Part shown: in pieces, positions 1-64,000 of the stretch | Position numbering within the stretch: the first letter of the stretch is position 1 | How the letters are laid out: the number at the start of each line of letters is the position of its first letter | Source of the DNA: Candidatus Bathyarchaeota archaeon | GTDB taxonomy: Archaea; Thermoproteota; Bathyarchaeia; 40CM-2-53-6; RBG-13-38-9 | Direction of reading: 5' to 3' | Assembly (NCBI GenBank): GCA_963807605.1 | Contig: CAWECG010000001.1 | Location: forward strand, 128,001 to 192,000 | DNA: 64,000 bases | The notes under the pieces: model-generated | The model's input: the letters and a program-made list of their open reading frames with translations, nothing else | Databases searched by the model: none | What the model was told of the DNA's origin: nothing | Translations under genes and position numbers: made by a program

Positions 1-295
1 CACCTATGGCAAGCATTTTGCGTAGATTGAATAACGCAAGCCGAGTCGCCCATGCAACTTTCCGGATGTTCACCCTATCCTCAGTTCAGACAAGCCCAGA
101 AACAAGGTTTGCTCAGTACAAATTCCTTCACACTGTGCGGCAATCCGATTTCTCAGGAATTGATTACCCGCACTTTCAATAAAGATTGAGCAGCGAGACC
201 ATTAATTTCTGTGGTATCAAAGCCGGAAGAACTATAACGGTCTGGAAAAGCATATCGTCGTGTTTTGGAGGGAGATCTGACGGCGGCTGGAGACT

Positions 296-898
296 ATGAC
301 TGAAGATAAAGGCTCATGTGCGTACTTGACTTTCGTTACGAGTAATCCGAACAAGGTGACTGAAGTAAGGCAAATCTTAAGGGAATTCTCGATCGCTTTC
401 GAGCATTTGAATCTAAAATATCCTGAGATTCAGTCAAGCTCTCTGAGGAAGATTGCTTCCGTCAGTGCCAGATATCTCCATAAGAGACTGAAACGTCCCC
501 TGTTTATCGAAGACTCCGGCCTCTTCATAGATGCCTTGGGGGGGTTTCCAGGACCATACTCTTCATACGCTCAGAAGACTATCGGAAATCTTGGTATCTT
601 AAAACTCATGTCGAATATTCGACAGAGAACTGCACGGTTTGAGTCTGTAATCGCATACATCGGGACCGGTTGTGATGTCCGTCTCTTCTCGGGAATCGCT
701 GAAGGGAGCATATCTTCAGAGGCTAGGGGTGTTAGGTGGGGTTTTGATCCTATCTTCATTCCTCATGGTTCCCGCCAGACATTTAGCGAGATGGGTGCGG
801 AAGGAAAACAGAAGGTTTCTCACAGGAGAATTGCGGTTGAGAAATTTGGAATATGGACTTGGGAACGAACAGACCGCGCCGTTAACTCCTTTCGCTGA
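296..898 (+). CDS. rdgB: RdgB/HAM1 non-canonical purine NTP pyrophosphatase
   Basis: TSNPNK, EDSGLFIDALGGFPGPYS, GFDPIF and SHR motifs. Confidence 0.95.
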   Translation: MTEDKGSCAYLTFVTSNPNKVTEVRQILREFSIAFEHLNLKYPEIQSSSLRKIASVSARYLHKRLKRPLFIEDSGLFIDALGGFPGPYSSYAQKTIGNLGILKLMSNIRQRTARFESVIAYIGTGCDVRLFSGIAEGSISSEARGVRWGFDPIFIPHGSRQTFSEMGAEGKQKVSHRRIAVEKFGIWTWERTDRAVNSFR

Positions 899-1520
899 AG
901 TATCTGCCTCGATACGCTATCTCTCTGACTTTATCTAACACTTTTGAGGTGGCCTCTGCTCCAACAGTCTTCCTGTAGCCTGTCAATATCAATCTCATGG
1001 ATTCATGTGCGTGTCTGTAATGTGTACTGTTGAGAGCCCTGCTCATCAAGTGAAGGTCGACCCCTTTATCCTCCTCGCTGATCGAGTGAAAACTCAGTCC
1101 GAAGTCTATTAGGAAGACTTTCTCCTCGTTTACATAAATCATGTTGGAGGTTGTAAGATCTCCGTGTATCAGAGAAGCCTTGTGAAGTTGCCCTATCTCA
1201 CTTCCGATCCTTTGACAAAGCTGATCTCAATCCTTGCTGTTCAATCCATCTAGGATTTCCTTGACTCTGGCTCCCTCTAGATACTCCATAACTAGACTCA
1301 CATTATCTATATCGACAAGATATATGATAGGAGTGGGAACGGATGCTCTTTTGGCCTCGTGGATGTTCTCAGCTTCGCGTACGGTTCTTGAGACTCTCAG
1401 TCTGTGATCGAGGCTTGGATGTCTGTAAGACTTCGGTAACCTTATCTTGATTATGACCTCTCTACCGTACCAGCTTTCACGGTAAAGGTCTGCCTCAGCG
1501 CCCTTCTTAAAGAGCTTCAT
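882..1520 (-). CDS. bud32: KEOPS kinase Bud32, with one in-frame TGA at 1227-1229
   Basis: KGAEA and YRHPSLD N-terminus; the same frame continues past the TGA into LHKASLIHGDLTTSNMI, DFGL and RGRY. Confidence 0.9.
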
Positions 1521-2519
1521 CTACTGCCCCCTCCAGGTGACTTTGACTTGATCTAACCTCCAGCGGGGTCTCACCATGCTATCCTCAACATTTACAGTGA
1601 CGCCACTGCGAAACGCTAGGATTCCATTCCAAGCAATCTGAGCGCCAGAGTCTCCACTGAATCTTCTTTCCACCGCGCAGAATTCTATGCCGTGCTCCTT
1701 AGCAATAGACTTTAACATGGATTGGAATCTTTCATTGGCTGCAACGCCCCCAGTGAGTAGAAGTTCTTTCTTTTCAGTGTGGGCTAGGGAACGTTCACTA
1801 GCCTCTGCCATCATTGCTAGTGCAACCTCCTGAAGAGAAAAACATAGATCGGGCAATGGCACGCCTTTCTTGGACAAGCGCAATGCCGCAGACAAAAGGC
1901 CAGAGTATGCGACATCATTCCCTTTTACAGTATACGGAAGATCTATCAGCTCCTTGCCTTCTCTAGCCACTCTCTCAACCTCCGGTCCCCCGGGGGTAGC
2001 AAGACCTGTGGCCCTCGCAAACATGTCAAAGAGATTCCCAATCGTAATATCTTCAGTCTCTCCATAGATGCGCCATCTCTCAGCGGCGTAGGCTGCTATG
2101 GCTGTATGCCCGCCGGAAACAAGGATAACCAGAGGATCCATCATATGCGTCGTCAGGCAGCCGATTTCTATGTGCGCCAGAGCGTGATTAACCGGCACAA
2201 GGGGCTTCTTGAAGTAGACCGAGAGAGCTCTGGCGGTAGTCGCGCCTACTCTTAGACATGGACCTAGCCCCGGCCCGCAAGAGAACGCTATGGCATCAAG
2301 TTGCTTCGCTCTTACCCGAGCTTTCCTCAATGCCTCCAGAATGACCTTATCTGCTTTGCTGTTGTGATGTTGTGCCGCTTCACTTGGATGTATGCCCTTT
2401 CCGACAGGAGGTACGTAGACTTCCCTGATGTCGGAGAGGATCATTCCATCGCTGGAAGCGATCGCCGCTCCGAACGTATGTGCTGTAGATTCGATTCCTA
2501 GACAGAGTAACTTCTTCAT
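1521..2519 (-). CDS. kae1: KEOPS t6A transferase Kae1
   Basis: LGIESTAHT, GPGLGPCLRVGAT, VNHALAHIEIG and VSGGHT motifs; start placed at MKKLL. Confidence 0.96.
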   Translation of the reverse strand: MKKLLCLGIESTAHTFGAAIASSDGMILSDIREVYVPPVGKGIHPSEAAQHHNSKADKVILEALRKARVRAKQLDAIAFSCGPGLGPCLRVGATTARALSVYFKKPLVPVNHALAHIEIGCLTTHMMDPLVILVSGGHTAIAAYAAERWRIYGETEDITIGNLFDMFARATGLATPGGPEVERVAREGKELIDLPYTVKGNDVAYSGLLSAALRLSKKGVPLPDLCFSLQEVALAMMAEASERSLAHTEKKELLLTGGVAANERFQSMLKSIAKEHGIEFCAVERRFSGDSGAQIAWNGILAFRSGVTVNVEDSMVRPRWRLDQVKVTWRGQ

Positions 2520-2638
2520 CTGGTATCTACCAGTCACTGTCCCTTGAGTTCAATAAATCAATTGCAACATCTGCTGGAAAGGTTAAAGTAAACGGTTTCT
2601 TCAATAAGGTAGGCACTTAGATTTTGGGATGAAAAACA

Positions 2639-3874
2639 TTGAGCTCTCCGCCGGTCCAGCCTGAAATCAACATTGGCACTCTAGGGCATGTTGATAATGG
2701 TAAGAGCACTCTGGTGCAGGCATTGACAGGAGTATGGACCGCGAGGCACTCGGAGGAGCTCAGAAGAGGCATTACGATCAGGATAGGTTATGCAGATGCC
2801 TATTTCTACAAGTGCTCTTCCCACAGGGGAGCAGCGGCGTTCAGCACCAAGAAGGCATGCCCCATCTGCGGGGCAGAGACGAAGTTTCTGAGAGGCGTGA
2901 GTTTCATAGATTGTCCCGGACATCACAGCCTAATGGTGACGATGCTTTCAGGCGCCGCCTTAATGGATGGTGCACTATTTGTTGTCGCAGCGGATGCGAA
3001 GTTTCCCCAAGCTCAGGATCGGGAGCACCTGTTGGCTGCCGAGATGGCCGGAATCAAGAAGTTGATAATTGTTCAGAATAAGATAGACGTGGTTAACCGA
3101 GAACGTGCAATTAAAAATATGCAAGAGATCCAAGAATTCGTCAAGGGTAGGCCTGCAGAGAAGGCTTCCGTAATTCCTGTGTCAGCCCAGCACGGAATTA
3201 ACATCGATTTACTGATAGAGGCAATTAACCACGAGATCCCAACGCCGAAGAGAAACCCCTCAGCCACACCTCAACTATACGTTCTGAGATCGTTCGATAT
3301 CAACAAGCCAGGCACAAGAGCAGAGCAACTACACGGTGGGGTAATAGGCGGATCGATCGTTCAAGGGATCTTTCACCGTGACGACCAAATTGAGATAAGA
3401 CCCGGCTTAAGAATGGAGAGCGGCGGCAAGACTTTCTACCAACCAATATTCACTCAGATAAGAAGTCTTCATGTCAGCCAAGGTGAAGTTGAACAGTCCA
3501 GTGCGGGCGGTTTAGTTGGAGTGGGCACATCCCTCTGTCCCTCCGTGACCAAGGCGGATAGTCTAGTGGGGAGTTTAGTCGGAAAAGAAGGCGGCCTTCC
3601 AGCCGCGCTCGACAAGGTGACACTCGATGTTGAGCTGTTTGAGAGGGCTGTTGGCACAGAGGAGCTTGTGACCGTTGAAAAAATCAGGACGAATGAGCCC
3701 CTTGTTCTCAACGTTGCGACTGCTGTGACGTCGGGGGTTGTTACCTCTGCACGGGAGGACGTGATTGACGTACAGTTAAAGCGTCCAATCTGTGCAGATT
3801 CCAGCTTCAAAGCCGCCCTTAGCAGAAGAATAGGTGATAGCTGGCGGCTGATCGGTTATGGAACTTTCAAGTGA
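2639..3874 (+). CDS. eif2g: Translation initiation factor aIF2 gamma subunit
   Basis: QPEINIGTLGHVDNGKS, RGITIRIGYA, DCPGH, QNKID and WRLIGYG. Confidence 0.97.
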   Translation: MSSPPVQPEINIGTLGHVDNGKSTLVQALTGVWTARHSEELRRGITIRIGYADAYFYKCSSHRGAAAFSTKKACPICGAETKFLRGVSFIDCPGHHSLMVTMLSGAALMDGALFVVAADAKFPQAQDREHLLAAEMAGIKKLIIVQNKIDVVNRERAIKNMQEIQEFVKGRPAEKASVIPVSAQHGINIDLLIEAINHEIPTPKRNPSATPQLYVLRSFDINKPGTRAEQLHGGVIGGSIVQGIFHRDDQIEIRPGLRMESGGKTFYQPIFTQIRSLHVSQGEVEQSSAGGLVGVGTSLCPSVTKADSLVGSLVGKEGGLPAALDKVTLDVELFERAVGTEELVTVEKIRTNEPLVLNVATAVTSGVVTSAREDVIDVQLKRPICADSSFKAALSRRIGDSWRLIGYGTFK

Positions 3875-4123
3875 TTAGCCGATACGCTTTTGTCATCTTT
3901 AATCTCATTGTCAATTTGATATGGTTAAGGATGACACGGTCATAAGAAGAAGTCGTTTCATTAGCCTTTTTCTTTTGTCAGTGTTAGAGTTCGGTGAGGA
4001 ACTTCAAAGATATTTTTGGCATTTATGGTCGATTCATCTACATGCAACTTTCGTTCGAGCATCGTGTCGTGCTAGGAGCATTGGAAAGATAACGGTATTT
4101 CGCTGAGTGTTTTCTTTCTTGTG

Positions 4124-4398
4124 TCATTTCTTCTTTTTCAGTTTTAGTATTCGCAATTGATCGTCGGTCAGTGGAGGCACTCTGAAAGCGGGTTTCCCAG
4201 TTTCTCCAAGTTGGGATAAAGGCAAATTGGCCTTTTTCTCGTACTCATTAGCGTATCCATATCCTTTGTTGCTCTATGGCACTTGCGTCAATTCCGTGAG
4301 ATGTTTTCTTTAGTCGAAGGAGACCTTCTCTCTTTAGTTCCTCGATTGCCTGAGAAACGTAAGATTTGTATTCCAATGGACAGCTTTTTCCCAGGTTT
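4124..4398 (-). pseudogene. 5'-truncated, frameshifted fragment of a winged-HTH-like gene
   Basis: Hand translation NLGKSCPLEYKSYVSQAIEELKREGLLRLKKTSHG, then a shifted frame ending ILKLKKKK*; no start codon; begins at the AGCGCACGCT motif. Confidence 0.45.
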
Positions 4399-4419
4399 AG
4401 CGTGCGCTGTGAAGGTCAA

Positions 4420-5778
4420 TCAGCGGAAAGTTTCAGCTTGCGTCTGTCTCAGCTTCAATAGGAAGGATTCTTCGTTCAATTTGACATCGTCGTAGGTGAT
4501 TACCATGTCTCTAGAAATCGTTCTTTTTACTTGGATACCATCGGCGAAGCCAAGAGGCAGCAAATTCTCCTTTGTAGCAGTATCTGCTTCTTCTGCGAGC
4601 CCATAAATCGTATATCCTCCAGAGCCGTCCAGCACATCTCCCGGCTTCAGATTCCTCTTGGCTGCAGTTATAACCTCTGCGACGGGTCTAGTAGGTAGTG
4701 GTGCTCCAGTCGGTTGTTCAAATAATGCTGCTCGGATCAGCGAGATCGACGCTTCGAGACCTGCTAGATGGTGTGGTCTGAATATGAGAGCATTTTTTCC
4801 TCCCATAGAGCAACCGTAGCTCCCTAGGATTTTCATTACTTCTCTATCTTCGCTAGTAATCACAACGAAGACGCCCCACCGTAGATTATCCTCAATTCTT
4901 TGGCCGTCCTGGCTGTCCCATGGGATAACCTCGGTGACACCTTCGCTCTCAAGTATTCCCCCCTCTTTCTTTAAACTTAGTACTTTAGGAATCTCTTTTT
5001 TTGGTACTGAAGAAAAGTGCATTCCTCTAATATCCGGTTTCAAGCCTGTTGCGTTGCAGACCGCGGTCATTTCTACGGCACATTTTGTTGTGTCGATGAA
5101 GCTGTTATACATCTTCAGGTTTGGCCGCAGACGTTTAATTTCCTCCTGCGTCCAACCGAACCTTGGGAGTGCATCATCAGGCGTCAAATGTCTCCATTCC
5201 AATCTGGCGGCAGTCCCTTCACCTGCAGCTACAACTCTAAATCCTGAGGATACAGCCCAATCGTAGAGTTCAACTATTACAGCTGGCTGATCCCCGTAAG
5301 CCATACTGTAAACTACGCCTTCCTCCTTCGCCATCTTAGCTAAGAGCGGCCCAACTACAACTTCGGCTTCAACCGTAGCCATCACCACATGTTTCTTATT
5401 CTTTATAGCGTGGTAGGCGTGTCTAGCTCCTGCTTCCGCACTTCCCGTAGCTTCAAGGATAACATCGACATCGCTCTCCATCACCACTTGGCTATTGCCT
5501 GTGATTACGGGGACCCTCTTCTCGATAAAATGGTTCGCAGCATCGACGTCTTTAACTTCAGCTATCTCGTTAGGCTTATGACCAGCGGATACATACCCTT
5601 GAATCGCTCTCTCTTTCTCTATATCCGCTACCATAGAGATGTCTATACCTGGGATCTTCGCTACTTGTCTCATTACTGAAACGCCGAAAAAGCCCGCGCC
5701 AATAATCCCAGCCTTAATCGGCTTGTTGGTCTCCTCAAGTTTCCTAAGCTTGAGCCATGTAACAGTGCTCATCTTCAT
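4420..5778 (-). CDS. Homoserine-dehydrogenase-like NAD(P) oxidoreductase with C-terminal SAF domain
   Basis: GIIGAGFFG Rossmann motif, GDQPA, AKRNLKPGDVLDGSGGY, LLPLGFA. Confidence 0.88.
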   Translation of the reverse strand: MKMSTVTWLKLRKLEETNKPIKAGIIGAGFFGVSVMRQVAKIPGIDISMVADIEKERAIQGYVSAGHKPNEIAEVKDVDAANHFIEKRVPVITGNSQVVMESDVDVILEATGSAEAGARHAYHAIKNKKHVVMATVEAEVVVGPLLAKMAKEEGVVYSMAYGDQPAVIVELYDWAVSSGFRVVAAGEGTAARLEWRHLTPDDALPRFGWTQEEIKRLRPNLKMYNSFIDTTKCAVEMTAVCNATGLKPDIRGMHFSSVPKKEIPKVLSLKKEGGILESEGVTEVIPWDSQDGQRIEDNLRWGVFVVITSEDREVMKILGSYGCSMGGKNALIFRPHHLAGLEASISLIRAALFEQPTGAPLPTRPVAEVITAAKRNLKPGDVLDGSGGYTIYGLAEEADTATKENLLPLGFADGIQVKRTISRDMVITYDDVKLNEESFLLKLRQTQAETFR

Positions 5779-6600
5779 ATCGCCATCAAATAATTAGAGT
5801 CCAAGTAATCAAAGGTAAAACAATCAATAGAAGAATAAAGCTTCTCCCAATTGGGTGGAGGGCTACTGAACGAAAATTTGTTAATTTGCTCTGTGAGAAG
5901 CTTCCAGAAAATGTGCGCATTATGACTGTAGCTAGGAATCAGGATGAGGCAGCAAAATCAAATCAAGAATTGCAGAAAGCATTCAACCATCCAAACTACG
6001 AGTCGACCCTCAGAAGTATATGGTAGAAATGAAGGGTCGATTCTGACCAATGAGTCTATTGCTTCTTGGGCTTTGTGAGGTGTACTTTGAGTTTGGAATC
6101 TCTAAAAGAGACATCGATGTGTGGGGAAAGCCCCCTGATGTTGACTATTACCAAAACATCGAAGTCAAGAACAGAAGAGATCCACTCAAAGAGGCTGAAC
6201 TAGAGAACCAACAACATCAATTTACTACTAACTCCAGATGAAGCATACAAGAAGTAGAGAATACTTGAGTAAGAAGAACAAAGGTAATGCTACAAGCCTG
6301 ATAATACTAGGCATAATGATATTTGGCATAGCTTTGATGGCTAATGCTGTGGGTAACATTGTTTTTCCAAGTACTGCTAGCATGGCTGAAGCCTATAGTG
6401 GATAGTATTGAAGCGTTGATGCTTGATCTTCTATACTATAATTCACCTTTAGCCTATGGTTAGAATAGCTAGAAGAACTTATCATCATATGATTAATCCT
6501 TCAATAATGCCTATGGATGATGATTAGCGTGTCTTCAGCATCTAGGATATAGTACTTCAGTATCTCAAAGTGCCTCTATGGTATATATTTAATGATACAT

Positions 6601-6866
6601 GCAAGCATACTGAAGCCTCAAAAGTGTAGCTGGCAAGCCTTAGCATTAAGCTTGCCAAAGCTTACCGAAGCCTTCTGAAGCTTACTAGGCTTATGTGGTG
6701 TATTAGTATCCAGTTCTGGTGAATGCTAGGGAAGCATACCGATAAGCTTCGACAAGCTTGATCAAGCCTAAGCCTTTCGAAGCATTGAAGCATCTAAGTG
6801 TATCAGAATGTGTTAAAGTGTCTTTAAAGTGCTACACAATGCTCTCATAGTGCTTCTAAAGTGCTC
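6601..6866. repeat. Degenerate AAGC(C/T/A) / AAGTG repeat tract with ~10-11 bp period
   Basis: Units start at 6603, 6613, 6622, 6635, 6648, 6658, 6668, 6678, then 6732, 6744, 6754, 6764, then 6796, 6816, 6827, 6859; no ORF of 60 aa or more. Confidence 0.7.
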
Positions 6867-6917
6867 TTTGATCATGCGAGATCGTGGGATTCTACATCTT
6901 TCGAGGGTGGAGATGTG

Positions 6918-6952
6918 CTAGTACCATGTAATTTTACTAGTACCATGTAATT
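6918..6952. repeat. 16-bp direct repeat CTAGTACCATGTAATT x2 (19-bp period)
   Basis: Exact copies at 6918-6933 and 6937-6952. Confidence 0.9.
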
Positions 6953-7111
6953 GCTCAGAACCATATACGGTCTAGACAGTACTCTATTGTACAAACTACT
7001 ATTATACTTGAGTAAGTATTGTACTCGGTACTTTAGTAAAGCAGTAGTCTTTAGGCAGCAAGACCCTTTTCAAAGGTGCTCACCTAGGGACACAAAATAG
7101 TCTGCTCTAAC

Positions 7112-7157
7112 GGTTCAAATCCGAATGCTCTCACCAGCTATGGCACACACACACAAT
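7112..7157 (+). repeat. Island repeat copy A (GGTTCAAAT-N5-TGCTCTC-ACCA-GCTATGGCACACAC)
   Basis: Matches copies at 9879, 9933, 12814 and 12866; a degenerate partner lies at 7069-7097. Confidence 0.85.
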
Positions 7158-7186
7158 AATATCCGATAGCGCACGCTAAGGCTTGA

Positions 7187-7342
7187 CTATACTTTATGAT
7201 GAATCTTCTCAAGCTTCTCCATAATCTCGCCTAGCTCCTTGATGATCTTGACTAGATTCGTATTTAGCATCTCAATTTCCGAATGGATACTATCGAGACA
7301 CCTCATCAACTCATTTGAGTCCACAGATCCAAATTCCGGCAG
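7187..7342 (-). CDS. Small coiled-coil hypothetical protein, 51 aa, CTG start
   Basis: GGAGGTGA Shine-Dalgarno just upstream; MPEFGSVDSNELMRCLDSIHSEIEMLNTNLVKIIKELGEIMEKLEKIHHKV; absent from the ORF track. Confidence 0.55.
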   Translation of the reverse strand: MPEFGSVDSNELMRCLDSIHSEIEMLNTNLVKIIKELGEIMEKLEKIHHKV

Positions 7343-7432
7343 GTCTCCTCACCTCCATATTCTTTATTCTGTATTAGCATGAGTTTGGCCCTATACTGCT
7401 CCTCAGCAGCCTTGATGATCTTCTCCCCGTTG

Positions 7433-7696
7433 CTACCAGTGAAAGAGATCTTTGAAGGCAACGATAATGTTCAGAGCGGTCAGTGCTATCAGAATGAGTG
7501 TGAGTCTGTTCAACCGGTCTGTCAGTTCATTCAGTCTCTCACTTGAATCATAGATCAGGTAGGTGGACAATAATAAGTAGGGGTCGTTACCTGCCAGTTC
7601 TTCGTATGCACTCAGGTTCTCTGCCAGCTTTCTAATACGTGGCCGAAGGACACTGGCAAGCTTCCTGGTGAGCTCTTCATGCTCTTTATACATCAC
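7433..7696 (-). CDS. Hypothetical protein, coiled coil plus C-terminal TM helix
   Basis: ORF track; RLNELTDRLNRLTLILIALTALNIIVAF. Confidence 0.6.
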   Translation of the reverse strand: MMYKEHEELTRKLASVLRPRIRKLAENLSAYEELAGNDPYLLLSTYLIYDSSERLNELTDRLNRLTLILIALTALNIIVAFKDLFHW

Positions 7697-7820
7697 CTAG
7701 ACTCCTCTATCAGTGCGAGTCTGGCTCCCCAGTACTTCTCTGCAGCCTTGGCAAGTTTCTTCATGGCCGGTAGGTTCGTCAGCGCGAGCGCTTAAGGAAA
7801 TCCTCTAGCGAGTGTGGTGC

Positions 7821-8645
7821 TCATTTTGATTGGTTCCCGATGACTGTAAGTTTGCCACTTTTGCCAACACTCACCTGCAGTTCTCCTTTGAACGCTTTTA
7901 CTCTTCCGTTCTCAATGTGAACAGTATCACCGATCGAGACCAAACCTATTTGGGCGTTCCAAAATGGAAACTTGATGGACCCAGTGCCATCAGAGATTGT
8001 TGAGTTTGATACACCGAGAGGGTTACCCCCGTACCTCGAGAAGACCGTCCTCGCGATTGGTTTCTCAACGACCCGGGCTTTCAGATTGACCCATTTGACT
8101 CCCGAATTTACATCTTTGACTTTCATGTCTACAGGTATCGCCTTTTCAATTTTGTTGAGTGTCGTGTATTCGTTCCATGGAGGGCTTTCAAGGTCAATTT
8201 CCGGCAGATGCTTCAACGTTGCCCCGGTAAGGCGTAGTTGAGTGATTACCTTTTGATCTTGTGTTACGAGAAAGACACCGTCATCCTTTGTCTTTTCGCG
8301 GCATTGGATCGATATATCCTTGTACGACGATCTCTCATGCGTCCACGCATCGAAGAAGCATTCAAAAAATTTGTGCGGGTCAAGCCCGTATTTCTTCGAA
8401 ACATAGAACAAGTACAAGATGTGTGTCATATCAGGCTTAAATTGCCGTTGGCCACGGGGTCTACCCCGTCCATAGTGCAACATCTCTCTTCGTAGAACAT
8501 GTAAGCCTGTCAACAAGATCAGGTTATTGTGAGTTGCCTTGCTCTTTAACATTTGATCATCAGCTAGCGCGTGGTTACTGAGGAATCTGGATGCGACGGA
8601 TACTTTGCTAAGCCCTTCACTCTGAAGATCTTTGGTAGAGGTCAA
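7821..8645 (-). CDS. Protein with C-terminal OB fold (RPA/SSB-like); true start probably downstream
   Basis: MKVKDV..VNLKARVVEK..ISDGTGSIKFPFWN..IGDTVHIENGRVKAFKGELQVSVG. Confidence 0.8.
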   Translation of the reverse strand: MTSTKDLQSEGLSKVSVASRFLSNHALADDQMLKSKATHNNLILLTGLHVLRREMLHYGRGRPRGQRQFKPDMTHILYLFYVSKKYGLDPHKFFECFFDAWTHERSSYKDISIQCREKTKDDGVFLVTQDQKVITQLRLTGATLKHLPEIDLESPPWNEYTTLNKIEKAIPVDMKVKDVNSGVKWVNLKARVVEKPIARTVFSRYGGNPLGVSNSTISDGTGSIKFPFWNAQIGLVSIGDTVHIENGRVKAFKGELQVSVGKSGKLTVIGNQSK

Positions 8646-8701
8646 GAGGTATCTTAAGAGATACTGAGCCTCTTCTCCGTCTCCTCAACGTTGTTAAGAA
8701 G

Positions 8702-9343
8702 GTGCTGTATATGGTGACTGACGAATTCTATCGATGGAGTTGTGAAATCTCGGCAAAGGAGAAGGCAGTCGTAACTATACAGAATGTTGTCGCCACGGCA
8801 AATCTAAAACAACGCTTAGACCTAGATATCATTGCGCGATTATTTCCTGGAACTGAGTATCGACCAGAACAATTTCCAGGGCTTGTTTTCAGATTGAAGA
8901 AACCGAAGACTGCGACACTCCTTTTCAGCTCTGGAAAGATGGTTTGCACTGGCTCTAAATCGGAACGACAAGCGAGGAAGGTAGTGTCAACTATTCTGAA
9001 TGAACTCAAAAGGAATAAAATTGTTATTGTTGGCAAACCTAGCATTCAGGTACAGAACATTGTATCTTCAGGCGGACTAGGCGGCTCAATAGATCTAGAG
9101 AAGACGACTTATTCACTGACGAAGACGATGTATGAACCTGAGCAATTTCCCGGCTTGATTTACCGGATGGATGAACCGAAAGTGGTTATGCTCCTCTTCG
9201 CAAGCGGTAACTTCGTCTGCACCGGGGCGAAGAAGGAAGAAGAAGTTCACCGCGCTGTAACCACACTTCAAGAGACGCTTGAGAAGAAGGAGCTCATTGA
9301 CTATAAGCAGACAGATAAAATAGTCTACTCAAATACCACATAA
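8702..9343 (+). CDS. tbp: TATA-box-binding protein
   Basis: Two repeats of IQNVVA..YxPEQFPGL..LLFxSG..VCTG. Confidence 0.96.
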   Translation: MLYMVTDEFYRWSCEISAKEKAVVTIQNVVATANLKQRLDLDIIARLFPGTEYRPEQFPGLVFRLKKPKTATLLFSSGKMVCTGSKSERQARKVVSTILNELKRNKIVIVGKPSIQVQNIVSSGGLGGSIDLEKTTYSLTKTMYEPEQFPGLIYRMDEPKVVMLLFASGNFVCTGAKKEEEVHRAVTTLQETLEKKELIDYKQTDKIVYSNTT

Positions 9344-9360
9344 CTTCTCGAGCGTACCCG

Positions 9361-9705
9361 TCAAAGGGATTTTGAAAGAGTTATCTCGATGGTTGAGACC
9401 GACCTCGTGCCGCCTTCCTCCCTGGGCATCTCTTCTGTCCCAAGACTCACGCGTTCAACCTTGAGGTTTTTCATGAACCTACGTCTGGTTATTTCCGCGA
9501 CGTCAACTGCGGTTGATATGGCCTGACCTCTGGCTTTGAGGTTTACTTCTTTTGTCTCTCCTCTACCAATGATGGCCATCACGGACAACACATAGTCCAT
9601 GGGCGGGTTTCGTCCTATGAATACAGTGTTAGGTTCCTTAGACAAGATATCACCAAGCATTTCATGCGTGTTAACGTGCGAACACACATATAAGCACTTA
9701 ACCAC
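9361..9705 (-). CDS. alba: Chromatin protein Alba
   Basis: VFIG..PMDYV, LKARGQAISTAVDVAE, VSTIEITL; start probably near 9660. Confidence 0.94.
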   Translation of the reverse strand: MVKCLYVCSHVNTHEMLGDILSKEPNTVFIGRNPPMDYVLSVMAIIGRGETKEVNLKARGQAISTAVDVAEITRRRFMKNLKVERVSLGTEEMPREEGGTRSVSTIEITLSKSL

Positions 9706-9843
9706 TTTCAGACGGTCCCGTAATGTTCCTTAATTGTTAGCGCGCTTGTCTCAGATTTCATCCTAGAAATGTCCGCGTGGATGTCCACGCCGAAACCAGT
9801 ATCCACGTGACCGCACAAAACAGCCAGTTATCTATATCCCCCC

Positions 9844-10014
9844 TTAGCTGGTGAGCACACACACAATCAATGCCCAACGGTTCAATTTACGATGCTCTCA
9901 CCAAGGGACACACACACAAAACAAAGCCTAGCGGTTCAAATTAGGGTGCTCTCACCAGCTATGGCACACACAATTCATTCCCCTCATGTTGGGAGAAGAA
10001 TCTCGCAAACCCTC
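9844..10014 (+). repeat. Island repeat cluster: inverted partial copy, copies B (9879) and C (9933), and extension
   Basis: GGTTCAATT TACGA TGCTCTC ACCA and GGTTCAAAT TAGGG TGCTCTC ACCA, 54 bp apart. Confidence 0.85.
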
Positions 10015-10241
10015 TCTTTATCTTACGGATGACTCGCTACGCTCGCCAAAATATGAGTTCTATGACGATACTATGCACCTATGGAGAAGGCCAATATTTC
10101 CAGTAGATTCTTGGAGTCTGCCTTAGAAGTGGATAAGAAAGCTCCAAGATTCAGTCAAAAAAAGGCAAGACTGTAGAAAGGCTTTTTAAAATATGCATTG
10201 CACACCACTTTCATTGGGTTCAATAGTATCAGTGACATCCC

Positions 10242-10781
10242 TTGTCCAAGAATATGACGATTCCTGATTGGGTAAGAGTTCTAAGAGTCATGGTGGGTTG
10301 GATCGCAATCGTGGCCTCAGTAGTCGTCCTCGCTTGGCCAGGCCTTGCAATCTTCACCCTTCTTTTCCTCCTTTCATTCGCCCTGCTCTTTTTGGGTGTC
10401 GCTAGAATTGCTCATAGTTTCGCAGCTAAACTGTGGTCGAAAGGGCACCGCGCACTTCACGCAGTTGCTGGTGTTCTGGCGCTCATCCTAGGAGTACTAG
10501 TCCTTGCATTTCCTGGGCTTGGCATTGCTACTCTAGTCTTCTTACTCGCTTTTGCGCTACTAGCTTATGGTATTGTAAGCTTGGTGATAGGTGGATCTGC
10601 CGTTGCAGGTCTCTTATCAAAATTCGTGAGGGCGCTTCTCATCATAGTTGGTTCGCTCAGCATCATTTTCTCGCTCTTAGTCATTGTGTTCCCGGCGGTC
10701 GGACTCGTATCACTAGTGATAATGCTTTCGGTTTCATTTCTCCTGAACGGTATTGAGAGCATAATTTCAGGAATTAAGTGA
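10242..10781 (+). CDS. HdeD/DUF308 family membrane protein
   Basis: Six TM helices arranged as three G..A....V.VLAxPG repeats. Confidence 0.8.
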   Translation: MSKNMTIPDWVRVLRVMVGWIAIVASVVVLAWPGLAIFTLLFLLSFALLFLGVARIAHSFAAKLWSKGHRALHAVAGVLALILGVLVLAFPGLGIATLVFLLAFALLAYGIVSLVIGGSAVAGLLSKFVRALLIIVGSLSIIFSLLVIVFPAVGLVSLVIMLSVSFLLNGIESIISGIK

Positions 10782-10986
10782 ACGAGTCAGGAACCCGCAG
10801 AAACTGCGATTGAACAATGTGAAGTATCTTGCTTGGCAACAGAGTAGAAATCCCACCGATCTTGATTGTCGCCAAACACCTCTCATTTTTTTTGCGCGGG
10901 CTGTAGACCAGTCATCACGAAGAAACGGTTTCCAGTCTATCATGTTTAATCCTCCGAGCGTAACGAGCCATTCTTCAGAATAAAGA

Positions 10987-11065
10987 AGGGGTTTGGGGAA
11001 TTCTTCCCCAACATGAGGGGGAGGAATAATTGTGTGTGTGCTCACCCGCTATGGCACACACAATT
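10987..11065. repeat. Island repeat variant, hairpin-forming, inverted relative to 9964-10014
   Basis: AATTGTGTGTGTGCTCACCCGCTATGGCACACACAATT; 10987-11041 is approximately the reverse complement of 9964-10014. Confidence 0.8.
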
Positions 11066-11224
11066 CAACGCTGCTCGCTCCGCTCGCAGAATTCCTAGGA
11101 GGGGGATGTATTTTGACCATAGAATAAGGTTGAAGAGGCGCTCGAGAAGCAATCCTGATGGAAAATCACGTTCGTGAGATTGAATATGAAAAAAGGTGGT
11201 TCCTGCTCTATGAAGAGCGGGAGT

Positions 11225-11431
11225 TTACTCTTTCTTTCCGAACATGCTGCCGAGTTTGCTGGCAACTCCTCCGGTGGGGGTTCCGCCAGCTAGCACAGCG
11301 TCAATCTGACTCGCAACTGGAGCTGGAAGTTTACTCTTGAGCACGCCTGCGACGGCATCAATAGCACTCTTAGCTTGCGCCTCTGACAAACCGGTTTTCT
11401 GAGCGACGGCTGAAACAATAGCGCTTGACAT
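11225..11431 (-). CDS. Small DUF2267-like helical protein
   Basis: GGAGGTGA SD, then MSSAIVSAVAQKTGLSEAQAKSAIDAVAGVLKSKLPAPVASQID. Confidence 0.7.
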   Translation of the reverse strand: MSSAIVSAVAQKTGLSEAQAKSAIDAVAGVLKSKLPAPVASQIDAVLAGGTPTGGVASKLGSMFGKKE

Positions 11432-11541
11432 ACATTCACCTCCAGTGTCTATGTTTGCATGAAGAAGAGAATCGCTATTTAAAGATGTGCGCACAACTCG
11501 CGCGCGTAAGTGTTAAAAACAGTGTGACCTATCTTTAAACT

Positions 11542-12123
11542 ATGTCATCTATTGTTGGAAATCTGATGCAACAAGTAGCGACAGGAGATAACCTGTCCGC
11601 CATTACCAAGTCGGTCGGTGGAGATAATCAGAAAGGGGTTCAATCTGCCCTGAGCATGGCTTTGCCCCTGCTCATGGGTTCCATGGCGAACAGCGCATCA
11701 ACGCCAGGCGGAGCTGGCATGCTCACAAATATGCTGGGACAAATGGGGGGCAGCAATCCCGCGGACAACCTCGGGAGTTATCTAAGCAACCCTCAAGCAG
11801 CGGGTGGGTCAGGTATGCTGAACACGCTGCTCGGGAGCAAGATGGGTACCATCCAGAACGCAATCTCGCAGAAGACCGGACTCCCCCCTGCAGTGGTCGG
11901 CAAGGTACTCGTCATAGCGATGCCAATGGTCATGGGCTACGTCGGCAAGATGTTCACAGGACAGAAGGTGGACCAGAATAGCCTCTCCAATCTTCTTGGG
12001 CAGCAGTCGAAGATGGCCATGCAGTCTTCACCCGAAGCCGCCAATATGGCAAAACAGCTCCTCGCCACGAAAGAGGAGAGCGGGGGCATCATGGGCATGC
12101 TGAAGAAGTTGCTCGGAAGTTAA
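11542..12123 (+). CDS. DUF937 family protein
   Basis: ALPLLMGSMA..ML..LLGS...IQNAISQKTGL..MPMVMG pattern; GC3-rich codons unlike neighbours. Confidence 0.8.
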   Translation: MSSIVGNLMQQVATGDNLSAITKSVGGDNQKGVQSALSMALPLLMGSMANSASTPGGAGMLTNMLGQMGGSNPADNLGSYLSNPQAAGGSGMLNTLLGSKMGTIQNAISQKTGLPPAVVGKVLVIAMPMVMGYVGKMFTGQKVDQNSLSNLLGQQSKMAMQSSPEAANMAKQLLATKEESGGIMGMLKKLLGS

Positions 12124-12422
12124 CCCAGTTCAGGAAATACCCCCATCCTTTTTTCTTTGTTTCTTTCCGATTTCGCCGCTGTAGTGTGATGTTGCTCTCA
12201 TTGAATTCTTATTTTTTATAAGAATACGCCGTGACGTTTTCACATCACGAGTTCTCATAATATTACTCTTCGTATAATCGAAAAATCTCACGTTCCCCTG
12301 AAATCTAACTCCTCAACTCCCTCCTACACGCCGCTAACTTAATCAGGGCGGCGGGGGCGGCGCATCATTAGTACCACACAAAAAAACTTAAGTGAATTAT
12401 CAAGAGAATAACGAAAAGAGAG

Positions 12423-12674
12423 GTGATTGTGTTGGCTAAAGTGAAGAAGCGTTCGGAGGAGTTTGACAAGGCTAAGCTAAAAACTTCTTTGAAGAAGGCT
12501 GGAGCCAAAGAGGAACATGCAACAAAAGTTGCCGATAAGATTGCAGACAAAGTAAAAGATGGAACCACAACTGTAAAGATTTGGGAGTGGACTATAACAG
12601 AACTCAAACCATTAGATCCGAAGGCTGCAGAAGCATACCGAACTTACAAGAAACCGAAGCGGTCAACTAGCTAG
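12423..12674 (+). CDS. Stand-alone ATP-cone domain protein
   Basis: VKKRSEEFDKAKLKTSLKKAGA..TTVKI..ELK. Confidence 0.75.
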   Translation: MIVLAKVKKRSEEFDKAKLKTSLKKAGAKEEHATKVADKIADKVKDGTTTVKIWEWTITELKPLDPKAAEAYRTYKKPKRSTS

Positions 12675-12813
12675 ATACTGCCAAGGTGGATCAGCATAAG
12701 TAATTAAGTCTCCCGGTGGAGTGGGGCTATATGATTTTGCGCTGGCTCCGCTCCCTTCTCCCTAATGCGCTTAAGTACCTCTGTGCGCGTTGGTAGGGCA
12801 TCTTCCCCCTATT

Positions 12814-12907
12814 GGTTCAAAATGCGTTGCTCGCACCACTAGACCCACCACCACCAAAAATCACGGGTTCAAATTGCGATGCTCTCACCAGCTATAGCAC
12901 ACACACC
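12814..12907 (+). repeat. Island repeat copies D (12814) and E (12866)
   Basis: GGTTCAAAA TGCGT TGCTCGC ACCA and GGTTCAAAT TGCGA TGCTCTC ACCA GCTATAGCACACACAC, 52 bp apart. Confidence 0.85.
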
Positions 12908-13066
12908 GAGGCTCGCAGGGGATTTGATTGAACTCGCAGGACCACCGAACCAGCTTGTTCCAAAAGACCTCCAACGACAGACCCCACCCGAAAACCAACA
13001 ACAACCAACAAGAAGCTTTAATACGATTGTCCGAGCAACACCCTTAGTACCGGGTGCGTTTTTCTA

Positions 13067-13489
13067 TTGACCGTTCTGAAGGCTTCCGGTAAAAATTTGA
13101 GATTGTCAACTGTTTTCCTATTCCTCACCCTACTCACTTCACTGTTCTTTTTGGAGAGTGGGGTTGTGAATGTCGCTGCCTCCCCAACAGATTGGACCAT
13201 GTTCCATCAAAACCTCACTCATACTGGATTAACACCGGATGTTGTAACACCACCACTTAACGTGGCCTGGAACTACACAACAGGCTGGGTTGTCTCTTCT
13301 TCTCCTGCTGTTTCCGGGGGTTTCGTTTACGTAGGCTCAGGCTCAGGGGTTGATAAAGTGTATGGGTTTGCGAGCGCAACGCCGATTCCAGAGTATCCCA
13401 TATACATCTTTCCACTCGTGGCCTCGCTCACAGTCGCCATGCTTGCGCTAAGGCGTACTCGCTTCAAATCCCACGAACCGATGCAGTAA
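13067..13489 (+). CDS. Secreted protein with one PQQ-type propeller blade and a PEF-CTERM-like sorting signal
   Basis: Signal peptide, DWTMFHQNLTHTG, VSSSPAVSGGFVYVGS, IPEYP-TM-RRTR. Confidence 0.75.
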   Translation: MTVLKASGKNLRLSTVFLFLTLLTSLFFLESGVVNVAASPTDWTMFHQNLTHTGLTPDVVTPPLNVAWNYTTGWVVSSSPAVSGGFVYVGSGSGVDKVYGFASATPIPEYPIYIFPLVASLTVAMLALRRTRFKSHEPMQ

Positions 13490-13877
13490 AATCGCGAAAG
13501 GCAACGCCTCCTATCTGATGAAGAGAATAAACTTTTGACGTAAAGTCTTCCAGCGCTAGGACGCGCGCGCTTGCCCAGATAAGTAAGCAGGAAAGGCTCA
13601 TCGACTCCTTTCTCTTTGAGATGCTTGACCAAGCCGTATCCGTCACGGTTGAAGTTCACAAATCTCTCTTTATCCATCAAACCCATCCAAAGGACTTTTC
13701 TCAAAGAAGTATTACTGTCCTGAACATCAACCAAGAGACTAGTTTTGACGGATTAGAAGCTGTTCGGCTATTTGGATCGGCTGCGTCAGAACGCCCAGAT
13801 CTTAGATGAAGCCGTAGTGAATGCTCAGAAAATGGTGAGGCTTGAGGTTGGTCCATCTTTCTTGCTGTCTCGAACAG

Positions 13878-14840
13878 TCAATCTTCAAGCTGTGGCCGTA
13901 GCAGTGATCCGAGTTCGATAACCTCCGCATTTGGGTTTAGTGTTCGATCCAACACTACTATTCGGTTGTGGTTGTAGCGACCATTCGCGAGTCTCTGAAG
14001 AATAATTGACTCAGCCTTGCCACGACCGATGTAGGTGCCTGCAGAGTAATGCAGACTAAATCCGACAAGGACTATGAGAGCATAATGGTAAGAAATAGGT
14101 GCCTCTGCCCAGAGAACTTTGTAGAAGATTCCTAGCAGAGTGACCAGTATGTTGAGACCGATAATCGATCCGAATACAGCGGTTAGAAGAGTTGAGTGGA
14201 ATGGTCCTGAATTGATGCCGATGATCTTGAAGCGCCTGAAATATGGAAGGGCAATCGAAGGGACCAGGCCCGAGATCATGGTGACCACGATCAACCCCGG
14301 TGTCAGCGTGAGTGAAAATAGCACACCGGTCCCACGGTTAGGAATAGCAAAGAAGTTCAATGTATGCAGTAAAAACCGTAGCATACCAGGCTTTGTACTT
14401 AAGGTCCTTGCCAGGTCAACACTGTAGATGTCCCATCCTAGGGCAATCGACGTGAAGAACAATATTAATGGCAGGTAGACTATCTGAGATTTCTGGATGA
14501 GGGCCCTCATCTTTCCGGGTTGCAAGAGTTTTTCCTCCTTAGGTCTGATCACCTGCTTCGTCTTAGTGAGCCTCCCAAGCAATCCAACTATCCCTAACGA
14601 GCATTTGCCTCCGAGGAGTATGATTGACGCATAACCCAGCCCTATGACCAGAAGCCCTACTGTTGACGTAAAGAGTGCGACTGCAAATGGATCAAGACCA
14701 ACATGTGTGAGCTGGGGGATTGAGAACGTTGAAACCGCAGCGACAGAATACGCAACGAATCCTAGGATCAGTGGTGCAGCCGCATCGATGACCGATTCAC
14801 GTTCGGTAAATCTTCCCTTGTTCTCAGCTTGTTCAACCAT
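13878..14840 (-). CDS. Hypothetical multi-pass membrane protein
   Basis: 320-aa ORF with about six hydrophobic segments. Confidence 0.65.
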   Translation of the reverse strand: MVEQAENKGRFTERESVIDAAAPLILGFVAYSVAAVSTFSIPQLTHVGLDPFAVALFTSTVGLLVIGLGYASIILLGGKCSLGIVGLLGRLTKTKQVIRPKEEKLLQPGKMRALIQKSQIVYLPLILFFTSIALGWDIYSVDLARTLSTKPGMLRFLLHTLNFFAIPNRGTGVLFSLTLTPGLIVVTMISGLVPSIALPYFRRFKIIGINSGPFHSTLLTAVFGSIIGLNILVTLLGIFYKVLWAEAPISYHYALIVLVGFSLHYSAGTYIGRGKAESIILQRLANGRYNHNRIVVLDRTLNPNAEVIELGSLLRPQLED

Positions 14841-15335
14841 TCACGGAGTCATCTCTCTTAATCCATCTGGACGCCCAGTCGATAGCATTCTTCAGGACGC
14901 CTGGAATAGAATAATTGTATTCAGGTGTTGCGATTATTTATATATGCCAGTAAAATGACGCTATGAAAAACGCTTTCTGAACTTGGGTCAGAATAGATGT
15001 TTCTGCTGGCCAGACCCGTCCGCACCATGCTCCCTTGAGAGCGATCATTGACTGGGTTACTAGCACGCGCCTTTAACCGTGACCAAACTCTTCGAGGTAT
15101 TCTTAGGCATAATCTCAAGGAGATAATCATCGATCAAATTCCGAATCTCAATCGGCTTCATCTCACAAACGCGAGACCAAGCCAACTGCTTCTCTATGAG
15201 TCACCTCTCAAAAAGACCCCAGACACTTTTATATGATGGACTTCGACTGTAACGCCGCAACCAAACATCAGGCGAATCCGTACATAGAAATACAGTCTCC
15301 AAAGTATCTGAAAATGACAAATGTGTCAAGATTAA

Positions 15336-15755
15336 GTGGTTATGTTGCCCTACCGGGTGGTCCTAGACTCAAATTTCCTTATTCTACCTCTCACGCTCAG
15401 GCTGGACATCTTCTCAGAGATTGAGAGGCTTCTATCTGGACGAGTAGAGTTTCTCGTCGTCAGCTCTGTCAGAAAGGAACTTGAGAAACTCTCGTCAAAA
15501 AATAGTGAAATTGGCAGAAGGGCAGCATTCGCCTTAAAGCTTCTGGATAGGTGCATCTATGTCAACCTGGATCTGGAACAACGAACGACGGTTGATGAGA
15601 CACTCGTTGAATTTGCACGGCAGAATAAGGTTATAGTAGCAACTTCAGATATGCCCCTCAGAAAGAAACTAAGAGATATAAACGTGCCAGTAATCTATGT
15701 AAGAGACTATTCCCGGCTCGAACTTGAAGGATTTCCCATCAAGAATGGAGATTAG
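15336..15755 (+). CDS. PIN domain protein (Fcf1/Utp24-like)
   Basis: VVLDSNFL, VDETL, VATSD..LRKKL..VPVIYVR; usual position before rpoE1. Confidence 0.9.
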   Translation: MVMLPYRVVLDSNFLILPLTLRLDIFSEIERLLSGRVEFLVVSSVRKELEKLSSKNSEIGRRAAFALKLLDRCIYVNLDLEQRTTVDETLVEFARQNKVIVATSDMPLRKKLRDINVPVIYVRDYSRLELEGFPIKNGD

Positions 15756-15789
15756 CTAGACAAATCGACATAAAGGCTTGAGTTTCTTA

Positions 15790-16350
15790 ATGTTCAAACT
15801 ACTGATGATGGAGGACATTGTTAGAATTCCTCCAGAGAAATTCGGTGGCACGATACGAAAGGTTGCCAAAGAGCAGGTAAGGCTCAGATACGAGAACATG
15901 ATAGATGAGGAGTTAGGATACGTCGTTTACGTTGTCGATGTAGACGTAGAACCTGTGGGTAAAATACTTCCAGGTGACGGTTCGACTTATCACAAGGCCA
16001 AATTCCAAATTCTGACATATTACCCAGAGTTGCAGGAAATTGTTGAGGGCGAGGTTGTAGAGGTTACAGACTTCGGCGCCTTCGTCAGAATAGGTCCAGA
16101 GGATGCTTTAGTCCATGTCTCTCAGATAATTGACGACTTCATAACGTACGACGAGAAACACGGAGTCCTGTCAGGAAAAGAGACCCACCGCACACTTGGG
16201 AAAGGTGACCGGGTTAGGGCTAGGATAATAGCTGTGAGTTTCCCAAGAGGCGGCGTCAGCGGCAAGATAGGCCTGACTATGCGCCAACCTTTCCTAGGGA
16301 GGCTCGACTGGATCGAAGAGGAGATCAAGAAGGAAAAAGGAGTAGGTTAA
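15790..16350 (+). CDS. rpoE1: RNA polymerase subunit E' (Rpo7)
   Basis: DIVRIPPEKFG, GDGSTY, FGAFVRIGP S1 domain, LTMRQPFLG. Confidence 0.96.
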   Translation: MFKLLMMEDIVRIPPEKFGGTIRKVAKEQVRLRYENMIDEELGYVVYVVDVDVEPVGKILPGDGSTYHKAKFQILTYYPELQEIVEGEVVEVTDFGAFVRIGPEDALVHVSQIIDDFITYDEKHGVLSGKETHRTLGKGDRVRARIIAVSFPRGGVSGKIGLTMRQPFLGRLDWIEEEIKKEKGVG

Positions 16351-16351
16351 A

Positions 16352-16540
16352 CTGGCGAAAGAGAAGGCATGCAAGAGTTGTCATTTCATAAGTATGGGTA
16401 ACATCTGCCCAAGCTGCAAATCTTCCAACCTTAGCGAAGACTGGTCAGGGCTGATTTTAGTCGTCGATTTAGAAAAGTCAGAGATTGGCAAGAAGATCGG
16501 CGCCAAGAGCCCCGGAAAATACGCGATCCGCGTGCGGTGA
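16352..16540 (+). CDS. spt4: Transcription elongation factor Spt4 (RpoE''), CTG start
   Basis: Hand translation MAKEKACKSCH..CPSCKSSNLSEDWSG..PGKYAIRVR; absent from the ORF track. Confidence 0.93.
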   Translation: MAKEKACKSCHFISMGNICPSCKSSNLSEDWSGLILVVDLEKSEIGKKIGAKSPGKYAIRVR

Positions 16541-16587
16541 ATCTTAATTAGTTTTCCATTCTTATTTGTGCCAGAGATGGCATAAAC

Positions 16588-17118
16588 GTGGCTAAGCTTC
16601 TCTTAACACGTGAACTCAGAGCCTTACTCAAGATCCCTCTTGGCGAACTGTTAACCGGCACTGGAGATGAGAACATGAAAGCTCTGAAAAGAATTGTCGC
16701 TGAACAGAAAACTCCCAGAGTCATATGCGTCGGTGACAGTGTATGCAGAAACGCAATAAGCGCTGGCGAAACATCATGGATCAAGATCGTTGACGGCAAA
16801 GAGATGCGGAGAGAAACAGGCCTGCAGGATTTTCATGGGAGGAGGATCCTTCTTGTTGATAATCCGCCTGGAACGATAAGTCGGATGGCTTGGGAGGCTG
16901 TTACAGAGGCGATCAAGCATAAAGGCTCGTTACTGATCGTCAATGGTGAGGAAGATCTCCTTGCCTTACCGGCTATTCTCGAGGCCCCGAATAACTCGAT
17001 TGTGATCTACGGGCAGCCGCCTCAAGCCGGAATGACCGTGGTGAGAATCAACAGGGACAAGAAGAGTCTCGCAAAATCCGTGGTTGACGCAATGATTTGC
17101 GAGCCAGATCAAGGCTGA
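16588..17118 (+). CDS. DUF359 GTP-dependent dephospho-CoA kinase
   Basis: LKIPLG, VGD, VDGK, NPPGTIS, GEEDLLALP, YGQP. Confidence 0.92.
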   Translation: MAKLLLTRELRALLKIPLGELLTGTGDENMKALKRIVAEQKTPRVICVGDSVCRNAISAGETSWIKIVDGKEMRRETGLQDFHGRRILLVDNPPGTISRMAWEAVTEAIKHKGSLLIVNGEEDLLALPAILEAPNNSIVIYGQPPQAGMTVVRINRDKKSLAKSVVDAMICEPDQG

Positions 17119-17315
17119 GCTTTTACATAGTCAGTGTAACTGCATGATCCGCATGTCCATCTTTGTTTCGGGTTGTTGTGGTGGGCCATGATATTGCCGC
17201 ACCTTGGGCACTTTCTGTTCTTCAGCTTGATGGTCTTTTTCTCATAGCTGTAATCGTATAAGGTACCGATGCTCGATCTCTTCTTCACAGGCTTCTTTTC
17301 TTTGCTCTCGCTCAT
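17109..17315 (-). CDS. rps27ae: Ribosomal protein S27ae (eS31)
   Basis: KCPRCG..MAHH..RWTCGSCSYT. Confidence 0.95.
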   Translation of the reverse strand: MSESKEKKPVKKRSSIGTLYDYSYEKKTIKLKNRKCPRCGNIMAHHNNPKQRWTCGSCSYTDYVKAQP

Positions 17316-17324
17316 TCCAAGTCA

Positions 17325-17783
17325 CTACTTCTTGGGTTTCTCTGCCTCTGGGGCTTTGGCTTTTTCCGCCGGTTTTTCCTTCACAGTCTCTTTGGGTTTT
17401 GGCTCCGGTTTCTCCTTCTCAGCTTCTTTGGGTTTTGCTTCCGGCTTTTCCTTCACAGCCTCTTTTGGCTTCTCTGGCTTTTTCTTAGCAGCCTCACGTT
17501 TCTCCGGTGGCAGGTTCCTTGTCTGTATATATTTCGGCACGATCTTCTCAGCTAGCTCTTTTGATTCATATACCTCGACGTGGCAGAGCGATCTTTTCAA
17601 CCCCGTCTTTCCTTCGATCTTGACTACGTACACGTTTTCAGGCTTCTCATCGAGTTCTGAGGCCAGAAAGTCTCTTGTCGCTAGCCTCTCCGGTGTTCCC
17701 TTCTCATCATGTGTTAATTCAACGAGTATTTCTTTGCGTCTTAGAACAGGATTCCGGGTCTCTTCCATTACTTTGGCCTTCAT
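17325..17783 (-). CDS. rps24e: Ribosomal protein S24e with K/E/P-rich repeat tail
   Basis: NPVLRRKE..GTPER..TGL..EVYES..PKYIQTRN. Confidence 0.93.
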   Translation of the reverse strand: MKAKVMEETRNPVLRRKEILVELTHDEKGTPERLATRDFLASELDEKPENVYVVKIEGKTGLKRSLCHVEVYESKELAEKIVPKYIQTRNLPPEKREAAKKKPEKPKEAVKEKPEAKPKEAEKEKPEPKPKETVKEKPAEKAKAPEAEKPKK

Positions 17784-17790
17784 TCGTCTT

Positions 17791-18186
17791 TCACTCGTTC
17801 GATTTTGCTTTTGGGGGTTTTGTCACAGTCTTTGGTTCCGTGGGCGCTTCCACTACTGCGACGTTTATCTGGTATGTCTCCTCAGTTATCATGCGTCCTC
17901 TGACCATCTTTCGCTTTCTAATCCCATATTCGCCTCGGAATCCAACGCTCTTTGTGAGAACTAGGTGTTTCTTCCCTCCACCGAGGACGTCTGACCTTAG
18001 TGGTATACCATCCTTGTCGCTTCCACCTGTTATCTTGACTCTCTTTCCACTCAAGCCAATAAGGGATCCGTCTAGGATCTCGCCGAGCTCTTTGCCTACG
18101 AAGGGTTTGGCTTTGGCCCCTTCCAGTTCCATGTTTGAGGCTTTTCCAGTCGCGGGTTCAGATATCACAAGCTTGATCTTTGCCAA
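17791..18186 (-). CDS. rps6e: Ribosomal protein S6e
   Basis: KITGGSDKDGIP, RKRKMVRG, QIN. Confidence 0.96.
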   Translation of the reverse strand: MAKIKLVISEPATGKASNMELEGAKAKPFVGKELGEILDGSLIGLSGKRVKITGGSDKDGIPLRSDVLGGGKKHLVLTKSVGFRGEYGIRKRKMVRGRMITEETYQINVAVVEAPTEPKTVTKPPKAKSNE

Positions 18187-18273
18187 TTTACATCGTCTCG
18201 TTGGGGAGGTATTCTACTACGCCTGGTGACAAACATATTAATCTGTCGAAGATTCCACGTTTGAGGATTAACT

Positions 18274-20089
18274 TCACATGCCCCAGAGCGGGTTCCCCTT
18301 TCTCATTATCTCTTTGAGTTCATCCAGAAGAGCCAGCTCTTCGGAGTTTAGGTAATCTCTAAGTCTTGTGGAGAGCTCCTTTGCTGATGGTTCGGGAACG
18401 ACCACATAGAGAACATCGCCTTCGAAGACATTTCTATTCATGACCGCTTTGTCTACTGAGACTGCAACTTGCATGCCTGCTTTTGCTTCGTCAACGTCTT
18501 TTCCTTTGTCTTGAAGTCTCAAGACTGTTCCAATCCTTTTGCCGTCCTTGTTTATCAGTGGGGCTTTCTGTCTGACCGTTCCTGCTAGGATCTCTACTCC
18601 GAATATTGCTGGTTTACTGTGTCTGAATACGTATCCTTGGAGAACGTGTATCTTCCCAGGCTTGATGTGGCGGGCTAGCTCCGCTTTCACATTTTCGGCT
18701 TTTTCAGCTTCCATCCACCTCGAGTAGCTGTCAAGCAAGTCATAGATCACGTCTGCCTGAATTACGGGGATGCCTCTTCTTCCTGCTTCTACCTCAGCAT
18801 CAGGGAGTAGTCTGACATTGAATCCCAAGACTACACCGAGCAGACGATCCTCCTCTCTCACTATGCCTGCCTCAACGACCTCTCGTTTGGAAATATCGCC
18901 TACATCGGCTAATCTTATCGGTGTGTTTGACTCTCTCAGTGACGCGATTATCGCCTCAAGAGCCCCCAGCGTGTCAGTCTTGAGGACGATTCCGTTTCGG
19001 TCGGTCTGGATCCTCAGACTCTCAAATTCTTCTTTAACCATCTTTGAGAAGGTTGCAGTAGATTCGCCTTCTGGACCAGCATATAGAGAGGAGCCTGCGA
19101 GGGCTTTCTCCAAGTTGGGGGCTACAATCTTGATGCCAGCAGCGGCCTTGACGCCGCGCACATTTGAGAACTTCTCTCGTGGATCTCTGATCTCATCGAG
19201 AGGTTTAGGAACAAGAATTGCCCGAACATTAGTAACTATGGGGCCTTCTTTGCCTCCCAGGACTATCTGGTCGCCGACATTCAATACACCATCATAGATG
19301 ATTGCGTTAACAGTTGTACCTAAGCCGGTTTCTTCTTTGACTTCTAGAACCGTTCCCTTAGCTGGTCCAGTAGTTGTCAATAGTTCTTCTTTCATGAATG
19401 ATTGGGTCAGTCCAACCAACATCGCAAGCAGTTCCCGGATTCCTTCCCCCGTCTTTGCGCTTGTCGGAATAATGGCGACCGTCTTGGTGAAGTCCTTGAT
19501 CCTATCGAATCTGTCCGCCTGTAAGCCAAATTTGGACAGTTCTCCCATGATGGTGTATACCCGGTTATCTATGTCTCTCTGGACTTCTGGAGGTTGTTGC
19601 GCGATCTCGGAACTGATCGATTTGGTATCGATTCTCCTCCATCCGGGTACCATGTCTATCTTATTTGCTGCGACCAAGAAGGGCGTTTTTCTAGTCTTCA
19701 GTATCTCTATGGATTCCTCTGTCTGAGGTTCAACGCCTTTCGTTATGTCGATAACGAGTATCGCGATGTCAGCAGCCGAACCTCCTCGACGTCGCAAGTT
19801 TGAGAAGCTCTCGTGGCCTGGGGTATCGATGAAGAGCAATCCCGGTATACCAATTTGGAATTTGAATTGTTCAAGGGTCTCCCCGTATACCTCCTTGATT
19901 GTTTCTGTCGGTAGGAGACTCGCGCCGATCCATTGTGTTATCAGTCCCGGCTCCCTCTTTGCGACAGAAGTGCCTCTGATCTGATCGAGAAGCGTTGTCT
20001 TGCCGTGATCTACATAGCCCGTCGCCGTGCGGTCAGTGAGTTTGCAACGTATGGCCTAGAACCACGACAATTGGCTGACGAATTGACAA
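18274..20089 (-). CDS. infB: Translation initiation factor aIF5B (IF-2), two exons: 20089-20051 and 20013-18274
   Basis: Exon 1 MSIRQPIVVVLGH joined to exon 2 VDHGKTTLLDQIRGT..ITQWIGA..FIDTPGHE..NKID; the ORF track misses the first 71 aa. Confidence 0.95.
20014..20050 (-). other. 37-nt bulge-helix-bulge (BHB) intron in the aIF5B mRNA
   Basis: Exon helix UCUA/UAGA, central helix GGCC/GGCU, two 3-nt bulges AU^A and AU^G, intron helix CGUUGC/GCGACG; removal restores GHVDHGKT. Confidence 0.92.
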
Positions 20090-20187
20090 GGGTGCATTCC
20101 CTCTGGAGTCCAATGGGTGTCGAACTCCTTAAGTGTTACACTCTGATGGTCTTTCAGATTGTTCTTGCGAAGCATTTGCTAGAAGTC

Positions 20188-20656
20188 TTACTCTTTGGGT
20201 TTGAGGCCAAGGAGGAATGCCGTCTCGGTAGGCTTGCTATAAGTTACGATTTCATTTTGCTCAAAGAATATCTTGATCTCGCGAGTCGCGTTCTCCATGC
20301 TGTCGGCAGCATGCGCTATATTCTGAGTTGTGTTCAAGGCAAAGTCGGCTCTAATGCTTCCCACATCGGCCTCTTGAGGATTTGTCACTCCAACAATTCT
20401 TCTGATCGCAATGACAGCATTCGGTCCCTCAACTACCATCGCGATTATGGGGCCGGATGTAATATGGTCAAGAAGCCTGAGATAGAAGTCCTTTGTTCTA
20501 TGCATCGAATAGAGAGTCTCAGCCTGAATCCTTCGACATTCTCAGGAGCTTTATTGCAGTTACGTTCAGGCCCTTTCTCTCAATTCTTGAGATTACTTGC
20601 CCGATGAGTCCCCTCATCACGCCCTCGGGTTTGATGAGAACTAATGTTCTCTCCAT
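20188..20656 (-). CDS. ndk: Nucleoside diphosphate kinase, +1 frameshift near 20528
   Basis: [20 protein letters not shown]-terminus, then [16 protein letters not shown] in another frame. Confidence 0.92.
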
Positions 20657-20674
20657 GGGGGATTTTCACAGTTC

Positions 20675-20863
20675 TTATCTTTCCTTGTGCATGTAATGCT
20701 GGGTCCATTTGAATTTTCTTGAATCCCTGTGTAGCTCGAGTGAACTCTTTCTGCATTTTGTCGAGCAGAAGTATAGTATCACTCCATCATTCTTTATGTA
20801 GGCAAGTCCCGACGCTGGACCGTACTCGTTTCCGCAGAAGTGGCATTTGAATGTGCGGGGCAC
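20675..20863 (-). CDS. rpl24e: Ribosomal protein L24e
   Basis: CHFCG..DG..FCSTKC..KWT. Confidence 0.95.
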   Translation of the reverse strand: MPRTFKCHFCGNEYGPASGLAYIKNDGVILYFCSTKCRKSSLELHRDSRKFKWTQHYMHKER

Positions 20864-20876
20864 TTAGTATGCCTCT

Positions 20877-21116
20877 CTAACGTATCTTCTTGGCTTCTCT
20901 CTCGGTCTCTCTCAACATCAATGTATCGCCAAGTCGTACCGGACCCTTGATGTTTCTAGTGATAATTCTGCCCTTGTCTCTCCCTTCAAGAATCCTAACT
21001 CTGACTTGTATGACTTCGCCTGTTACTCCTGTTCTGCCAACAATTTGTGTGATCTCAGACGGGATTAGGACCTCTTCGCCTGCCTCTCTTGCTGTTTTTT
21101 GTGAGGTGCTGCTCAA
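20877..21116 (-). CDS. rps28e: Ribosomal protein S28e
   Basis: [31 protein letters not shown]. Confidence 0.96.
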
Positions 21117-21523
21117 GTGCTTGTCCCACCGTCCTTTAGTAACTTCTCTGTAGCACTGACGATTTCCTTCAAAGACTCGGCTGCTTCGCCCGGCTCAACT
21201 ATTGAGATCGCTGCAGAACCCACTTCGATCCCTGCGGATCTCCCTAGCTCAAGCTTTGTGGGAACAAAGAGATAGGGTATCTTTCTTTCCTCACACAAGA
21301 TTGGGAGATGCGCTACCACTTGAGGTGGTTCAACGTCTTCGGCTATAAGTACGAGCTTGGCCACGCCTCTCTCGATTGCTTTGGTGGATTCATTAGTTCC
21401 CTTTCTGATCTTGCCCGAATCCTTGGCTACCTGTACCGCTTGAATCGCCTTCTCCGCAAGCTCCTTCGGTGTTTCAAACTTAACGTAGAATTGTTTTGGC
21501 ATCGTTCTTACCTCATCTGCCAC
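21113..21523 (-). CDS. rpl7ae: Ribosomal protein L7Ae
   Basis: [30 protein letters not shown]. Confidence 0.97.
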
Positions 21524-21626
21524 TTTTAGCTAGTAGCCCACGTGCCTGTTTTATCAACCTTTCGTTAAAGAACCTAGTTGGATCTGGAAAGCATCCGAGT
21601 CAAACGTAAAGGGACGCTGTGGCTTG

Positions 21627-22826
21627 CTATGCAGCGCCTCGTTTCACCATGTTAGCTACCTTGGTCTGCAGGCCCCAGAGCTCAATAAATCCAGTAGCCA
21701 TCGTCTGATCAAATGTTGTGCCAACATTATATGTGGCCAACTTGAGGTTATAAAGAGAAGCTGGCGATGATCTGCCGACAACTTGGCAGCTCCCCTTGTA
21801 GAGCTTAATCTTGACTGTACCTTTGACTCTTCCCTGGGTCTCGTCAATAAAGGCGTTCAGATCTCCCATCAGCGGATCCATCCATAATCCTGAGTAAGCT
21901 GCTACTGTCCATTGAAAGTCCACAAACTGCTTGAAGGAAAGTTCGTGGCGGGTTAAGACACACTTCTCCAAGTCTCTGTGAGCCTCTATGAGCACCGTTG
22001 CTGACGGGCATTCATAGACCTCACGGGACTTTATTCCTATCAAGCGATCCTCGATATGGTCTATTCGTCCAACGCCGTTTCTTCCAGCCACGCTATTCAG
22101 TTTCTGCAATAATGTGACGGGATTCTCTTTAACGCCATTTAGCGATTCTGGTATTCCCCGTTCAAATTCAACTGTTACGTATTCAGGTCTATCTGGGCTC
22201 TTCTCCGGAGATGTAGTTAGCTTGTAGATCTCTTCTGGTGGTTCCGCTGAAGGATCCTCAAGAATCCCACATTCTATTGAGCGGCCATACAGATTCTGAT
22301 CGGTGCTGTAAGGGTTTTCTGGCTTGATTGAGATCGATATGTTGTGTTCCTTAGCATACTTGATTTCCTCCTCTCGCGAGAGCTTCCATTCTCTTATTGG
22401 GGCTATTATCTTCAGTTGTGGTGCGAGGGCGGCTATCGTTACATCGAATCTGACTTGGTCATTGCCTTTGCCCGTACATCCATGCGCGACTGCTGTAGCC
22501 CCTTCCTTTTCGGCGATCTCAACCAATTTGGATGCTATAAGAGGTCTCGATAGTGCTGTCGATATTGGGTACTTGCCCTCATAGAGGGCATTGGCTTTGA
22601 CTGCAGGGAATACGTAGTTCTTGACAAACTCCTCCCGGGCATCTATCGAATAATGTTTTACAGCTCCGGCATTCTGAGAATTCCTACGAACTAGGTCCAG
22701 ATCTTCGCCGTGACCGACGTCGACTGTAACAGTGACTACATCGCAGCGGTATTTCTCCATAATCCATCTGACAGCAACTGATGTATCGAGGCCTCCAGAG
22801 TAAGCGAGAATCACCTTGTCTCTCAT
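21627..22826 (-). CDS. argG: Argininosuccinate synthase
   Basis: AYSGGLDTS, HGCTGKGNDQVRF, GIKSREVYE. Confidence 0.97.
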   Translation of the reverse strand: MRDKVILAYSGGLDTSVAVRWIMEKYRCDVVTVTVDVGHGEDLDLVRRNSQNAGAVKHYSIDAREEFVKNYVFPAVKANALYEGKYPISTALSRPLIASKLVEIAEKEGATAVAHGCTGKGNDQVRFDVTIAALAPQLKIIAPIREWKLSREEEIKYAKEHNISISIKPENPYSTDQNLYGRSIECGILEDPSAEPPEEIYKLTTSPEKSPDRPEYVTVEFERGIPESLNGVKENPVTLLQKLNSVAGRNGVGRIDHIEDRLIGIKSREVYECPSATVLIEAHRDLEKCVLTRHELSFKQFVDFQWTVAAYSGLWMDPLMGDLNAFIDETQGRVKGTVKIKLYKGSCQVVGRSSPASLYNLKLATYNVGTTFDQTMATGFIELWGLQTKVANMVKRGAA

Positions 22827-22941
22827 GTTTGATCCTTCTCTAATGGGATGGAACGTCCACTATAGGTAAGTGGTCAAATGATAACTTTTCTTTTACCCAC
22901 ATTTATTGTGGGCTGCGAAGTCTGCTTTGACTGTTGGCTAG

Positions 22942-23802
22942 CTACTTCTTTGAAATGGTCACGAGGTATTCCATGATCTTCTTGGCGATATCGACGCCCG
23001 TGGCCGCCGCGGCTCCCCGGAACTCTATTGTGGAGTTGACCTCGTGTACAACATTTCCATCAGGGCTCTCCATGGAATCGACTGCCAGGACTCCTCCGCC
23101 AACAGCCTTGGCTGCCCGTAAAGCAATATCCTCAAGTTCATGGGTAATTGGGCAAAGAGTCGTTGTTGCACCAAGTGCGACATTTGTCCTCCAAGCACCC
23201 GCTGGAGAACTCCGATATACCGCTACAGTGACTTCATCGCCTACAACTATTGTTCTAATGTCTCTGGGTGGTCGATTGACCATTTCCTGTATGTAATGTA
23301 TTTGAAGTAATGAGCTGCCCATCTGTTCCCTATGCTCGAGGATGGCCTCGGCTGTAGCTCTATCTTTTATCGGCGAGACTAATCTGCCCCAGCTTCCGAT
23401 GATTGGTTTTATTACTGCCGGGTAACCGATTTTGTCAAGCGCATCCAAGGCGGCTTCTGATGTGAACGTTATGTAAGTCTTCGGCGTGGGAACTTTGGAC
23501 TTAGCAAGAGCCAAGGACGTCAGTAATTTGTTTCCACAGACGAGGGAGGTTTCGAATGAGTTCACGACAGGCAGGCCATTCTTTTCGAGAATTGCAGTTA
23601 TCTGTAGACCCCTGAAGTAGCTTACGCATCGCTCGAGAACGACGTCACCATATGATTCCTTTCCATATCTTTCGTGTATATCCAAACATAGGTTCTTGGC
23701 GTCGATAAGATTCGTTCGTATTCGTTTTCGTTTGGCGGCCTTAATCAGGGCTTTCTCTTCCCATCGCGTACGGTCAAAGATGATCGAGAATGTCTTTGCC
23801 AA
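22942..23802 (-). CDS. argX: LysW-glutamate ligase ArgX (ATP-grasp)
   Basis: GSWGRLV, WRTNVALG and EFRGA (ArgX-like); lies between lysW and argG; TTG start after the lysW stop. Confidence 0.85.
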   Translation of the reverse strand: MAKTFSIIFDRTRWEEKALIKAAKRKRIRTNLIDAKNLCLDIHERYGKESYGDVVLERCVSYFRGLQITAILEKNGLPVVNSFETSLVCGNKLLTSLALAKSKVPTPKTYITFTSEAALDALDKIGYPAVIKPIIGSWGRLVSPIKDRATAEAILEHREQMGSSLLQIHYIQEMVNRPPRDIRTIVVGDEVTVAVYRSSPAGAWRTNVALGATTTLCPITHELEDIALRAAKAVGGGVLAVDSMESPDGNVVHEVNSTIEFRGAAAATGVDIAKKIMEYLVTISKK

Positions 23803-23812
23803 TGATGGGGTC

Positions 23813-23986
23813 TCACTCTCCCCAGTCTTCACCGACGACCTCGGCAACCTTGAGGTCGCATTTTCCATTTTCATCGATGGATAACTCAAATTCTAAGCCG
23901 CAGTCGGGACAGGTGACTATTTCACCGTTGACGACATCTGCGGGAATAGTGATCTCGCCATCACATTCGGGGCATTTGCATTTCAT
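23813..23986 (-). CDS. lysW: Amino-group carrier protein LysW, arginine-side copy
   Basis: Hand translation MKCKCPECDG..CPDCG..VGEDWGE; absent from the ORF track. Confidence 0.95.
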   Translation of the reverse strand: MKCKCPECDGEITIPADVVNGEIVTCPDCGLEFELSIDENGKCDLKVAEVVGEDWGE

Positions 23987-24072
23987 TCCGTTTCTTGCTC
24001 ACAATTTGTACGATTCTTCTTTAAATTCTGAATGCGTAGCTGAGGATAAGCTTAAAAGATTTTCTTTTGCGT

Positions 24073-25151
24073 TGCTGTGTTGCGCGACTAGGTTTCAGTG
24101 ATGTTTTTCGCTTTTGTTGGCTGTCTTCAGGTTTCGTCTAGCCGTGTGTTGCTGTGGTTGTTTCTATCAGCATGTTGTATAGTGAGGCTTTGATCATCAT
24201 CTCCTGTGCCATGTTTTGCATCGTTTTGGCTGAGACGTATTCTCCGAAGGTTCGCTTCAGCGATGAGAAGGCTGATTCAGCCATCCATCTATACCCGTAG
24301 CCATGATTGTGTTTCCAGGCTTCAGGGTCTTTGAGGTATTCTTGGGCTACGAGCTTTCTGGGCATGCATCCTCCGGCCCTGCTGGATGTGTTCTTGCGCA
24401 CCTTGATGGCTGGCTCAATCCCTTTTGCGTTGAGATAGCGGAAGTTGCTTTTCATATCGTATGCTCCGTCGCCAATTGCCTTGGCGACCTTACCTTTCTT
24501 GGAGGCTTCATCAACAAGCGGCTGGAGCATCCCTCCGTCACCTGTCTTCTCATCCGTCACCTTCAAGGCGAGTATCTTCTTCCGCTTTACATCAACGGCG
24601 ATATGGATCTTGAGGTATCCGCGTCTCACCTTCCATTTATGGCGTATCCATTCGCCGCGGTTAGCCACCTTGATGCCTGATGCGTCCACCGCCAGGACTA
24701 TGTCGTCGCCATAATCTTTCTCATCCAGCTTCACATCTAACCTGTTCACGCGTCTATCTATGGTTGAATAGTCAGGCACATGGATCCTTGAGTCGAATCT
24801 TCTCAGGGCTTTGAGGAATCCTTCTGTCTGCCTGTAGGGTAGGTGGAATAGCAGGTGCATGTAGCCTAGAAGCCTGATGAAGATCTCAGGGTAGACGTAT
24901 TGTCCACCTTCCTTCCCAGTATTCATCTTTTCAAGCTCAATGTTCCACCTGTCAAGGATGCGTGGGTCAAGCAGGATCTCCCCACGCTTCACGAGACCCT
25001 CATTGATGCGTCTCCAATCTCTAGCAGCCAATCACAATCGTGGAATAGTTCTCTCACAGGCAATATAGATCATCCAACCACTTCCACGTCAATAAACCGA
25101 AAACTCAAACCTACATCCATAAACAAAAATGTCTAGTCATGCAACACAGCA
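24073..25151 (-). mobile_element. IS5-family (IS903-like) insertion sequence
   Basis: 19-bp terminal inverted repeats TGCTGTGTTGC(GC/AT)GACTAG with 2 mismatches; 8-bp TSD TTTTGCGT at 24065-24072 and 25152-25159. Confidence 0.93.
24138..25031 (-). CDS. IS5-family DDE transposase
   Basis: LPYRQTEG, PDYSTI, VDASGIK..GEW, KIHIAVD, GDGAYD, GYGYRWMAESAFS. Confidence 0.95.
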   Translation of the reverse strand: MAARDWRRINEGLVKRGEILLDPRILDRWNIELEKMNTGKEGGQYVYPEIFIRLLGYMHLLFHLPYRQTEGFLKALRRFDSRIHVPDYSTIDRRVNRLDVKLDEKDYGDDIVLAVDASGIKVANRGEWIRHKWKVRRGYLKIHIAVDVKRKKILALKVTDEKTGDGGMLQPLVDEASKKGKVAKAIGDGAYDMKSNFRYLNAKGIEPAIKVRKNTSSRAGGCMPRKLVAQEYLKDPEAWKHNHGYGYRWMAESAFSSLKRTFGEYVSAKTMQNMAQEMMIKASLYNMLIETTTATHG

Positions 25152-25196
25152 TTTTGCGTGATTTTTTGTTGAGCGAATTGCGAGCTTTGAAATGGC

Positions 25197-25607
25197 TCAC
25201 CATTGTCTCAGTATGATCATAGTGTTTGTGTTTGAAACACCTTCCACACTTCGTACCTCTTCGATACAACGATTTACTTCTGTGATGCTTGCAGCCGAAA
25301 TCATGACTACTATGTCGTATTGTCCTGTAACTTCATGGACTGTCTCTACACTCGGAATCTTGACGAGCTCTTGTGAGATTTTTGATGTGGGATAAGCAGG
25401 GTTTATGGAAAGAAGCGTTATCGCCTCTGCTCCAGTCTTGAATCCTAGTTCAATAGTGAACTTCTTAACGTCGCCTGATTGTGTGAGCGCCATGATTCTC
25501 TTTCGAACAGCACCCTCAGACAATCCAGTCTTTTTTCCAATTTCGACATAGGGTGCCCTTCCATCCTCTTTTAGTATGTCTATTATCTTCTGGTCTATTT
25601 CATCCAA
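25197..25607 (-). CDS. lysM: Lrp/AsnC regulator LysM
   Basis: DEID..ILKEDGRAPY..GLSEGAVRKRI HTH plus RAM domain; divergent from the lys operon. Confidence 0.88.
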   Translation of the reverse strand: MDEIDQKIIDILKEDGRAPYVEIGKKTGLSEGAVRKRIMALTQSGDVKKFTIELGFKTGAEAITLLSINPAYPTSKISQELVKIPSVETVHEVTGQYDIVVMISAASITEVNRCIEEVRSVEGVSNTNTMIILRQW

Positions 25608-25773
25608 ACCCTGTCGCCGATACCATGGATGATGATGCCGGTCAATTTAACAATTCTTAAAAATGCTCGAACGTCCGTCGTTGGATTTGGAGCTGAATTA
25701 TTCTGTGCGTTCACAGAAAATAATGAAATCGTACTTCTAAAGCAAGATTGGGGAATAATGCAGTGCCCAATCA

Positions 25774-25800
25774 CCGAAATCTTTAATAATGGTACGATAT
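25774..25800 (+). promoter_or_regulatory. BRE/TATA promoter with GTACGATAT operator-like box (lys operon)
   Basis: CCGAAATCTTTAATAATGGTACGATAT; near-identical layout at 35913-35940. Confidence 0.6.
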
Positions 25801-25834
25801 CTCTGTTAGAGAAACTGAAAAAAGGGCAGCATCT

Positions 25835-26011
25835 ATGAGCAGTCAGAAGTGTCCGGATTGTTCTGCTGAAATTAGGATTCCAGATGATGCGATCGATGGT
25901 GAGATCGTCGCCTGTCCTGATTGTGGACTTGAATTACAGGTTAAGAAAGCTCAGGCGGGAACGGTCGAGCTTGTAGAGGTGACTAAGGAAAAGGAAGATT
26001 GGGGTGAATAG
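25835..26011 (+). CDS. lysW: Amino-group carrier protein LysW, lysine-side copy
   Basis: Hand translation MSSQKCPDC..CPDCG..EKEDWGE; absent from the ORF track. Confidence 0.95.
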   Translation: MSSQKCPDCSAEIRIPDDAIDGEIVACPDCGLELQVKKAQAGTVELVEVTKEKEDWGE

Positions 26012-26869
26012 TTGAGTAGCCCCATTGGAATGCTCTATGATCAGCTGAGGCCAGAGGAACGCCTACTCATTGATGCCGCTAGAAGAAAATCTGTACGACT
26101 TCAACTTCACGACTCTGAACAAACATATCTGGACTTACTTGAAACTGAGCGCAAAGAACCGTTCGAGGAAGTAGTCCTCCAACGATGTGTCAGCTACTTT
26201 CGCAGCGTACACCTCTCAGCAGCTCTCGAAGGTAGGAACATCGCTGTCATAAATTCTTCTAGAATCGCCTCAACCTGCGGCAATAAACTCTTGGCAACAA
26301 TTGAACTTGCAAAGGCAAAGATTCCCACTCCCCGAACAGCAATCGCATTTACTATCGAGTCTGCACTCAGGGCTCTTGATGAGATTGGATACCCGGCAGT
26401 CCTCAAACCGGTGGTCGGTAGTTGGGGCAGACTTGTAGCTCCGCTCAAAGATGTCGACTCGGCAAGAGCGATACTTGAGGATCGCGACAATATGTTTCCA
26501 CTCTATCAGGTCTACTATATCCAGGAAATGATCCAGCGACCACCGAGAGACATAAGATGTTTTGTGATAGGCGACTCTGTGGTAGCAGGAATATACAGAT
26601 ATGCGCCTGAAGGCGAATGGCGAACTAATACTGCACGGGGCGGACATGTTGAGTCATGCAAAGTCACTCCTGAGATGGAGGAGCTAGCGTTGAGGACGGC
26701 AAATGTTTTCGGGGATGGCATCTATGGTGTTGACATGATGGAAAGTAAAAACGGTTTGAAGATACATGAGGTGAACTATACGACTGAGTTTAGAAATAGC
26801 GTTCCAGCGACGGGCATCGACATCCCCGGCTTGATTCTTGATTTTGCTGCCGGAAAGAGGAGGAAGTAG
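26012..26869 (+). CDS. lysX: LysW-aminoadipate ligase LysX
   Basis: KPVVGSWGRL, WRTNTARGG and EFRNS (LysX-like). Confidence 0.9.
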   Translation: MSSPIGMLYDQLRPEERLLIDAARRKSVRLQLHDSEQTYLDLLETERKEPFEEVVLQRCVSYFRSVHLSAALEGRNIAVINSSRIASTCGNKLLATIELAKAKIPTPRTAIAFTIESALRALDEIGYPAVLKPVVGSWGRLVAPLKDVDSARAILEDRDNMFPLYQVYYIQEMIQRPPRDIRCFVIGDSVVAGIYRYAPEGEWRTNTARGGHVESCKVTPEMEELALRTANVFGDGIYGVDMMESKNGLKIHEVNYTTEFRNSVPATGIDIPGLILDFAAGKRRK

Positions 26870-26886
26870 TTTCGAAGATTTCAATA

Positions 26887-27924
26887 GTGGGTGGTTCAGG
26901 ATACGCCGGAGGCGAACTCATACGCGAGTTGCTTTTCCATCCAAAAGTCGAGATATCGACGGTCGTCTCAAGGACTTTCGTCGACGAGTACGTATTTCGA
27001 GTTCATCCAAACCTTCGCGGGTATACAGAACTGAAATTCTCACCTTTGAACCTCTCGAACATAACCTCTAATTCGGACCTAGTCTTCACGGCAATTCCAC
27101 ACGGAACCTCAGCAGAACTGGTGCCGAAGTTACTCGAGGCCGGTGTGAAAGTAATCGATCTGGGCGCAGACTTCCGGCTGAAGGATCCTGCAGATTATCC
27201 GAAATGGTATGGGTGGTCACATCCACATCCAGAGCTTCTAAAAGAGGCTGTCTATGGTCTTCCTGAATTCCACAGGGAGGAAATCAGAAAGGCGAAACTT
27301 GTTGCCTGCGCAGGATGTATGTCGACAGCAACAATTCTTGCACTCGCACCACCGATCAAAGAACAGGTCATCGATCCTGAAAGAATAGTCGTAGATGCCA
27401 AGATTGGCTCCTCAGGGGCCGGCAACGCGCTTACGAAGGCATCTCACCATCCCGAACGCGCTAATAGCGTAAGACCCTACAAGGTAGTTGGCCACAGACA
27501 CATTCCAGAGATGGAGCAGGAACTTTCGCTACTAACTAATACAAAACCAAGAATATCCTTCTCCCCCCACGCAATCCCGATGATCCGGGGTATCCTGACA
27601 ACCATCCACACTTTCCCCACTAAGAACCTGACACTTCCGGATGTCTGGAAGATGTACCGATCGATGTATGGCCAAGAACCCTTCATACGACTTGTAAAGG
27701 ACAGAAAAGGCCTCCACCAGCTTCCTGACCCTAAAGTCACGACAGGCTCAAACTTCTGTGACATCGGATTCGAAATCGACACTCATCTGAATAGAATGAT
27801 CATTTTCAGCGCGATAGATAATCTGGTCAAAGGGGCTTCAGGCCAAGCCGTTCAGTGCTTGAATATAATGCTCGGAATCGATGAGAAGACTGGCATCCCA
27901 GGCCCGACCATTTACCCCGTGTGA
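26887..27924 (+). CDS. lysY: LysW-aminoadipyl/glutamyl-phosphate reductase (ArgC family)
   Basis: KISIVGGSGYAG, IDLGADFRL, GSSGAG, DNLVKGASGQA; true start a few codons upstream. Confidence 0.94.
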   Translation: MGGSGYAGGELIRELLFHPKVEISTVVSRTFVDEYVFRVHPNLRGYTELKFSPLNLSNITSNSDLVFTAIPHGTSAELVPKLLEAGVKVIDLGADFRLKDPADYPKWYGWSHPHPELLKEAVYGLPEFHREEIRKAKLVACAGCMSTATILALAPPIKEQVIDPERIVVDAKIGSSGAGNALTKASHHPERANSVRPYKVVGHRHIPEMEQELSLLTNTKPRISFSPHAIPMIRGILTTIHTFPTKNLTLPDVWKMYRSMYGQEPFIRLVKDRKGLHQLPDPKVTTGSNFCDIGFEIDTHLNRMIIFSAIDNLVKGASGQAVQCLNIMLGIDEKTGIPGPTIYPV

Positions 27925-27930
27925 TGATGA

Positions 27931-28737
27931 ATGCTTCTAGTCGTCAAGCTCGGAGGAAGTACCCTTGAAGAGGGTGTCTCGGAAGAGTTTGTTCAAGATG
28001 TCAAGAAGGTAACTGGAAACCACAAGTTGGTAATCGTGCACGGTGGAGGCGCTAAGGTAACAGAGATAGCGACGAAACTGGGAAAAGAACAGAAATTCGT
28101 CGTCTCACCAGAAGGTTTCAGAAGCAGATACACGGACCGTGAGACTGTTGAAATCTACACGATGGTTATGGCTGGAAAGATAAACAAAGATATGGTCATA
28201 GCGCTCCAACGTCACAGCGTCAACGCCGTCGGCCTCTCAGGTTTGGATGGGTCTTTAGCAAAGGCTGAGCGTAAGAAACAACTCATAATTGTTGACGAGA
28301 GAGGTAGAAAGAGGATCATTGAAGGAGGCTACACAGGCAAGATAAGCAAGATCAATCCTGGTCTCATTAATCTTCTTGTTGAGAATGGCTACACACCTGT
28401 AATCGCTCCAGTTGCTATTGGATCAGAGGGCGAACCGCTAAATATCGACGGAGACCGCATGGCTGCAAACATCGCAGGCGCGCTCAAGGCTGACATGCTA
28501 ATCCTGCTAACCGATGTCAAAGGCGTCGAGTTGGATGGTAAGCTAGTGCCAAAGATGGACCTTCTAGAAGCCAAAGACGCACTTCCACGCATAGGGCACG
28601 GAATGATAACGAAGATCTACGCTGCCATAGAGGCCATTGAGAATGGCGTGAGAAAGGTCGCGATATCGCCAGGTCTTGAGCCATCCTCAATCTCGCTGTC
28701 TATTGAGAACAAATGTGGTACTGTGATAGAACGATGA
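27931..28737 (+). CDS. lysZ: LysW-aminoadipate/glutamate kinase (ArgB family)
   Basis: VKLGGS, VHGGG, SPEGFRSRYTD, LNIDGD, GMITK. Confidence 0.94.
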   Translation: MLLVVKLGGSTLEEGVSEEFVQDVKKVTGNHKLVIVHGGGAKVTEIATKLGKEQKFVVSPEGFRSRYTDRETVEIYTMVMAGKINKDMVIALQRHSVNAVGLSGLDGSLAKAERKKQLIIVDERGRKRIIEGGYTGKISKINPGLINLLVENGYTPVIAPVAIGSEGEPLNIDGDRMAANIAGALKADMLILLTDVKGVELDGKLVPKMDLLEAKDALPRIGHGMITKIYAAIEAIENGVRKVAISPGLEPSSISLSIENKCGTVIER

Positions 28738-29933
28738 ATGAGCAGGAAATAATTGACGTCGAAAAGGTCCACATGGCAAATGTCTATGCCAAGAAGAACC
28801 TCGTAATAGTCAGGGGTCAAGGGGCCAAGCTATGGGACGTCAACAACAGAGAATACATAGACTGCATGGGCAGCTACGGCGTCTCAATCGTTGGCCATTG
28901 CCATCCCAAAGTAGTTGAAGCAGTAAAAAAGCAATCTGAGACACTCATTTCATGTCACAGCTCATTATACAACGATTCAAGATCACAATTCCTTGAAAGG
29001 CTAGTTCAGATCACCCCAAAAGGTCTCGACAAAGCATACCTCTCGAACAGCGGTGCCGAAGCTGTAGAATGTGCCATCAAGCTGGCAAGAAAGTATTCCG
29101 GGAAGAAAGAGGTGATAGCAATGATGGGCGCCTATCATGGAAAAACGATGGGAGCACTTTCAGCCACATGGGATAAGAAATACCGTGAGCCCTTTCTACC
29201 ATTAGTTCCCGGCTTCAAGCACGTACCCTACGGAAATTCAACAAAGCTCAAAGGAGCTCTTACCGAGGAGACTGCAGCTGTAATGGTTGAGCCGATACAG
29301 GGCGAAGGAGGAGTGCGAATCCCCCCTGATGGTTACCTAAAAGAGGTTAGAGAGATCTGCGACGAGAAAGGAATCCTTATGGTGGCAGATGAAGTTCAGA
29401 CTGGCTTCGGCCGGACTGGGAAGGTCTTTGCATGCGAACATTCGAAAATCACTCCAGACATAATGTGTCTTGCAAAAGCCGTCGCCGGAGGTCTCCCTCT
29501 TGGAATAACACTCGCAACACAGGAAATCATGTCGTCACTTAGGGTAGGCGAACACTCGACAACCTTTGGTGGCAACCCACTTGTTTGCGCTGCGGCGAGA
29601 GCAGCTATCGACGTACTCATCGATGAAAGGCTTCCTGAGAGAGCCGCTGAACTCGGAGCCTACTTCATTGAGAAGCTGAAGAAGCTGCAGGCCGAACATA
29701 ATACGTTACGCGAAGTCAGAGGACTGGGCCTGATGATAGGTATCGAATCCAGATTCGATGTCTTTAATCTATTGCAGAATTTAATGTCCAGAGGAGTGAT
29801 CGCCTTGGACGCTGGAAGAAACATAGTCCGTTTTCTTCCACCATTGGTGATTTTAAGAGAACAACTTGACAAGGTAGCCGAATCCATGGATGCAGCCTTA
29901 GTGGGGGAAGAGGAAAATAGAGCACGAGGTTGA
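28734..29933 (+). CDS. lysJ: LysW-semialdehyde aminotransferase (ArgD family)
   Basis: [33 protein letters not shown]. Confidence 0.94.
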
Positions 29934-29934
29934 A

Positions 29935-31023
29935 GTGCTGGTCGAGATGCTCCGACGGTATAGTCCCAGCGGAGAAGAAAGAAATCTCGCAGAGTATCTC
30001 AGAAAGGAACTGGAAGGGAACAATTTCAACGTGCACCTAGATGATGCTGGAAATGTGATAGGCACACGAGGTAAGGGCCCTCCAACGCTGCTACTGTGTG
30101 GGCATATGGATACAGTTCCCGGAAAGCTGGAGGTTAGAGTCGAAGGAGACGTTATTTACGGGAGAGGCGCCGTCGACGCAAAAGCCCCGCTTGCGAGTAT
30201 GATCGTGGGTGCATCCAAGAGTGCTGAACAGATGGGCAAGATAATAGTGGCTTGTGCTGTGGACGAGGAAGGGCAAGGAAAGGGAATAAGGCAACTGATT
30301 AACGACGATGTTCAAGCAGACTATGCAATATTTGGAGAACCGAGCAGATCGTGGAATGTTACCATCGGCTACAAAGGAAGCCTACACCTATTGTTAGAAT
30401 GCACCGGTGAGACTGGCCATTCATCAGCACCTTGGCTCTTCGACAACGCGATCGAGAAGACCTACAAATTTTGGGAAGCGATGAAGGGGTATCGCTTCGA
30501 AGAGGAGAAGGCCGAAAGCCGCTTCTACTCAGTGACTTGGTGCTTGACCAGATTGAATGGGGGAGGCTCCTCGAGTGTGATTCCGTCACGATGCGAGGCA
30601 GAGATAGATATTCGCACTCCTCCACAAATCCCACCTGAGGTCGTATTAAGCAGGCTTGAGGGACTCCTCGAGGAATTCAGCAAGACCAACCCAAAGACGA
30701 AACTGAAGTTGAACTCTATGGGTACCGTTCAAGCATACGAGTCTGACTCCAGATCTCTACTCGTCAGGGCCCTAACCTACGCCATCAGAAAGATCTTTCA
30801 ACAATCACCAACACTTCTGAGGAAGACGGGCACGGGCGATATGAATGAACTGGGATCTACATTGAAGATACCGATGGTATCGTACGGACCCGGTGACTCA
30901 CATCTTGACCACACATCCGACGAGCATATCTCGATATCAGAGTACCTATCGAGCATCAAGGTCTACCAAGAAGCCATTTCCAGACTATTCGACCTACATA
31001 GATCCCGAGAACGAGGTGACTGA
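29935..31023 (+). CDS. lysK: LysW-lysine/ornithine hydrolase (M20)
   Basis: [35 protein letters not shown]. Confidence 0.94.
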
Positions 31024-32419
31024 GCTGAGCAGCAGAAAGATCACTCACGATGTTCTACTTCTCGATACAACCTTGAGGGAAGGAGAACAGACTCCGGGAG
31101 TCACTTTCACAATAGAAGAGAAACTCGAAATAGCCAAGAAACTGGACGAAATAGGCATCGATATGATCGAGGCTGGAGACCCCAATGTCTCAAGCGATGT
31201 CAAGGAAGCCATCCGAAGGATTGCGAAGGAGGGGCTGAAAGCCGAGATACTTGCTCACTGCAGGGCCTTGATCCCCGACGTAGAGAACGCTGCCTCATGC
31301 GAGGTCGATAGAATCGCAATATTCCTAGGTACTTCAAAGTCTCACCTCCAATACAAGCTGAAGAAAGATGAAGACAAGGCGATCGAATTAGTCTCAAAGG
31401 CGATAGAACATGCCAAGGACCAAGGATTGAAGGTCAGGTTCACTGCTGAGGACGCATCGAGGACTGACCGCGGTTTTCTTTTGAGAATCTGCAGGGAAGC
31501 ACAGGATACTGGGGCAGATAGGATAAGCATCCCCGACACAGTTGGAATAATGATGCCAGATGCTGTCCGTGAACTATTTCAGGATCTCAGTCATGAACTC
31601 AAAGCCCAACTGGACACACATTGCCACAACGACCTCGGCCTTGCTACCGCCAATACCTTGGCAGGACTTGAGGGAGGGGCTACCGCAGCTCATGTCACTA
31701 TCAACGGCCTAGGGGAGAGGAGCGGAATAGCGCCACTTAGCGAAGTCGCGGTTGCCCTGAAAGTGCATTATGGAATCGAGACTGTTAAGCTCGAATCTCT
31801 ACCTGCATTATCGCTTTTGATTGAACGGTTTAGCGGTATTGTCCCCGCGCCAAACACGCCTATAATTGGAGAGAACGCCTTCACCCACAAGGCAGGCATT
31901 CATGTCGCAGGTGTCTTGGCTAATCCGTCAACTTACGAGGGTTTTCCGCCAGACTTGATCGGTAGACAAAGGGACATAATCATAGACAAGTATACGGGGA
32001 TTCATGCAGTCAGATCGAGGCTCGAGAGATTGGGTGTCTCTCTCAACGAGAATCAACTTACGAGCGTCGTCCAAGCCATAAAAGAGAGACCGACCATCAG
32101 CAGATTTAGAGACGCAGATATAATTGAGTTAGCCGAGCGAGTGACTGGTAAAACCCTCAAGGCTCAGGTTCCCAGCAAAGTGGAAGCTCTCTTGAGAGTA
32201 AAGTGTGAATCAAACGTTTACACAACGGCGATAGCTAGGAAAATCCGGGCTCTCAAGAAAGTAACCAAGGTGTACGAGGTAACTGGAAATTACGACATCG
32301 AAGCTACTATAACCGCCGATTCTACCTTCGACCTGAATGAAATCCTGGAGAGGATAAGAGAGATTGAGGGTGTCGAAGCAACCGAGACTCAACTGGTTTT
32401 GAAAAAGTTTGAGACATAG
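31016..32419 (+). CDS. Homocitrate synthase with C-terminal RAM (Lrp-type) domain
   Basis: DTTLREGEQ, HCHNDLG, FTHKAGIH; tail EVTGNYDI..EIEGVEATETQLVL; last gene of the lys operon. Confidence 0.85.
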   Translation: MTELSSRKITHDVLLLDTTLREGEQTPGVTFTIEEKLEIAKKLDEIGIDMIEAGDPNVSSDVKEAIRRIAKEGLKAEILAHCRALIPDVENAASCEVDRIAIFLGTSKSHLQYKLKKDEDKAIELVSKAIEHAKDQGLKVRFTAEDASRTDRGFLLRICREAQDTGADRISIPDTVGIMMPDAVRELFQDLSHELKAQLDTHCHNDLGLATANTLAGLEGGATAAHVTINGLGERSGIAPLSEVAVALKVHYGIETVKLESLPALSLLIERFSGIVPAPNTPIIGENAFTHKAGIHVAGVLANPSTYEGFPPDLIGRQRDIIIDKYTGIHAVRSRLERLGVSLNENQLTSVVQAIKERPTISRFRDADIIELAERVTGKTLKAQVPSKVEALLRVKCESNVYTTAIARKIRALKKVTKVYEVTGNYDIEATITADSTFDLNEILERIREIEGVEATETQLVLKKFET

Positions 32420-32490
32420 ACTTTCACCAATAAACTTATAGGCAAATGAAAAGATTTTATGCAAGAAACCGGGCGATGAGTGAAGGCGAG

Positions 32491-32574
32491 ATGTTACCAG
32501 TGGCATATCCAAGACTCCCCCATTGCTTGAAGTTGATAGCGCTGCTCATCGTCGTTTTAGTACTTCTAGTGTAG
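32491..32574 (+). CDS. Leu/Ile/Val-rich leader peptide (27 aa) upstream of ilvB
   Basis: MLPVAYPRLPHCLKLIALLIVVLVLLV*; 13 of the last 15 codons are Leu/Ile/Val; ends 67 nt before ilvB. Confidence 0.75.
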   Translation: MLPVAYPRLPHCLKLIALLIVVLVLLV

Positions 32575-32636
32575 CCTGAGCAGCGAACTCTCTGTTATTG
32601 CTGCGCGGGTCGTATAAAACAACAGTAGAGATGATA
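32540..32636 (+). promoter_or_regulatory. Putative attenuator with alternative RNA helices
   Basis: CGCTGCTCA/TGAGCAGCG versus CCTGAGCAGCGA/TTGCTGCGCGGG versus CTCTCTGTT/AACAGTAGAG, the last overlapping the ilvB RBS region. Confidence 0.65.
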
Positions 32637-32641
32637 AAAAT

Positions 32642-34321
32642 TTGGTGAAATTAACCGGCGCCAAGGCGCTGGTGGAATCGCTGGAAAGAGAGAAAGTACA
32701 GACTATGTTCGGCATACCAGGTGGGCAGATAATGCCTGTCTACGACGTACTACTGGACTCTAAGATCAGACACATACTCGCAAGACACGAACAATCGGCA
32801 GCCCACATGGCAGATGGGTATGCAAGGGCTGGCGGAAGAACCGGAGTCTGTATGGCAACCTCTGGTCCTGGGGCCACGAATTTGGTGACTGGATTAGCTA
32901 CTGCACACTTAGACTCATCACCAATAGTGGCTGTGACAGGCCAAGTTCCCACCCCACAGATAGGTCTTGATGCTTTCCAAGAGGCGGATATAATAGGCAT
33001 AGGAAGTCCAGTTACCAAATACAGCTTCCAACCGCGTAAGGCTGAGGAGATACCATTAGCCGTTAAGCAAGCCTTCTTCATAGCCCAGACAGGAAGAAAA
33101 GGTCCCGTCCTAATAGATCTACCCAGAGATGTTCAATTAGAGTCGGCTGAAATGGAATTTCCAGATAGGGTTGAGATTAGAGGATACAGAACAGTCTACA
33201 AGCCAGACCCAGAGAAAATAGGCCGAGCGGCAGAGATGTTGGTCAGAGCTGAGAGGCCGCTTATACTAGCAGGCGGAGGAGTAAGTCTAGCAAATGCTTC
33301 TAGCGGGTTACAAAAACTATCTGAATTACTCTTGGCACCGGTCGCTACCTCATTAATGGGTAAAGGTACTTTCCCAGAAGATCATCCTCTTTCCATAGGC
33401 ACCATAGGAATGCACGGTACAAGAGAAGCTAACCAGTTGATCTACGAAACTGACATCCTATTAGCTATCGGTTGCCGATTCAGTGACAGAACAACTGGAA
33501 AGGTGGATGAGTTCTGCCCAACCTCACACGTCATACATATAGACATCGATCCCACGGAGATTGGAAAGAACAAGTGTGTGAATCTCGCAATAGTAAGTGA
33601 TGCAGGCATGGCACTCGAAGAACTCTGCAGCGCATTGCGTAGGAAAATAGAATCGAGAAAGGACACCCCTTGGTCGAGGAAAGTTAAGGAAGTCAAAGAA
33701 TCCTTCGCAAACAAGATAGAAAACTCTGGCAAAGAGTTGACTCCCCCAAAGATCCTAAAAGAACTTCGTAGATTGTTGCCATTGCAGTCAATAGTCACGA
33801 CTGAAGTAGGTCAGAATCAAATGTGGGCTTCACTATACTTTAAGGCTCTGCAGCCACGCACTTTCATCACTTCAGGCGGATTTGGATGTATGGGATACGG
33901 TTTTCCCGCCTCTCTGGGTGCGAAAGTCGCCAAGCCTGACGTGCCAGTCCTGGACATAGCTGGAGACGGAAGCTTCCAGATGACAGAAAACTCTCTGGCA
34001 ACGTCGATATCTGAGAAGATACCCGTCACAGTCTTGATACTCAATAACAGGATGTTGGGAATGGTTGCACAGTGGCAGAGGCTGTTCTACAACCGGAGAT
34101 ACTCCGCCGTTCAGTTAGGTAAAGTTCCAGACTTTGCGAGACTCGCCGAGGCCTACGGAGCTGAGGGAATACGCGTCGGCTCGATCAAGGAAATGTCGGA
34201 AGCAGTCAAGAAATCCTTACGAAGCGATGTTACAACAGTCATAGACGTCCCAATCGATCCCGAAGAAAACGTATTGCCAATGGTGCCTGGAGGATACGGC
34301 CTGAAAGATGTCATAGGGTGA
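32642..34321 (+). CDS. ilvB: Acetolactate synthase large subunit
   Basis: RHEQSAAHMADGYAR, TSGPGATN, GDGSFQM, LGMVAQWQ. Confidence 0.97.
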   Translation: MVKLTGAKALVESLEREKVQTMFGIPGGQIMPVYDVLLDSKIRHILARHEQSAAHMADGYARAGGRTGVCMATSGPGATNLVTGLATAHLDSSPIVAVTGQVPTPQIGLDAFQEADIIGIGSPVTKYSFQPRKAEEIPLAVKQAFFIAQTGRKGPVLIDLPRDVQLESAEMEFPDRVEIRGYRTVYKPDPEKIGRAAEMLVRAERPLILAGGGVSLANASSGLQKLSELLLAPVATSLMGKGTFPEDHPLSIGTIGMHGTREANQLIYETDILLAIGCRFSDRTTGKVDEFCPTSHVIHIDIDPTEIGKNKCVNLAIVSDAGMALEELCSALRRKIESRKDTPWSRKVKEVKESFANKIENSGKELTPPKILKELRRLLPLQSIVTTEVGQNQMWASLYFKALQPRTFITSGGFGCMGYGFPASLGAKVAKPDVPVLDIAGDGSFQMTENSLATSISEKIPVTVLILNNRMLGMVAQWQRLFYNRRYSAVQLGKVPDFARLAEAYGAEGIRVGSIKEMSEAVKKSLRSDVTTVIDVPIDPEENVLPMVPGGYGLKDVIG

Positions 34322-34323
34322 AA

Positions 34324-34834
34324 ATGTTGACAAAGACATTTGTAATATCCGCATTGGTTGAACATAAACCAGGTGTTCTCTATAAGGTCTCGAACATGTT
34401 CTGGCGCCGCGGCTTCAACATTGAGAGCGTATCCATTGGAACTGCGGAGAAGGAAGACTTGGCTAGAATGACGATAACTATCAAGGGTGAGGAGAAAGAT
34501 GCCGAGCAGCTTGTCGGCCAGCTTGAGAAACTGATAGATGTCCTCAAAGCTCAACGGCTCGACCCGGAAAAAGCCGTTATGAGAGAGCTTGCCCTCATCA
34601 AACTCAGCGCCGTAGACCAAAAGAATCCGCTCGGACATCTTCCATTACGTCGAGGTATTTAGGGGAAGGATAGTTGATGTCTCCCCGGAGACGGCTACCG
34701 TCGAGATAGTTGGGAGTAAGGACAAGATAGACGCGTTCATCAATCTGACGCGCAACTTCGGGTTAGTGGAGGTTGCTAGGACCGGTGAGACTGCTCTTAT
34801 AAGGGGACCAGAATCTGTAAGGATAAGCGAATAA
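34324..34834 (+). CDS. ilvN: Acetolactate synthase small subunit, +1 frameshift near 34624
   Basis: KPGVL..RRGFNIES; shifted frame RSDIFHYVEVFRGRIVDV..EVARTG. Confidence 0.93.
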
Positions 34835-34847
34835 GGTGATTTAGAGT

Positions 34848-35852
34848 ATGGCAAAAGTATTTCACGACAAAGATGCAGACCTAAAGTATCTTGAAGGAAA
34901 GACCATAGCCGTTATCGGCTACGGTAACCAAGGGCACGCTCAAGCCCTGACATTCAGAGACTCGGGCATCAACGTAGTAGTAGGCTTAAGACCTGGAGGA
35001 AAATCCTGGAAATTGGCGGAGCAGGAAGGGTTCAAACCTCTAACAGTGGACGAGGCAGCGAAGAAGGCGGACATCATACACATGCTGTTTCCAGACCTTG
35101 AACAGCCGGCAGTCTACAAGAAATCCATCGAACCGAACCTCAAAGCCGGCAAGACAATCAGCTGCTCACACGCATACAATATACACTTCAAACAGATAAT
35201 CCCGCCAAAGAACGTAGACGTCATCATGGTGGCGCCGAAGAGCCCCGGCTCAAGACTCAGAGAGATCTACAAGCAAGGCTTCGGTGTACCTGCGCTAATA
35301 GCGGTCTACCAAGACGTCTCCGGCAAAGCGAAAGGGACAGTGCTTGCAATGGCCAAAGCTTTGGGCGCAACGAAGGCAGGAGTGATAGAGACGACATTCA
35401 AAGAAGAAGCCGAGACCGACATAATAGGCGAACAGATAGTCCTCGGAGGGGGATCAATGGAACTGATCAAGAAGGGCTTCGAAGTCCTCGTTGAGGCGGG
35501 CTATCAACCTGAACTCGCATACTTCGAGGTTGCTAATGAGCTGAAGCTCATGGTCGATCTTCTCTACGAAGGCGGGCTAACTAGGATGATGAAGATGATA
35601 TCCCACACGGCGCAGTACGGTAGCATGACCGTCGGTCCTCGAGTGATAGATGACCACGTGAAGGAGAACATGCGCAAGGTTGTAAAATTCGTTCAGAGCG
35701 GTGAATTCGCAAGAGAGTGGAGCGGTGACCCTCAGAAGAGCATGGAGAGACTGAACAAGCTGATGAAGGAGCTTGAGGAACACCCGGTAGAGAAGGTTGG
35801 GAAAACAATCAGACAGATGGCTGGAACCGAGAGAGGTGCCACTGCCTACTGA
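34848..35852 (+). CDS. ilvC: Ketol-acid reductoisomerase
   Basis: [34 protein letters not shown]. Confidence 0.97.
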
Positions 35853-35912
35853 CTGTGATCAATGAATTCCATACCTAGCATTCGAAAACCATGCGAAAAT
35901 CACTCTTTTTTT

Positions 35913-35940
35913 CCGAAAACTCTTTATTAGAGTACGATAT
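35913..35940 (+). promoter_or_regulatory. BRE/TATA promoter with GTACGATAT box (leuC/hacA)
   Basis: CCGAAAACTCTTTATTAGAGTACGATAT, same layout as 25774-25800. Confidence 0.55.
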
Positions 35941-35971
35941 GATGTTTAGGCAACATGGCAGGCTATGAAAA

Positions 35972-37234
35972 TTGAACATATTCGAAAAGATCCTCGCTAG
36001 GGCATCGGAAAGAAAGGAAGTAACCCCAGGGGAGATAGTCGAAGCAAACATCGATATGGCGATGATTCACGACCTAACCGGTCCTCTAACAGTGGACTCC
36101 TTCCGTAAGATTGGCGCCGAGAAAGTATGGGACCCAAAGAAGATAGTGGTAATTTTTGACCACTTGGTTCCTCCAAGCACCGTCAGGGCTGCTACCCTCC
36201 AAAAAGGAGTCAGAGAATTCGTGAGAGAACAAGGAATCAGAAGCTTCTACGATGTCGGCCAAGGAGGGGTCTGCCACCAAGTCTTTCATGAGAAGGGATA
36301 TGCAAGACCCGGTGAACTGGTCGTCGGTGCCGACTCACACACATGCACCTACGGAGCACTAGGAGCCTTAGCTACTGGAATAGGATCAACCGAGATGGCA
36401 GCAGTCTTTACAACAGGAAGAATGTGGTTCAAAGTGCCTAAAGTCATGAAGATCCATACTAGCGGAAAATTCGAGAAAAATGTTACCTCAAAGGATCTCA
36501 TACTAAGAATAATCGGAGATATTGGAGAGGGTGGAGCAATATACAAGGGAATGGAATTCACAGGTCCAACATTCACAAACATGAGCATTGATGGAAGATT
36601 AACAGTATGTAATATGGTGGTCGAGGCAGGAGCAAAAGCAGGCATAGTCCCGCCAGACAACAAAACCCTCACTTACGTCAGAGCAAGAACAAAGAAACCA
36701 TTCAAACCATTAAAAAGTGATAAAGACGAAGCTTATGAAGAGCAGCTAGAATACGATGTTTCAAAACTAGCTGCTCAAGTAGCCTGCCCCTCATCAGTTG
36801 ATAACGTCAAACCTGCATCTGAACTGTCTAACGTAAAAGTAGACCAAGTATTCATAGGATCATGCACAAACGGACGAATCGAAGATCTCAGGTTCGCTGC
36901 ATCAATCCTGAAGGGTAAAAACCTTCACCGCGATGTCCGAATGATCGTAAGCCCCTCATCCCAACAAGTATACAGCCAATGCCTCAAAGAGGGGCTGTTC
37001 CAAATATTCATGGAAGCTGGCGCAATAGTGACCAATGCAACGTGCGGGCCCTGTCTGGGTGGACATATGGGATTACTAGCTGCAGGAGAGGTCTGTATCA
37101 GTACCTCAAATCGTAATTTCATAGGCAGAATGGGAAGCCCTCAATCCTACGTTTACCTGGCTAATCCAGCTACAGCAGCAGCATCTGGAATAGCTGGATA
37201 CATAATCGATCCAAATGAATTGAGGAGGAGATGA
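35972..37234 (+). CDS. leuC: 3-isopropylmalate dehydratase / homoaconitase large subunit
   Basis: GADSHTCTYGA, GSCTNGRIEDL, CGPCLG, NRNFIGRMG; substrate not resolved. Confidence 0.9.
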   Translation: MNIFEKILARASERKEVTPGEIVEANIDMAMIHDLTGPLTVDSFRKIGAEKVWDPKKIVVIFDHLVPPSTVRAATLQKGVREFVREQGIRSFYDVGQGGVCHQVFHEKGYARPGELVVGADSHTCTYGALGALATGIGSTEMAAVFTTGRMWFKVPKVMKIHTSGKFEKNVTSKDLILRIIGDIGEGGAIYKGMEFTGPTFTNMSIDGRLTVCNMVVEAGAKAGIVPPDNKTLTYVRARTKKPFKPLKSDKDEAYEEQLEYDVSKLAAQVACPSSVDNVKPASELSNVKVDQVFIGSCTNGRIEDLRFAASILKGKNLHRDVRMIVSPSSQQVYSQCLKEGLFQIFMEAGAIVTNATCGPCLGGHMGLLAAGEVCISTSNRNFIGRMGSPQSYVYLANPATAAASGIAGYIIDPNELRRR

Positions 37235-37734
37235 AGTTGATCATTACTGCAAAAGCTGTAAAGTTTGGAAACAATATAAACACAGACGTAATCCTACCGG
37301 GTAAATATCTTGAATTGATCGATCCTAACGAACTAGGAAAACATGCATTGGAAGGACTTGATCCAACCTTCCCGCAGAGAGCAAAAGAAGGTGTAATAAT
37401 CGTAGGTGGCAAGAACTTCGGTTGCGGATCAAGCAGAGAACAAGCCCCAATAGCTCTAAAGGCGGCAGGAGTTAAATGTGTCCTCGCTGAGTCATTCGCA
37501 AGGATCTTCTATAGGAACGCGATAAACATAGGGCTGCCGGCCCTAGAATGCTCAGGCATCTCAGAAAAAACCAATGAAAGTGACTCGATCTCTATAAACT
37601 TGAAAGACGGAATTGTGGAAAACCACACTAAAGGAATCACCTTAAAGACCTCCCCTATGCCCGAGTTTATCATGAATCTATTAGAAGAAGGAGGCCTCAT
37701 CCCTCATACAAGAGGCCTGATCGGTAAAAAATGA
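37231..37734 (+). CDS. leuD: 3-isopropylmalate dehydratase / homoaconitase small subunit
   Basis: NINTDVILPG, NFGCGSSREQA, FARIFYRNAIN. Confidence 0.9.
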   Translation: MKLIITAKAVKFGNNINTDVILPGKYLELIDPNELGKHALEGLDPTFPQRAKEGVIIVGGKNFGCGSSREQAPIALKAAGVKCVLAESFARIFYRNAINIGLPALECSGISEKTNESDSISINLKDGIVENHTKGITLKTSPMPEFIMNLLEEGGLIPHTRGLIGKK

Positions 37735-37814
37735 GAGAACATAACATCGCACTTATACCTGGCGATGGTATTGGCCCAGAACAGACTGAAGCTGCACTGA
37801 AGGTTTTAGAAGCG
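37731..37814 (+). pseudogene. 5' remnant of the native isopropylmalate/isocitrate dehydrogenase-family gene
   Basis: MREHNIALIPGDGIGPEQTEAALKVLEA; ATGA overlap with leuD; ends at AGCGCGCGCT. Confidence 0.88.
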
Positions 37815-37860
37815 CGCGCTAAGAGTATAAGAGAAAAATGCTAAGGAGAAAAGAAGAACG

Positions 37861-38922
37861 ATGAGAAAGAAATATAATGTCGCAGTAATTGGCGGTGACG
37901 GTACAGGTCCGGAAGTGGTAGCAGAAGGATTAAAAGTCCTGAAAGCAGCTTCGAATGAATTTGGTTTTTCGTATGATACGACAATGTTTGATTTCGGTGG
38001 TGAGCGGTACCTGAAGACCGGAAAAACAATTACCGATGAAGAACTGGAAGGATTGAAAAAGTTTGATGCGATCTATCTTGGTGCAATCGGACATCCGGAT
38101 GTAAAACCGGGAATTCTGGAGCAAGGAATTCTTCTCAAGATACGATTTGCGCTCGATCAGTATATTAATTTACGTCCGGTGAAACTCTATAATGAAGCCT
38201 TTTGTCCCTTAAAGGATAAGAAACCGGAAGATGTTGATTTCGTCGTTGTGCGTGAAAATTCCGAAGGCCTCTACAAAGGACTCGGCAGTTTTGAAAATAA
38301 AGGGACAAAAAATGAAGTAGCAATTCAAATATCGCACAATACACGGAAAGGCGTTGAACGCTGTATTCGCTATGCGTTTGAATACTGCAAGAAACGCAAC
38401 AGCAAGAAAAAGAAACTCACGCTCTGCGGAAAAACGAATGTCCTGACATATGCATGGGATCTCTGGCAGCGAACATTTGATGAAGTGAAAAAAGAATATC
38501 CAGACATTCAAACCGAGTATGTGAATGTTGATGCAACAACCATGTGGTTTGTAAAAAATCCAGAATGGTTTGATGTGATTGTTACTGATAATTTATTCGG
38601 TGATATTATCACTGATCTTGGAGCGATGGTGCAAGGCGGTATGGGTATCGCCGCGGGTGGCAATATTAATCCGGAAGGCGTTTCTATGTTTGAACCGATC
38701 GGCGGATCTGCACCAAAGTATACCGGGAAACATGTTATTAATCCGCTTGCAGGGATTTGCGCCCTTGGGATGCTTCTGGAAAATATCGGTGAAGAAAAAG
38801 CCGGCAAAGGCGTTGAGAATACAGTGATTCGTCTTGTTCAGACTAAGATAAGAAGCCTTTCAGCAGGAAAGATGGGGTATACCACCGAAGAAGTCGGCGA
38901 TATGGTTGCAGGCGGGTTATAA
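37861..38922 (+). CDS. leuB: 3-isopropylmalate dehydrogenase, apparently of foreign (bacterial-like) origin
   Basis: [50 protein letters not shown]; codon usage (ATT, TTT, GAA, CCG) unlike neighbours; AAGGAG upstream. Confidence 0.92.
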
Positions 38923-38942
38923 GAAAAACACGCGCGCGCTGT

Positions 38943-39101
38943 GAAAAGGAAGACGACACGAAGTGGACGAATGCAGCTAACGCAATTGAGGAAGCCTTCG
39001 TCAACAATCTAGAACAAGGCGTCTACACACCTGATCTTGGAGGGAAGAGTAGAACAGCGGAAGTTGGAAAAGCAATAGCACAACAAATAATCGAGGGATA
39101 A
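38943..39101 (+). pseudogene. 3' remnant of the native isopropylmalate/isocitrate dehydrogenase-family gene
   Basis: EKEDDTKWTNAANAIEEAFVNNLEQGVYTPDLGGKSRTAEVGKAIAQQIIEG*; stop lies 2 nt before the leuA ATG. Confidence 0.88.
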
Positions 39102-39103
39102 GA

Positions 39104-40630
39104 ATGCAGCAGGAGAAGGATAGAGTCTGGATATTTGATACTACTCTAAGGGACGGCGAACAGACTCCCGGGGTATCCCTCACACCAGAGGAGAAGCTAG
39201 AGATAGCTATGAAGCTGGACGAGCTTGGCGTCGACACTATAGAGGCGGGTTTCCCAAGAGTATCACGAGGGGAAGTTGAAGCTACTAAGCTCATTTTGAA
39301 ACAAGGTCTGAAGGCCAAAGTCTGCGGACTCGCACGGACTGACCAGAAGGACATCGATGCCGCTCTCGAATGTGGAGTCCCCTACATACACGTATTCATA
39401 GCAACCTCAGAGATCCACATGAAACACAAACTGCAAATGAATAAACAACAGGTTCTAGAGGCTGCAACAAAATGGGTAGGTTACGCGAAGGATCACGGTG
39501 TGATTGTAGAATTCTCACCTGAAGACGCGACTAGAACCGAGCCCGACTTCCTCAAACAGGTCCTTAAGGTCGCTGAAGAGGCTGGAGCCGACATAATAAA
39601 CGTTCCAGACACCGTCAGCGCCGCAACACCTGAGAGGATGTTCGAGATCATAAAAGAATGCGTATCCACGGTAGCCATACCGATCAGCGTTCACTGCCAC
39701 AATGATTTCGGCTTGGCTGTAGCAAACTCACTCGCCGGAATCAGAGCAGGAGCATCGCAAGCCCATGTAACAATAAATGGGCTGGGCGAAAGAGCAGGTA
39801 ACGCCTCTCTTGAAGAGTTTGTAATGTCCCTCCATCTGCTAGAGAATAAGAAGACAAGCATCAACACCAAGCTCATCTACGAGACCTCAAGACTGGTATC
39901 CGGGCTTACAGGCGTACTTATACAGCCGAACAAGGCTATAGTTGGAGAGAATGCCTTCGGTCATGAATCCGGGATCCATACACATGGAATGCTGAAAAGT
40001 CCCTTAACATATGAACCGATCACCCCTGAGCTTGTTGGAAGAAAGAGATGGTTCCAAGCCGGAAAACATGCCGGAGGACACGGCCTTGCCGCCAAGCTTG
40101 AGGAGGACGGCCTTCATCCAACTGAAGAACAGATGAAAGAGATAACCCGTCGAGTCAAGGATATCGGCGACAGGGGAAAGATGGTGGCCGATGCAGACCT
40201 ATTCGCAATCGCCAAAGCAGTTATCGGCGGAGTTTCGGAAGAGAAGAAGATCGTTGAGTTAGAGAATCTCACAGTTGTAACAGGAACAGGCGTGGTCCCA
40301 ACATCATCGGTCAAGCTACTTATTGACGGAAAAGAGTACATATCCTCGGAGACCGGCGTTGGGCCGGTCGACGCTGCCATCAAGGCTATCCACAAGATAG
40401 TTGGTCCGCTGGCGGACGTGAGATTGAAGGAGTATCGACTGGAAGCCACAACTGGTGGGTCCGACGCTTTAGCCGAAGTCCTCATAAAGATAGAGGATAG
40501 CGCAGGCAACATTGTGTCGGCCAGAGCAGCCAGAACAGATGTGGTGACTGCAAGCGTAGAAGCAGTGATAGAAGGAATCAACAGGACACTAATCAAGAGC
40601 CGCATCAAGAGTTCCGAAGACCGGCGCTGA
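39104..40630 (+). CDS. leuA: 2-isopropylmalate (or citramalate) synthase
   Basis: [35 protein letters not shown] regulatory domain. Confidence 0.9.
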
Positions 40631-40674
40631 GCACGACACTTCAGAGCTTCCAGAAAGATAGACAGTGACTCATT

Positions 40675-41805
40675 GTGGCCAAGCACAGGATAGCACTTCT
40701 TCCGGGCGATGGTATCGGCAAAGACGTAATCGATGCAGCCAAGATAGTTCTTGACGCGACAAGACTTGACGCCGAGTATTTTCTCGGTGAGATTGGATGG
40801 GAATTCTGGAAGAACGAGGGCGACCCTTTACCCCAGAGAACTCTAAGCCTACTTAGAAGGACCGACGCCTGCTTGATGGGAGCAATAACCTCCAAACCTA
40901 AGGATGAAGCTCAACTTGAGCTAGACCCCAAGCTGAAGAACAAAGCTTACGATTACTACAGCCCAATAGTCAGGCTCCGTCAGGAGTTTAATCTCCACAC
41001 GAACATAAGACCCTGCAAGAGCTACAAAGGCAACCCACTCAACTTCAGAGAAGGAATAGACATAGTAGTATTCAGAGAGAATACCGAAGGCCTCTACAGC
41101 GGAGTTGAGTTCCACCCCCTGCCGTTGCCACTGATGCAGTGGCTAATTAAGAATCATCCGAAGATGAAGAGATTCGAATCTACGCCTCTTGATGAGATAG
41201 CAATCTCATTGAGGATAATGACTAGGAAAGCCTGCGATACGATCCTGACCAGTGCATTCGAGTACGCCAAGAAGAAAGACTACAAGACCGTCACCGTAGT
41301 CGAGAAGCCGAACGTACTGAGAGAGACAGGCGCGCTGATGCTCAGAGAAGCGCGAAGAATTGCCACGAACTACCCTTCAATTCAACTCCTAGAAGGAAAT
41401 ATAGACGCGATCTGTATGTGGCTGATAAAGAACCCCTTAGACTACTCGATAATTGTGGCTGAGAACCTTTTCGGAGACATCATCTCCGACCTCTGCGCGC
41501 AACTTGTGGGAGGCTTAGGCTTCGCGCCGAGCGCGAACGTCGGTGATAGCTATGCAATCTTTGAACCAACACATGGCTCGGCTCCGAAGTATGCGGGACA
41601 GTACAAAGTCAACCCTCTGGCAACAATCCTCTCTGCAGCTATGATGCTTGAATACCTTAGAGAAAATGCCTTGGCAGCAAGAGTTGAAAACGCAGTCGCA
41701 GCTGTCATCGCAGAAGGAAGAGTAAGAACCTACGATATGGGCGGAAGCAGCACCACCTTGGATATGGCACATGCCATATCTGACAAGCTGAGTTCAAGCT
41801 CGTAA
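40675..41805 (+). CDS. Isocitrate/isopropylmalate dehydrogenase family, probably homoisocitrate dehydrogenase
   Basis: PGDGIG, RENTEGLY, NLFGDIISD, FEPTHGSAP, TYDMGG. Confidence 0.85.
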   Translation: MAKHRIALLPGDGIGKDVIDAAKIVLDATRLDAEYFLGEIGWEFWKNEGDPLPQRTLSLLRRTDACLMGAITSKPKDEAQLELDPKLKNKAYDYYSPIVRLRQEFNLHTNIRPCKSYKGNPLNFREGIDIVVFRENTEGLYSGVEFHPLPLPLMQWLIKNHPKMKRFESTPLDEIAISLRIMTRKACDTILTSAFEYAKKKDYKTVTVVEKPNVLRETGALMLREARRIATNYPSIQLLEGNIDAICMWLIKNPLDYSIIVAENLFGDIISDLCAQLVGGLGFAPSANVGDSYAIFEPTHGSAPKYAGQYKVNPLATILSAAMMLEYLRENALAARVENAVAAVIAEGRVRTYDMGGSSTTLDMAHAISDKLSSSS

Positions 41806-42017
41806 TTCTATTGAAAAATTGTGGGCAGAGGAAGCTAGATCTTCACGGCATTTGAGTCTCCAAACCTCTTTTTTCTACGCGGCGTCGTAACACTTGTTAG
41901 AAGGTCGGTATATCAGGACCTTCCTTAGCACTACGATTGGTTACGGTCTTGTCTACGGTTGTGGTCAATCGAAAACGAAGTAGGAGCTTGACGAGTAATA
42001 TCGATCATTGAATTTCT

Positions 42018-42398
42018 CTAAGGCGTTTGCTCACGGTATATGTGACATATTATTCCTGCGATTAAGATGAGAACCGCTCCCACTCCAACCAATTGGGGTC
42101 CTGAGATCAAAGATGCGATTATGAGTACAACTCCGATCACGATGCCTCTTACCCCTGCACTAGCAAGTCTGCTCTTACTTGTCATGTGGAAACAATCGAA
42201 TCCTAAAAGGGCGCCTACGATCTCTATTATGATCCCGGCCAAGTACGTATATTGAAGCGGTTCGCGAAGTCCGAAGGTTGGATACACCGTCGTTATCGGA
42301 AGACTCAGAACCGCAATTATAAGGACAATAGTGGAACCTAGCAGGAAAAAGATGGATGCTAAATCCAAGAGCGTCTTTCTGCTGAAGGCTTCAGGCAT
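42018..42398 (-). CDS. Hypothetical 4-TM membrane protein
   Basis: Hydrophobic 126-aa ORF. Confidence 0.65.
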   Translation of the reverse strand: MPEAFSRKTLLDLASIFFLLGSTIVLIIAVLSLPITTVYPTFGLREPLQYTYLAGIIIEIVGALLGFDCFHMTSKSRLASAGVRGIVIGVVLIIASLISGPQLVGVGAVLILIAGIICHIYREQTP

Positions 42399-42578
42399 AA
42401 CAAGTCACTACCATATTATTCCTCTTGTTTAGTATTTAGAAATTCCTGAGAGTGATGGGGACTTCGTTGAGGATCTGTTTACAGGTGATTCCATGCAGCT
42501 TCGATCTTAATTGAGTTAATCAGAGAAAAAATCAAATTTATCTGCTCAGCATCAGTTGATTCGGCGGTGTGAAGATTC

Positions 42579-43108
42579 ATGGATATGTCAGAATTGATGA
42601 ATCTGCTGCAGGCGACCATTGGCTCGGTAGTGATGATTTCAAGCTCAACCTTGTTGTGTCTAGTAATACAAACACGATATGGAAGAGTTGTCGACAAGAT
42701 TCGACAGCTCATATACGAACGACGTCGTCTTCAACAATCAGATAGCCACAAGCAATCGCTTTCAGGCGCGAATAGGGATCTGGCTCAAGAAAGACTCAAC
42801 AATATTGATACTCAGATAGGTCTTCTGCTCAATAGAGGTTCCAAACTTAAGCGAGCTCTTTTCTTCACTTTCTCCGCGTCTTCGCCTTCATATTCAGTTC
42901 CTTCCTAATATTTGTAGGTTCAATGCTGGGACCGGCTATGACAATTCCTTTTGTCGCATTGACATTCTTCTTTGGCATGTTATTCCTTCTGCTCGGCGCT
43001 GTCACCACCGTTAATGAAATCGCAAACTCCTACGATGTTGTCACCAAAGAAGTGAAGTTTGCAAAGTTCGAGGCATTGAGAATTTCTAATCAGACATCAG
43101 AACCATGA
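42579..43108 (+). CDS. DUF2721-like membrane protein, frameshift near 42877
   Basis: VMISS..LL..QTRYGRVVDKIRQL; second TM part continues in the 42923 frame. Confidence 0.7.
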
Positions 43109-43252
43109 AGGCATCGTCGAAAGCTTCGAACCCCTTGGCTAACCTAATCTCTGTCACCCAAGTATCCGGCAAGGTGGGAGCGCCATCGGGAACAAACGGT
43201 TGATTGACAATCTGTAGCGGTTTTGCAGACAATCTTGAGAGACAATGAGCGG

Positions 43253-43921
43253 CTATTTCGTTGCTGTCTTCTCTTTGTGTCTCCTTTCAAGTTCCTTGAA
43301 TATTTCGCCTAGTGCTACTTTTCTTGATGCAAGAAGAATCATCAGGTGAAAGATCAAGTCCGTTACTTCCGATACAAGTGCATTCGGCTTGTCTTTCGGC
43401 GCTAGAATGACCTCTGTGGACTCTTCGCTGATCTTCCTCAGGATCGCGCTTTCACCCTCATCCACCAAGCTCTTGACATAAGATCTCTCGTCGCCGCTCC
43501 TTATCCGTTCACCTACTATCTCATATATTCTGTTCAATGTTGATGCGTTCGGACGAGGCTCCTCCTCTTTGATGACTGGCTTGTGAAAGCAGCTTTCCAT
43601 GTTTGTGTGACAACATGGACCTACCTGTTGAACTTTGAACAAGACGGCATCGTTGTCGCAGTCCAGACTAAGATTCTGCACTATAGAAAAGTGTCCGGAC
43701 TCTTCGCCTTTCATCCAAAGCCTCTTTCTAGTGCGGCTCCAGAAGTGGGTCTTCCCTGAGACCAGGGTAAGTATGAAGGCCTCCCTATTCATATATGCCT
43801 GCATGAGAACCCTATTGTTAGAGGCGTCCTGGACTATCGCCGGGATCAGTCCATTACCTTTTTCAAAGTCAATCCTCTGAGCCATCTCCTCCGCCTCTTT
43901 TCTGCTCATCTGCAGAACCAT
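43253..43921 (-). CDS. hisIE: Bifunctional PR-AMP cyclohydrolase / PR-ATP pyrophosphatase
   Basis: WSRTR..KGEESG, DCDND, CHT..SCF, KISEESTE, DLIFH. Confidence 0.95.
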   Translation of the reverse strand: MVLQMSRKEAEEMAQRIDFEKGNGLIPAIVQDASNNRVLMQAYMNREAFILTLVSGKTHFWSRTRKRLWMKGEESGHFSIVQNLSLDCDNDAVLFKVQQVGPCCHTNMESCFHKPVIKEEEPRPNASTLNRIYEIVGERIRSGDERSYVKSLVDEGESAILRKISEESTEVILAPKDKPNALVSEVTDLIFHLMILLASRKVALGEIFKELERRHKEKTATK

Positions 43922-43936
43922 TCGCCCCAGATCCTC

Positions 43937-44743
43937 CTATGATGTCGGTCTGACAGGAACTCCGTGACTCGAAAGGTACTCTTTGACCTTCATAACAGGA
44001 TAAGTGGCTCGGTGGAATATTGATGCGGCCAGCGCAGCATCGGCTGCCCCTTCGACCAACGCCTCTCGAATATGCTCGGGATCACCAGCCCCTCCGCTAG
44101 CGATAATCGGTATGTGCGTACTCTCGGAGATGGTTCTTGTAAGAGGTATGTCATAGCCTCGCTGTGTCCCATCGCAGTCCATACTTGTAAGGAGGATTTC
44201 ACCAGCACCCAACTCCTCGACACGGGTTGCCCATTCCACTGCGTCGATCCCGGTTGGTATCCTTCCACCTTCAACATGGACTTGCCACCAACACGCTCCC
44301 TGTGGTGTATCCACGACCATCTTGTTGTCACGTTTCTCGTAGGACCTCTTTGCGTCAATGGCAACTACGATGCATTGAGTGCCGAAAGCCTCAGCTGCTC
44401 TCTTGACAAGGGTCGGGTCCTTCACAGCACCTGTATTTATTGAGATCTTATCTGCACCTGAACCTAGTATCTCGCGGATGCCTTCTATCGACAGTATTCC
44501 GCCACCGACAGTAAACGGTATGAAGAGAGTCTCAGCGGTTCTCTTGACGACATCGAGGAAAATCTTTCTTCTCTCAAAAGATGCTGTGATGTCGAGGAAG
44601 ACTACTTCGTCAGCACCTTCCGCGCCGTAGGCTTCAGCGAGCTTAGCGGGATCGCCTTCCTCCTTTATATTAACAAACTTGACCCCTTTGACTACCTTTC
44701 CATCTTTGACATCGAGGCATGGGATTATTCTCTTAACCAGCAT
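43937..44743 (-). CDS. hisF: IGP synthase cyclase subunit
   Basis: [31 protein letters not shown]. Confidence 0.97.
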
Positions 44744-45455
44744 TCATTGCAGCCTCCAGGGCCTCTTTCAAAGTGAACTTGTTCTCGTATAGTGCCGTAC
44801 CCAAGATTACGCCTTGAACACCTATCTTTGCTAGAGCGCGTATATCCTCCGGGCTACTTATTCCTCCTGAGGCTATCACAGGAATCTTCAGTTGGCGGAC
44901 AAGCCTCTTTGTGTCGTTGAGCGCCGGGCCGCCTAATGTCCCATCCGCATTGACTGAGGTGAAGATTACGGATCCGACACCTATCGCTTCCAGTTTCTGT
45001 GCGACTTCAATATACTCAAGAGAAGTCTTGCTCCTCCATCCCTCTATTGCTGGGCTGCCATTCTTGACATCTATGGCTGCGGCAACTCTGTCCTTGCCGA
45101 AGATGGAGGCGGCTTCTGAAACAAGTTCAGGCTTTCTGATGGATGCCGTTCCAAATATGATTCTTGTAACGCCGAGGTCTAGGACCTGCCTTGCCTTCTC
45201 AATCGTTCTTATTCCGCCTCCAACCTCGGTCTTGATCTGTACCGACTTCACGATTCTGCTTATGGTCTTGGTGTTCTCTCCGAGACCTAAGGCAGCGTCT
45301 AAGTCAACTATGTGAAGCATCTCAGCACCCTGTGCTTGAAAGAATCTGGAAGCCTCTGATGGATCCTCATAGTATTGTTTGGTTCTCGAAGGATCTCCCT
45401 GGAAAAGTCGGACGCATCTTCCGCGCATAAGATCGATAGCTGGAATTACTATCAC
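44733..45455 (-). CDS. hisA: ProFAR isomerase
   Basis: IPAIDL..VRLFQG, HIVDLD, GGGIR, DGTLGG. Confidence 0.96.
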
Positions 45456-45463
45456 AGGTTATA

Positions 45464-46072
45464 CTACTTCCTTATCACCCCGACGAAGTTTCTAAGTACT
45501 GTCAAACCAGCCTGTGAGCTCTTCTCGGGGTGAAATTGGGTGGCAAACACGTTTCCCCTCTCAAGAATTGAAGGAAACTCCGTTCCGTATTCTGTCTTTG
45601 CAACTACGTCGCCCTCATCCTCCGGCTTCGCAACGTAGGAGTGAACAAAATAAGCATATGAGTTATCTGGAACTCCCTCAAGAATCGGGCTTTTTCTAAT
45701 TATCTCGATATTATTCCATCCAATTTGGGGAAGCTTAACGTTCGTCGGCAGCTTGACTACCTCTCCTTTTAGAAGATTTAGGCCAGGAGTTACTCTGCCC
45801 TCATAGCTCTTTGTGAACAAGAGCTGGAGACCGAGGCATATCCCCAACAGTGGCTTTCCATTCTTGACTTCCTGAATCAATACGTCTTCAAGTTTTGAGA
45901 GGTTCTTCTTTGCTTCTGCGAAAGCGCCGACTCCAGGCAGAACTATGGCATCAGCACTTCTTACCTTTGCAGGATCGCTTAGGATCTCAACCTCAGCTCC
46001 CGCTTTCTCGAGGCCTTTCTTGACGCTATACAGATTTCCAACGCCGTAGTTGACGATGATTACTAAAGTCAC
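45464..46072 (-). CDS. hisH: IGP synthase glutaminase subunit
   Basis: LPGVGAF, GICLGLQ, YFVHSY, QFHPEKS. Confidence 0.97.
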   Translation of the reverse strand: MTLVIIVNYGVGNLYSVKKGLEKAGAEVEILSDPAKVRSADAIVLPGVGAFAEAKKNLSKLEDVLIQEVKNGKPLLGICLGLQLLFTKSYEGRVTPGLNLLKGEVVKLPTNVKLPQIGWNNIEIIRKSPILEGVPDNSYAYFVHSYVAKPEDEGDVVAKTEYGTEFPSILERGNVFATQFHPEKSSQAGLTVLRNFVGVIRK

Positions 46073-46073
46073 T

Positions 46074-46652
46074 CTATAGTTCGCCTTTCGTGCTAGGAAT
46101 AGTCTTGCGGGCTCTTAGTTCTAATGAGCATGCTTCCCTTAGCGCTAAAGCTAGAGCCTTTGTTGAAGCTTCTACCTTGTGATGATCGTTGGTTCCGTAT
46201 AAAGCTGTCACATGGATGTTCGACTTAGATGATTGTGCCAGAGAAACGAAGAAATGATCTATGTCCTCAGTCTTCAAGTCCTCAATTTCATTCGACTGAA
46301 TTTTCAGATCGATACTTGGATAGGCTCTTCCTCCGAGATCGATCACTGCTCTAGCCAGCGAATCGTCCATTGGTACATGTGCTGAACCGAATCTTCTTAT
46401 GCCCCTCTTGTCTCCTAGAGCTTTGTTTACGGCTTCTCCGAGTGCAAGTCCAATATCTTCTGACAGGTGGTGTTTGAGGTCTCCGGAGGCCTTTACCTCC
46501 AAGTCTATGAGCGAGTGTCTGCCGAGAGTAGTCAGTAGATGATTAAGGAATCTGTTTCCCGTCTCCACCTTGACGTTTCCTTTACCGTCCAGGTTAAGTC
46601 TCACTGAGATCTTAACCTCGGCTGTCTCTCTCTTGACTGCTACTTTTCTCAA
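46074..46652 (-). CDS. hisB: Imidazoleglycerol-phosphate dehydratase
   Basis: GDLKHHLSED, PMDD, NDHHKVE, IPSTKG. Confidence 0.96.
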   Translation of the reverse strand: MRKVAVKRETAEVKISVRLNLDGKGNVKVETGNRFLNHLLTTLGRHSLIDLEVKASGDLKHHLSEDIGLALGEAVNKALGDKRGIRRFGSAHVPMDDSLARAVIDLGGRAYPSIDLKIQSNEIEDLKTEDIDHFFVSLAQSSKSNIHVTALYGTNDHHKVEASTKALALALREACSLELRARKTIPSTKGEL

Positions 46653-47861
46653 TTTCCATGCCTTCCCATTCTGTCAAAGACTGCTGGTATCGAGTTCGCA
46701 TCTCTTATTATTACTTCGACCCCAAGTTCCTTGAACCTGTTTTGCAGAGTATTCATAGTTGGTGAAGAAGATAGCGTGCCTATGAAGAGTATATTCTTTG
46801 CCTCGAATCTCCTGAGCATTTCTGGTCATCAAGGCATCTGCGAACGTATCTCCCACGTAAGCTACAGTCCGACAATCCTTGCAGAATCCTTCTAGAAGAG
46901 CTACGAAGGCTCTTGCGTCTGGCTTCCCGAGAATTGAATTGGATTCCAAGTTTCTCGATGCTCTCATGATGTCCTCGTTGAAGAAAATAGCTCTCTCGTC
47001 GAAATAGCCAAGAAGGTTGTGTTTCTGCAGGATATAGATGCCTTCATTCCTGGGTCTTTCTGAGTACAGCGCCATAAGGCCAAATCTCGACCTCACCTTC
47101 TCCAATGTCTCAAAGGAGGGTATTCTCGTTTCGTTGTCTATCAGACCCTCACCGAAGTCAAAGAAAGGCTTCTTGCCAGAGAATTTTTGGTATAATGTCC
47201 GCCCCAAATATGTCTCATCGAACAACCTCCTGAGCAAATCCTCTCCATCGACACTGAATGGACAGAGGCTCTTCACATTCTCAAGCATGGGCTCACTCAA
47301 GGCCAAGTTTTGGCTGATCCCTTTCAAAATTGGGAGGGACATCTTCTCACTGAATGTCTCCGATAGACTGTTGAGGCCTAGTAGTGAATCGGACTTCATC
47401 CTCTCTAGGTATGGGATATCTATCCCCATTTGTCCTGATTTCCCTCCTAAATCCCTCAGTCTGCTCACAATATTTCTTAGGTCTGAAGGAGAACGCACTT
47501 GATCCTCGTCAGCAGATGCAGGCTTAACCCAACCTTCGAGCAGGCGTACTATCAATCCCAAATAGTAAGTGATCAGCGCGTAAGTTAGATTCCAATCGTT
47601 ATTGAAGGCACCAGTATTCTTCATCTTCTGAATGTCCTCTTGTGTTGCCAAGCGACCTTCTTGTCCCTTAAGTCCGACGAGTTCAAGAAAGAAGTAATCG
47701 ACTGAACGGGCTATCGCTTGCCTGTATGAGTCTCTGTCTGAAACTATTACTCCGTCACAGTCAAAGATCAGCTTCTCAACTTCTAGGAGTAACGGGATTG
47801 CGTCGTCCCTGCATAGAGTCAGCTCATCACCGAGAGTATGGTATGACTGTCGGAGCTTCAA
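46649..47861 (-). CDS. HAD-superfamily hydrolase, candidate histidinol-phosphate phosphatase, +1 frameshift near 46797
   Basis: FDCDGV, FNNDW, KPD, YVGDTFAD; corrected frame ends overlapping the hisB start. Confidence 0.75.
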
Positions 47862-48940
47862 ATTAGGATGCGCCTTAATTCCCGCAGGAACCTCTCATTC
47901 AGAGGCCGCGTCCCAACGGTAACCCTCAGACAGTTGCGAAGCAGAGGGATGCTCCCTCTGTCTTTTATCAGGACTCCTTTCTGCCTTAACTCAGACTGGA
48001 TCTGTGATGACGTTTTTGCGCCCTCGACTCGAAATAGGATGAAGTTTGCGTCTGATGGGAATGGGGTTACCCCTCTAAGCTGTTGAAGTTGATCTCTCAG
48101 CCACTCTCTTTCTTTCTTGACAGCCTCCCAACTTTTCTTGAAGTAATCGCATCTTCGAAGTGCTTCCACTGCTAATTGCTGTGCTACAGCGCTTACGTTG
48201 AACGGGTGGACGGTCTTCTTGATTCCGTCCACTAATTCCTGATCGGTTATGAGGTATCCGATCCTTACTCCAGCTAAACCATAGGCCTTAGAGAAGGTTC
48301 TGAGAACAACAAGGTTGTCATATTGATCTGCCCACTTTAGAACAGAGTATCCTGAAAACTCTGCATAAGTCTCATCGATGACTATAGTTGTCTGGCATTT
48401 GCTAAGCAGTTCTTCTAAATCTCTCTCCTCAAACTGGTTTCCCGTCGGGCTGTTAGGAGAACAGATGAAAAGAAGTCTAGCCTCACTAGAGGCTTTTATC
48501 AACGCATCCATGTCTAGGCTGAAATCTGGTTTGAGCCTGACCTCGACTTTCTGACCTCGACATAGCTGTGTATAATACGTGTACATGAAGAATGTCGGCT
48601 CAGCTACAACAACCACCGATCCATTGTCTATTATAGTCCTAGTTAACCTGTCGAGAACATCATCTAGACCGTTCCCTACAAAGATACGTGATGCCTCTAT
48701 ATTGTAAAATTTCCCAATAGCCTCGACTGCAAGCCTCGCATGAGGCTCGGGATATTCTCTCGGGTCTATTCTCCTGAGTGCTGCACCGAACATCTTCGTC
48801 AATACTCCCTTCTCAATCAATGGGTTCTCGTTTAGGCTCATTCTGACAAGGTCCGGAAGGGCTTCAGTTGGGAAGTCCTCATCAAGTCTGTAAGGAGATA
48901 TCTCCAAGAGGTCCTCTCGGATTACTTCTCTGAATCGCAT
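47858..48940 (-). CDS. hisC: Histidinol-phosphate aminotransferase
   Basis: LNENP, SPNSPTG, DETY, RTFSKAYGLAGVRIG. Confidence 0.95.
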   Translation of the reverse strand: MRFREVIREDLLEISPYRLDEDFPTEALPDLVRMSLNENPLIEKGVLTKMFGAALRRIDPREYPEPHARLAVEAIGKFYNIEASRIFVGNGLDDVLDRLTRTIIDNGSVVVVAEPTFFMYTYYTQLCRGQKVEVRLKPDFSLDMDALIKASSEARLLFICSPNSPTGNQFEERDLEELLSKCQTTIVIDETYAEFSGYSVLKWADQYDNLVVLRTFSKAYGLAGVRIGYLITDQELVDGIKKTVHPFNVSAVAQQLAVEALRRCDYFKKSWEAVKKEREWLRDQLQQLRGVTPFPSDANFILFRVEGAKTSSQIQSELRQKGVLIKDRGSIPLLRNCLRVTVGTRPLNERFLRELRRILI

Positions 48941-48942
48941 TT

Positions 48943-50250
48943 TCAGACACCTCTAGCCTTTATAGATTCGGAGTGGGCCCGCAGGTTCTCGATCTCGGCC
49001 AGCGTCACTGTAGTCTTAGCTAGTCTCTTCAATCCCTCTTTCGAGCAACGAACATAGCTAATAGTCTTGACAAAATCTTTGACTGAAAGCCCGGAGTAGT
49101 TCTTGGCGGATCCGCCTGTTGGCAGGACGTGGTTTGTTCCTGCAGAGTAGTCGCCAACAGCGACTGGTGAGTATTGCCCCAAGAATATGAGGCCTGCATT
49201 TCTTATTTGTGGAAATAGTCTGGATGCATCTCGAGTCATGATGACTACATGTTCAGGTGCGATCAGATTTGTGAGTGTTGTGGCCTCTTCGAGATCGTCA
49301 ACAATTATTATGATCCCCTTTTTGTCCAATGCGATTCTCGCGGTTTCGGATCCGAGGCCAATCTTAAGATTCTCACCTACTCTTTCTCTAACTTCGTTTG
49401 CGATTCTTTCGGAGCTGGTTAGCAGGATGCAAGTCGCGTTTTCATCGTGTTCGGCCTGCGCCAACAGGTCTGATGTAATGAATCGTGTGTTTGCGCTATC
49501 GTCTGCTATGATTAGTATCTCGCTTGGACCAGCGGGGAGATCCACCGAGACGCGTTCGCTCAAGAGTTGCTTGGCGGCTGTCACGTAAATGTTTCCTGGG
49601 CCGACTATTTTTTCTACTGGACTTATCGTCTTGGTGCCGTAGGCCATCGCTGCAATAGCTTGTGCTCCACCGACGCAGAATATTTCGTCTACCCCTGCGA
49701 TATCTGATGCCACAAGGATATACGGGTTAAACTTTCTTTTCGGGGATGGTGGGCTACACACAACAATCCTTTCAACTCCAGCTATCTTGGCAGGAATAGC
49801 ACACATCAAGACTGACGAGGGATAGGAGGTCTTTCCCCCTGGGGCATAGATGCCAACTGATGATACTGGTCTTGTAGAAACCCCGAGTGTGACGCCTCCG
49901 CTAGACTGTTCAAATGCTATGCGGCTGAACTGCATTTTGTGAAATCGCTTAATGTTAGAAGCCGCCTTTCTCAGTGCTCTGACTTCGACTTCTCGAGTTA
50001 GACTGTATGCTGCATCGACGTCTTCTCGTGTAGCTCTTATCGTGCAAGAATCTAACCTTACCCCATCGAACTTTTGAGTGAACTCAAATAGAGCCTCATC
50101 ACCGCGTGTTGATATCGATTCGATTATGCCTTTGACATCTTCAGCCACACTTTCGAGTTCCAGTCGGCCTCTGTTGAGAATCTCATCGAGCAACTGGCCT
50201 TTCAATTCCCTAGATCTTATTAAACGCATAATAATGAGCCTTCTAACCAA
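48943..50250 (-). CDS. hisD: Histidinol dehydrogenase
   Basis: YAPGG..YPSSVLM, GPGNIYV, AGPSE, QAEH, APEH, GTNHVLPT. Confidence 0.97.
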   Translation of the reverse strand: MVRRLIIMRLIRSRELKGQLLDEILNRGRLELESVAEDVKGIIESISTRGDEALFEFTQKFDGVRLDSCTIRATREDVDAAYSLTREVEVRALRKAASNIKRFHKMQFSRIAFEQSSGGVTLGVSTRPVSSVGIYAPGGKTSYPSSVLMCAIPAKIAGVERIVVCSPPSPKRKFNPYILVASDIAGVDEIFCVGGAQAIAAMAYGTKTISPVEKIVGPGNIYVTAAKQLLSERVSVDLPAGPSEILIIADDSANTRFITSDLLAQAEHDENATCILLTSSERIANEVRERVGENLKIGLGSETARIALDKKGIIIIVDDLEEATTLTNLIAPEHVVIMTRDASRLFPQIRNAGLIFLGQYSPVAVGDYSAGTNHVLPTGGSAKNYSGLSVKDFVKTISYVRCSKEGLKRLAKTTVTLAEIENLRAHSESIKARGV

Positions 50251-50384
50251 CGAAGGGAAGTTCCAAGGTTGACCTAATAAGCTGGTTTTTGAGACTTAAA
50301 GTTCATTGGGAGCATCTATGTCGGTCGAACTTCACGACTTCGTAGTCGCCCCGAATACAAATCTGGCACACGGGTCGGTTGAGA

Positions 50385-51233
50385 ATGGCTGGTAAGATCA
50401 CGATAGCATATCTGGGCCCTAAAGGGACCTTTACTGAACAAGCTGCAAGAACATTCTTTCCAGGTCCTCATGAGTTCATGGATTGCAGAGATATTCCGGA
50501 GATCTTCAGTGCGGTGACATCTAACGTCGCCGAATATGGAGTTGCGCCTGTTGAGAACTCTATCGAAGGTTCTGTCAGGATAGCTTTAGACCTCCTCCTA
50601 GAATCTGACATCAAAGTCACTGGTGAAATTGAGCAACGGATAGTCCACCATCTTATAGCTGATGAAAGTGTTGAGATCTCAACAATACGGGCAGTGGTCT
50701 CACATCCGCAGGTATTCCCCCAATGTAGGAACTTCTTGAGGGAAAGACTCCCAAAAGCCGAGTTAGTAGAAGTCGGGAGTACAGCAGCAGCGGTCAAGTC
50801 GGTTAGAGGAACCAAAGACGTGGCCGCTATTGGCAGTGAACTGGCTGCCAAGATATATGGCATGAAGATACTCGTGAGAGGCATAGAAGATAATCCTAAC
50901 AACTCCACCAGGTTTTTTGTTCTCGGATATAGAGTGGCGAATAGAACTGGAAACGATAAGACTTCGATAATCTTCTCGACAAAGCATGCTCCAGGAGCGC
51001 TCTATGAAGCCCTTGGGGTCTTTGCCAAGAGAAAAATCAACCTTACGAAGATCGAGTCTAGGCCAACACGGAAAACGCCTTGGGAATATGTGTTCTACTG
51101 CGATTTTGAAGGACACCAGGAGGAGAGACTAATCCAAGATACTCTAAACGAACTCAAAGACAAGACGATTCTCCTTAAGATCTTCAGGATCATACCCCAA
51201 AGCGAGGAATTAGCTCAGTATTTTTTTCACTGA
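50385..51233 (+). CDS. pheA: Prephenate dehydratase, frameshift near 51185 (corrected end about 51213)
   Basis: LGPKGTFT, PVENSIEG, NSTRF, INLTKIESRP; GSYP lies in the shifted frame. Confidence 0.95.
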   Translation: MAGKITIAYLGPKGTFTEQAARTFFPGPHEFMDCRDIPEIFSAVTSNVAEYGVAPVENSIEGSVRIALDLLLESDIKVTGEIEQRIVHHLIADESVEISTIRAVVSHPQVFPQCRNFLRERLPKAELVEVGSTAAAVKSVRGTKDVAAIGSELAAKIYGMKILVRGIEDNPNNSTRFFVLGYRVANRTGNDKTSIIFSTKHAPGALYEALGVFAKRKINLTKIESRPTRKTPWEYVFYCDFEGHQEERLIQDTLNELKDKTILLKIFRIIPQSEELAQYFFH

Positions 51234-51266
51234 GTAAACTCCAAATGATCTACAAGTCTTTGCGGC

Positions 51267-51707
51267 TTATCCTTTTTTTCTATGAGTGACTTTTTCGATT
51301 GCGTTTTGCAGTTTTCGCGGCTCGGCAGAATACAGTCTTATGAACTCGCCTCTTCTTGGACGGAAGACCGAGACATAACCTCGTTTCTCGTTTACTTTAG
51401 CAAGGTAGTTGGACTTCAAGGGAATGAGCCTTTTCCCTTCTGAGTCAATTCCTGTTGACAGGACTCTGTAACGACTGGGTATTATCAAGATGGGAGAAGG
51501 GAGAAGTAGGACGGAGAGGATCAGAAATACGATCATTGATATCAGAAGGTTCCCGACATGGAAGACTACTACTTGAACAAAGACGACCACATAAAGAGTC
51601 AAGATATCCAGCAGGAAAATGAGGATTGCCCTTAGGATTCTTCTATTACGGTCGGCTAATTTTAGGTCCGTTGAATCAGTCTGGTACAGGACATCCTTAT
51701 CCGTCAT
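51267..51707 (-). CDS. Hypothetical membrane protein (2 TM plus soluble domain)
   Basis: 146-aa ORF. Confidence 0.65.
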   Translation of the reverse strand: MTDKDVLYQTDSTDLKLADRNRRILRAILIFLLDILTLYVVVFVQVVVFHVGNLLISMIVFLILSVLLLPSPILIIPSRYRVLSTGIDSEGKRLIPLKSNYLAKVNEKRGYVSVFRPRRGEFIRLYSAEPRKLQNAIEKVTHRKKG

Positions 51708-51998
51708 TAGGTTAACCTGCTATTGAATGGTTCATAGCTGTGTCTTTTGCGGACAGAAAAACTTTCTTGACAATCACTCCTATCGCAATCCAAGACCTGT
51801 AGTAATAGGAAACGATTTGATTTAATAGTCGAAACATGATGGCTTATTCGTCTACTCTAAATGAACATGGGAACCTAATATCGGAACTTTGAGAGTCATC
51901 TGCTATTTGTTTTCATTGTCCCCCCGAGGCAAGCTTAAATAGAGTGGTAGATTCTAAAAGCAAGAAATCTGCAACATTTCTTGGATTGGGTGCTAGGT

Positions 51999-52448
51999 TT
52001 GGCCAGAATGTACACAAGCAAGCGAGGAAGATCCAGCTCCACTAGACCAATCAGCAAGAAACCTCCAAGTTGGTGCAAATACCGGGAAGAAGAGGTAGAA
52101 GCGATAATAATGAAACTTTCAAAGCAGGGAAACAATCCAAGTACAATAGGCACTATTCTCAGAGATACCTACGGCATACCGCTTGCTAGATCGATAACCG
52201 GAAGGAAGATGGGACTGATTCTGTCACAGTCACAACTTTCTTCCACCATTCCTGAAGACCTTCAGATCCTTCTCGAGAAGGCTAAGGCGCTCGCCAAGCA
52301 TCTTGAAAGGAATAGGCAGGACTCCGTCAACAAGCACGGCCTCACCCATGTTGAATCAAAAATACATAGACTCGTAAAATTCTACAAGTCTGAGGGAATC
52401 TTGCCAAAAGACTGGAAATACACCCACGTCGCAGCATCCGTCGAATAG
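51999..52448 (+). CDS. rps15: Ribosomal protein S15 (uS15)
   Basis: MARM..RGRSSS, PSTIGTILRD, IPEDL, ESKIHRLVKFYK. Confidence 0.96.
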   Translation: MARMYTSKRGRSSSTRPISKKPPSWCKYREEEVEAIIMKLSKQGNNPSTIGTILRDTYGIPLARSITGRKMGLILSQSQLSSTIPEDLQILLEKAKALAKHLERNRQDSVNKHGLTHVESKIHRLVKFYKSEGILPKDWKYTHVAASVE

Positions 52449-52717
52449 AAGGTCTTCTTAACGCATGCTCTCCAGAGCCTACTATAGGTAGCAATTTTAA
52501 CCTCGCCACTGTAGCCGTATTCATGGTTATTCTTTCTAAAACAGCATGTACTAGCTGCCGTTATGAGGATGCCTTATGTTCTGCTCGCAAACGGAACTAT
52601 ACGGATGGTCATTGTTTCCATCGTGAAAAGATGGAAGATCAGGCAAATGCCTGGCTTTCGGGGACTAGTGAGGCTAAGACATGGGGAAAGGTGAAGGAGA
52701 GCGTACGTTTATGATCA

Positions 52718-53218
52718 TTACTTCCCCGTTTGACTTATTCCCAGTTTCTTAGCTAATTCAGCAGTTTCGTCGTCGCTCATCCAGAACACCTTGAGGTAGT
52801 TGTAGATCTCCAAGTCACTCATCCCGATTTGTCTGGCCTCTTGAACCGTGCACTTGTAAGCCTCGATCTCCGTGGGTCTGTCCACATATTCGAAGCTGTC
52901 GTTGAAAAGCTCATTACCCTTCAAAAACTGCTTCACGTGGACCAACTCATGAATCAAATCCAAGTAGATCTCCTCTACATTACCATGCTTCAGGTAGTAC
53001 GTACTGACGATCAAGTGACCGTCCTCATCGCTTACCCCCATATACCCGTATCTTGACGAAAAGAACTCGACCTTCAGGTTGCGAAGCACCTCTTCAGTCT
53101 TATCGCCGAAAATGCGTCTAACCGCCTCAGCCTTCTCAAAGCCCTTAAAGTGATCAGAGAATCTGTACAGCGCCACCTTGACAGTTCGAGGAATCTCGAC
53201 ATCAGGCATATTCTTCAT
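52718..53218 (-). CDS. Hypothetical protein with zincin-like HExxH motif
   Basis: LIHELVHVKQ..YVDRPTEIEAY. Confidence 0.7.
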   Translation of the reverse strand: MKNMPDVEIPRTVKVALYRFSDHFKGFEKAEAVRRIFGDKTEEVLRNLKVEFFSSRYGYMGVSDEDGHLIVSTYYLKHGNVEEIYLDLIHELVHVKQFLKGNELFNDSFEYVDRPTEIEAYKCTVQEARQIGMSDLEIYNYLKVFWMSDDETAELAKKLGISQTGK

Positions 53219-53519
53219 GAATTGTCTTCCTCAACCTTGATGAACACAAATCTCAGGTTCTGTAGGTTCCTTCTTCAGAAGAAACTAATGAGACTATGGA
53301 TTGCTCCATGAGGTTCCTTCCCCAGCTTGGAAGGGGATCCTGCGCTGTGGATCTCTGGAGTCTTAAACACACAAGTTACAATACATATCTTTTAAAATGG
53401 GTCGACTGATAGTTCGCCAGCCACTTTACAACAGCCAGATCGCCAAACATGTGACGTTTGACCGACCAGGATCCCGCAAAATACAGATATAGCGTAGATG
53501 AGGAGTTCGTTGAACAGGA

Positions 53520-54950
53520 ATGCTTGATTCTCATAAGAAGCTCATAGACGAAGCTGAACGAGCTGCCGAGAAGATCAAAGATAACATATCTGAAGGATCT
53601 CGTATTGCGGTCGGTTGTCACTTCGATGCTGACGGACTGGCTGCCGCCGGAATATTGGTGAAAGCGCTTTACAGAGCAGGTGCATCGTTTCATTTGAGGG
53701 TCTTGAAGCAGCTTGACCCGCAGGACATCGAGTTCTTTTCCAAATCCGCCTCTGATGCAGTGATCCTTGCGGACATCGGAAGTGGCTATCTTGATCTTCT
53801 GAAGGATCTAGCGAACTCAAAGGACGTCTTTGTCTTAGACCATCACCAAATCAATGGCGAGAACTTTGGGAGGCTCATACACGTCAACCCGCATCTATCA
53901 AACCTCGATGGAGGAAAAGAAGTGAGCGGCGCCGGAGTCTCCTACACAGTGGTAAAAGCGTTGGACCAGCAAAACATCGACCTGTCTCCCTTGGCGGTTG
54001 TAGGAGCTGTAGGAGATATGCAGGATAAAAATGAAGGGAGAACACTTCGTGGATTCAATTCGCTTATAGTGGAAGATGCCGTCAAGTCAGGTCTTCTCAA
54101 AGTTGAGACGGACTTGATAATCTACGGAAGAGAGACGAGGCCAGTCCACAAGGCTCTATCACATACAGTGAATCCATTTCTTCCCGGGCTGAGTGGACAG
54201 GAAGACAACTGTTTCGCATTACTATCTTCATTGTCGATACCAATTAAGGTCGGCGACAGATGGAGAACTGTGGTTGAACTCTCTAGTGATGAAAAGAAGA
54301 AGATACTATCGGCTATAGTTGAAAAGATCACCTCTGGCGGTCTTTCAGGAGCCGTTGTCATGAACTTGATCGGAAGCGTCTATACGCTTCTTGGAGAAGA
54401 AAATTGGACTCCTACACGTGACGCGAGAGAATATGCCACATTGCTAAACTCCTGTGGAAGAATGGGCCATCCGTCGATTGCGATAGCTGTATGCATGGGA
54501 GAGCGAGGCCCTACAATCGCTGAAGCCAACAAGATCCTTTCAGAACATCGAAAAGCTCTGGCGACGTATATGACTTTGATAACAGAGAAGCCGTCTTCCG
54601 TAGAGAGTCTCGGGAGACTTTCTGTAATTCATGGTGAGGAGTATTTAAACGAGAATATGACTGGAGCTGTATCCTCCTTGCTGTCGTCATCTGAGACATT
54701 TGCTCCAGGCAAAGTGATCATTGTTTGCGCCAAGACGAGAAATGGCGAGATAAAGATCTCAGCTAGAGCCACCGCGAAGATGGTTGAAAAAGGGGTAAAC
54801 CTGGGTCACTCCCTCCAACATATCGCCGAGAAATACGGAGGAATTGGTGGCGGCCACAAAATTGCAGCCGGTGCCCAGATTCCTCAGCAGAGATTGAAGG
54901 AATTCCTCAAAGAACTCAGCGATGAGCTATCAAGGTTGCTTCAAGAGTGA
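53520..54950 (+). CDS. RecJ-like DHH/DHHA1 protein (GAN/Cdc45-related)
   Basis: HFDADG, DIGSG, LDHH, GAVGDMQ, GGGH..AAGA; conserved position after uS15. Confidence 0.92.
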   Translation: MLDSHKKLIDEAERAAEKIKDNISEGSRIAVGCHFDADGLAAAGILVKALYRAGASFHLRVLKQLDPQDIEFFSKSASDAVILADIGSGYLDLLKDLANSKDVFVLDHHQINGENFGRLIHVNPHLSNLDGGKEVSGAGVSYTVVKALDQQNIDLSPLAVVGAVGDMQDKNEGRTLRGFNSLIVEDAVKSGLLKVETDLIIYGRETRPVHKALSHTVNPFLPGLSGQEDNCFALLSSLSIPIKVGDRWRTVVELSSDEKKKILSAIVEKITSGGLSGAVVMNLIGSVYTLLGEENWTPTRDAREYATLLNSCGRMGHPSIAIAVCMGERGPTIAEANKILSEHRKALATYMTLITEKPSSVESLGRLSVIHGEEYLNENMTGAVSSLLSSSETFAPGKVIIVCAKTRNGEIKISARATAKMVEKGVNLGHSLQHIAEKYGGIGGGHKIAAGAQIPQQRLKEFLKELSDELSRLLQE

Positions 54951-55201
54951 ATATAACAATCAATATCCGCCTTCGAAACACACGATTGGCTAAGGCCCTC
55001 GCAAAGGCTCTTGAACCTGATAATACGCTTGCTCCGTCAACACTGAGTGTAAAGACTTGGGCAAAGAAGGACATTGCAACAACATCGATAACCTGTAGAA
55101 AGAGCCTTGAAACATTCATAGCAACCATAGATGACTTACTATTGTGTGCGGATGCGGCACATAAGACGCTGGAGGATGTTGAAACTGGTAAACGAGCTTA
55201 G
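54947..55201 (+). CDS. pcc1: KEOPS subunit Pcc1
   Basis: ALEPDN..ATIDDLL pattern and synteny. Confidence 0.85.
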   Translation: MNITINIRLRNTRLAKALAKALEPDNTLAPSTLSVKTWAKKDIATTSITCRKSLETFIATIDDLLLCADAAHKTLEDVETGKRA

Positions 55202-55202
55202 G

Positions 55203-56759
55203 ATGTGCGCAAAGATCCTACTGAGGTTTAGTGGAGATATCGAAAAGGCAAAAGAATCAATTGGCGAAGCGATTGAAGAAGCAAACAAGACAATCTTGAT
55301 CAAAGGCGCACCCCAAAATCAGGAAGCCGAGGCTGCAAGAATAATCACTTGGAATGTTAAAGGCTCGTCTCTAGAATTGGAGATCGATTCAGGGAGACTC
55401 GTCAGGGCAACCACTGCCGCCCTTAGGCTGCAAAAATTCTTGGGAAACATCTTAGGCAGAGACTTCAAGATTGGGATACGGGAGCTGAAGGCTGAGACGA
55501 TTGAATTCTCGATTCAAAGCGATCATGAAATTGATCGCGAAGTAATTAATCGAATAAAAGCGATTCCAAATATCTCAAGTGTCAAGCATGAGGCTAACAG
55601 GGTAAGGATAACAATTGGCCAGATGAGTGAACACGATCTAAAGAACAACGTCCCTGACAGGCTCATAGCCAGGGCCAAGGATCTCTTGGTCAGCGCTCCA
55701 AAACCACTCACCCCCTTCCAACCGGTTCTTGTTGTAAAGAGGGGCGAGGTCAAAAAGGCGAGATTTGACAAAGATCCGATGCAGGTCGCCATAAATTTAG
55801 GATGGATCAAAGAATTCCCTGGACGCGGACAATGGATCTACACAACTCCCTACGCCCAGCTATTCGAGATCATAAGGGATAGTCTCATTGACGAAGTCGC
55901 AACTCATCTAGGCTTTCAACCATTCATGCTTCCCAAACTGATACCATTAGAGATCATGAGGAAGATGCCAGGATACCTCGATGATATCCCTGAAGGAATG
56001 TACTATTGCTTTCCTCCTCCAAGAGACCCAGAAGCCTTCAGCACATTCAAGGAGACTCTGAAGCTTACAAAGGAGATATCCAAGGAGGAACTCAAGAAGG
56101 CCCTCAAAGATCCAGAGTATGTGCTTGCTCCAGCCCAATGTGAACCATTCTGGCAGTTCTACGGAAAGGAGACCTTGAATCAGGACGATTACCCATACAA
56201 GCTCTACGACACCTCGGGCTGGACTTACAGATGGGAGGGAGGTGGGGTAGAAGGTATGGTGAGAGTACATGAATTTCAGAGGATCGAACTGACGTACCTC
56301 GGTACTCCAAAACAGGTGATCGAGATTCGAGACGCCGTACTGGACAGGCTACTCAATGTTGCGGACAGAACACTTGATATGGAATGGAGGGTGACAGCGG
56401 CGATACCCTTCTGGGCACGTGAAGGAACCATAGAAATGAATATTCAAGACAGCGCGGAAGTACCTGCGTACGATCTTGAGATATATCTGCCATACAGAGG
56501 AGCCAGAGAGACATCCGAGTGGCTCGAAGTTGCGGGATGCTTCGTACACAAACTGAAATTCGTGGACAGCTTCGGTATACGCGAGATCAAGAATAGAGAG
56601 ACCTGGACAGGATGCTCGGGCCTCGGCTTGACACGATGGGTCGCGGCCTTCCTGGCAACTCATGGCTTTGAACCAGAAGACTGGCCAAAGAATGTACAAG
56701 CCAACTTCAATGAGAATTACAGGTTGCCCAAGAGTCTGCTCTGGCCACCGAAAAGATAA
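55203..56759 (+). CDS. serS: Seryl-tRNA synthetase, methanogen (type 2) form
   Basis: IDSGRLVRA N-domain, GWIKEFPGRGQW, PAQCEPF, SGWTYRWEGGG, EFQRIE, WTGCSGLGLTRW. Confidence 0.92.
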   Translation: MCAKILLRFSGDIEKAKESIGEAIEEANKTILIKGAPQNQEAEAARIITWNVKGSSLELEIDSGRLVRATTAALRLQKFLGNILGRDFKIGIRELKAETIEFSIQSDHEIDREVINRIKAIPNISSVKHEANRVRITIGQMSEHDLKNNVPDRLIARAKDLLVSAPKPLTPFQPVLVVKRGEVKKARFDKDPMQVAINLGWIKEFPGRGQWIYTTPYAQLFEIIRDSLIDEVATHLGFQPFMLPKLIPLEIMRKMPGYLDDIPEGMYYCFPPPRDPEAFSTFKETLKLTKEISKEELKKALKDPEYVLAPAQCEPFWQFYGKETLNQDDYPYKLYDTSGWTYRWEGGGVEGMVRVHEFQRIELTYLGTPKQVIEIRDAVLDRLLNVADRTLDMEWRVTAAIPFWAREGTIEMNIQDSAEVPAYDLEIYLPYRGARETSEWLEVAGCFVHKLKFVDSFGIREIKNRETWTGCSGLGLTRWVAAFLATHGFEPEDWPKNVQANFNENYRLPKSLLWPPKR

Positions 56760-57036
56760 AGACAATCCAGGCAGACGCTAACGGTGGGCTAAGAAAATAC
56801 CTTCATCAGAGGATCTAAAGCAAAACAATGCGCGCTCTTCTTGGAGGACGAAGTGACTACGAACCTCTAGGGTTCTGCCAAGTTGTCGGTTGATACGCCT
56901 CTAGAATTGAACTGTCAAAAATCGGTTGATGCAAGCGACCTTACCAAGTCTCTATCGGTTCGTCTAGTTTCTAACTCGTGTCAAAAATCATCGAGTGCGA
57001 CACATGTTAAATCTGCATGTGGAGTGAATCTTAACC

Positions 57037-57381
57037 ATGGAAATCGGCAAGATACTAAAAGCAATTCTTGCGTCAATTGGCGACATCGCTTCTATTTCTT
57101 GGCTCCTAGTCTTGCTGGGAGTTATCCCAGAACCTATCTTTCATGGAGCTGAGTTCTTGGCAACATACTACCCATACTTCGTGCTTTCGGCACTGGCGAT
57201 GTTCTTTTCGTTTACCCTTTGGCTGGGCTATCAGTTGGGTCTTTACAAAGAAAGAAGAAAGAAGGGGAGAAGTTCTCTCTACATCGGAGCGGCGCTTAAG
57301 GAGGGTCGAGATTATAGAATCACAGGTCAAGTAAGATCGAAAGATGAGCAACATGAGTCAAGCAACGAGAAATCAAGTTAG
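57037..57381 (+). CDS. Hypothetical membrane protein
   Basis: Two TM segments; accessory position between serS and rps3ae. Confidence 0.5.
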   Translation: MEIGKILKAILASIGDIASISWLLVLLGVIPEPIFHGAEFLATYYPYFVLSALAMFFSFTLWLGYQLGLYKERRKKGRSSLYIGAALKEGRDYRITGQVRSKDEQHESSNEKSS

Positions 57382-57777
57382 TTCCGCTCTTGTTCTTTCG
57401 AGTTTTGCGAGTTTCTTCAATAGGACTAGGTCTGATTCGCACCCCTCGGTAAGCGCCTTCAATCCAAGCTTACGTATGCGTGTCAACACAACCGTGTAGC
57501 TCTTCAGCCGCTCACCTTTCAGATAGGCTTCCAGTACCTTGCGTTCAGGGGGGATACTGGAATGCGTTGGTAATGACTGCTGGTCTACAGGCGTTGCTCT
57601 TCTTCCTCATCGCAAAGGGTTACTATTGCTAAACACAAAGACCCTCTGAATTATCAACCGTTATTTTACAGCCACGAGAACTTACTGTATCAACCGCAGA
57701 CTTTACAGAACCAACCTCTAGCAAACATTTTAAGGATGGGCATTGTAGTAGCTCGAGCCAAGATCGAGGTCAAGTGT

Positions 57778-58431
57778 TTGTCGAAAGCTCCTGGAAGAAT
57801 TCGTGATAAATGGCGCATGAAGGAGTGGTACCAAGTATTCACGCCATCCTACTTCGGAGAGTTGAATATTGCAAACATACCCTGCGCGGACCCATCTAAA
57901 CTAGTCGGAAGGGTTGTGGAGAGCACACTCTACGAAATTACAGGAGACTTCTCCCATCAATCGATCAAGCTCTACTTCCTTGCAAAAGAAGTGAAAGGAG
58001 AAAAGATCGAGACAATACTCAAAGGACACGAATATTCCGCAGACTACCTCAGGAGTCTCGTGCGAAGAGGTAGCTCTAGGATAGACGGTATATTCAAACT
58101 AACGACCAAAGATGGATATACAAGCCGAATATCGGTAGTAGCCTTTGCGAAGGGCAGGATCAACATCTCACAGCAGCACACAATCAGGAGGATGATGCGA
58201 GAGGTTCTTGAAGAAAAAGCTAAGACTCTCAGTTACGACCAGCTTTGCCATGAGATGGTCCTTGGCAGCGTAGCAAAAGCAGGCATCGGCTCAGATATCT
58301 ACAACCTCGCCAAACGTATAAGCCCACTCCGGCATGTCGGAGTTAGGAAATCAAAATTGCTCTCTCTGCCAGTGGCAGCAACTCCTGAAGCGGCTGTGGC
58401 AAGTGTGGCAACCGAAGAGACTCCCGCCTAG
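57778..58431 (+). CDS. rps3ae: Ribosomal protein S3Ae (eS1)
   Basis: RDKWRMKEWY, GRVVESTL, DYLRSLVRRGSS, PLRHVGVRKSK. Confidence 0.96.
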   Translation: MSKAPGRIRDKWRMKEWYQVFTPSYFGELNIANIPCADPSKLVGRVVESTLYEITGDFSHQSIKLYFLAKEVKGEKIETILKGHEYSADYLRSLVRRGSSRIDGIFKLTTKDGYTSRISVVAFAKGRINISQQHTIRRMMREVLEEKAKTLSYDQLCHEMVLGSVAKAGIGSDIYNLAKRISPLRHVGVRKSKLLSLPVAATPEAAVASVATEETPA

Positions 58432-58544
58432 ACCTCTTCTCATCTCAAGGCGGAGATCCCTCTGCGAGGAGGATTTTGGCCTCCACATATGTCATAGTAT
58501 ACAAGATGTCGAAGACGAAAAGTGGACCAGTTCTGTGATATGAC

Positions 58545-59915
58545 TTGAAGGAGAAGCTCTTCGGATCATCCGGCGTCCGAGGTGTTGCTAACCTCGATCT
58601 AACCCCCGAGTTTGTACTCAGGTTTGGCCTCACACTAGCCAATTTTACGGCAGGCGGCAAGATAGCAGTTGGATTCGATACTAGGTCATCGAGCCAGATG
58701 GTTGTTCATTCCTTGATAGCGGGACTGTTGGCAGGTGGAGCTGAGGTTAAGAATCATGGTTTGATCCCTACACCAGTCTTGGCCTATTTGACCGCGGATG
58801 CAAAATGCAAGGCTGGTGCTATGGTGACTGCCAGCCATAATCCTGCCGACTACAATGGGGTGAAACTCTTCGATAAAGACGGAATGGCGTTTAATCATAA
58901 CTTGGAGAACGAGATCGAGAGACGGTACAATTCGACTGACCTGAAGCGTGCGAGCTGGAGTGCACTTCGCACAGTCGAGACAGTGGACTCCACTAACCGG
59001 TACATCGAAATGATCAGAAACATGGTCTTCATCGAAAAACCGTGGAAGGTAGTCGTAGACCCCGGATGCGGAGCTGCATACTCCCTAGGGCCTAGGTTGT
59101 TCCGCGAGCAAGGATGCAAAGTCCTGACTGTCAACGCTCAACCCGATGGATTCTTCCCCGGGAGAGATCCTGAGCCCAGCGCCGATTCACTGAATGTCTT
59201 ATCAAGAATAGTTAAGGAGACTGGCTCAGACGCGGGAGTAGCATATGACGGCGATGCCGATAGGATGGCCATTGTCGACGAGACAGGAGAATTGGTGCCT
59301 ATGGACCAGTTGATAGCCGCTTACGGAGCCTATCTTGTATCCTTGAACGAGAAGACGATAGTTGTTCCAGTTGACGCATCGATGTGTATTGAGGAGAGTA
59401 TCGTGGGCATCGGCGGGAGCGTCATCAGGACAGCCGTCGGTGACGTAAATGTCGCCGAAGCCGTACTAAAGCACAAGGCAGCGCTCGGAGCAGAAGCAAG
59501 CGGTGCTTGGATAAACCCCAACTATAGCCTCTGTGCTGACGGAATCCTCTCAAGCATGCTGGTCTTAGCTACAGTCTCAAGTCAGCGAGTCAACACAACC
59601 CTCTCCAAGTTCGTAAACTCGATTTCCCGATACCCAATACTAAGAGGCAAAGTCCCCTGTCCGGATGAGCTCAAGACCGAGGTTATGAACGAGTTTCAGT
59701 CAGAGCTTTTCAAAATCATGCCTGAGAAGAGTGAAATTCTTACTATCGATGGCGTGAGAGCCGCTTCGGAAGATGGATGGATATTGATAAGGCCCAGCGG
59801 CACTGAACCGGTACTAAGAATAACCGTTGAGGCCAAAGATCGCTCCAAAGCAGAACTGTTGATGACTCAGACTCTCGCGCTAATGCAGAACATGATCAAA
59901 CGCTTATCCCACTGA
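58545..59915 (+). CDS. glmM: Phosphoglucosamine mutase
   Basis: LFGSSGVRG, TASHNP, DGDADR, RPSGTEP. Confidence 0.92.
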   Translation: MKEKLFGSSGVRGVANLDLTPEFVLRFGLTLANFTAGGKIAVGFDTRSSSQMVVHSLIAGLLAGGAEVKNHGLIPTPVLAYLTADAKCKAGAMVTASHNPADYNGVKLFDKDGMAFNHNLENEIERRYNSTDLKRASWSALRTVETVDSTNRYIEMIRNMVFIEKPWKVVVDPGCGAAYSLGPRLFREQGCKVLTVNAQPDGFFPGRDPEPSADSLNVLSRIVKETGSDAGVAYDGDADRMAIVDETGELVPMDQLIAAYGAYLVSLNEKTIVVPVDASMCIEESIVGIGGSVIRTAVGDVNVAEAVLKHKAALGAEASGAWINPNYSLCADGILSSMLVLATVSSQRVNTTLSKFVNSISRYPILRGKVPCPDELKTEVMNEFQSELFKIMPEKSEILTIDGVRAASEDGWILIRPSGTEPVLRITVEAKDRSKAELLMTQTLALMQNMIKRLSH

Positions 59916-59997
59916 GTCTACTAAAGTTCTCTTGTTGAACCATCTCGATTAAGTTACAGAACAAGATGCAAGAACGTTGGTATAGCTGGTCTAGATT

Positions 59998-61290
59998 ATG
60001 AGAGCCGTCATCCTCGCCGCCGGTGAAGGAGTAAGACTAAGGCCGCTCACAGAGAACAGACCAAAACATATGATTCCGATAGCAGGCCGGCCACTTCTTC
60101 AACATGTTATTGAGGCCTTCAAACACAATGGTGTGCAGAAATTTACTATTGTTGTGGGATATCTGAGCGAGGTTATCGAGCGTTCCCTCTCTGATGGTCG
60201 TGGCCTCGGAGTTGACATCACCTATGTTCATCAACGCAAGGCTCGAGGTACGGCTGACGCAGTTGCGCAACTACATGATCAGCTTGACGAGTCACGTTTC
60301 CTGCTGTGCTATGGCGACATCTACGTCTCTCAGAGTGCCCTTGCGGAAGTTATGAAAGCCTTCAACGACAAATCAGTTGACGCCGCGATGGCTGTCGTAA
60401 AAGTCAAGGACCAAGAGCACTACGGATTAGTCACAATCCACGAAGGATACGTAAAAGAGATCATCGAAAAACCGAAGCGCCCTTCGCCAGCTGGATTCGC
60501 CAACGCGGGCATATACGTCTTCGAAAAGAGCATATTCGATGGTGTAAAGAGGACGGCAAAATCCCCCAGAGGAGAACTTGAATTAACAGATTCAATAGCG
60601 AATCTCATAAGATCTGGCATCAAGGTCAAACCAGTTCTAATAGACCAAAAGGACTGGCTTGACATAGGGCGTCCTTGGGATCTTTTTCAGGCCAATGAGA
60701 GAGCTCTGCAGGCGATCCAACCCACCAAGGAAGGTTACGTCGAGAGTACTACGGTTCTGATGGGTCCCGTCACTGTGAAACCGGGAGTAAAGGTTCTTTC
60801 AGGATGCCGCGTGGAGGGTCCAGCATACGTGGGCGAAAGGTCTGTAATCGGTCCGAATTGCTACATCAGACCCTATACCAGCATCGGCCAAGACGTCAGA
60901 GTTGGAAACGGCTGCGAGATCAAGAACTGCATAATCATGAATCGCACAAAGATACCGCATCAGAGCTACTTTGGAGACAGCATAATAGGTGAAGAATGCA
61001 ATTTCGGTGCTGGAACTTTGACGGGAAACCTGCGACTTGATGAAAGGACTGTTCTAATGAGGATCAAGAGAAAGATTGTTGATAGTGGAAGGAGGAAGCT
61101 TGGAGCGATAATTGGAGACGCCGTCAGCACCGGGGTAAACGTCAATCTTATGCCTGGCGTTAAAGTAGGTTCAAGAACAGCCATAGGCCCCGGAGTTATA
61201 GTATACAAAGACCTTCCCGCAAACGTCAAGGTTCTGCTAAAACAAACCACCGTAAAGAAGATGAGAAAAGAATCAAATGAAAAGGTTTGA
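59998..61290 (+). CDS. glmU: Bifunctional sugar-1-phosphate nucleotidyltransferase / acetyltransferase
   Basis: ILAAGEGVRLRPLT..PK, SPRGELELTD, hexapeptide repeats, RRKLGAIIGD. Confidence 0.92.
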   Translation: MRAVILAAGEGVRLRPLTENRPKHMIPIAGRPLLQHVIEAFKHNGVQKFTIVVGYLSEVIERSLSDGRGLGVDITYVHQRKARGTADAVAQLHDQLDESRFLLCYGDIYVSQSALAEVMKAFNDKSVDAAMAVVKVKDQEHYGLVTIHEGYVKEIIEKPKRPSPAGFANAGIYVFEKSIFDGVKRTAKSPRGELELTDSIANLIRSGIKVKPVLIDQKDWLDIGRPWDLFQANERALQAIQPTKEGYVESTTVLMGPVTVKPGVKVLSGCRVEGPAYVGERSVIGPNCYIRPYTSIGQDVRVGNGCEIKNCIIMNRTKIPHQSYFGDSIIGEECNFGAGTLTGNLRLDERTVLMRIKRKIVDSGRRKLGAIIGDAVSTGVNVNLMPGVKVGSRTAIGPGVIVYKDLPANVKVLLKQTTVKKMRKESNEKV

Positions 61291-61293
61291 GAA

Positions 61294-61617
61294 TTGGTGG
61301 AACTAGACAAGGATACACTCCGAAAAAAGTATCCGAACCTTTGGGGCGAGCTTGAGAGCATCCCTGCCGCAAGACCACACAGTAGGAAGATTCAGAATGA
61401 CATGTTTCGAGGCTATGCCCCTAACGTGATAGACTATCTCAGAAGATGTGATAGAAGCGAGCAAGCGGAGAAAACAATCTCGTACCTCGTTGAGCATAAT
61501 GAGATAACTGCCGATTACGCCGAGGGACTGCGCAAACAATTGAGGGAAAGGGGTCTAAGGAGCTTCGGGCCGAGGAAAAGAGAGGGATTCTATTTGAAAG
61601 AGGCCGGCCGGACTTAG
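61294..61617 (+). CDS. DUF2095 family protein
   Basis: YPNL..GYAPNVIDYLRRC..GLRSFG..GFY. Confidence 0.82.
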   Translation: MVELDKDTLRKKYPNLWGELESIPAARPHSRKIQNDMFRGYAPNVIDYLRRCDRSEQAEKTISYLVEHNEITADYAEGLRKQLRERGLRSFGPRKREGFYLKEAGRT

Positions 61618-61777
61618 GAAATCTGGCGCAGGTACCAAATAGTGTTGAGAACACCTTCTAACCATACTCCTTGCAGAACCTCTTCCTAGGAAGGTTTATC
61701 AAGAGATTTGCAGAAGTACGCCATCATCTTCATGTAGGATGTAAGAATACCACATTCAATCACATTAGTGAGGACGC

Positions 61778-62242
61778 TTGAGTTCTTCCAATAGTCTCAC
61801 AGGCAAGACGTTGCGCAATCGAGGACAGGTTACAGAGCAGACGATGCGCCAACTTGCATTCAAGTGGCGTAGAGATCCAGCTATTTTGCGCGTCGAGAAA
61901 CCCACAAGGTTGGATCGCGCTAGAAGACTCGGTTACAAGGCCAAACAAGGCTTCACAGTCGTTAGAATCAGAATCCGAAAGAGTGGAGCTAGGAAGAAAA
62001 GGCCAACCTCAGGACGCAGACAGAAAGCGATGGGTGTAAGAAAGATCAAGTGGGCCAAGAGTGGCAAACAGATTGCAGAAGAGAGGGTGGCCAAGAGATA
62101 TCCGAACATGGAGGTGCTTAATTCATACTTCCTCTGGGCCGATGGCAAGTACCTCTGGACAGAGATCCTTCTTGTCGATCCAAGCCATCCTGCCGTAATG
62201 AGCGATCCTCGGGTTAAGTGGATTTCGAGAATCGGAGACTAG
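61778..62242 (+). CDS. rpl15e: Ribosomal protein L15e, lacking the usual C-terminal tail
   Basis: PTRLDRARRLGYKAKQG, IAEERV..NMEVLNSY, ILLVDPSHP. Confidence 0.96.
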   Translation: MSSSNSLTGKTLRNRGQVTEQTMRQLAFKWRRDPAILRVEKPTRLDRARRLGYKAKQGFTVVRIRIRKSGARKKRPTSGRRQKAMGVRKIKWAKSGKQIAEERVAKRYPNMEVLNSYFLWADGKYLWTEILLVDPSHPAVMSDPRVKWISRIGD

Positions 62243-62260
62243 CACTATAGGGAGCTCTTA

Positions 62261-62647
62261 TTGATGGAAATTCGGCCGAAAGTCGTCCGGAGACCGGTGA
62301 CAATGCAGAGGAAGAGCCTTGGAAGAGGTTTCTCGAAGTCTGAACTCAAAGAGGTTGGACTTTCGAGTAGCACCGCGAGAAGATTGGGAATAGTGACTGA
62401 TGATCGAAGGAAGAGTAAGCACCAGGTAAACGTCGATAGTCTTCAAGAGATGCTCAAGACTACTGGAAAAAGTATCCCTGAGCTGGTAAAAGAAGCAGCC
62501 CCTACGAGAATCCGTTTCACGAGCGGACCTCATTATGGAAGGGCTCAGAGAGGATTAACTTCTTCGGGCAAAAGGATGCGTGGGCTTTTTAGGTCGAGAG
62601 GATCTAGAGGCACGCGTGGATACAAATTCAAGAAGCTGAAACGCTGA
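62261..62647 (+). CDS. rpl13e: Ribosomal protein L13e with an L15e-like C-terminal extension
   Basis: GRGFSKSELKEVGL..ARRLGI..DDRRKS..NV, then HYGRAQRGLTSSGKRMRGL. Confidence 0.9.
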   Translation: MMEIRPKVVRRPVTMQRKSLGRGFSKSELKEVGLSSSTARRLGIVTDDRRKSKHQVNVDSLQEMLKTTGKSIPELVKEAAPTRIRFTSGPHYGRAQRGLTSSGKRMRGLFRSRGSRGTRGYKFKKLKR

Positions 62648-62714
62648 AGCTGCAAACTAATTTCTCAATCTTGAAGTGCTCATCTCATATCACACGTACA
62701 GTTGAAGACGGCCT

Positions 62715-63527
62715 ATGGACCTGACCGTTATAAAACTGGGAGGATCGGTGATAACTGAAAAGGATGGCACCTCGTCATTTAACAGATCACTTCTGGACGA
62801 GATCGCCGAGGAGTTGGCCGAGATAAAGACAAGACTACTCCTCATTCATGGAGCAGGAAGCTTCGGGCATCCAATTGCAAAGAAATATGCTATTGATGAA
62901 GGGTATAAGGACTGTGAGCAGCTGAAGGGCGTCACTGAAACAAAGTGCTCAATGCTTTCTCTCACATTGATGATCACTCAATCGCTAGCTGATCACAACA
63001 TTCCGGTAGTTCCATTCCTATCTTCCAGCTGCATGGTTGCTGAGGCAGGAAGACTGGTCAGAATCGATCTCGATCCATTCAGGGTGATGCTCAACCTTGG
63101 TCTCGTACCTTTATGTAGCGGGGACGTTGTGGCGGATCTGAAAATGGGATTCTGTATAGTCTCCGGCGACCAAATAGCTGTACATCTAGCCGAGAAGCTG
63201 GATGCTAAACGAGTAATATTCGGATGCGACGTTGACGGAGTCTTCGACTCTGACCCAAAGAAAAACCCGAACGCGAAATTGATTAGGCTAATCACGCCCA
63301 AGAGTTTGAAGAAGCAGATGGATTTTCTAGGGGAGTCGGCAGCGACTGATGTCACTGAAGGTATGCTAGGAAAGATCAAGGAATCAATCGAGCTAGTCTC
63401 TAGCGGCAAAGAGGTCGTAATAATCAATCTCAGACGGCCGAAGATTCTTACCAGGTTCTTTGAGGGTCAAGATGTTCCATGTACGCGATTGGTTTCAGAT
63501 AATGAGAAAGCGAGATCCTCTATTTAA
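62715..63527 (+). CDS. ipk: Isopentenyl phosphate kinase
   Basis: KLGGSVITEK, HGAGSFGH, SGD, DVTEGMLGK. Confidence 0.93.
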   Translation: MDLTVIKLGGSVITEKDGTSSFNRSLLDEIAEELAEIKTRLLLIHGAGSFGHPIAKKYAIDEGYKDCEQLKGVTETKCSMLSLTLMITQSLADHNIPVVPFLSSSCMVAEAGRLVRIDLDPFRVMLNLGLVPLCSGDVVADLKMGFCIVSGDQIAVHLAEKLDAKRVIFGCDVDGVFDSDPKKNPNAKLIRLITPKSLKKQMDFLGESAATDVTEGMLGKIKESIELVSSGKEVVIINLRRPKILTRFFEGQDVPCTRLVSDNEKARSSI

Positions 63528-63574
63528 CTAAAGAATCAAGTTTGTATGATCGACTTTCAAATCACTCTGCTCCG

Positions 63575-64000
63575 GTGAGAATATTGAATATCACGCAGGT
63601 CTTAAACGAGACAAGCCGGGCAGTCGATCCCATCATGTTGAAATATCTCAAGGGTGGTTCCGCGAAGGATTTCCTGCCCATTGTGACTCACCAAGTGAAA
63701 GCGGGAGGAAAGCGGGTGAGGCCCGCATTAACACTGCTAAGCTGTCAAGCTTGTGGAGGCAAGCGTGAAGACGCACTCCTTGCTGCCGCTATGATAGAGC
63801 TCATCCACAACTACTCACTCATAATGGACGACATAATCGATCATGGAGAGTTGCGAAGAGGCTTGCCCACTGTCAGAGCACGATACGGCGACCCCCAAGC
63901 ACTACTCGCCGGGATGTTTCACCGAGAAGTCCTAAGCGAAATAGCCCAAGACTCCTCCAGGCCCAAAGAGATGCATGGCCTTCTAGTCAACTCGATCAAA
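63575..64000 (+). CDS. Polyprenyl (GGPP) synthase, partial, runs off the window
   Basis: GGKRVRP, ELIHNYSLIMDDIID..RRGLPT. Confidence 0.92.
   Translation, partial: MRILNITQVLNETSRAVDPIMLKYLKGGSAKDFLPIVTHQVKAGGKRVRPALTLLSCQACGGKREDALLAAAMIELIHNYSLIMDDIIDHGELRRGLPTVRARYGDPQALLAGMFHREVLSEIAQDSSRPKEMHGLLVNSIK

Follow-up and report, generated by a model that had tools for sequence, protein, structure and literature searches.

Highly iterated palindromes have been described in cyanobacteria, namely HIP1 (GCGATCGC) and its alternates, and HIP1 has been discussed in relation to recombination and horizontal transfer (PMC4390886, PMC5861425, PMC13756078). The ten-base palindrome AGCGCGCGCT, which we describe here from an uncultured soil archaeon of the Bathyarchaeia (genome G000), resembles HIP1 in being short and GC-rich, hyper-abundant in a lineage, uniquely flanked and phylogenetically patchy; it differs in that HIP1 occurs throughout genes, at about one per gene (PMC4390886, PMC5861425, PMC13756078), whereas 92% of copies of AGCGCGCGCT lie outside gene calls, although those calls cover 79% of the genome. 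HIP1 also has cognate methyltransferases, whereas most genomes rich in these alternating-CG runs have no C5 methylase in a search limited to PF00145 (a full match was found only in G002 among 16 family genomes, with a 42-position fragment at the cut-off in G000), and here, unlike HIP1, the runs lie at nucleotide-precise joints of unrelated DNA. The motif thus shares the over-representation of a HIP-type palindrome and has neither its abundance in coding regions nor a cognate C5 methylase.

Several other systems invite comparison. Filler at end-joining junctions, comprising N-nucleotides and templated insertions, is produced by TdT/Pol mu, the LigD polymerase or Pol theta, and its sequence is variable or copied from nearby. 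The joints described below likewise show extra nucleotides, short microhomologies, no target duplication and the capture of copied or foreign fragments, but the insert is one fixed self-complementary word; filler joining by Ku/LigD or PolX was set aside on finding Ku in only one of 16 family genomes (G000) and no convincing match to the PolX palm among the family genomes. REPs are imperfect hairpins of 20-40 nt spread by RAYT (Y1) transposases. Our motif is, like REP/BIME elements, extragenic, iterated, palindromic and an IS target (here for an IS5/IS1182-like element), but conserves only 8-10 nt (10-12 nt in the flank logo) with no 20-40-nt stem-loop, and Y1 is absent from most run-rich genomes (PF01797 was found in G000 and G001, and not in G003, G004, G007, G010, G074, G082 or G204). 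As in integrons, single-gene units (leuB, Alba) are bounded by a recurring palindrome in varied contexts and foreign genes are captured; unlike integrons, there is no structured attC of 57-141 nt or other long structured repeat at the boundaries, apparently no IntI/attI platform and no uniform orientation, junctions are mostly one-sided with source copies that do not have the element, and the integrase-like family does not track the runs. The telomere-resolution site of N15/KO2 (TelN/TelK/ResT) is centred on TACGCGCGTA, and thus offers another (T)A-(CG)n-T(A) palindrome at which two DNA ends join, with telomere fusion able to link unrelated DNA; such sites require long palindromic arms, whereas only 10-12 nt are conserved here, with no long arms and no match in G000 to the ResT/TelK catalytic domain (PF16684). 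We also rejected excision footprints of a cut-and-paste element, as the IS5-like element with CG runs at its borders occurs solely in g1, g2 and g8 and is missing from run-rich g3, g4 and g7, and gyrase-associated extragenic sites, as the 3 genomes with PF00521, out of 201 of the class, do not include a run-rich one.

The genome-wide count against a Markov background that the sequence-only reading of this DNA had proposed gives a very large intergenic excess: 98 intergenic copies of AGCGCGCGCT against 0.3-2.5 expected (order 0-3), a 40- to 300-fold over-representation with unique flanks in every case, whereas the reversed control has 3 intergenic copies and 5 genome-wide. With 106 exact copies in all, AGCGCGCGCT is the commonest non-microsatellite 10-mer of the genome, and a further class of one-mismatch copies numbers 244 genome-wide (80% intergenic). 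The length distribution of CG runs has a sharp maximum at 8 nt, flanked by A..T (106/198), and the flank logo limits conservation to 10-12 nt. Tracts of (CA)n, likewise alternating purine-pyrimidine, are also abundant in this genome. Within the window (the whole 64,000-nt stretch of DNA analysed) the excess is modest, with 5 matches at up to one mismatch against 1.3 expected, a number reached in 1 of 100 shuffles. Ten sites of a junction motif, GCGCGCGC, had been proposed here, and every string is present, four being degenerate copies and two mere 6-mers; the earlier count of four pure (CG)4-or-longer runs also holds, the maximal alternating-CG runs of at least 8 nt being exactly those at 11499, 13562, 37812 and 38931, all intergenic. 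CG 6-mers lie between genes at 9740 and 56830 and, as previously reported for core genes, inside genes at 28478, 41330 and 41495.

Across the genome, runs coincide with the ends of homology. Among 320 CG runs of at least 8 nt, 69 lie within 3 nt of an intragenomic homology end, against 13.5±4.2 for random intergenic sites, and the offset from run to homology end peaks at 0/+1 nt (8-13 per nt over a background of about 0.6). The gap between the two is 0 nt at 21 and 1 nt at 7 of 32 dissected junctions. In recent duplications (low-copy, ≥90% identity) a run is found at 33 (about 26%) of the 126 ends, compared with 3-6 when the ends are moved 30-100 nt outward and 0-1 when they are moved inward. 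The run is present in one copy only in 57 of 70 cases, and the partner copy simply continues, often within a gene. The enrichment at breakpoints anticipated from the window is therefore found, as nucleotide-precise joints of unrelated or truncated DNA far above local and intergenic controls, and the expected absence of target-site duplication is also confirmed, none accompanying the motif.

Table 1. Motif sites in the window and the features that contain or adjoin them (window positions; strand where assigned).
Feature	Position	Strand	Remarks
Genome-specific 11.5-kb island	3876..15335		holds seven listed motif sites; outer edges without run
wHTH-like fragment, 55 codons	4248-4415	minus	AGCGTGCGCT at its start
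AGCGTGCGCT, 1 mismatch	4399..4408		12 nt past stop of DRL-type oxidoreductase gene; start of wHTH-like fragment
AGCGCACGCT, 1 mismatch	7168..7177		left end of 132-nt segment
AGCGCGAGCGCT, more degenerate	7781..7792		left end of duplicated SSB-like/TBP/Alba module
AGCGCGCT, 6-mer	9739..9746		upstream of Alba gene; homology boundary with run-flanked Alba cassette of G001:C93
CGCGCGCG	11499..11506		47-nt spacer between divergent ORFs
ACGCGCGCGCT	13561..13571		truncates integrase-like gene fragment 13571-13752, minus strand
AGCACGCGC, degenerate	15062..15070		end of 46-codon ORF
Native (archaeal-type) leuB N-terminal stub, 28 codons	37731..37814	+	tblastn 75% identity to residues 1-28 of intact native leuB of G002
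AGCGCGCGCT	37811..37820		left junction, native leuB stub / captured bacterial fragment
Captured bacterial fragment	37821..38929	+	40-nt leader with AAGGAG, leuB ORF 37861-38922, 7-nt trailer
ACGCGCGCGCT	38930..38940		right junction, captured fragment / native leuB C-terminal remnant
Native leuB C-terminal remnant, about 45 codons + stop	38961..39098	+	tblastn 64% identity to residues 297-341 of native leuB of G002
GCGCGCT, 6-mer run	56830..56836		70 nt inside genome-specific 0.9-kb stretch after SerRS gene

Seven of the ten sites (Table 1) lie in an island at a position where, in G001:C378, G002:C5 and G003:C339, genes 2639-3874 and 15336-15755 directly adjoin. At 7168, 7781 and 9739, homology ends within 0-4 nt of the motif: 7178-7309 is 97% identical to C3:253288-253418, a copy with a perfect AGCGCGCGCT 8 nt upstream and an unrelated left flank; 7777-9547 is 92% identical to C1:422156-423925, which stops inside Alba at a perfect run (C1:423926); and the Alba homology to G001:C93 begins at the run with 94% identity, the upstream flanks being unrelated. 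Three Alba copies have their 3' run at the same position and different DNA downstream. At 13561, the homology of the integrase-like fragment ends at GGCAAGCG with a 3-nt overlap with the run (GCG microhomology), and its paralogues of 382-395 aa run on past …Y(P)GRK. Alignment thus supports probable junctions at 7168, 7781, 9739 and 13561; one at 4399 is plausible, and 56830 is a weak candidate. No outside homology was found for the spacer at 11499, and no homologue of the 46-codon ORF at 15062. The sequence-only reading went further, proposing that the process builds the accessory genome without a local integrase, which overstates the case on both counts. The island's outer edges (3876, 15335), a TIR-bearing 1.13-kb insertion (24069-25198) and about 74% of recent duplication ends have no run. 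Moreover, tRNA-3'-like repeats of attachment type and a fragment of an integrase-like gene lie within the island, to which other integration routes thus contribute.

Both native leuB-family remnants that had drawn attention, at 37811 and 38930, proved to be strong junctions. Judging from alignments to relatives and donor-like loci, a bacterial-type leuB replaced the middle of the native archaeal-type gene, with runs at both junctions. Its protein is 75-92% identical to leuB of bacterial MAGs and contigs (Omnitrophota, Ignavibacteriales; proC-leuB-hom context), compared with only 39% to the native type. Native homology (…KVLEA, GAAGC) stops inside the left 10-mer, and homology between the leader and the donor intergenic region extends all the way to the run. 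No run was found at these junction positions in donor-like bacterial loci (up to 92% amino acid identity) or in the intact native gene of G002, and alignment of the flanks, as had been suggested, shows a run templated by neither. The left junction recurs in G001, G008 and metagenome contig L163, all of which have a further 128 nt of native leuB after the right run; G000 has a 128-nt deletion starting at the first base after that run, a loss that evidently came after the capture, at an older run. The leuB-run cassette is 96-100% identical among lineages, compared with 70-80% in the flanks, indicating that it spread recently.

We tentatively interpret AGCGCGCGCT and its variants, A-(alternating CG, 8-10 nt)-T, as scars and re-usable breakpoints of a lineage-specific break-and-join process whose mark is a self-complementary A(GC)4T patch, and give this interpretation slightly less than an even chance. 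The occurrence of the motif at exact joints, including both ends of the bacterial leuB, points to an undescribed route of DNA breaking and rejoining. When ends are joined, be they chromosome breaks, copies of genome segments or incoming foreign DNA, each 3' end could gain a short A(GC)n tail; since this tail is self-complementary, any tailed end could anneal to another, or to a short GC microhomology, and be sealed, leaving an 8-10-nt palindromic patch and no target duplication. Later breaks, adjacent deletions and IS insertions would then favour existing runs, which through such re-use would come to bound movable gene units. The alignments and counts establish that runs stand at joints with nucleotide precision, that the source copy, the donor-like loci and the intact native gene of G002 do not have them, that they are re-used (the G000 deletion, the Alba cassettes, the IS5-like element) and that their distribution among lineages is patchy; a dedicated enzyme, and a chemistry of tailing and annealing, are inferred. 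The distribution fits gain or loss of a factor: several genera of this family are rich in AGCGCGCGCT, which is patchy elsewhere in the class (plentiful in f1, f29 and in parts of f17, f10 and f26, with 0-1 copies in sister genus g5). Of the short-palindrome-directed joining originally suggested, the marking of nucleotide-precise joints and the untemplated run at leuB stand; none of the enzyme families examined tracks the motif, and many joints have no run.

The runs might instead be hotspots only, that is, sites prone to breakage or recombination (through Z-DNA or hairpin formation by alternating CG, stalled polymerases, or cutting by a topoisomerase or nuclease) that arise otherwise, for example through slippage or mutation bias, and at which a nascent or broken 3' end switches template or is joined elsewhere via 1-4 nt of microhomology, so that copy-paste insertions and adjacent deletions start from the run. 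We regard this as unlikely while taking it seriously, as it accommodates much of the data: inserts have a run at one end in 24 pairs and at both ends in 3-4; microhomology of at least 2 nt occurs at 8 of 31 junctions, against about 2 expected; the deletion in G000 begins exactly at an older run; the Alba cassettes combine a common run position with differing downstream DNA; the IS5-like element is always located inside runs; and (CA)n tracts are abundant too. At most single-ended junctions, a new patch and a run already at the target are not distinguishable from the data. Left unexplained, however, are the origin of at least 300 uniquely flanked runs with their sharp 8-nt A..T form; the runs at both ends of the leuB fragment, inside coding sequence that is run-free in G002 and donor-like loci; and runs in place of a few nucleotides between collinear flanks (C3:74808, C1:353532), events whose direction, a run replacing nucleotides, is presumed and not outgroup-polarised. 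The run-rich genomes, in addition, do not have gyrase.

Less probable still, and in our view improbable, is that the palindrome is a minimal recombination or transposition end, which a candidate site-specific enzyme would recognise, cut at its edge and move into arbitrary DNA, mobilising the DNA between two runs by one or both ends, loosely as in integron cassettes, ISCR or Helitron-type capture. Units with runs as their limits (leuB, Alba and segments of 152-1015 bp) do turn up in new contexts, target duplication is absent, the adjacent deletion keeps the run, and the A..T flanks may recall Helitrons, which insert between A and T. The phylogenetic distribution is also patchy, as for a mobile factor. 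Yet the source copies mostly have no runs at segment ends (the 57 of 70 cases above), the two ends of inserts are statistically independent, and known recombinases use sites much longer than 10 bp. Nor did the co-occurring recombinase, polymerase, ligase partner or methylase that had been envisaged emerge among the families looked at: C5 methylase, reverse transcriptase, Ku, PolX, gyrase, Y1 transposase, ResT/TelK and Cas1 do not match run abundance, the presence of the IS5-like transposase and the integrase-like family does not follow it, no transposase, HUH, tyrosine-recombinase-like or telomere-resolvase family tracks the runs, and a Y2 transposase search matched nothing, as did its control.

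It is very unlikely that the motif is a functional intergenic signal (a selected protein-binding site, an insulator or a terminator- or promoter-associated element) linked to junctions through a shared intergenic location. Such a signal would suit the intergenic bias, the slight preference for convergent spacers and stop-proximal positions, and the left leuB run that is intact across four lineages; conservation of that run carries little weight, because the cassette appears to have spread recently. Against it, the link to homology ends holds to within 0-1 nt and stands 5- to 8-fold over controls shifted by 30-100 nt in the same spacers, broken genes (leuB, Alba, integrase-like) have runs within their coding sequence, runs are found in every spacer type at broad distances from gene ends, and sister genus g5 has essentially none. 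An assembly or library artefact, through chimeric joins or linker sequence, has a negligible chance, with only the general risk in MAGs in its favour, since the same leuB junctions recur in four independent assemblies with flanks that diverge by 20-30%, which excludes a leuB chimera, and many genomes assembled independently, one of them single-contig, are rich in the motif while close relatives have none.

Returning to the runs as scars of a break-and-join process, a more specific proposal, which we consider possible and short of probable, is that several Bathyarchaeia lineages join ends by an undescribed activity, which would furnish DNA ends with a fixed self-complementary A(GC)4T linker and so let any two of them be annealed and sealed. 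If so, the linker would provide these archaea with a sequence-independent route to capture foreign genes, such as the bacterial leuB, and to shuffle gene-sized units.

All ten motif strings that the sequence-only reading had listed were found by direct inspection where it had placed them in the window (G000:C1:128001-192000), a part of the 2.65-Mb source genome G000 (5 contigs, 47% G+C) whose gene content includes aIF5B, a methanogen-type SerRS and LysW-pathway genes. The window holds exactly four alternating-CG runs of at least 8 nt (11499, 13562, 37812 and 38931), each intergenic; of the claim that all four lie at joints, joint evidence was obtained for 13562, 37812 and 38931, leaving 11499 with its intergenic position. 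The 6-mers at 9740 and 56830 are intergenic, and a window scan bore out the placing of three others inside genes. Sites 4399 and 7168 are the 10-nt palindrome A(GC)4T (AGCGCGCGCT) with one mismatch, and 7781 and 15062 are more degenerate.

Taken by itself, the window shows a modest excess (5 matches with no more than one mismatch vs 1.3 expected), and genome-wide against a Markov background the excess is very large: 98 intergenic copies of AGCGCGCGCT, counted in the 548 kb of non-coding sequence left over by a crude gene caller, against 0.3-2.5 expected (Markov order 0-3), with 3 intergenic occurrences of the reversed word as control. In total the source genome carries 106 copies, with unique flanks in every case, making this its most frequent 10-mer once microsatellites are set aside. 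Maximal CG runs peak at a length of 8 nt with A..T flanks (106/198). Because 80% of the 244 one-mismatch copies are intergenic, the degenerate window sites are plausibly decayed copies of the motif. Run-bearing spacers are tandem, convergent or divergent, distances from gene ends are broad, and the runs are clustered along the genome (dispersion index 3.8).

Genome-by-genome counts establish that the motif is real, lineage-specific and patchy, and exclude an assembly artefact. The shorter pure-CG word GCGCGCGC occurs 298 and 325 times in the two species of the source genus and, elsewhere in the family, 120-227 times in G003, G004, G007 and G010, 7-21 times in genus g8 and 0-1 times in the sister genus g5. 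About 25 of 201 sampled class genomes are motif-rich: AGCGCGCGCT is abundant in the source genome's family f1 (rich genera g1, g3, g4 and g7), in family f29 (5/5 genomes, 13-131 copies), in 4/29 f17 genomes and in one genome each from f10 and f26, and is near zero elsewhere. The closest published kin of the motif is HIP1, which, unlike the runs, is located within genes and linked to methylases (PMC4390886, PMC5861425); a search of the open literature on Bathyarchaeia palindromes and intergenic archaeal GCGCGCGC found nothing.

The enrichment at breakpoints that had been predicted is present where runs of at least 8 nt (n = 320) are compared with the ends of homology in a self-BLAST of the source genome: an alignment end lies within 3 nt of 69/320 runs, vs 13.5±4.2 at random intergenic positions. 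The offset profile is sharp: at 0/+1 nt from the edge of a run, each nucleotide has 8-13 alignments starting or ending there, compared with about 0.6 in the local background. For 57/70 runs at such ends the partner copy lacks a run at that end and its sequence simply goes on, about 40% of these partners being intragenic. Of the 126 ends of low-copy duplications with identity of 90% or more, 33 have a run in one copy, and controls with shifted ends give 3-6 outward (30-100 nt) and 0-1 inward. Among 32 well-resolved junctions the gap between run and homology end is 0 nt in 21 and 1 nt in 7, and microhomology of at least 2 nt between run and source occurs at 8/31, vs about 2 expected. The 63 duplicate pairs have a run at neither end (34), one end (24) or both (3-4), the last close to the expectation for independence, which dismisses a target-duplication-like coupling of an insert's two ends; since the ends behave independently, the earlier claim of joining without target-site duplication stands. 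Relatives' regions were not syntenic in the empty-site comparison for two run-flanked inserts (L120, L122). Only 12 runs in the source genome are spanned by an alignment, among them C3:74808 and C1:353532, where collinear flanks enclose a run in place of a few bases.

At the leuB locus a relative, G002, keeps an intact archaeal-type leuB of 342 codons between leuD and leuA. In the source genome the native gene is reduced to a 28-codon stub and a C-terminal remnant of about 45 codons, the latter followed by leuA; between stub and remnant lie, in this order, AGCGCGCGCT, a bacterial-type leuB whose leader contains AAGGAG, and ACGCGCGCGCT. The inserted protein shares just 39% identity with the native type and 75-92% with leuB from MAGs and contigs of bacteria (Omnitrophota, Ignavibacteriales and other groups), in which the gene order is proC-leuB-hom; judged by these identities, the inserted gene is bacterial in origin. 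Donor-spacer homology extends fully to the left run, and neither flank could be found to template the runs, a CG run being absent from the donor-like bacterial loci and from both breakpoints of the native leuB. The operon of G003 lacks leuB and retains a 14-codon stub with no run, its bacterial-type copy being located elsewhere with a run adjoining. G004, G007 and G010 have a bacterial-type leuB that is 70% identical, shown to be in operon position for G004 and G007, the two genomes checked for runs at this gene and found to have none. In G001, G008 and the metagenome contig L163 the architecture and left junction are those of the source genome, and native leuB continues for a further 128 nt past the right run; because they retain this sequence, the source genome has undergone a second deletion, starting at the first base after the right run.

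Between the source genome and G001, identity is about 73% until the leuB cassette (window 37735-38940) is reached, where it jumps to about 98%; the cassette is 96-100% identical among the source genome, G001 (C1) and G008 (C51), three genomes of two genera compared also with L163, with flanks at 70-80%. This difference indicates that the locus variant spread lately between species. In the three-way comparison the high-identity tract ends 40-75 nt left of the run, depending on the pair, and about 80 nt past the right run in G001-G008; because its ends vary, exchange exactly at the runs is ruled out and homologous recombination is the route of spread.

The genome-specific 11.5-kb island at 3876-15335 is missing from G001, G002 and G003, its flanking genes being direct neighbours there, and has no run at either outer edge. 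Inside it, sites 7168, 7781 and 9739 are homology boundaries, an integrase-like gene is cut off at the run at 13561 with 3 nt of microhomology, and 4399 is a plausible junction. The 6-mer at 56830 lies 70 nt into a 0.9-kb genome-specific stretch. A further insertion (see table), probably a small mobile element, is likewise absent from these three relatives, and its edges are free of CG runs. A tRNA-3'-end-like repeat has five copies in the island, at least 21 in the source genome and many in relatives; these are probably attachment-site or target-duplication copies from integrating elements, and a tie to the runs is rejected, only 4/21 having one within 200 nt. Since the majority of junctions carry no run, the proposal that the process builds the accessory genome was overstated. 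Separately, the window's aIF5B gene (18274-20128, minus strand) is interrupted within the P-loop by about 37 nt (20014-20050), with exon 1 reading up to …RQPIVVVLGH and the protein sequence resuming, in a different frame, as VDHGKTTLL…. The interruption is probably a tRNA-type (BHB) mRNA intron, as its RNA is predicted to fold into three helices, the middle one of 4 bp, separated by two 3-nt bulges.

Coordinates and properties of mobile-element and enzyme candidates
Feature	Location	Properties
1.13-kb insertion	window 24069-25198	inverted ends TTGCTGTGTTGC… / …GCAACACAGCA; one 297-codon ORF
45-nt tRNA-3'-end-like repeat	window 7107-7151, 9874-9918, 9928-9972, 11018-11062, 12861-12905	GGTTCAAAT…TGCTCTCACCAGCTATGG then (CA)n
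Ku homologue	G000:C1:590767-591306 (L147/L152)	
IS5/IS1182-like element	L119, G000:C4:41596-42732, and six other copies	1137 bp; 355-aa DDE transposase; inverted ends AGCCTCTTGCAATATT
Integrase-like family	L151 (G000:C4:98074-99219); paralogues C1:57359-58384, C1:341223-342326, C3:85875-86747	382-395 aa

The reading we tentatively favour, at somewhat short of an even chance, is that a break-joining process would leave a self-complementary A(GC)4T patch at the joint, and that runs, once made, would become later breakpoints. We favour it because the joint association is sharp, because leuB and the few-base replacements speak for runs being able to form at a joint, and because the deletion in the source genome, the Alba cassettes and the IS insertions show that existing runs are re-used. 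The foremost rival takes the runs to be recombination hotspots and nothing else; re-use is common to both accounts, and with runs arguably arising at joints we regard it as unlikely.

A palindrome-directed recombinase or transposase is a less probable candidate still. The IS5/IS1182-like element evidently inserts into palindromes, because 6-nt CG stretches lie on both sides of 6/7 copies examined (one lacks the 5' stretch); its transposase is confined to genera g1, g2 and g8, so the element targets runs and does not make them, and runs as IS excision footprints are rejected. The integrase-like family has a tyrosine-recombinase-like C-terminus (…HEFRD…GH…Y) and no Pfam match; two members are cut off at CG runs, and another lies in a G002-specific insertion adjoining an Alba cassette. 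As run maker the family (382 aa) is rejected, being present in 43/201 class genomes and uncorrelated with runs. A co-occurring recombinase, polymerase or R-M gene, which the sequence-only reading had proposed seeking, did not emerge, as no tested family follows run abundance: C5 methylase, reverse transcriptase, PolX, gyrase, Y1 transposase, ResT/TelK and Cas1 all fail to do so, and Ku has a homologue only in the source genome among 16 family genomes. The Y2 transposase search gave zero matches, as did its control. A functional intergenic signal is very improbable, since the run-joint association is nucleotide-sharp and survives local controls.

The patchy distribution means that the responsible gene should be findable by phylogenetic profiling. 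Bathyarchaeia are among the most abundant uncultured archaeal groups of soils and sediments. If their joints are marked with one fixed palindromic word, past breaks, deletions and gene captures would be readable from sequence, new enzyme chemistry would be implied (tailing with a defined sequence, or cutting and joining directed by the palindrome), and gene transfer from bacteria to archaea in this class would have a concrete mechanism. Even on the hotspot reading alone, the runs would still account for the positions at which this lineage's variable genome breaks.

What the first reader, a model, noticed from the sequence alone, without database searches (positions are those of the whole stretch)
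20014..20050. Canonical BHB intron in the P-loop codons of aIF5B mRNA
Seen (mRNA sense): GUGGUUCUA GGCC AU^A CGUUGC [18 nt] GCGACG GGCU AU^G UAGAUCAC. This folds as an exon helix, a 3-nt bulge, a 4-bp helix, a 3-nt bulge and a 6-bp intron helix. Cutting after the second base of each bulge, the EndA rule, removes exactly 37 nt and restores GGC CAU GUA GAU CAC GGC AAG = GHVDHGK. Unspliced RNA hits UGA five codons into the insert. Known: EndA/RtcB splice tRNA and rRNA introns, and cbf5 is the well-documented archaeal mRNA case; I know of no established infB example. Inference: synthesis of a core initiation factor depends on the tRNA splicing machinery, a possible regulatory coupling. The site is a few codons from where IF2 inteins insert in some euryarchaea, so it might also block homing.
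Basis: partly seen in the sequence, partly recalled or inferred. Interest (0 to 1): 0.92.

Follow-up and report, generated by a model that had tools for sequence, protein, structure and literature searches.

The report
tRNA-type intron splits aIF5B gene
The only gene for the essential translation-start factor aIF5B in this uncultured soil archaeon (Bathyarchaeia) is broken inside its GTP-binding loop by a 37-base insert shaped like a tRNA intron; relatives keep the shape but not the sequence, so the mRNA almost certainly has to be cut and rejoined by the tRNA-splicing enzymes, which the papers I found show inside a coding region for only one other archaeal gene (cbf5).

Summary
Confirmed. Removing window 20014-20050 (minus strand, 37 nt) restores VVVLGH/VDHGKTT and a 592-aa aIF5B; unspliced gives an 18-aa peptide. 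It is the genome's only infB copy. The insert forms a canonical bulge-helix-bulge (BHB) whose predicted cuts fall on the frame-restoring junctions. All 16 same-family genomes, two genomes of another family and one of another order carry an insert at the same nucleotide. Lengths run 17-45 nt in all three phases, the inner helix shows compensatory changes, and flanking synonymous codons are fixed to keep pairing. Independent DNA contigs carry the insert, so it is not an assembly error. The genome encodes a two-subunit EndA and RtcB, and carries five more mRNA BHB inserts (EF-2, argF, nadE, RNase HII, and cbf5 at its proven site). Other Bathyarchaeia have a P-loop intron shifted by one base, or a switch-I intron. 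No spliced RNA was seen: no RNA run was available. I found no paper on an infB intron; this scan noted the same one earlier in another genome (e1-1356923). Verdict: new host gene for a known intron kind.

The parts
20051..20089 (-). aIF5B (infB) exon 1: TTG start, 13 codons ending VVVLGH (strand beta-1 and start of the G1/P-loop)
   Evidence: matches the N-terminus of intron-less relatives
20014..20050 (-). 37-nt BHB intron, phase 0, between His13 and Val14; in-frame UGA at 20035-20033
18274..20013 (-). aIF5B exon 2: 579 codons plus stop; spliced product 592 aa
   Evidence: (TIGR00491 and NF003078 above cut-off)
20053..20056 (-). central 4-bp helix, 5' strand (GGCC, exon 1)
20016..20019 (-). 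central 4-bp helix, 3' strand (GGCU, intron)
20050..20052 (-). 5' bulge AU^A, predicted cut between 20051 and 20050
   Evidence: EndA rule as stated in PMC2738675
20013..20015 (-). 3' bulge AU^G, predicted cut between 20014 and 20013
20020..20049 (-). intron hairpin: 6-bp stem (20049-20044 with 20025-20020) and 18-nt variable loop
   Evidence: 5 of 6 pairs show changes on both sides; strain variants at 20026 and 20037 fall in the loop
20002..20068 (-). exon-exon helix: 20068-20057 paired with 20012-20002, 11 pairs with one bulge

Best explanation
This is a real BHB pre-mRNA intron of the cbf5 kind in the single aIF5B gene of a Bathyarchaeia archaeon. Shown from sequence: the insert breaks the frame at the P-loop, folds as a canonical BHB, and its removal by the EndA rule restores a full 592-aa protein. 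Inferred: the transcript folds, the two-subunit EndA cuts after the second base of each 3-nt bulge, RtcB joins the exons (and probably circularises the 37-nt intron), and only the spliced mRNA makes aIF5B. Inferred and weaker: the intron is a mostly neutral passenger. A broad-specificity EndA tolerates such inserts, and they persist in catalytic motifs because only exact loss is survivable. The same pattern holds for the other mRNA inserts in this genome and for the repeated hits on the G1 and switch-I motifs of infB across the class.
For: Single infB copy. Same-nucleotide insert in 16 of 16 family genomes, 2 of 2 genomes of family f3 and G081 of another order, and in 21 of 22 metagenome contigs matching the junction pattern. 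Lengths 17, 30, 34-38, 40, 42 and 45 nt cover all three phases, and every insert checked puts a stop in the exon-1 frame. On 25 sequences 92.7% of cells pair; 5 of 6 inner-helix pairs change on both sides; slid controls pair 26-49%. Flanking synonymous codons are fixed in intron-bearing genes (Leu YTA 28/28, Gly GGY 28/28) against 23/64 and 32/64 in intron-less ones (kin are not independent). An independent variant one base downstream uses a different central helix, GGCA/UGCC, and also restores the motif exactly. EndA alpha and beta-like subunits and RtcB are present. tRNAs are intron-rich. cbf5 carries a 19-nt BHB insert at the experimentally proven Asp-codon site.
Against: A few relatives have one mismatch in the central helix or a short exon helix; relaxed motifs are known for cbf5. 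Folding energy alone is not exceptional (z -1.72). The neutral-passenger part is untested.
Confidence: 0.92

Rival explanations
1. No splicing: ribosomes start at a codon inside the insert's 3' end and make an aIF5B lacking its first 13 residues, as databases annotate.
For: Many relatives have an in-frame TTG, GTG or ATG a few codons before VDHGK, and databases-589-aa products from them. The insert's last six bases mimic the Gly-His codons because GGCC is a palindrome.
Against: This genome has no in-frame ATG, GTG or TTG in the insert; its next start (19839) loses G1 and switch I. G002, G006, G007 and L134 have a stop directly before VDHGK. Exon 1 stays conserved as protein in all carriers. 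The lost strand is part of the G-domain core (own knowledge; it aligns in solved aIF5B).
Confidence: 0.03
2. Translational recoding (ribosome hopping, frameshift or read-through) across the hairpin.
For: A hairpin with a stop and a near-repeat of six bases at both ends loosely resembles phage T4 gene 60 bypassing (own knowledge).
Against: Inserts of all three phases and 17-45 nt occur at one site, so no single shift fits. The take-off codon CAY is matched by varying codons at the landing site (TAT, TAG, CAA, AAA). The conserved features are those EndA reads. The one-base-shifted variant has no direct repeat at all.
Confidence: 0.02
3. Assembly error, or a dead gene carrying a small transposon scar.
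For: This assembly has many apparent small frameshifts, one of them in the neighbouring ndk gene.
Against: Contigs of two independent runs (X1, X4; one study) span the insert with only two loop substitutions. Dozens of separate assemblies have it. There is no second infB, exon 2 is intact, and no 14-mer of the insert recurs elsewhere in the genome.
Confidence: 0.01
4. The intron is real and is also a selected control point: EndA/RtcB activity sets the supply of aIF5B and EF-2, or the insert protects the P-loop from intein homing.
For: Two translation GTPases and cbf5 in this one genome carry such inserts. Negative regulation was proposed for cbf5 (PMC2738675). The putative IF-2 intein site lies five codons away.
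Against: The targets also include argF, nadE and RNase HII, with no common pathway. Sister families lack the intron. The loop is not conserved. No intein-sized infB was found in the class sample.
Confidence: 0.2

Closest known systems
cbf5 pre-mRNA BHB intron of Desulfurococcales and Sulfolobales (Watanabe 2002; Yoshinari 2006; Yokobori 2009, PMC2738675)
   Same: Short (cbf5 16-44 nt; here 17-45 nt), no ORF, BHB at the junctions, cut between bulge bases 2 and 3, sits in a catalytic motif, patchy distribution, hetero-oligomeric EndA in the host.
   Different: Host gene is aIF5B, a universal translation GTPase; lineage is Bathyarchaeia; the motif here is near-canonical whereas most cbf5 motifs are relaxed; splicing is shown by cDNA for cbf5 and only inferred here.
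HVO_1309 mRNA BHB substrate of Haloferax volcanii (Schwarz 2020, PMC7714728)
   Same: An mRNA processed by EndA at BHB sites.
   Different: It lies in the 5' UTR and does not interrupt a reading frame.
Archaeal tRNA introns at canonical and non-canonical positions
   Same: Same motif, size range and enzymes; this genome's tRNAs are rich in introns. The joined exons leave a stem with a 7-base loop, like an anticodon arm.
   Different: Substrate is an mRNA; the insert shares no 14-mer with any other place in the genome, tRNA introns included.
IF-2 inteins of euryarchaea
   Same: An intervening element in the same P-loop, about five codons away (with the intein identity from memory).
   Different: Inteins splice at the protein level and keep the frame; this insert is 37 nt, breaks the frame and encodes nothing.

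Membership tests
Archaeal BHB (EndA-type) pre-mRNA intron | 4-bp central helix flanked by two 3-nt bulges on opposite strands | tested here: met
Archaeal BHB (EndA-type) pre-mRNA intron | Cuts after the second base of each bulge coincide with the junction that restores the protein | tested here: met
Archaeal BHB (EndA-type) pre-mRNA intron | Structure conserved while sequence and length vary; absent from orthologues elsewhere | tested here: met
Archaeal BHB (EndA-type) pre-mRNA intron | Host encodes EndA (hetero-oligomeric type for mRNA substrates) and RtcB | tested here: met
   the two-subunit assignment rests on model matches, activity not tested
Archaeal BHB (EndA-type) pre-mRNA intron | Spliced mRNA or excised intron detected | tested here: inconclusive
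   no RNA holder listed; no spliced form of this family in contigs or proteins
Archaeal BHB (EndA-type) pre-mRNA intron | Cleavage by EndA in vitro | not testable with these tools
   needs an enzyme assay
Self-splicing or homing intron, or intein | Ribozyme core, endonuclease ORF, or in-frame splicing domain | tested here: not met
   37 nt, out of frame, no Rfam match
MITE or transposon scar | Other copies in the genome; random, lineage-specific insertion | tested here: not met
   no recurring 14-mer; same site in all family members

The most novel reading that the evidence does not exclude
Bathyarchaeia run a routine protein-catalysed mRNA-splicing programme: at least six housekeeping genes in this genome (aIF5B, EF-2, cbf5, argF, nadE, RNase HII) need EndA and RtcB, infB alone has been hit at three distinct positions across the class, and splicing efficiency is used to tune translation capacity, a prokaryotic counterpart of the IRE1/RtcB-type regulated splicing of eukaryotes. 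The multi-gene part is likely (about 0.9); the regulated part is the uncertain step.
Probability: 0.2. Interest if true: 0.9.

Novelty: new member of a known kind. Interest (0 to 1): 0.72.

Why it matters
The papers I could search name cbf5 as the only archaeal coding sequence with a BHB intron (PMC7714728; PMC2738675), and I found none on infB. An intron in the only copy of an essential initiation factor makes mRNA splicing obligatory for translation in this lineage. With five more cases in the same genome, archaeal mRNA introns look common rather than exceptional. It also explains a systematic annotation error: every close relative in the protein databases is called with a truncated or false N-terminus, which affects marker-gene work. 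Three positions in one gene give a direct test bed for how such introns arise, slide and are lost.

Tried and rejected
RNA evidence: no RNA holder listed for the region, which says nothing about expression. A spliced-junction pattern found nothing in metagenome contigs. A looser pattern found one intron-less contig (L138), but it is 70% identical and falls outside the intron-bearing clade, so it is not a spliced product. Protein searches with the spliced N-terminus, and cluster members of close relatives, gave no full-length protein of this family. Rfam: no match. Bacterial-type promoter and terminator scan: nothing, and not informative for archaea. Literature on the IF-2 intein site: nothing usable. 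The strict genome-wide BHB scan missed the relaxed cases. The homology scan against G030 recovered infB, argF, nadE and rnhB; its other hits lacked canonical bulges or exact restoration and look like small frameshifts or noise, and it cannot see introns shared with G030, so six is a lower bound. pcm in this genome has no frame-breaking insert. The tree shows a patchy distribution but its backbone is too weak to separate several gains from several losses; I did not run a one-clade test.

Full report
Observation. On the minus strand the gene starts at a TTG (20089), runs 13 codons to VVVLGH, then 37 bases (20050-20014) intervene, and VDHGKTT follows in another frame. Joined, the frame gives 592 residues; unjoined it stops after 18. 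Exon 2 scores above the cut-offs of the archaeal IF-2 models and begins at position 13 of TIGR00491, so the first motif is missing without exon 1. The genome (94% complete, five contigs) has one copy; the only other hit is EF-2. Close homologues are labelled Bathyarchaeia.

Fold. The predicted minimum-energy structure is a BHB: an 11-pair exon helix with one bulged base, central GGCC/GGCU, bulges AU^A and AU^G, a 6-pair inner stem and an 18-base loop. Cutting between bulge bases two and three, the rule stated for cbf5 (PMC2738675), removes exactly the 37 bases. The cut position matters: sliding it three or more bases upstream would give Gly-Tyr in place of Gly-His. Energy alone is weak evidence (z -1.72), but the geometry at fixed junctions arises in 1.4 of 100,000 shuffles of the insert, and the site ranked joint first by helix score in a strict genome-wide scan.

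Not an artefact. The assembly shows many apparent small frameshifts, so this was tested. DNA contigs of runs X1 and X4 (one study) span the insert and differ at two loop positions only. All 16 genomes of the family, both genomes of family f3 and G081 from another order have an insert at the same nucleotide, as do 21 of 22 metagenome contigs that match the flanks. Families f2, f5, f6, f7, f8 and f10 of the same order lack it.

Comparative signal. Lengths are 17, 30, 34-38, 40, 42 and 45 nt, in all three phases, and those in frame contain a stop. The loop is free to vary while the helices are held: 92.7% of cells pair, five of six inner pairs change on both sides, and slid controls fall to 26-49%. 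The central and exon helices vary on one side only in that alignment, so they give less covariation; G081 supplies a central GGUC/GACC pair. Synonymous positions next to the junction are fixed in carriers (Leu YTA and Gly GGY in 28 of 28) and free in intron-less genes (23 and 32 of 64). These counts include relatives and are not independent tests.

A hot spot. In families f22, f24 and f28 of other orders a 31-32-nt BHB insert lies one base downstream, inside the Val or Ile codon, with a different central helix (GGCA/UGCC). Families f9, f11, f25 and f26 have 19-33-nt inserts at the switch-I threonine. G081 and a distant archaeon (L134, L144) have both. The protein tree places P-loop carriers in several groups separated by intron-less families, with weak backbone support, so repeated gain, sliding and loss are not resolved.

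Machinery and context. The genome encodes two EndA-family proteins, one above the TIGR00324 cut-off and one resembling the structural subunit, and a full RtcB. Most tRNA calls carry introns. Following leads from earlier scan notes, I checked and confirmed BHB inserts that restore the frame in argF (31 nt), nadE (32 nt), RNase HII (26 nt) and EF-2 (31 nt). cbf5 has a 19-nt insert between the first and second base of the catalytic Asp codon, the site proven in Crenarchaeota. That is an internal control: this cell probably already splices an mRNA in the known way.

Mechanism. Shown: frame break, fold, junction match, conservation, enzymes present. Inferred: EndA cleavage, RtcB ligation and dependence of aIF5B synthesis on them (0.92). 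An internal start fails here because the insert has no in-frame start codon, and four relatives have a stop just before VDHGK. Recoding fails on the mixed phases. Why the intron persists is open. I favour neutral persistence in motifs where inexact loss is lethal. Regulation was proposed for cbf5 but has no support here. For intein blocking, a model I recall as intein-bearing starts matching at the P-loop lysine, but no intein-sized infB was found in 147 genomes of the class.

What is missing. No RNA run held this region, and searches for a spliced contig or full-length protein of this family found none. This neither supports nor weakens the case. An earlier scan note reports spliced RNA for a switch-I aIF5B intron in another archaeon (e1-5606608); I did not check it.

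Novelty. Published cases I found are cbf5 and a 5' UTR substrate in Haloferax. Further searches, a 2025 structure paper, a 2026 review and a 2026 preprint on Asgard tRNA introns gave no infB intron; the library lacks most subscription journals. This scan noted a 38-nt P-loop intron in another Bathyarchaeia genome before (e1-1356923). The element is a new member of a known kind in a surprising host gene; the wider point, several essential mRNAs per genome, is the more interesting one. Interest 0.72.

Noticed in passing
window 20188-20656 (minus), break near 20527: ndk is frameshifted by one extra base; contigs of three runs and all relatives checked lack it, so it is probably an assembly error.
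   Followed up: yes
G000 C1:88030-88060 (-), C3:875125-875156 (+), C4:128220-128245 (+), C1 near 210690-210720 (+), C3 near 1143680-1143700 (+): BHB inserts of 31, 32, 26, 31 and 19 nt in argF, nadE, RNase HII, EF-2 and cbf5, each restoring a conserved motif when cut by the EndA rule.
   Followed up: partly
L176-L182 (G080, G065, G070, G092, G084, G062, G094): P-loop intron of infB shifted one base downstream, 31-32 nt, with a different central helix: independent gain or intron sliding.
   Followed up: partly
L156-L158, L183-L185, L187, L134, L144: Second infB intron site at the switch-I threonine; G081 and the distant archaeon of L134/L144 carry both introns in one gene.
   Followed up: partly
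G000, all contigs: Many tRNA genes are mis-called by ARAGORN, apparently because they hold several introns at non-canonical positions.
   Followed up: no
window 24138-25031 (minus): A 297-aa ORF that looks like an IS5-type DDE transposase among biosynthetic genes (by eye only).
   Followed up: no
G000, many genes: Numerous apparent small frameshifts against G030 orthologues suggest an error-prone assembly; single-genome frameshift claims here need outside support.
   Followed up: partly
P0055, P0227, P0235: Archaeal-type aIF5B proteins are labelled Eubacterium cellulosolvens in NCBI, probably mis-binned or mis-named records.
   Followed up: no

Follow-up and report, generated by a model that had tools for sequence, protein, structure and literature searches.

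Control of amino-acid operons by leader peptides is a textbook bacterial mechanism that needs coupled transcription and translation, and in E. coli the leader peptides ivbL, ilvL and leuL are attenuators of the branched-chain operons. In translational attenuation, exemplified by the ermC and cat leaders, a stalled ribosome in a short upstream ORF alters base pairing in the mRNA, and the following gene is then translated more strongly. The tna operon of E. coli is controlled by TnaC through Rho-dependent attenuation, where the stall is set by free tryptophan on the nascent peptide. Ribosome shunt, found in plant pararetroviruses (for instance in the 35S leader of CaMV), is a eukaryotic scanning mechanism without amino-acid sensing. 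Archaeal amino-acid genes are controlled by Lrp-type and similar proteins. Among the described bacterial systems, ilvBNC of Corynebacterium glutamicum has a three-hairpin leader-peptide attenuator (PMC11857589), and in the mycobacterial polycysteine leaderless short ORFs the control codons themselves form part of the duplex by which the downstream ribosome-binding site (RBS) is hidden (bioRxiv 10.1101/834739). Our literature search found no paper describing a leader-peptide sensor in archaea; archaeal Ribo-seq papers remark only that some upstream ORFs (uORFs) are 'reminiscent' of such leader genes (PMC10117724).

The leader ORF and its conservation

The window (the whole 64,000-nt stretch of DNA analysed) comes from an uncultured member of the Bathyarchaeia and contains a locus in which a conserved TATA box is followed by a uORF rich in Leu, Ile and Val (L/I/V) codons and then by ilvB-ilvN-ilvC-leuC-leuD-leuB, with leuA coming after leuB at 39104 (Table 1). 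The leader ORF runs from ATG 32491 to TAG 32572-32574 and reads MLPVAYPRLPHCLKLIALLIVVLVLLV up to the stop; alternative in-frame ATGs lie upstream of its start at 32476 and 32446. An earlier note on this DNA had reported the 27-codon L/I/V uORF, a TATA-like site and a set of pairing segments, and all of these were found at the positions it gave. The TATA-like AAACTTATA occupies 32432-32440, and the promoter motif ACCAATA(A/G)(A/C)CTTATAGG is conserved in family relatives at an unchanged position. The conserved TATA points to a promoter upstream of the leader ORF, and the usual spacing of ~25 nt would place the transcript start near 32460.

Table 1. Coordinates within the window of the features discussed in the text
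Feature	Positions	Strand	Remark
Archaeal promoter (BRE/TATA, ACCAATAAACTTATAGG)	32426..32442	+	motif conserved in family relatives, position unchanged
P1 5' strand (box A, GGCGATGAGTG)	32472..32482	+	overlaps the Shine-Dalgarno-like GAGTGA of the uORF
Leader ORF, 27 codons + TAG	32491..32574	+	kept in 45/47 loci of the order
Control codons LKLIALLIVVLVLLV	32527..32571	+	Leu/Ile/Val = 13/15
P1 3' strand GCTCATCGTC	32544..32553	+	within control codons
P2 hairpin (segments 2:3 of the earlier note)	32574..32610	+	foot on stop codon
ilvB Shine-Dalgarno GAGATGAT	32628..32635	+	one mismatch to 16S 3' end GGATCACCTCCT
ilvB, acetolactate synthase large subunit, TTG start	32642..34321	+	Pfam TPP_enzyme N, M and C domains
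ilvN, ilvC, leuC, leuD, leuB, downstream of ilvB	34318..38922	+	Pfam matches

The GATGAT of the ilvB Shine-Dalgarno (SD) is invariant in the family alignment, and relatives have ATG at the position equivalent to the TTG 32642 with which ilvB starts here. The idea that this TTG provides deliberately weak initiation was dropped, given that TTG makes up ~40% of SD-led starts in a crude genome-wide count. We also rejected fusion of the leader to ilvB by a frameshift (+1 or -1), since upstream of ilvB the frame of this gene stays open for just 9 codons in the window and for a variable length among relatives. Rfam gave no match at gathering score in the whole window.

The L/I/V uORF is real and lies far beyond chance. 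A crude gene call for this genome gave ~2577 genes, and in their upstream regions no more than two frames have L/I/V at 10 or more of their 12 final codons, and the leader ORF is one of them and the only one with a strong hairpin after it. The other frame, MPCQVASTLTRSIILLLILV (G000 C1, ~328000), was discarded as a branched-chain leader because the ORFs downstream of it have no Pfam family and no strong hairpin is present. Averaged over 45 related loci, 9.5 of the 12 final codons of the uORF frame are L/I/V, whereas the other two frames give 1.9 and 1.5, and L/I/V make up the final 9-13 codons of the conserved uORF. The position of an L/I/V leader directly upstream of ilvBNC, as described in the earlier note, held when relatives were checked for loss of the uORF, which the note itself had named as refuting. 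Of the 47 ilvB loci that were informative for the order to which the window belongs (Bathyarchaeia), 45 keep the uORF, and they reach out to relatives whose ilvB is only 58% identical. A comparable Val-rich uORF, using the same GTA codons, precedes ilvB in all 30 loci of Archaeoglobi. Across loci, GTA and ATT are favoured in the control run and NNG codons are avoided, GTG being used at 7% against 20% genome-wide and CTG at 5% against 19%. A composition scan of this genome for leaders for other amino acids gave noise only. The aragorn census of tRNAs returned only 7, because many tRNA genes here carry introns.

Because the C-terminus is very hydrophobic, the ORF might be thought to encode a small membrane peptide that has an independent function and plays no part in ilvB regulation. 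This is extremely improbable, however, given that the hydrophobic run has only 9-15 residues, too short to span a membrane, and ends at the stop codon, that almost all of its residues are L, I or V, which the downstream pathway produces, and that the N-terminal half of the leader peptide is not conserved among relatives. Moreover, the position of the uORF is fixed relative to ilvB and to the hairpin P2, RNA pairing dictates parts of the peptide, and the same design arose before ilvB in distant archaea.

Two conserved helices, P1 and P2

The folding energy of the whole leader is unremarkable when compared with shuffles (z +0.39), and therefore the evidence is comparative and does not rest on this one sequence; the structure of the leader is local (P1 and P2), not global. 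From the family alignment RNAalifold predicted exactly these two helices. The alignment of family f2 had so many gaps that RNAalifold missed even P2, and for this reason the evidence across families comes from per-locus folding.

P2 corresponds to the hairpin between segments 2 and 3 that the earlier note had proposed, in which 32575-86 pairs with 32598-32609, and it proved to be conserved, with compensatory changes at five of its pairs in the RNAalifold analysis of the family alignment. In the window, the stretch from the stop codon to the SD that contains this hairpin has an energy of -18.1 kcal/mol (z -2.4). All 45 loci have a hairpin at this position (mean z -3.4, median -17.4 kcal/mol), with the stop codon inside the stem in 36 of them. 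We discarded the view of P2 as a generic feature of gene ends, a comparable hairpin being present at only 3-4% of ordinary ones. P2 ends 16-37 nt (median 29 nt) before ilvB starts, a spacing that matches the one between uORF stop and ilvB start in Archaeoglobi (median 26 nt).

P1, which was not noticed in the first reading of the sequence, joins the uORF's own RBS to the first control codons. That box A acts as an SD is indicated by loci L008-L011, in which the box reads GACGAGTGA without ATG and an ATG follows 6-7 nt on. In the family alignment the P1 cells are 96.9% paired, and a U-A to C-G double change occurs in three sequences. In other families the sequences of P1 differ and the helix is kept, with a median of -15.2 kcal/mol and a mean z of -2.9 in per-locus folding. 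Across the order the median position of the 3' strand is -28 to -15 nt from the stop, which fits the A-site positions (last ~13 codons) at which a ribosome footprint covers the strand.

A stable hairpin after the leader ORF at every locus could suggest classical transcription attenuation with P2 as intrinsic terminator, and in the Archaeoglobi a T-tract past the stop (at least four T in 28 of the 30 loci and at least five in 12), together with a hairpin followed by a T-run at single loci of DHVE2 and Archaeoglobus, points the same way. We nevertheless regard this explanation as quite improbable. In agreement with the earlier note, which had seen no U-tract terminator, no intrinsic terminator-like site was found after the leader at this locus, and of the 45 loci of the order only 3 have T5 or longer in the interval from uORF to ilvB. 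Nor is there a conserved antiterminator; the pairing of segments 1 and 2 was rejected in this role, being limited to this genome and one other family (f7). Without an antiterminator, footprint geometry predicts that P2 would form with a lagging or a departed ribosome, giving no regulation or regulation of the wrong sign.

The earlier note had built P2 into a three-part switch, in which pairing of segment 1 with segment 2 competes with pairing of segment 2 with segment 3, and a 9-mer in the loop is either trapped or, when free, blocks the ilvB RBS. All of these pairings are present in the window. Segment 1, CGCTGCTCA (32540-48), is perfectly complementary to segment 2, TGAGCAGCG (32577-85), and this pairing is far stronger than in synonymous recodings (-17.5 kcal/mol, z -3.4); family f7 has a similar one, formed by GGGCTCA and TGAGCCC. 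In addition, the predicted energy for opening the ilvB start region here is 7.1 kcal/mol with the ribosome at the stop, versus 3.8 kcal/mol when it is stalled at codon -5. As a general mechanism, however, the 1:2 pairing did not stand, since it is missing in most relatives and even within the same genus (-2.2 kcal/mol, versus the value given above for the window). Pairing of the control codons with the P2 5' arm occurs only in L001 and f7, the mean z of the order is +0.44, and the codons of most relatives avoid such pairing. The proposed contact between the loop 9-mer, CTCTCTGTT (32588-96), and AACAGTAGAG (32621-30), which adjoins the SD at 32628-35, contains one bulge and lies at chance level both here (p = 0.11) and over the 45 loci (mean z -0.15). 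Only 56% of its cells are paired in the family alignment, p <= 0.05 is reached in only 7 of 45 loci, and as a pseudoknot it was rejected as no better than chance. Furthermore, a hairpin loop is still able to pair, so that the 9-mer would not be trapped by its position in the loop. Of the three-part switch, then, the 2:3 hairpin alone is conserved, and we consider the switch as a whole improbable.

How the leader may regulate ilvB

The uORF very probably lets the ribosome gauge the supply of Leu, Ile and Val, and sensing of the charged tRNAs through ribosome dwell time is well supported; that the uORF is translated, and the sign of the regulation, are suggested by the sequence. A shortage of charged Leu, Ile or Val tRNA would make the ribosome linger in the L/I/V run, and with its A-site anywhere in the last ~13 codons its footprint would lie over the 3' strand of P1. 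The lingering ribosome would thus keep P1 from closing, so that the leader RBS would stay open and ribosomes would occupy the leader as far as the foot of P2. With ample supply the ribosome would finish and depart, P1 and P2 would close, and the leader would be left shut and bare. Closing of its own RBS by the leader after one pass would fit a one-shot co-transcriptional decision as well as continuous translational sensing.

The output step is the least certain part of the mechanism. We suppose that it could be post-transcriptional, a translational attenuation like that of ermC or of the mycobacterial Cys short ORFs, in which no intrinsic terminator would take part. When uncovered, the U-rich control codons would tend to pair, over the P2 clamp, with the start region of ilvB, which is rich in purines; a ribosome on them would block this, so that stalling would bring about a modest unmasking of this region, and ribosomes ending at the foot of P2 would also be delivered beside it. 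When the leader is folded without a ribosome, the ilvB SD pairs most often with the L/I/V tract. If a footprint is masked at codons -4 to -8, the start region becomes ~1 kcal/mol easier to open (Wilcoxon p 0.001-0.004, values that overstate significance because the loci are related; 8 of 8 family means positive), with no effect when the mask is at codon -10. The predicted unmasking has the direction expected of translational attenuation, but it is small, and it comes close to zero in f7 and in the family to which the window belongs (0.1 kcal/mol). Synonymous recoding gave no sign that leader codons are selected to pair with the ilvB start region (mean z ~0), no selection was found for pairing with the P2 3' arm, and RNAalifold predicted no conserved helix involving the ilvB SD in the family alignment. 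Taken as a whole, a ribosome-sensed leader with post-transcriptional output is the explanation that we favour as the best one, held tentatively and with doubt slightly outweighing trust.

The main rival, which we judge rather unlikely, keeps the same sensor and gives it a factor-dependent output, as in the E. coli tna operon. In archaea aCPSF1/FttA terminates transcription at U-rich RNA and causes polarity. The bare U-rich, G-poor tract between P1 and P2 would, once the ribosome has left, be the entry for a termination or cleavage factor, either this one or a 5'-3' exonuclease, and a stalled ribosome would shield the tract, so that transcription would go on or the mRNA would survive. Such an output would have the correct sign of regulation without any alternative RNA structure, and it would give roles to all three conserved parts, with P1 stopping reloading, P2 making the RNA double-stranded past the ribosome's reach and the tract remaining unstructured. 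The avoidance of G-ending codons, GTG and CTG included, a control-run codon choice that avoids pairing with P2 and the lack of a conserved SD-sequestering helix also speak for it. On the other hand, no site for the factor is recognisable by sequence, the P1 loop and the A-rich spacer after P2 are likewise single-stranded, and the conserved short distance from P2 to ilvB is given no role.

Implications and comparison with known systems

It is conceivable, although our doubt here clearly exceeds our belief, that several archaeal phyla sense Leu, Ile and Val by the ribosome, using leader ORFs without intrinsic terminators. In this lineage the leader would be self-gating, with P1 open under slow decoding, and the load of ribosomes under starvation would turn ilvB on by a shunt-like handover across P2 or by excluding a termination factor. 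If this is true, ribosome-mediated attenuation would here be described for the first time in Archaea, together with an output mechanism that is new. A conserved and widespread L/I/V leader before ilvB, in the Bathyarchaeia order and in all sampled Archaeoglobi, would put ribosome-based sensing in both prokaryotic domains, and it would offer a defined system for how a stalled archaeal ribosome signals to gene expression without hairpin terminators. Since Archaeoglobus fulgidus is culturable, the question is directly testable.

Like the bacterial ivbL, ilvL and leuL leaders and that of C. glutamicum ilvBNC, the leader studied here is a short ORF rich in codons for the pathway's products, placed between the promoter and the first gene and followed by a stable RNA structure. 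Unlike in those attenuators, there is neither a hairpin-plus-U-tract terminator nor a conserved terminator/antiterminator pair, the control codons reach the stop codon and the hairpin begins on it; the host, moreover, is an archaeon, whose RNA polymerase ends transcription at oligo-T or via a factor. With the ermC, cat and mycobacterial Cys short ORFs the locus shares a leader ORF with a predicted stall site, here the L/I/V run, and the lack of need for a terminator, but it differs from translational attenuators in that no conserved duplex with the ilvB SD was found and the conserved helices involve the leader's own RBS and stop codon. As in tna, a ribosome held at the end of the leader would shield the adjacent RNA from a termination factor, stalling being the ON state, whereas archaea have no Rho, so that the factor would be aCPSF1/FttA, and the stall here would depend on tRNA charging. 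The likeness to the CaMV shunt is one of layout only, a short ORF ending at the foot of a stable hairpin, with the main start just past the hairpin.

A leucine-, isoleucine- and valine-rich leader ORF before ilvB

All features reported in the earlier note, namely the TATA-like site, the uORF, the complement of segments 1 and 2, the hairpin of segments 2 and 3 and the complementarity between its loop and the ilvB ribosome-binding site (RBS), were located in the 222-nt gap upstream of ilvB, at the positions the note assigns to them (table below). With one bulge, CTCTCTGTT in the hairpin loop can pair with AACAGTAGAG, which adjoins GAGATGAT; the 16S rRNA 3' end in the window's genome is GGATCACCTCCT, and therefore GAGATGAT is a Shine-Dalgarno (SD) sequence with one mismatch. 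The ilvB start in the window is TTG 32642, with ATG at the same place in relatives. No Rfam match was found anywhere in the window.

Features of the ilvB leader and its neighbourhood (window coordinates)
Feature	Position	Strand	Remarks
Class-III aminotransferase and M20 peptidase genes	upstream of synthase gene	+	lysJ- and lysK-like
Homocitrate/isopropylmalate synthase-like gene	30893-32419	+	C-terminal Lrp/RAM domain
TATA-like AAACTTATA	32432-40	+
Box A GGCGATGAGTG (helix P1)	32472-82		pairs with GCTCATCGTC 32544-53, inside control codons
uORF	ATG 32491 to TAG 32572-74	+	translation MLPVAYPRLPHCLKLIALLIVVLVLLV*
Perfect 9-bp complement (segments 1:2)	32540-48 with 32577-85
Hairpin (segments 2:3; P2)	32575-86 with 32598-32609
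ilvB, ilvN, ilvC, leuC, leuD, leuB, then leuA	after 222-nt gap	+

In the synthase, an HMGL-like/HCS_D2 core carries the Lrp/AsnC ligand-binding (RAM) domain fused at its C terminus. Because lysJ- and lysK-like genes precede it, the gene probably encodes a homocitrate synthase of the lysine pathway that senses feedback. Between leuB (end 38922) and leuA (start 39104), another frame at 38950-39103 reads as the C terminus of an isocitrate/isopropylmalate dehydrogenase (ending in VYTPDLGGKSRTAEVGKAIAQQIIEG*), despite leuB already spanning the whole Pfam model, and this stretch may be a gene remnant.

Among named loci, those nearest to the window's ilvB belong to Bathyarchaeia. The survey of DNA upstream of ilvB covered 16 genomes of the GTDB family to which the window belongs and 105 of its order. 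The L/I/V-rich uORF proposed in the earlier note is kept by relatives: a frame in which most of the last 12 codons are L, I or V was present in 45 of 47 informative loci; only L015 and L030, the latter divergent, lack it, and L021 is truncated at a contig end. Relative to the position that aligns with GTG 32645 of the window, the stop of this frame is 54-77 nt upstream, and the ilvB start codon mostly 3 nt, occasionally 6-9 nt, upstream. L/I/V account for 9.5 of the last 12 codons in this frame; the two alternative frames reach 1.9 and 1.5. When the window's genome (2.65 Mb, 5 contigs) was scanned for chance uORFs, a frame with at least 10/12 L/I/V turned up in just 2 upstream regions out of about 2577, one being the ilvB leader, and the ilvB leader alone had a strong hairpin 3' of it. 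The uORF exceeds chance expectation.

Beyond the order, such a frame was detected in 5 of 77 ilvB loci of other lineages, all five archaeal. It was missing from all 40 loci of other Bathyarchaeia orders but one, L155 of family f12, whose uORF (ending in LLRLVPDVVVLIL*) stops 40 nt before ilvB. In the class Archaeoglobi all 30 loci (L170-L199) carry a Val/Ile/Leu-rich uORF before ilvB that ends in GTA-GTA-GTA-rich V/I/L codons, with tails typically VVVC*, VVVH* or VVLL*. The uORF stop precedes the ilvB ATG by 16-40 nt; a run of T4 or longer, mostly T4-T6, lies within this short spacer in 28/30, and all 30 have a TATA box within the 140 nt ahead of ilvB. As several of these genomes are single contigs, the set probably takes in culturable species. 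Similar-looking single loci occur in DHVE2, Methanomassiliicoccales and Thermoplasmata. Downstream of the L/I/V uORF, L043 (DHVE2 group) and L072 (Archaeoglobus sp.) have a hairpin and then T6 or longer, an arrangement that looks like a classical terminator, in contrast to the window's order.

Loci from other Bathyarchaeia orders (L134-L151, L161-L168, L040) have, instead of the L/I/V uORF, another conserved element 90-150 nt upstream of ilvB, either ATGAGGGATCG(N5-7)CCTC, readable as a tiny ORF M-R-D-R-[FYHV]-L, or ATGGGGTATYGYTTTATT (M-G-Y-[CR]-F-I), followed in some genera by a long conserved stretch (CACCTCAATAGCTGGGATCGTCGGGTACCGACAG...). Box A of the window is similar to the 5' part of this element, which may act on ilvB as a second cis-regulator unrelated to the uORF.

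Two conserved helices in the leader

For an unbiased alignment of ten sequences from the family, RNAalifold predicted exactly two helices, P1 and P2. P1, which is new relative to the pairings of the earlier note, joins box A to the control codons. In loci L008-L011 box A lacks an ATG, which comes 6-7 nt after the box; box A is therefore the leader's SD, and the start at ATG 32491 given in the earlier note is right. P1 is paired in 96.9% of alignment cells, with a double change (GAUGAG:CUCAUC to GACGAG:CUCGUC) in three sequences, and other families form the same helix from other sequences, among them f2 (GUCUACGAGUGCG with CGCUUGUAGAC) and f8 (GAUGGGGCU with AGCCCCAUC); in f2 the pairing forces non-L/I/V residues into the peptide. 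A local-helix scan gave a median of -15.2 kcal/mol and a mean z of -2.9, with z below -2 in 28/45 loci. Measured from the stop, the 3' strand of P1 occupies -28 to -15 nt. A ribosome footprint of about -15 to +11 nt relative to the A site would cover this strand whenever the A site is anywhere between roughly codon 13 before the stop and the stop itself, which is exactly the L/I/V run.

P2 is the hairpin of segments 2 and 3, for which compensatory changes, a check proposed in the earlier note, were found as double changes at five pairs. Per-locus folding recovered it in 45/45 loci (median -17.4 kcal/mol, mean z -3.4) from sequences wholly unlike from family to family, and among ordinary gene ends of the window's genome a comparable hairpin is present at only 3-4%. 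Pairing in P2 begins at -3 to +2 nt relative to the stop codon's end, and the stop codon is within the stem in 36/45 loci. From the 3' end of P2 to the ilvB start there are 16-37 nt (median 29).

The other pairings of the switch in the earlier note fared less well. The 1:2 pairing is strong in the window (-17.5 kcal/mol, z -3.4 versus synonymous recodings) but is not a conserved feature, reaching -2.2 kcal/mol in the same genus and being avoided by most relatives (mean z +0.44), with something like it only in family f7. Pairing of the loop 9-mer with the RBS was indistinct in the window (p = 0.11) and over the 45 loci (mean z -0.15; p <= 0.05 in 7/45), with 56% of family-alignment cells paired. 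The 2:3 hairpin is therefore the only conserved component of that switch.

Proposed sensing and output

Sensing by ribosome dwell time on the L/I/V codons is well supported, and we hold it to be very probable. Once the control codons are vacated, P1 would close and the leader would shut its own ribosome-binding site, so that slow decoding would raise the ribosome load on the leader.

For the output, P2 as a simple intrinsic terminator is very unlikely: T5 or longer occurs between uORF and ilvB in 3/45 loci, a terminator search of the window found none of bacterial type, in keeping with the earlier note, and there is no conserved antiterminator, without which P2 would form both with a lagging ribosome and after its departure and would give no regulation or the wrong sign. 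After gene ends in the window's genome, runs of T5 or longer (<10%) and hairpins (3-4%) are rare, and therefore the lineage's termination signals are not obvious; SD-led starts there, by a crude count, are TTG and ATG at similar frequency (about 40% each).

We tentatively propose, at somewhat less than even confidence, a post-transcriptional output in which a ribosome-laden leader would leave the ilvB start region exposed and bring ribosomes alongside it. Stop and start are close with P2 folded (median 29 nt), as they are by plain spacing in Archaeoglobi (median 26 nt). In ensembles folded without a ribosome the ilvB SD pairs most often with the U-rich L/I/V tract, and when a footprint at codons -4 to -8 is masked the opening energy of the start region drops by about 1 kcal/mol (Wilcoxon p 0.001-0.004, for loci that are not independent). 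The mean is positive in each of the 8 families but only 0.1 in the window's own, and masking at codon -10 had no effect. The main rival, which we consider less likely, is a tna-like output in which the bare U-rich tract would be protected from aCPSF1/FttA or nuclease; it would use P1, the tract and P2 equally well.

Codon choice showed no selection for pairing with the ilvB start region, but it departs strongly from randomness in another respect. GTA makes up 51% of leader Val codons versus 21% genome-wide and ATT 64% of Ile codons versus 27%, and G-ending codons are avoided, so that the tract stays U-rich, G-poor and unpaired with P2; the bias, with GTA dominant in Archaeoglobi uORFs also, could reflect the choice of particular tRNAs.

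Comparison with known leader-peptide systems

In the literature searched, leader-peptide attenuation of ilv operons is described in bacteria only, and the archaeal Ribo-seq studies mention uORFs in general terms only. Two systems come closest as working analogues: the ilvBNC attenuator of C. glutamicum (PMC11857589) and the Cys short ORFs of mycobacteria (10.1101/834739). The sensor of the window's leader is familiar from bacterial leader-peptide attenuators, whereas the leader differs from them in its archaeal domain, in lacking a terminator, in its proposed self-gating and in a hairpin seated on the stop codon.

Follow-up and report, generated by a model that had tools for sequence, protein, structure and literature searches.

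Sequence comparisons indicated that a bacterial leuB gene had displaced the native archaeal leuB in its own operon position in a Candidatus Bathyarchaeota archaeon (GenBank assembly GCA_963807605.1, here G000), and that the replacement allele had a single origin and spread by recombination. We regard this account of a natural, in situ displacement by a gene of bacterial origin as likely to be correct, a judgment that excludes how the filler DNA at the two joints is made. The window, as we call the whole stretch of DNA that was analyzed, covered 64,000 nucleotides (contig CAWECG010000001.1, positions 128,001 to 192,000 of the forward strand). The event was classed as an in situ displacement based on the distant phylogenetic nesting of the incoming gene, its placement at the same operon position, and the apparent loss of the resident orthologue.

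The leuB locus and the origin of its insert

The foreign gene was located in a 1.13-kb cassette (window positions 37812-38940) that held a complete bacterial-type leuB and had ilv and leu genes as neighbors (Table 1). A preliminary description of the window had proposed that both ends of the native gene were kept and still coupled to leuD and leuA, and that its middle was replaced by a complete leuB. Both proposals were confirmed: the first 27 and last 52 native codons flanked the cassette and its gene for a 353-aa protein. Specifically, the leuD TGA stop codon overlapped the ATG of the N-terminal stub at 37731 (ATGA), and 2 nt separated the end of the C-terminal stub from the leuA ATG (39104). 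The last codons of the C-terminal stub held the GAGG that precedes the leuA start, and the frame of the N-terminal stub stayed open to a TAA at 37842-37844. The same sequence had been claimed for both joints, and GCGCGCGCT was indeed present at 37812-37820 and again at 38932-38940. The window contained three copies of GCGCGCGC versus 0.42 expected, and two of the three bracketed the insert exactly. The third (13563) was within a 6-kb stretch that had no counterpart in relatives and was uninformative for synteny.

Table 1. Features of the leuB locus in window coordinates
Feature	Position	Strand	Basis or remark
leuD, isopropylmalate isomerase small subunit	37231..37734	+	Pfam Aconitase_C, ORF list
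Native archaeal-type leuB, N-terminal stub, 27 codons	37731..37811	+	Iso_dh profile positions 1-28
Left joint, GCGCGCGC+T	37812..37820	.	Filler in neither donor-like nor native sequence
Donor-derived spacer with Shine-Dalgarno AAGGAG	37820..37860	+	blastn homology to L129, L132
Complete bacterial-type leuB, predicted 3-isopropylmalate dehydrogenase, 353 aa	37861..38922	+	Iso_dh profile positions 1-348
Donor-derived 3' tail, ~6-8 nt past stop codon	38923..38930	+	L129 homology ends 38928
Right joint, C+GCGCGCGC+T	38931..38940	.	128-nt native deletion directly after, this genome's lineage only
Native leuB, C-terminal stub, 52 codons + stop	38943..39101	+	Iso_dh profile positions 307-348
leuA, 2-isopropylmalate synthase	39104..40630	+	Pfam HMGL-like, HCS_D2, LeuA_dimer
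Iso_dh-family paralogue, 376 aa, downstream of leuA across family	40675..41805	+	NCBIfam scores, separate tree clade

The preliminary description had suggested a search for sister genomes in which the native gene was intact, and such genomes were found. An intact leuB of the LEU3_arch class was present between leuD and leuA in G002, G005, G006, G011, and G012; in G002, the gene at this position scored 421.1 with TIGR02088 (LEU3_arch), above the cut-off of 409.8. The two stubs matched the first 27 and last 52 codons of the intact G002 gene. The N-terminal stub also aligned with the intact native leuB of G006, and the C-terminal stub aligned with the 3' end of the relatives' native leuB. About 660 nt of native target was absent at the cassette. 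Among the 15 family genomes, the leuA orthologue showed 80-86% amino acid identity in 11 genomes and 66-67% in two (G004 and G007), and G010 and G014 gave weak matches only.

Other Iso_dh genes were present in the genome. One 363-aa copy showed 41% identity to native LeuB and scored under every LeuB cut-off. The best NCBIfam scores of the 376-aa gene were also below cut-off (AksF2, 334 versus 540; LEU3_arch, 308 versus 410), and no curated cut-off identified this gene as a LeuB orthologue. These two genes are paralogues, as judged by their scores, and the bacterial gene would now be the sole LeuB-class gene of the genome. A further Iso_dh gene copy was observed at C3:461201.

The insert protein scored 505.2 bits with the NCBIfam LeuB equivalog NF002898 (cut-off, 393), which placed it in the PRK03437 class, and 335 with the tartrate dehydrogenase models, below their cut-off of 470. 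The nearest solved structure was 1w0d, a LeuB. No record matched the LeuB of the window exactly, and the best matches, at 80-91% identity, were named Omnitrophica or Bacteroidota LeuB. Identity to native leuB was 33-39%. The predicted function, 3-isopropylmalate dehydrogenase, was supported by context, namely the position between leuD and leuA and the Omnitrophota relatives in which bacterial-type leuB adjoins leuD.

A tree had been named as a check in the preliminary description, and in that tree the insert nested in an Omnitrophota-dominated bacterial clade, apart from native leuB. Three archaeal copies of the cassette formed one clade (SH-aLRT 99) within bacterial clades (98-100), and the nearest sampled members of the Omnitrophota-dominated clade were Bacteroidota and Ignavibacteriales MAGs. 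An AU test on 40 rows, with a constrained group that was named after the tree had been seen, rejected the placement of all archaeal bacterial-type LeuBs in one clade (delta lnL, 145; p-AU, 2.5e-88). Thus, the family exchanged its archaeal leuB for bacterial types from different bacterial clades, three types for which a single common origin was rejected, and the replacement process is recurrent.

The codon usage of the insert had been described as different from that of the host, and the counts agreed. AGA or AGG accounted for 2 of 12 Arg codons in the insert versus 65 of 82 in host genes, and ATA accounted for 3 of 23 Ile codons versus 62 of 137. GC3 was 0.38 in the insert and 0.53-0.60 in leuA, ilvC, and the Iso_dh paralogue, but only 0.43 in leuC and leuD. 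The codon usage of the insert is un-ameliorated. The closest bacterial DNA match to the cassette was 82.6% identical (blastn, L129/L132), and donor-like homology covered exactly 37820-38928. The homology began at the TAA stop codon of proC (window 37820), the gene upstream of leuB in the closest bacterial relatives; donor-like L129 read ...cttaTAAaag at this joint. One earlier claim did not survive the comparison. The peptide KSIREKC* had been taken for the tail of the donor's upstream gene, but it is donor intergenic spacer read in the frame of the remnant; proC ends ...SKLLNNL*.

These comparisons identified the insert as foreign, bacterial, and inter-domain in origin. The actual bacterial donor is unsampled, and we infer the direction and timing of the first transfer. 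Our literature search found no paper on a Bathyarchaeia-Omnitrophota transfer of leuB. We propose that the leu operon of a Bathyarchaeon acquired a bacterial leuB (PRK03437/NF002898 class), that this gene brought ~40 nt of its own upstream spacer (with the ribosome-binding site) and ~8 nt of downstream DNA, and that it replaced the middle of a LEU3_arch-class leuB. Both joints were illegitimate, with A/C-(GC)4-T filler from neither partner. The preliminary description had noted non-equivalent breakpoints, as an argument against ordinary homologous recombination, and illegitimate original joints were supported here because the breakpoints fell within non-coding DNA of the donor and did not correspond to equivalent codons. 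The insert is presumably transcribed with the operon and may be translated from its own Shine-Dalgarno sequence.

Spread of the allele among lineages

The cassette was found with the same joints in two further species-level lineages besides that of the window. The carriers were G001 (GCA_026394315.1, named Bathyarchaeota), 23 contigs (JGI, ENA, and NCBI samples), G008 (GCA_964598945.1), and 6 further contigs. The cassette was 97.3-98.9% identical among G000, G001, and G008, and the 700-1500 nt flanks were 72-77% identical. The left joint was identical in all three genomes, and the right joint was identical in G001 and G008. The identity gradients stopped 40-150 nt beyond the joints, and the tract ends were read from these gradients in regions that are also functionally conserved. 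In the case of G008, the imported tract appeared to extend ~80 nt to the left and ~150 nt to the right of the cassette. Beyond the tract, G008 resembled its congener G012, which carries native leuB (77-93% identity). The N-terminal stubs of the window and G008 were 95% identical, whereas those of G008 and G012 were only 72% identical.

At the level of sequence comparison, the identity gradients and the shared joints established a single origin for the allele and its joints, followed by spread through homologous recombination within the leuB stubs. The replacement allele would have passed between species- and genus-level lineages by crossovers inside these short conserved stubs, which means that the stubs would have served as homology arms. 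Because the nearest bacterial gene was no closer than noted above, the cassette was probably received from another archaeon, and its last step, the arrival in this genome, most likely took place by homologous recombination between archaea and not by direct bacterial transfer. Recombination between ~75%-identical flanks is expected to be rare. The idea of an inter-domain displacement, as first put forward, was correct with regard to the bacterial origin of the gene (tree and AU test) but not with regard to this last step.

The C-terminal stub had 95 codons in G001 and G008 and 52 codons in G000. After the right joint, G001 and G008 read CGCAAATA... (native LANIGK...FEPVHGSAPDIAGK), and 128 nt of this sequence was missing from the window. 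The deletion was flush with the right joint and represents a later loss from the C-terminal stub in the window's genome. Only 14 and ~6 native codons were left around an ACGCGC-type joint in genus g3. The shell of the old leuB seems to be eroding outward from the joints. The undecayed state of the stubs looks like the result of a recent replacement in each lineage, not of upkeep.

Several other explanations of the locus were weighed. The window's genome is a five-contig assembly, and a chimera of bacterial and archaeal reads might be produced by assembly or binning; however, this is very unlikely because both joints recurred in many independent short-read assemblies (JGI, ENA, NCBI, and Logan). 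In addition, the cassette was joined to three different pairs of archaeal flanks, the stretch was single-copy in the genome, and natural decay of the scar was observed in some lineages (the right-joint motif had decayed to GCGCGTGCT in G001 and to GCGCGTGTT in L152). Scarcely more probable is an old replacement that was inherited vertically from the ancestor of the carrier genera, with a cassette that was slow-evolving or homogenized. The divergence of the cassette and flanks was comparable in the G001 clade (98.6% versus 96-97.6% identity, G001-L152), as this explanation predicts, but constraint cannot account for 97-99% identity, synonymous sites included, versus 72-77% in adjacent essential genes. 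Furthermore, genus g8 was polymorphic, with the cassette in G008 and the intact native gene in G012, and genera nested among the carriers retained native leuB.

Improbable as well, but less so, is the idea that the 1.13-kb unit, bounded by palindromic (GC)4, is a small mobile cassette that was inserted independently in each lineage at the same place, through a reaction that was either site-specific or driven by a transposase. The (GC)4 ends formed perfect 8-bp inverted repeats, and GCGCGCGCT formed a 9-bp direct repeat that resembled a target duplication. A 1-kb segment elsewhere in the genome (C1:377813-378820) was bounded by runs on both sides and its paralogue (C1:578634-579643) was not, and the G000 deletion flush with the right end resembled a transposon-adjacent deletion. 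However, a target duplication was rejected because intact native genes had no GCGCGCGCT at either point and the missing ~660 nt of target did not fit a simple insertion. The deletion end-points were identical in three lineages, identity was raised 40-150 nt outside the joints, and the cassette was found at leuB only and at no other locus.

Alternating GC runs at the joints

No GC run was present at either breakpoint of intact native leuB, and native relatives read GAGGCTGTTCAAC or similar at the left joint. Thus, the filler had no template in either the donor-like or the native sequence. A GCGC junction process had been suggested in the preliminary description, and the GCGC junction proved to be a real, genome-wide phenomenon. 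The genome contained 269 runs of (GC)4 or longer versus 13-37 for other 8-mers of the same composition, and 8% of the runs were within crude ORFs versus 76% of random positions. The runs were 8 to 15 nt in length and were found at the exact breakpoints where paralogues differed by a deletion, a duplication, or an inversion. At 65 run flanks, homology to a paralogue stopped 0-6 nt (mostly 0-2 nt) from the run, and 77 of 86 paralogous hits continued without a run. TAG and TAA followed the runs at about ten times the background frequency. No REP-like long palindromic arms were found around the runs beyond plus or minus 2 nt, and run counts among relatives ranged from 0 to 325. The literature search found no paper on GCGCGCGC junctions.

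The leading ideas for the making of the filler are a link to IS5-family elements and end-joining. We prefer, with some reservation, the reading that the filler depends on IS5-family elements. All seven inspected copies of two related elements (IS_A/B; DDE_Tnp_1 + DUF772) had GC-alternating runs on both sides. The copy ends were mostly TA-(GC)3, with 2 of 14 shortened or imperfect, and the runs at IS copies in G001, G002, and G012 were similar but less regular. At one orthologous locus, an IS was present in G000 and a solo (GC)4 in G002; the locus of the IS_B copy was rearranged in all relatives, and the orthologous solo run in G002 fits both a target and a footprint reading. According to the IS5-family reading, an IS would insert, cause an adjacent deletion, and later be lost; a larger initial insert would in this way be trimmed to its functional boundaries, and each trimmed joint would be left with A(GC)4T. 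Several points count against this reading. TA started only 1 of 4 flanks at the two joints, no intermediate was seen in which an IS adjoined the cassette or the donor flanks were longer, and, to our knowledge, prokaryotic IS elements do not usually leave excision footprints. IS_A/B homologues at E<=1e-30 were not found in the run-rich g3, g4, and g7 genomes and were found in run-poor G012. The abundance of IS_A/B was rejected as the cause of run abundance because the two correlated poorly across relatives.

Non-templated end-joining is a possible but rather doubtful source of the filler. DNA ends would gain self-complementary GC tails (or an A(GC)4T linker), anneal, and be ligated, and a linear bacterial fragment would enter a double break in leuB. 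A single step would then account for both joints, and the untemplated filler, its variable length, and its location at rearrangement breakpoints are in keeping with such a mechanism; the range of run counts among relatives is like a lineage-specific activity. On the other hand, an enzyme that adds alternating GC is not known to us, the literature search found nothing on junctions of this type, and a random fragment is unlikely to have been cut so close to the gene (~40 nt upstream of the ATG and ~8 nt past the stop). Nor does this reading predict that the A...T or TA flanks are constant or that the runs are strictly associated with the ends of IS5-family elements. We further entertain, as a speculative idea, a so far undescribed process of break joining or gene capture in which an A(GC)4T linker is written at every joint, either alone or via IS5-family transposases.

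Comparison with known systems

Xenologous displacement in situ, or the mosaic operon, was described by Omelchenko et al. (2003, Genome Biol 4:R55), as cited in PMC3542582, and Koonin and Wolf (2008; PMC2588523) expected displacement to occur as two separate events, gain and then loss. The leuB locus was similar in that a bacterial LeuB occupied the operon position of the archaeal LeuB, from leuD to leuA. In contrast to the concept, which was inferred from phylogeny, the physical intermediate could be seen here, with both stubs, base-exact joints, and donor-like sequence, and the allele was also seen sweeping across genera.

Williams et al. (2012; PMC3542582) reported that loci are replaced homologously between archaeal species that have diverged. 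Crossovers in flanking homology and allele exchange at an orthologous locus between divergent lineages were shared with the leuB allele, but the leuB arms were only ~40-150 nt of stub, the flanks were ~75% identical, and the cargo was inter-domain. Homology-facilitated illegitimate recombination is described in naturally transformable bacteria; the first leuB integration differed in that neither side showed a homologous anchor. Archaeal integrons and integron gene cassettes (Ghaly et al., 2022; PMC9668308) offered another comparison. The leuB unit resembled such a cassette as a single promoterless gene of cross-domain origin with minimal flanks and short palindromic bounds in an archaeal host. 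An integron cassette was rejected because attC (an imperfect inverted repeat of roughly 57-141 nt) was absent, with ~8 nt and an 8-10 nt GC run following the stop codon and no further inverted repeat found. Furthermore, the neighboring ilv and leu genes offered no attI or array context, and the insertion was inside a gene from which 660 nt of target was deleted.

Elements of the IS5 family duplicate a short target at sites that contain TA (YTAR, for example), and some IS elements target repeated extragenic palindromes. The placement of this genome's two elements between GC-alternating runs, the TAG or TAA after runs, and the joint-flush deletion were IS5-like, but the cassette lacked a transposase, and its only inverted repeats were the GC runs. 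An IS or composite transposon was rejected because leuB was the only ORF of at least 150 aa and the palindromic GC run was the sole terminal inverted repeat. Junctions made by NHEJ carry filler DNA or N-nucleotide additions that are random or locally templated. The leuB filler was likewise a short untemplated sequence exactly at illegitimate joints, but one defined alternating sequence, A(GC)4T, was present at hundreds of joints.

If the speculative A(GC)4T process is real, it would capture single foreign genes trimmed to their ORF boundaries and would also make ORF-precise deletions and rearrangements at hundreds of places in each genome. Its cleanest documented product would then be the leuB locus, for which the sequences of the donor-like DNA, the empty site, and the product are all at hand. 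In situ displacement of essential genes has mostly been inferred from trees, and here an intermediate was preserved base by base, together with sister alleles. The locus suggests that an inter-domain acquisition is able to sweep across genera via ~100-nt stubs of the gene that it displaced. It also provides a test bed for ~270 (GC)n junctions, so that which process writes them becomes a testable question.

The displaced leuB gene and its bacterial insert

The window contained a complete bacterial-type leuB between two stubs of the native archaeal gene (see the table below). The preliminary description had placed a foreign leuB inside a native shell that was still joined to leuD and leuA, and our analysis returned the same coordinates and joints. 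The deviant codon usage that it reported was also evident. Codon usage of the insert was clearly distinct from that of host genes: AGA/AGG made up 2 of 12 arginine codons versus 65 of 82 in host genes, and ATA made up 3 of 23 isoleucine codons versus 62 of 137. The GC content of the insert was 40-43%, compared to 48-52% for leuA.

Features of the leuB locus, related loci in the same genome (G000) and the native leuB remnant in genus g3
Feature	Location	Remarks
leuD	37231-37734 (window)	TGA stop overlaps stub ATG at 37731
N-terminal stub of native leuB	from 37731 (window)	27 codons; Pfam Iso_dh positions 1-28
GCGCGCGCT at joints	37812 and 38932 (window)	
Insert, complete Iso_dh gene	37861-38922 (window)	353 aa; between the two stubs
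C-terminal stub of native leuB	38943-39101 (window)	Pfam Iso_dh positions 307-348; ends 2 nt before leuA
leuA start	39104 (window)	
ATP-dependent DNA ligase gene (KxDG motif), missing in G000	G000:C1:209800-210560 (L146:5800-6560)	syntenic in relatives
Fourth Iso_dh-family gene	G000:C1:342452-343444 (L140:251-1339)	363 aa; minus strand; below all NCBIfam cut-offs
IS family A	G000:C1:343573-344712 (L137)	~1140 bp; ends TAGCCTCTTGCAATATT
IS family B	C3:701717-702839 (L138)	~1125 bp; ends GGGTTGTCCCG
leuB remnant of genus g3	leuD-leuA spacer, L005:1385-1500, L008, L010	

G000, the genome that contains the window (C1:128001-192000), comprised 2.65 Mb in five contigs. A cassette with identical joints was found between leuD and leuA in two more lineages: G001 (NCBI GCA_026394315.1), which is in the same genus as G000 and whose protein MCX6660345.1 is labelled Candidatus Bathyarchaeota, and G008 (GCA_964598945.1), which is in another genus. 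The G001 allele was recovered in 23 contigs, which came from several samples at JGI, ENA, and NCBI, and the G008 allele was recovered in 6 contigs. The displacement structure is genuine and unusually well preserved.

The insert protein scored 505 bits against NCBIfam NF002898, the bacterial-type LeuB equivalog (cut-off, 393), and its nearest solved structure was 1w0d, a LeuB. In sister genomes, the gene that occupied this position fell into the archaeal LEU3_arch subfamily (421 versus a cut-off of 410). Three further Iso_dh genes were present in G000. Two of these, the 376-aa gene downstream of leuA and the 363-aa gene, were paralogues that scored under every LeuB cut-off; therefore, the bacterial gene was the only LeuB-class gene found among the insert and these two copies. 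The remaining Iso_dh gene is at C3:461201. The 363-aa protein was 41% identical to native LeuB and carried HGCAYD in place of HGSAPD.

The proteins nearest to the insert were 80-91% identical and were labelled LeuB of Omnitrophica/Omnitrophota or Bacteroidota, and identity to native leuB was just 33-39%. In a tree of 111 rows, the three archaeal cassette copies formed one clade (SH-aLRT 99). This clade grouped (SH-aLRT 100) with a MAG of Bacteroidota, one of Ignavibacteriales, and a Logan contig, and the whole group was nested in a clade dominated by Omnitrophota (SH-aLRT 98). This placement and the low identity to native leuB agreed with the proposal that the insert was foreign and inter-domain. 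The closest bacterial DNA, L129 and L132 from a peatland Bacteroidota MAG, was 82.6% identical over window positions 37820-38928, and the homology ran from the TAA stop codon of proC, the gene that precedes leuB in the bacterium, to ~6 nt past the leuB stop. Because the homology started at the proC stop, the KSIREKC reading, which had been taken as a possible tail of the donor's upstream gene, was a spacer with no gene tail. The cassette is cut down almost to the ORF. A 16-nt direct repeat was located just within the cassette ends (37826-37841, TATAAGAGAAAAATGC; 38918-38933, TATAAGAAAAACACGC; 81% identical), and a similar A-rich repeat was located at the proC and leuB stops in donor-like DNA; the cassette-end repeat may reflect chance in A-rich spacers.

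The leuB case is an in-place displacement of an archaeal gene by a bacterial one. Xenologous gene displacement in situ is a known concept (Koonin and Wolf 2008, PMC2588523; Omelchenko et al. 2003, cited via PMC3542582). Swapping of loci between divergent archaea via homologous recombination has been documented in haloarchaea (PMC3542582), and archaeal integrons capture genes across domains (PMC9668308). Unlike archaeal integron cassettes, the leuB cassette had no attC.

GC-run joints and their possible origin

GCGCGCGC occurred three times in the window versus 0.42 expected. At the GCGCGCGC site, the sequence was GAGGCTG in native genes and cttaTAAaag in donor-like DNA; neither contained a GC run, and the run was therefore filler. 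The third occurrence, at 13563 within ACGCGCGCGCT, was inside a stretch of ~6 kb (9500-15300) that had only short repeat matches and no syntenic counterpart in five relatives; synteny picked up again at ~15330.

G000 contained 269 runs of (GC)4 or longer (8-15 nt) versus 13-37 for other 8-mers of equal composition, and matches to GCGCGCGC in 30 relatives spanned 0 to 325, with 325 in G001. Only 8% of the runs were inside crude ORFs of at least 120 aa, compared to 76% of random positions, and 92% were outside. The runs clustered in islands of up to 20 per 50 kb, such as C1:346000-366000 (L139). In one stretch in which ORFs were compared by eye, several runs were within a few nucleotides of a stop codon. 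Run flanks had the form W-A-(GC)n-T-W with no longer palindrome, and TAG/TAA followed the runs at about ten times the background frequency. In 65 run flanks, homology to an intragenomic paralogue broke off 0-6 nt before the run, in most cases 0-2 nt before it. The paralogue continued without a run in 77 of 86 hits, and in two simple cases a run of 9-10 nt replaced 6 nt of the paralogue. The leuB joints belong to a genome-wide junction class; the preliminary description had ascribed the displacement to a GCGC-junction process. We found no description of GC-run junctions in the literature.

A second replacement was found at the position of an ATP-dependent DNA ligase gene that was present in five relatives (G001, G002, G006, G008, and G012). 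In G000, the gene was replaced from stop to start codon, ORF-precisely, by ~750 nt with (GC)4 runs at 209,844 and 210,370. The ligase gene of G001 was broken into three frames. Joint scars decayed through C-to-T substitutions, as in G001 (GCGCGTGCT) and L152 (GCGCGTGTT), and thus looked like neutral marks as opposed to maintained sites.

Two related IS5-family elements (DDE_Tnp_1 plus DUF772; transposases 42% identical) accounted for 14 copies in G000. All seven inspected copies were bordered at each end by GC-alternating runs, most of them TA-(GC)3; the runs around copies in G001, G002, and G012 were similar but less regular. The 363-aa Iso_dh gene adjoined a family A element at the margin of a run-rich island. 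At one locus, an IS in G000 and a solo (GC)4 in G002 marked the identical truncation point of a gene that was intact in G001 and G008, which fits either IS targeting of runs or runs that are IS tips or footprints. Our preferred, tentative reading of how A(GC)4T is written is IS-dependent trimming: a larger insert would have been cut down through IS-adjacent deletions, and the IS elements would have been lost afterwards. Such trimming would explain why the boundaries are tight to the ORF, why the deletion is flush, and why TA is preferred. IS homologues were not found in the run-rich genomes of genera g3, g4, and g7, and the run-poor G012 had several, which counts against a purely IS origin, although IS copies are frequently lost from short-read MAGs. 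A dedicated end-joining filler that writes A(GC)4T at joints would explain both leuB joints in one step, as well as the variety of junction types, but it requires an activity so far unknown and seems somewhat less likely.

Other leuB displacements

In genera g4 and g7, the gene between leuD and leuA was a different bacterial-type leuB, which had 68-71% protein identity to the insert and grouped near Smithella. No native leuB stub was visible at this locus (L102, L103, and L104), and the leuD C-terminus also differed; the foreign part of the operon may therefore be larger. Genus g3 carried a third bacterial-type leuB a few kb off (L105:640-1760), which grouped with Nitrospirota, Acidobacteria, and Syntrophales; it was preceded by TAGCGCGCGCTA in G003 and by transition-decayed copies in G013 and G015. 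The native leuB remnant of g3 consisted of 14 N-terminal codons, a ACACGCGCTAGC-type joint, and ~6 C-terminal codons holding GAGG before leuA. A single clade for all nine archaeal bacterial-type leuB genes, a constraint group chosen after the tree was seen, was rejected (delta lnL 145, p-AU 2.5e-88). The displacement of leuB is thus recurrent in the family.

A Logan contig (L018:890-1078; SRR22388062) provided a bacterial parallel to the shell. Its order was leuD, a fusion of 27 codons from a classical bacterial leuB with the final ~35 codons of proC, a Y1/RAYT transposase, and a second leuB with 89% protein identity to the window's insert. The resident leuB broke off after codon 27 in both cases, following ALKVLD in the contig and ALKVLE in the archaeal shell (window 37731-37811).

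Single origin and spread of the cassette

The cassettes of G000, G001, and G008 were 97.3-98.9% identical, and the adjoining leuC/leuD and leuA were 72-77% identical. The left joint was at the identical native base in all three genomes, the right joint was common to G001 and G008, and elevated identity reached slightly past the joints. In G008, the N-terminal stub was 95% identical to that of G000 versus 72% to that of its congener G012, and the G001 stub was G000-like in its final ~40 nt only. To the right of the cassette, G008 resembled G001 for ~150 nt and then G012 (77-93%). G012 had an intact native leuB and was thus the kind of sister genome that the preliminary description had named as a check. 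The identity pattern is that of an allele imported via crossovers in two coding patches that are conserved in the stubs, GDGIGPE and FEPVHGSAP. Such import also explains the undecayed look of the stubs: in each lineage, the gene to which they belonged was still functional until recently. In the G001 clade, cassette and flanks diverged together (L152, 98.6% for the cassette versus 96-97.6% for the flanks). The C-terminal stub had 128 nt more in G001 and G008, and this segment was lost flush with GCGCGCGCT in G000.

The interpretation in the preliminary description was largely right; the exceptions were the donor tail and the transfer directly and recently from a bacterium to this genome, which was at odds with the allele import pattern and with the 82.6% identity of the nearest bacterial DNA. 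The comparisons showed an illegitimate inter-domain replacement with one origin, spread of the cassette via recombination through the stubs, and ongoing flush deletions at the joints. The replacement allele is now moving between Bathyarchaeia genera.
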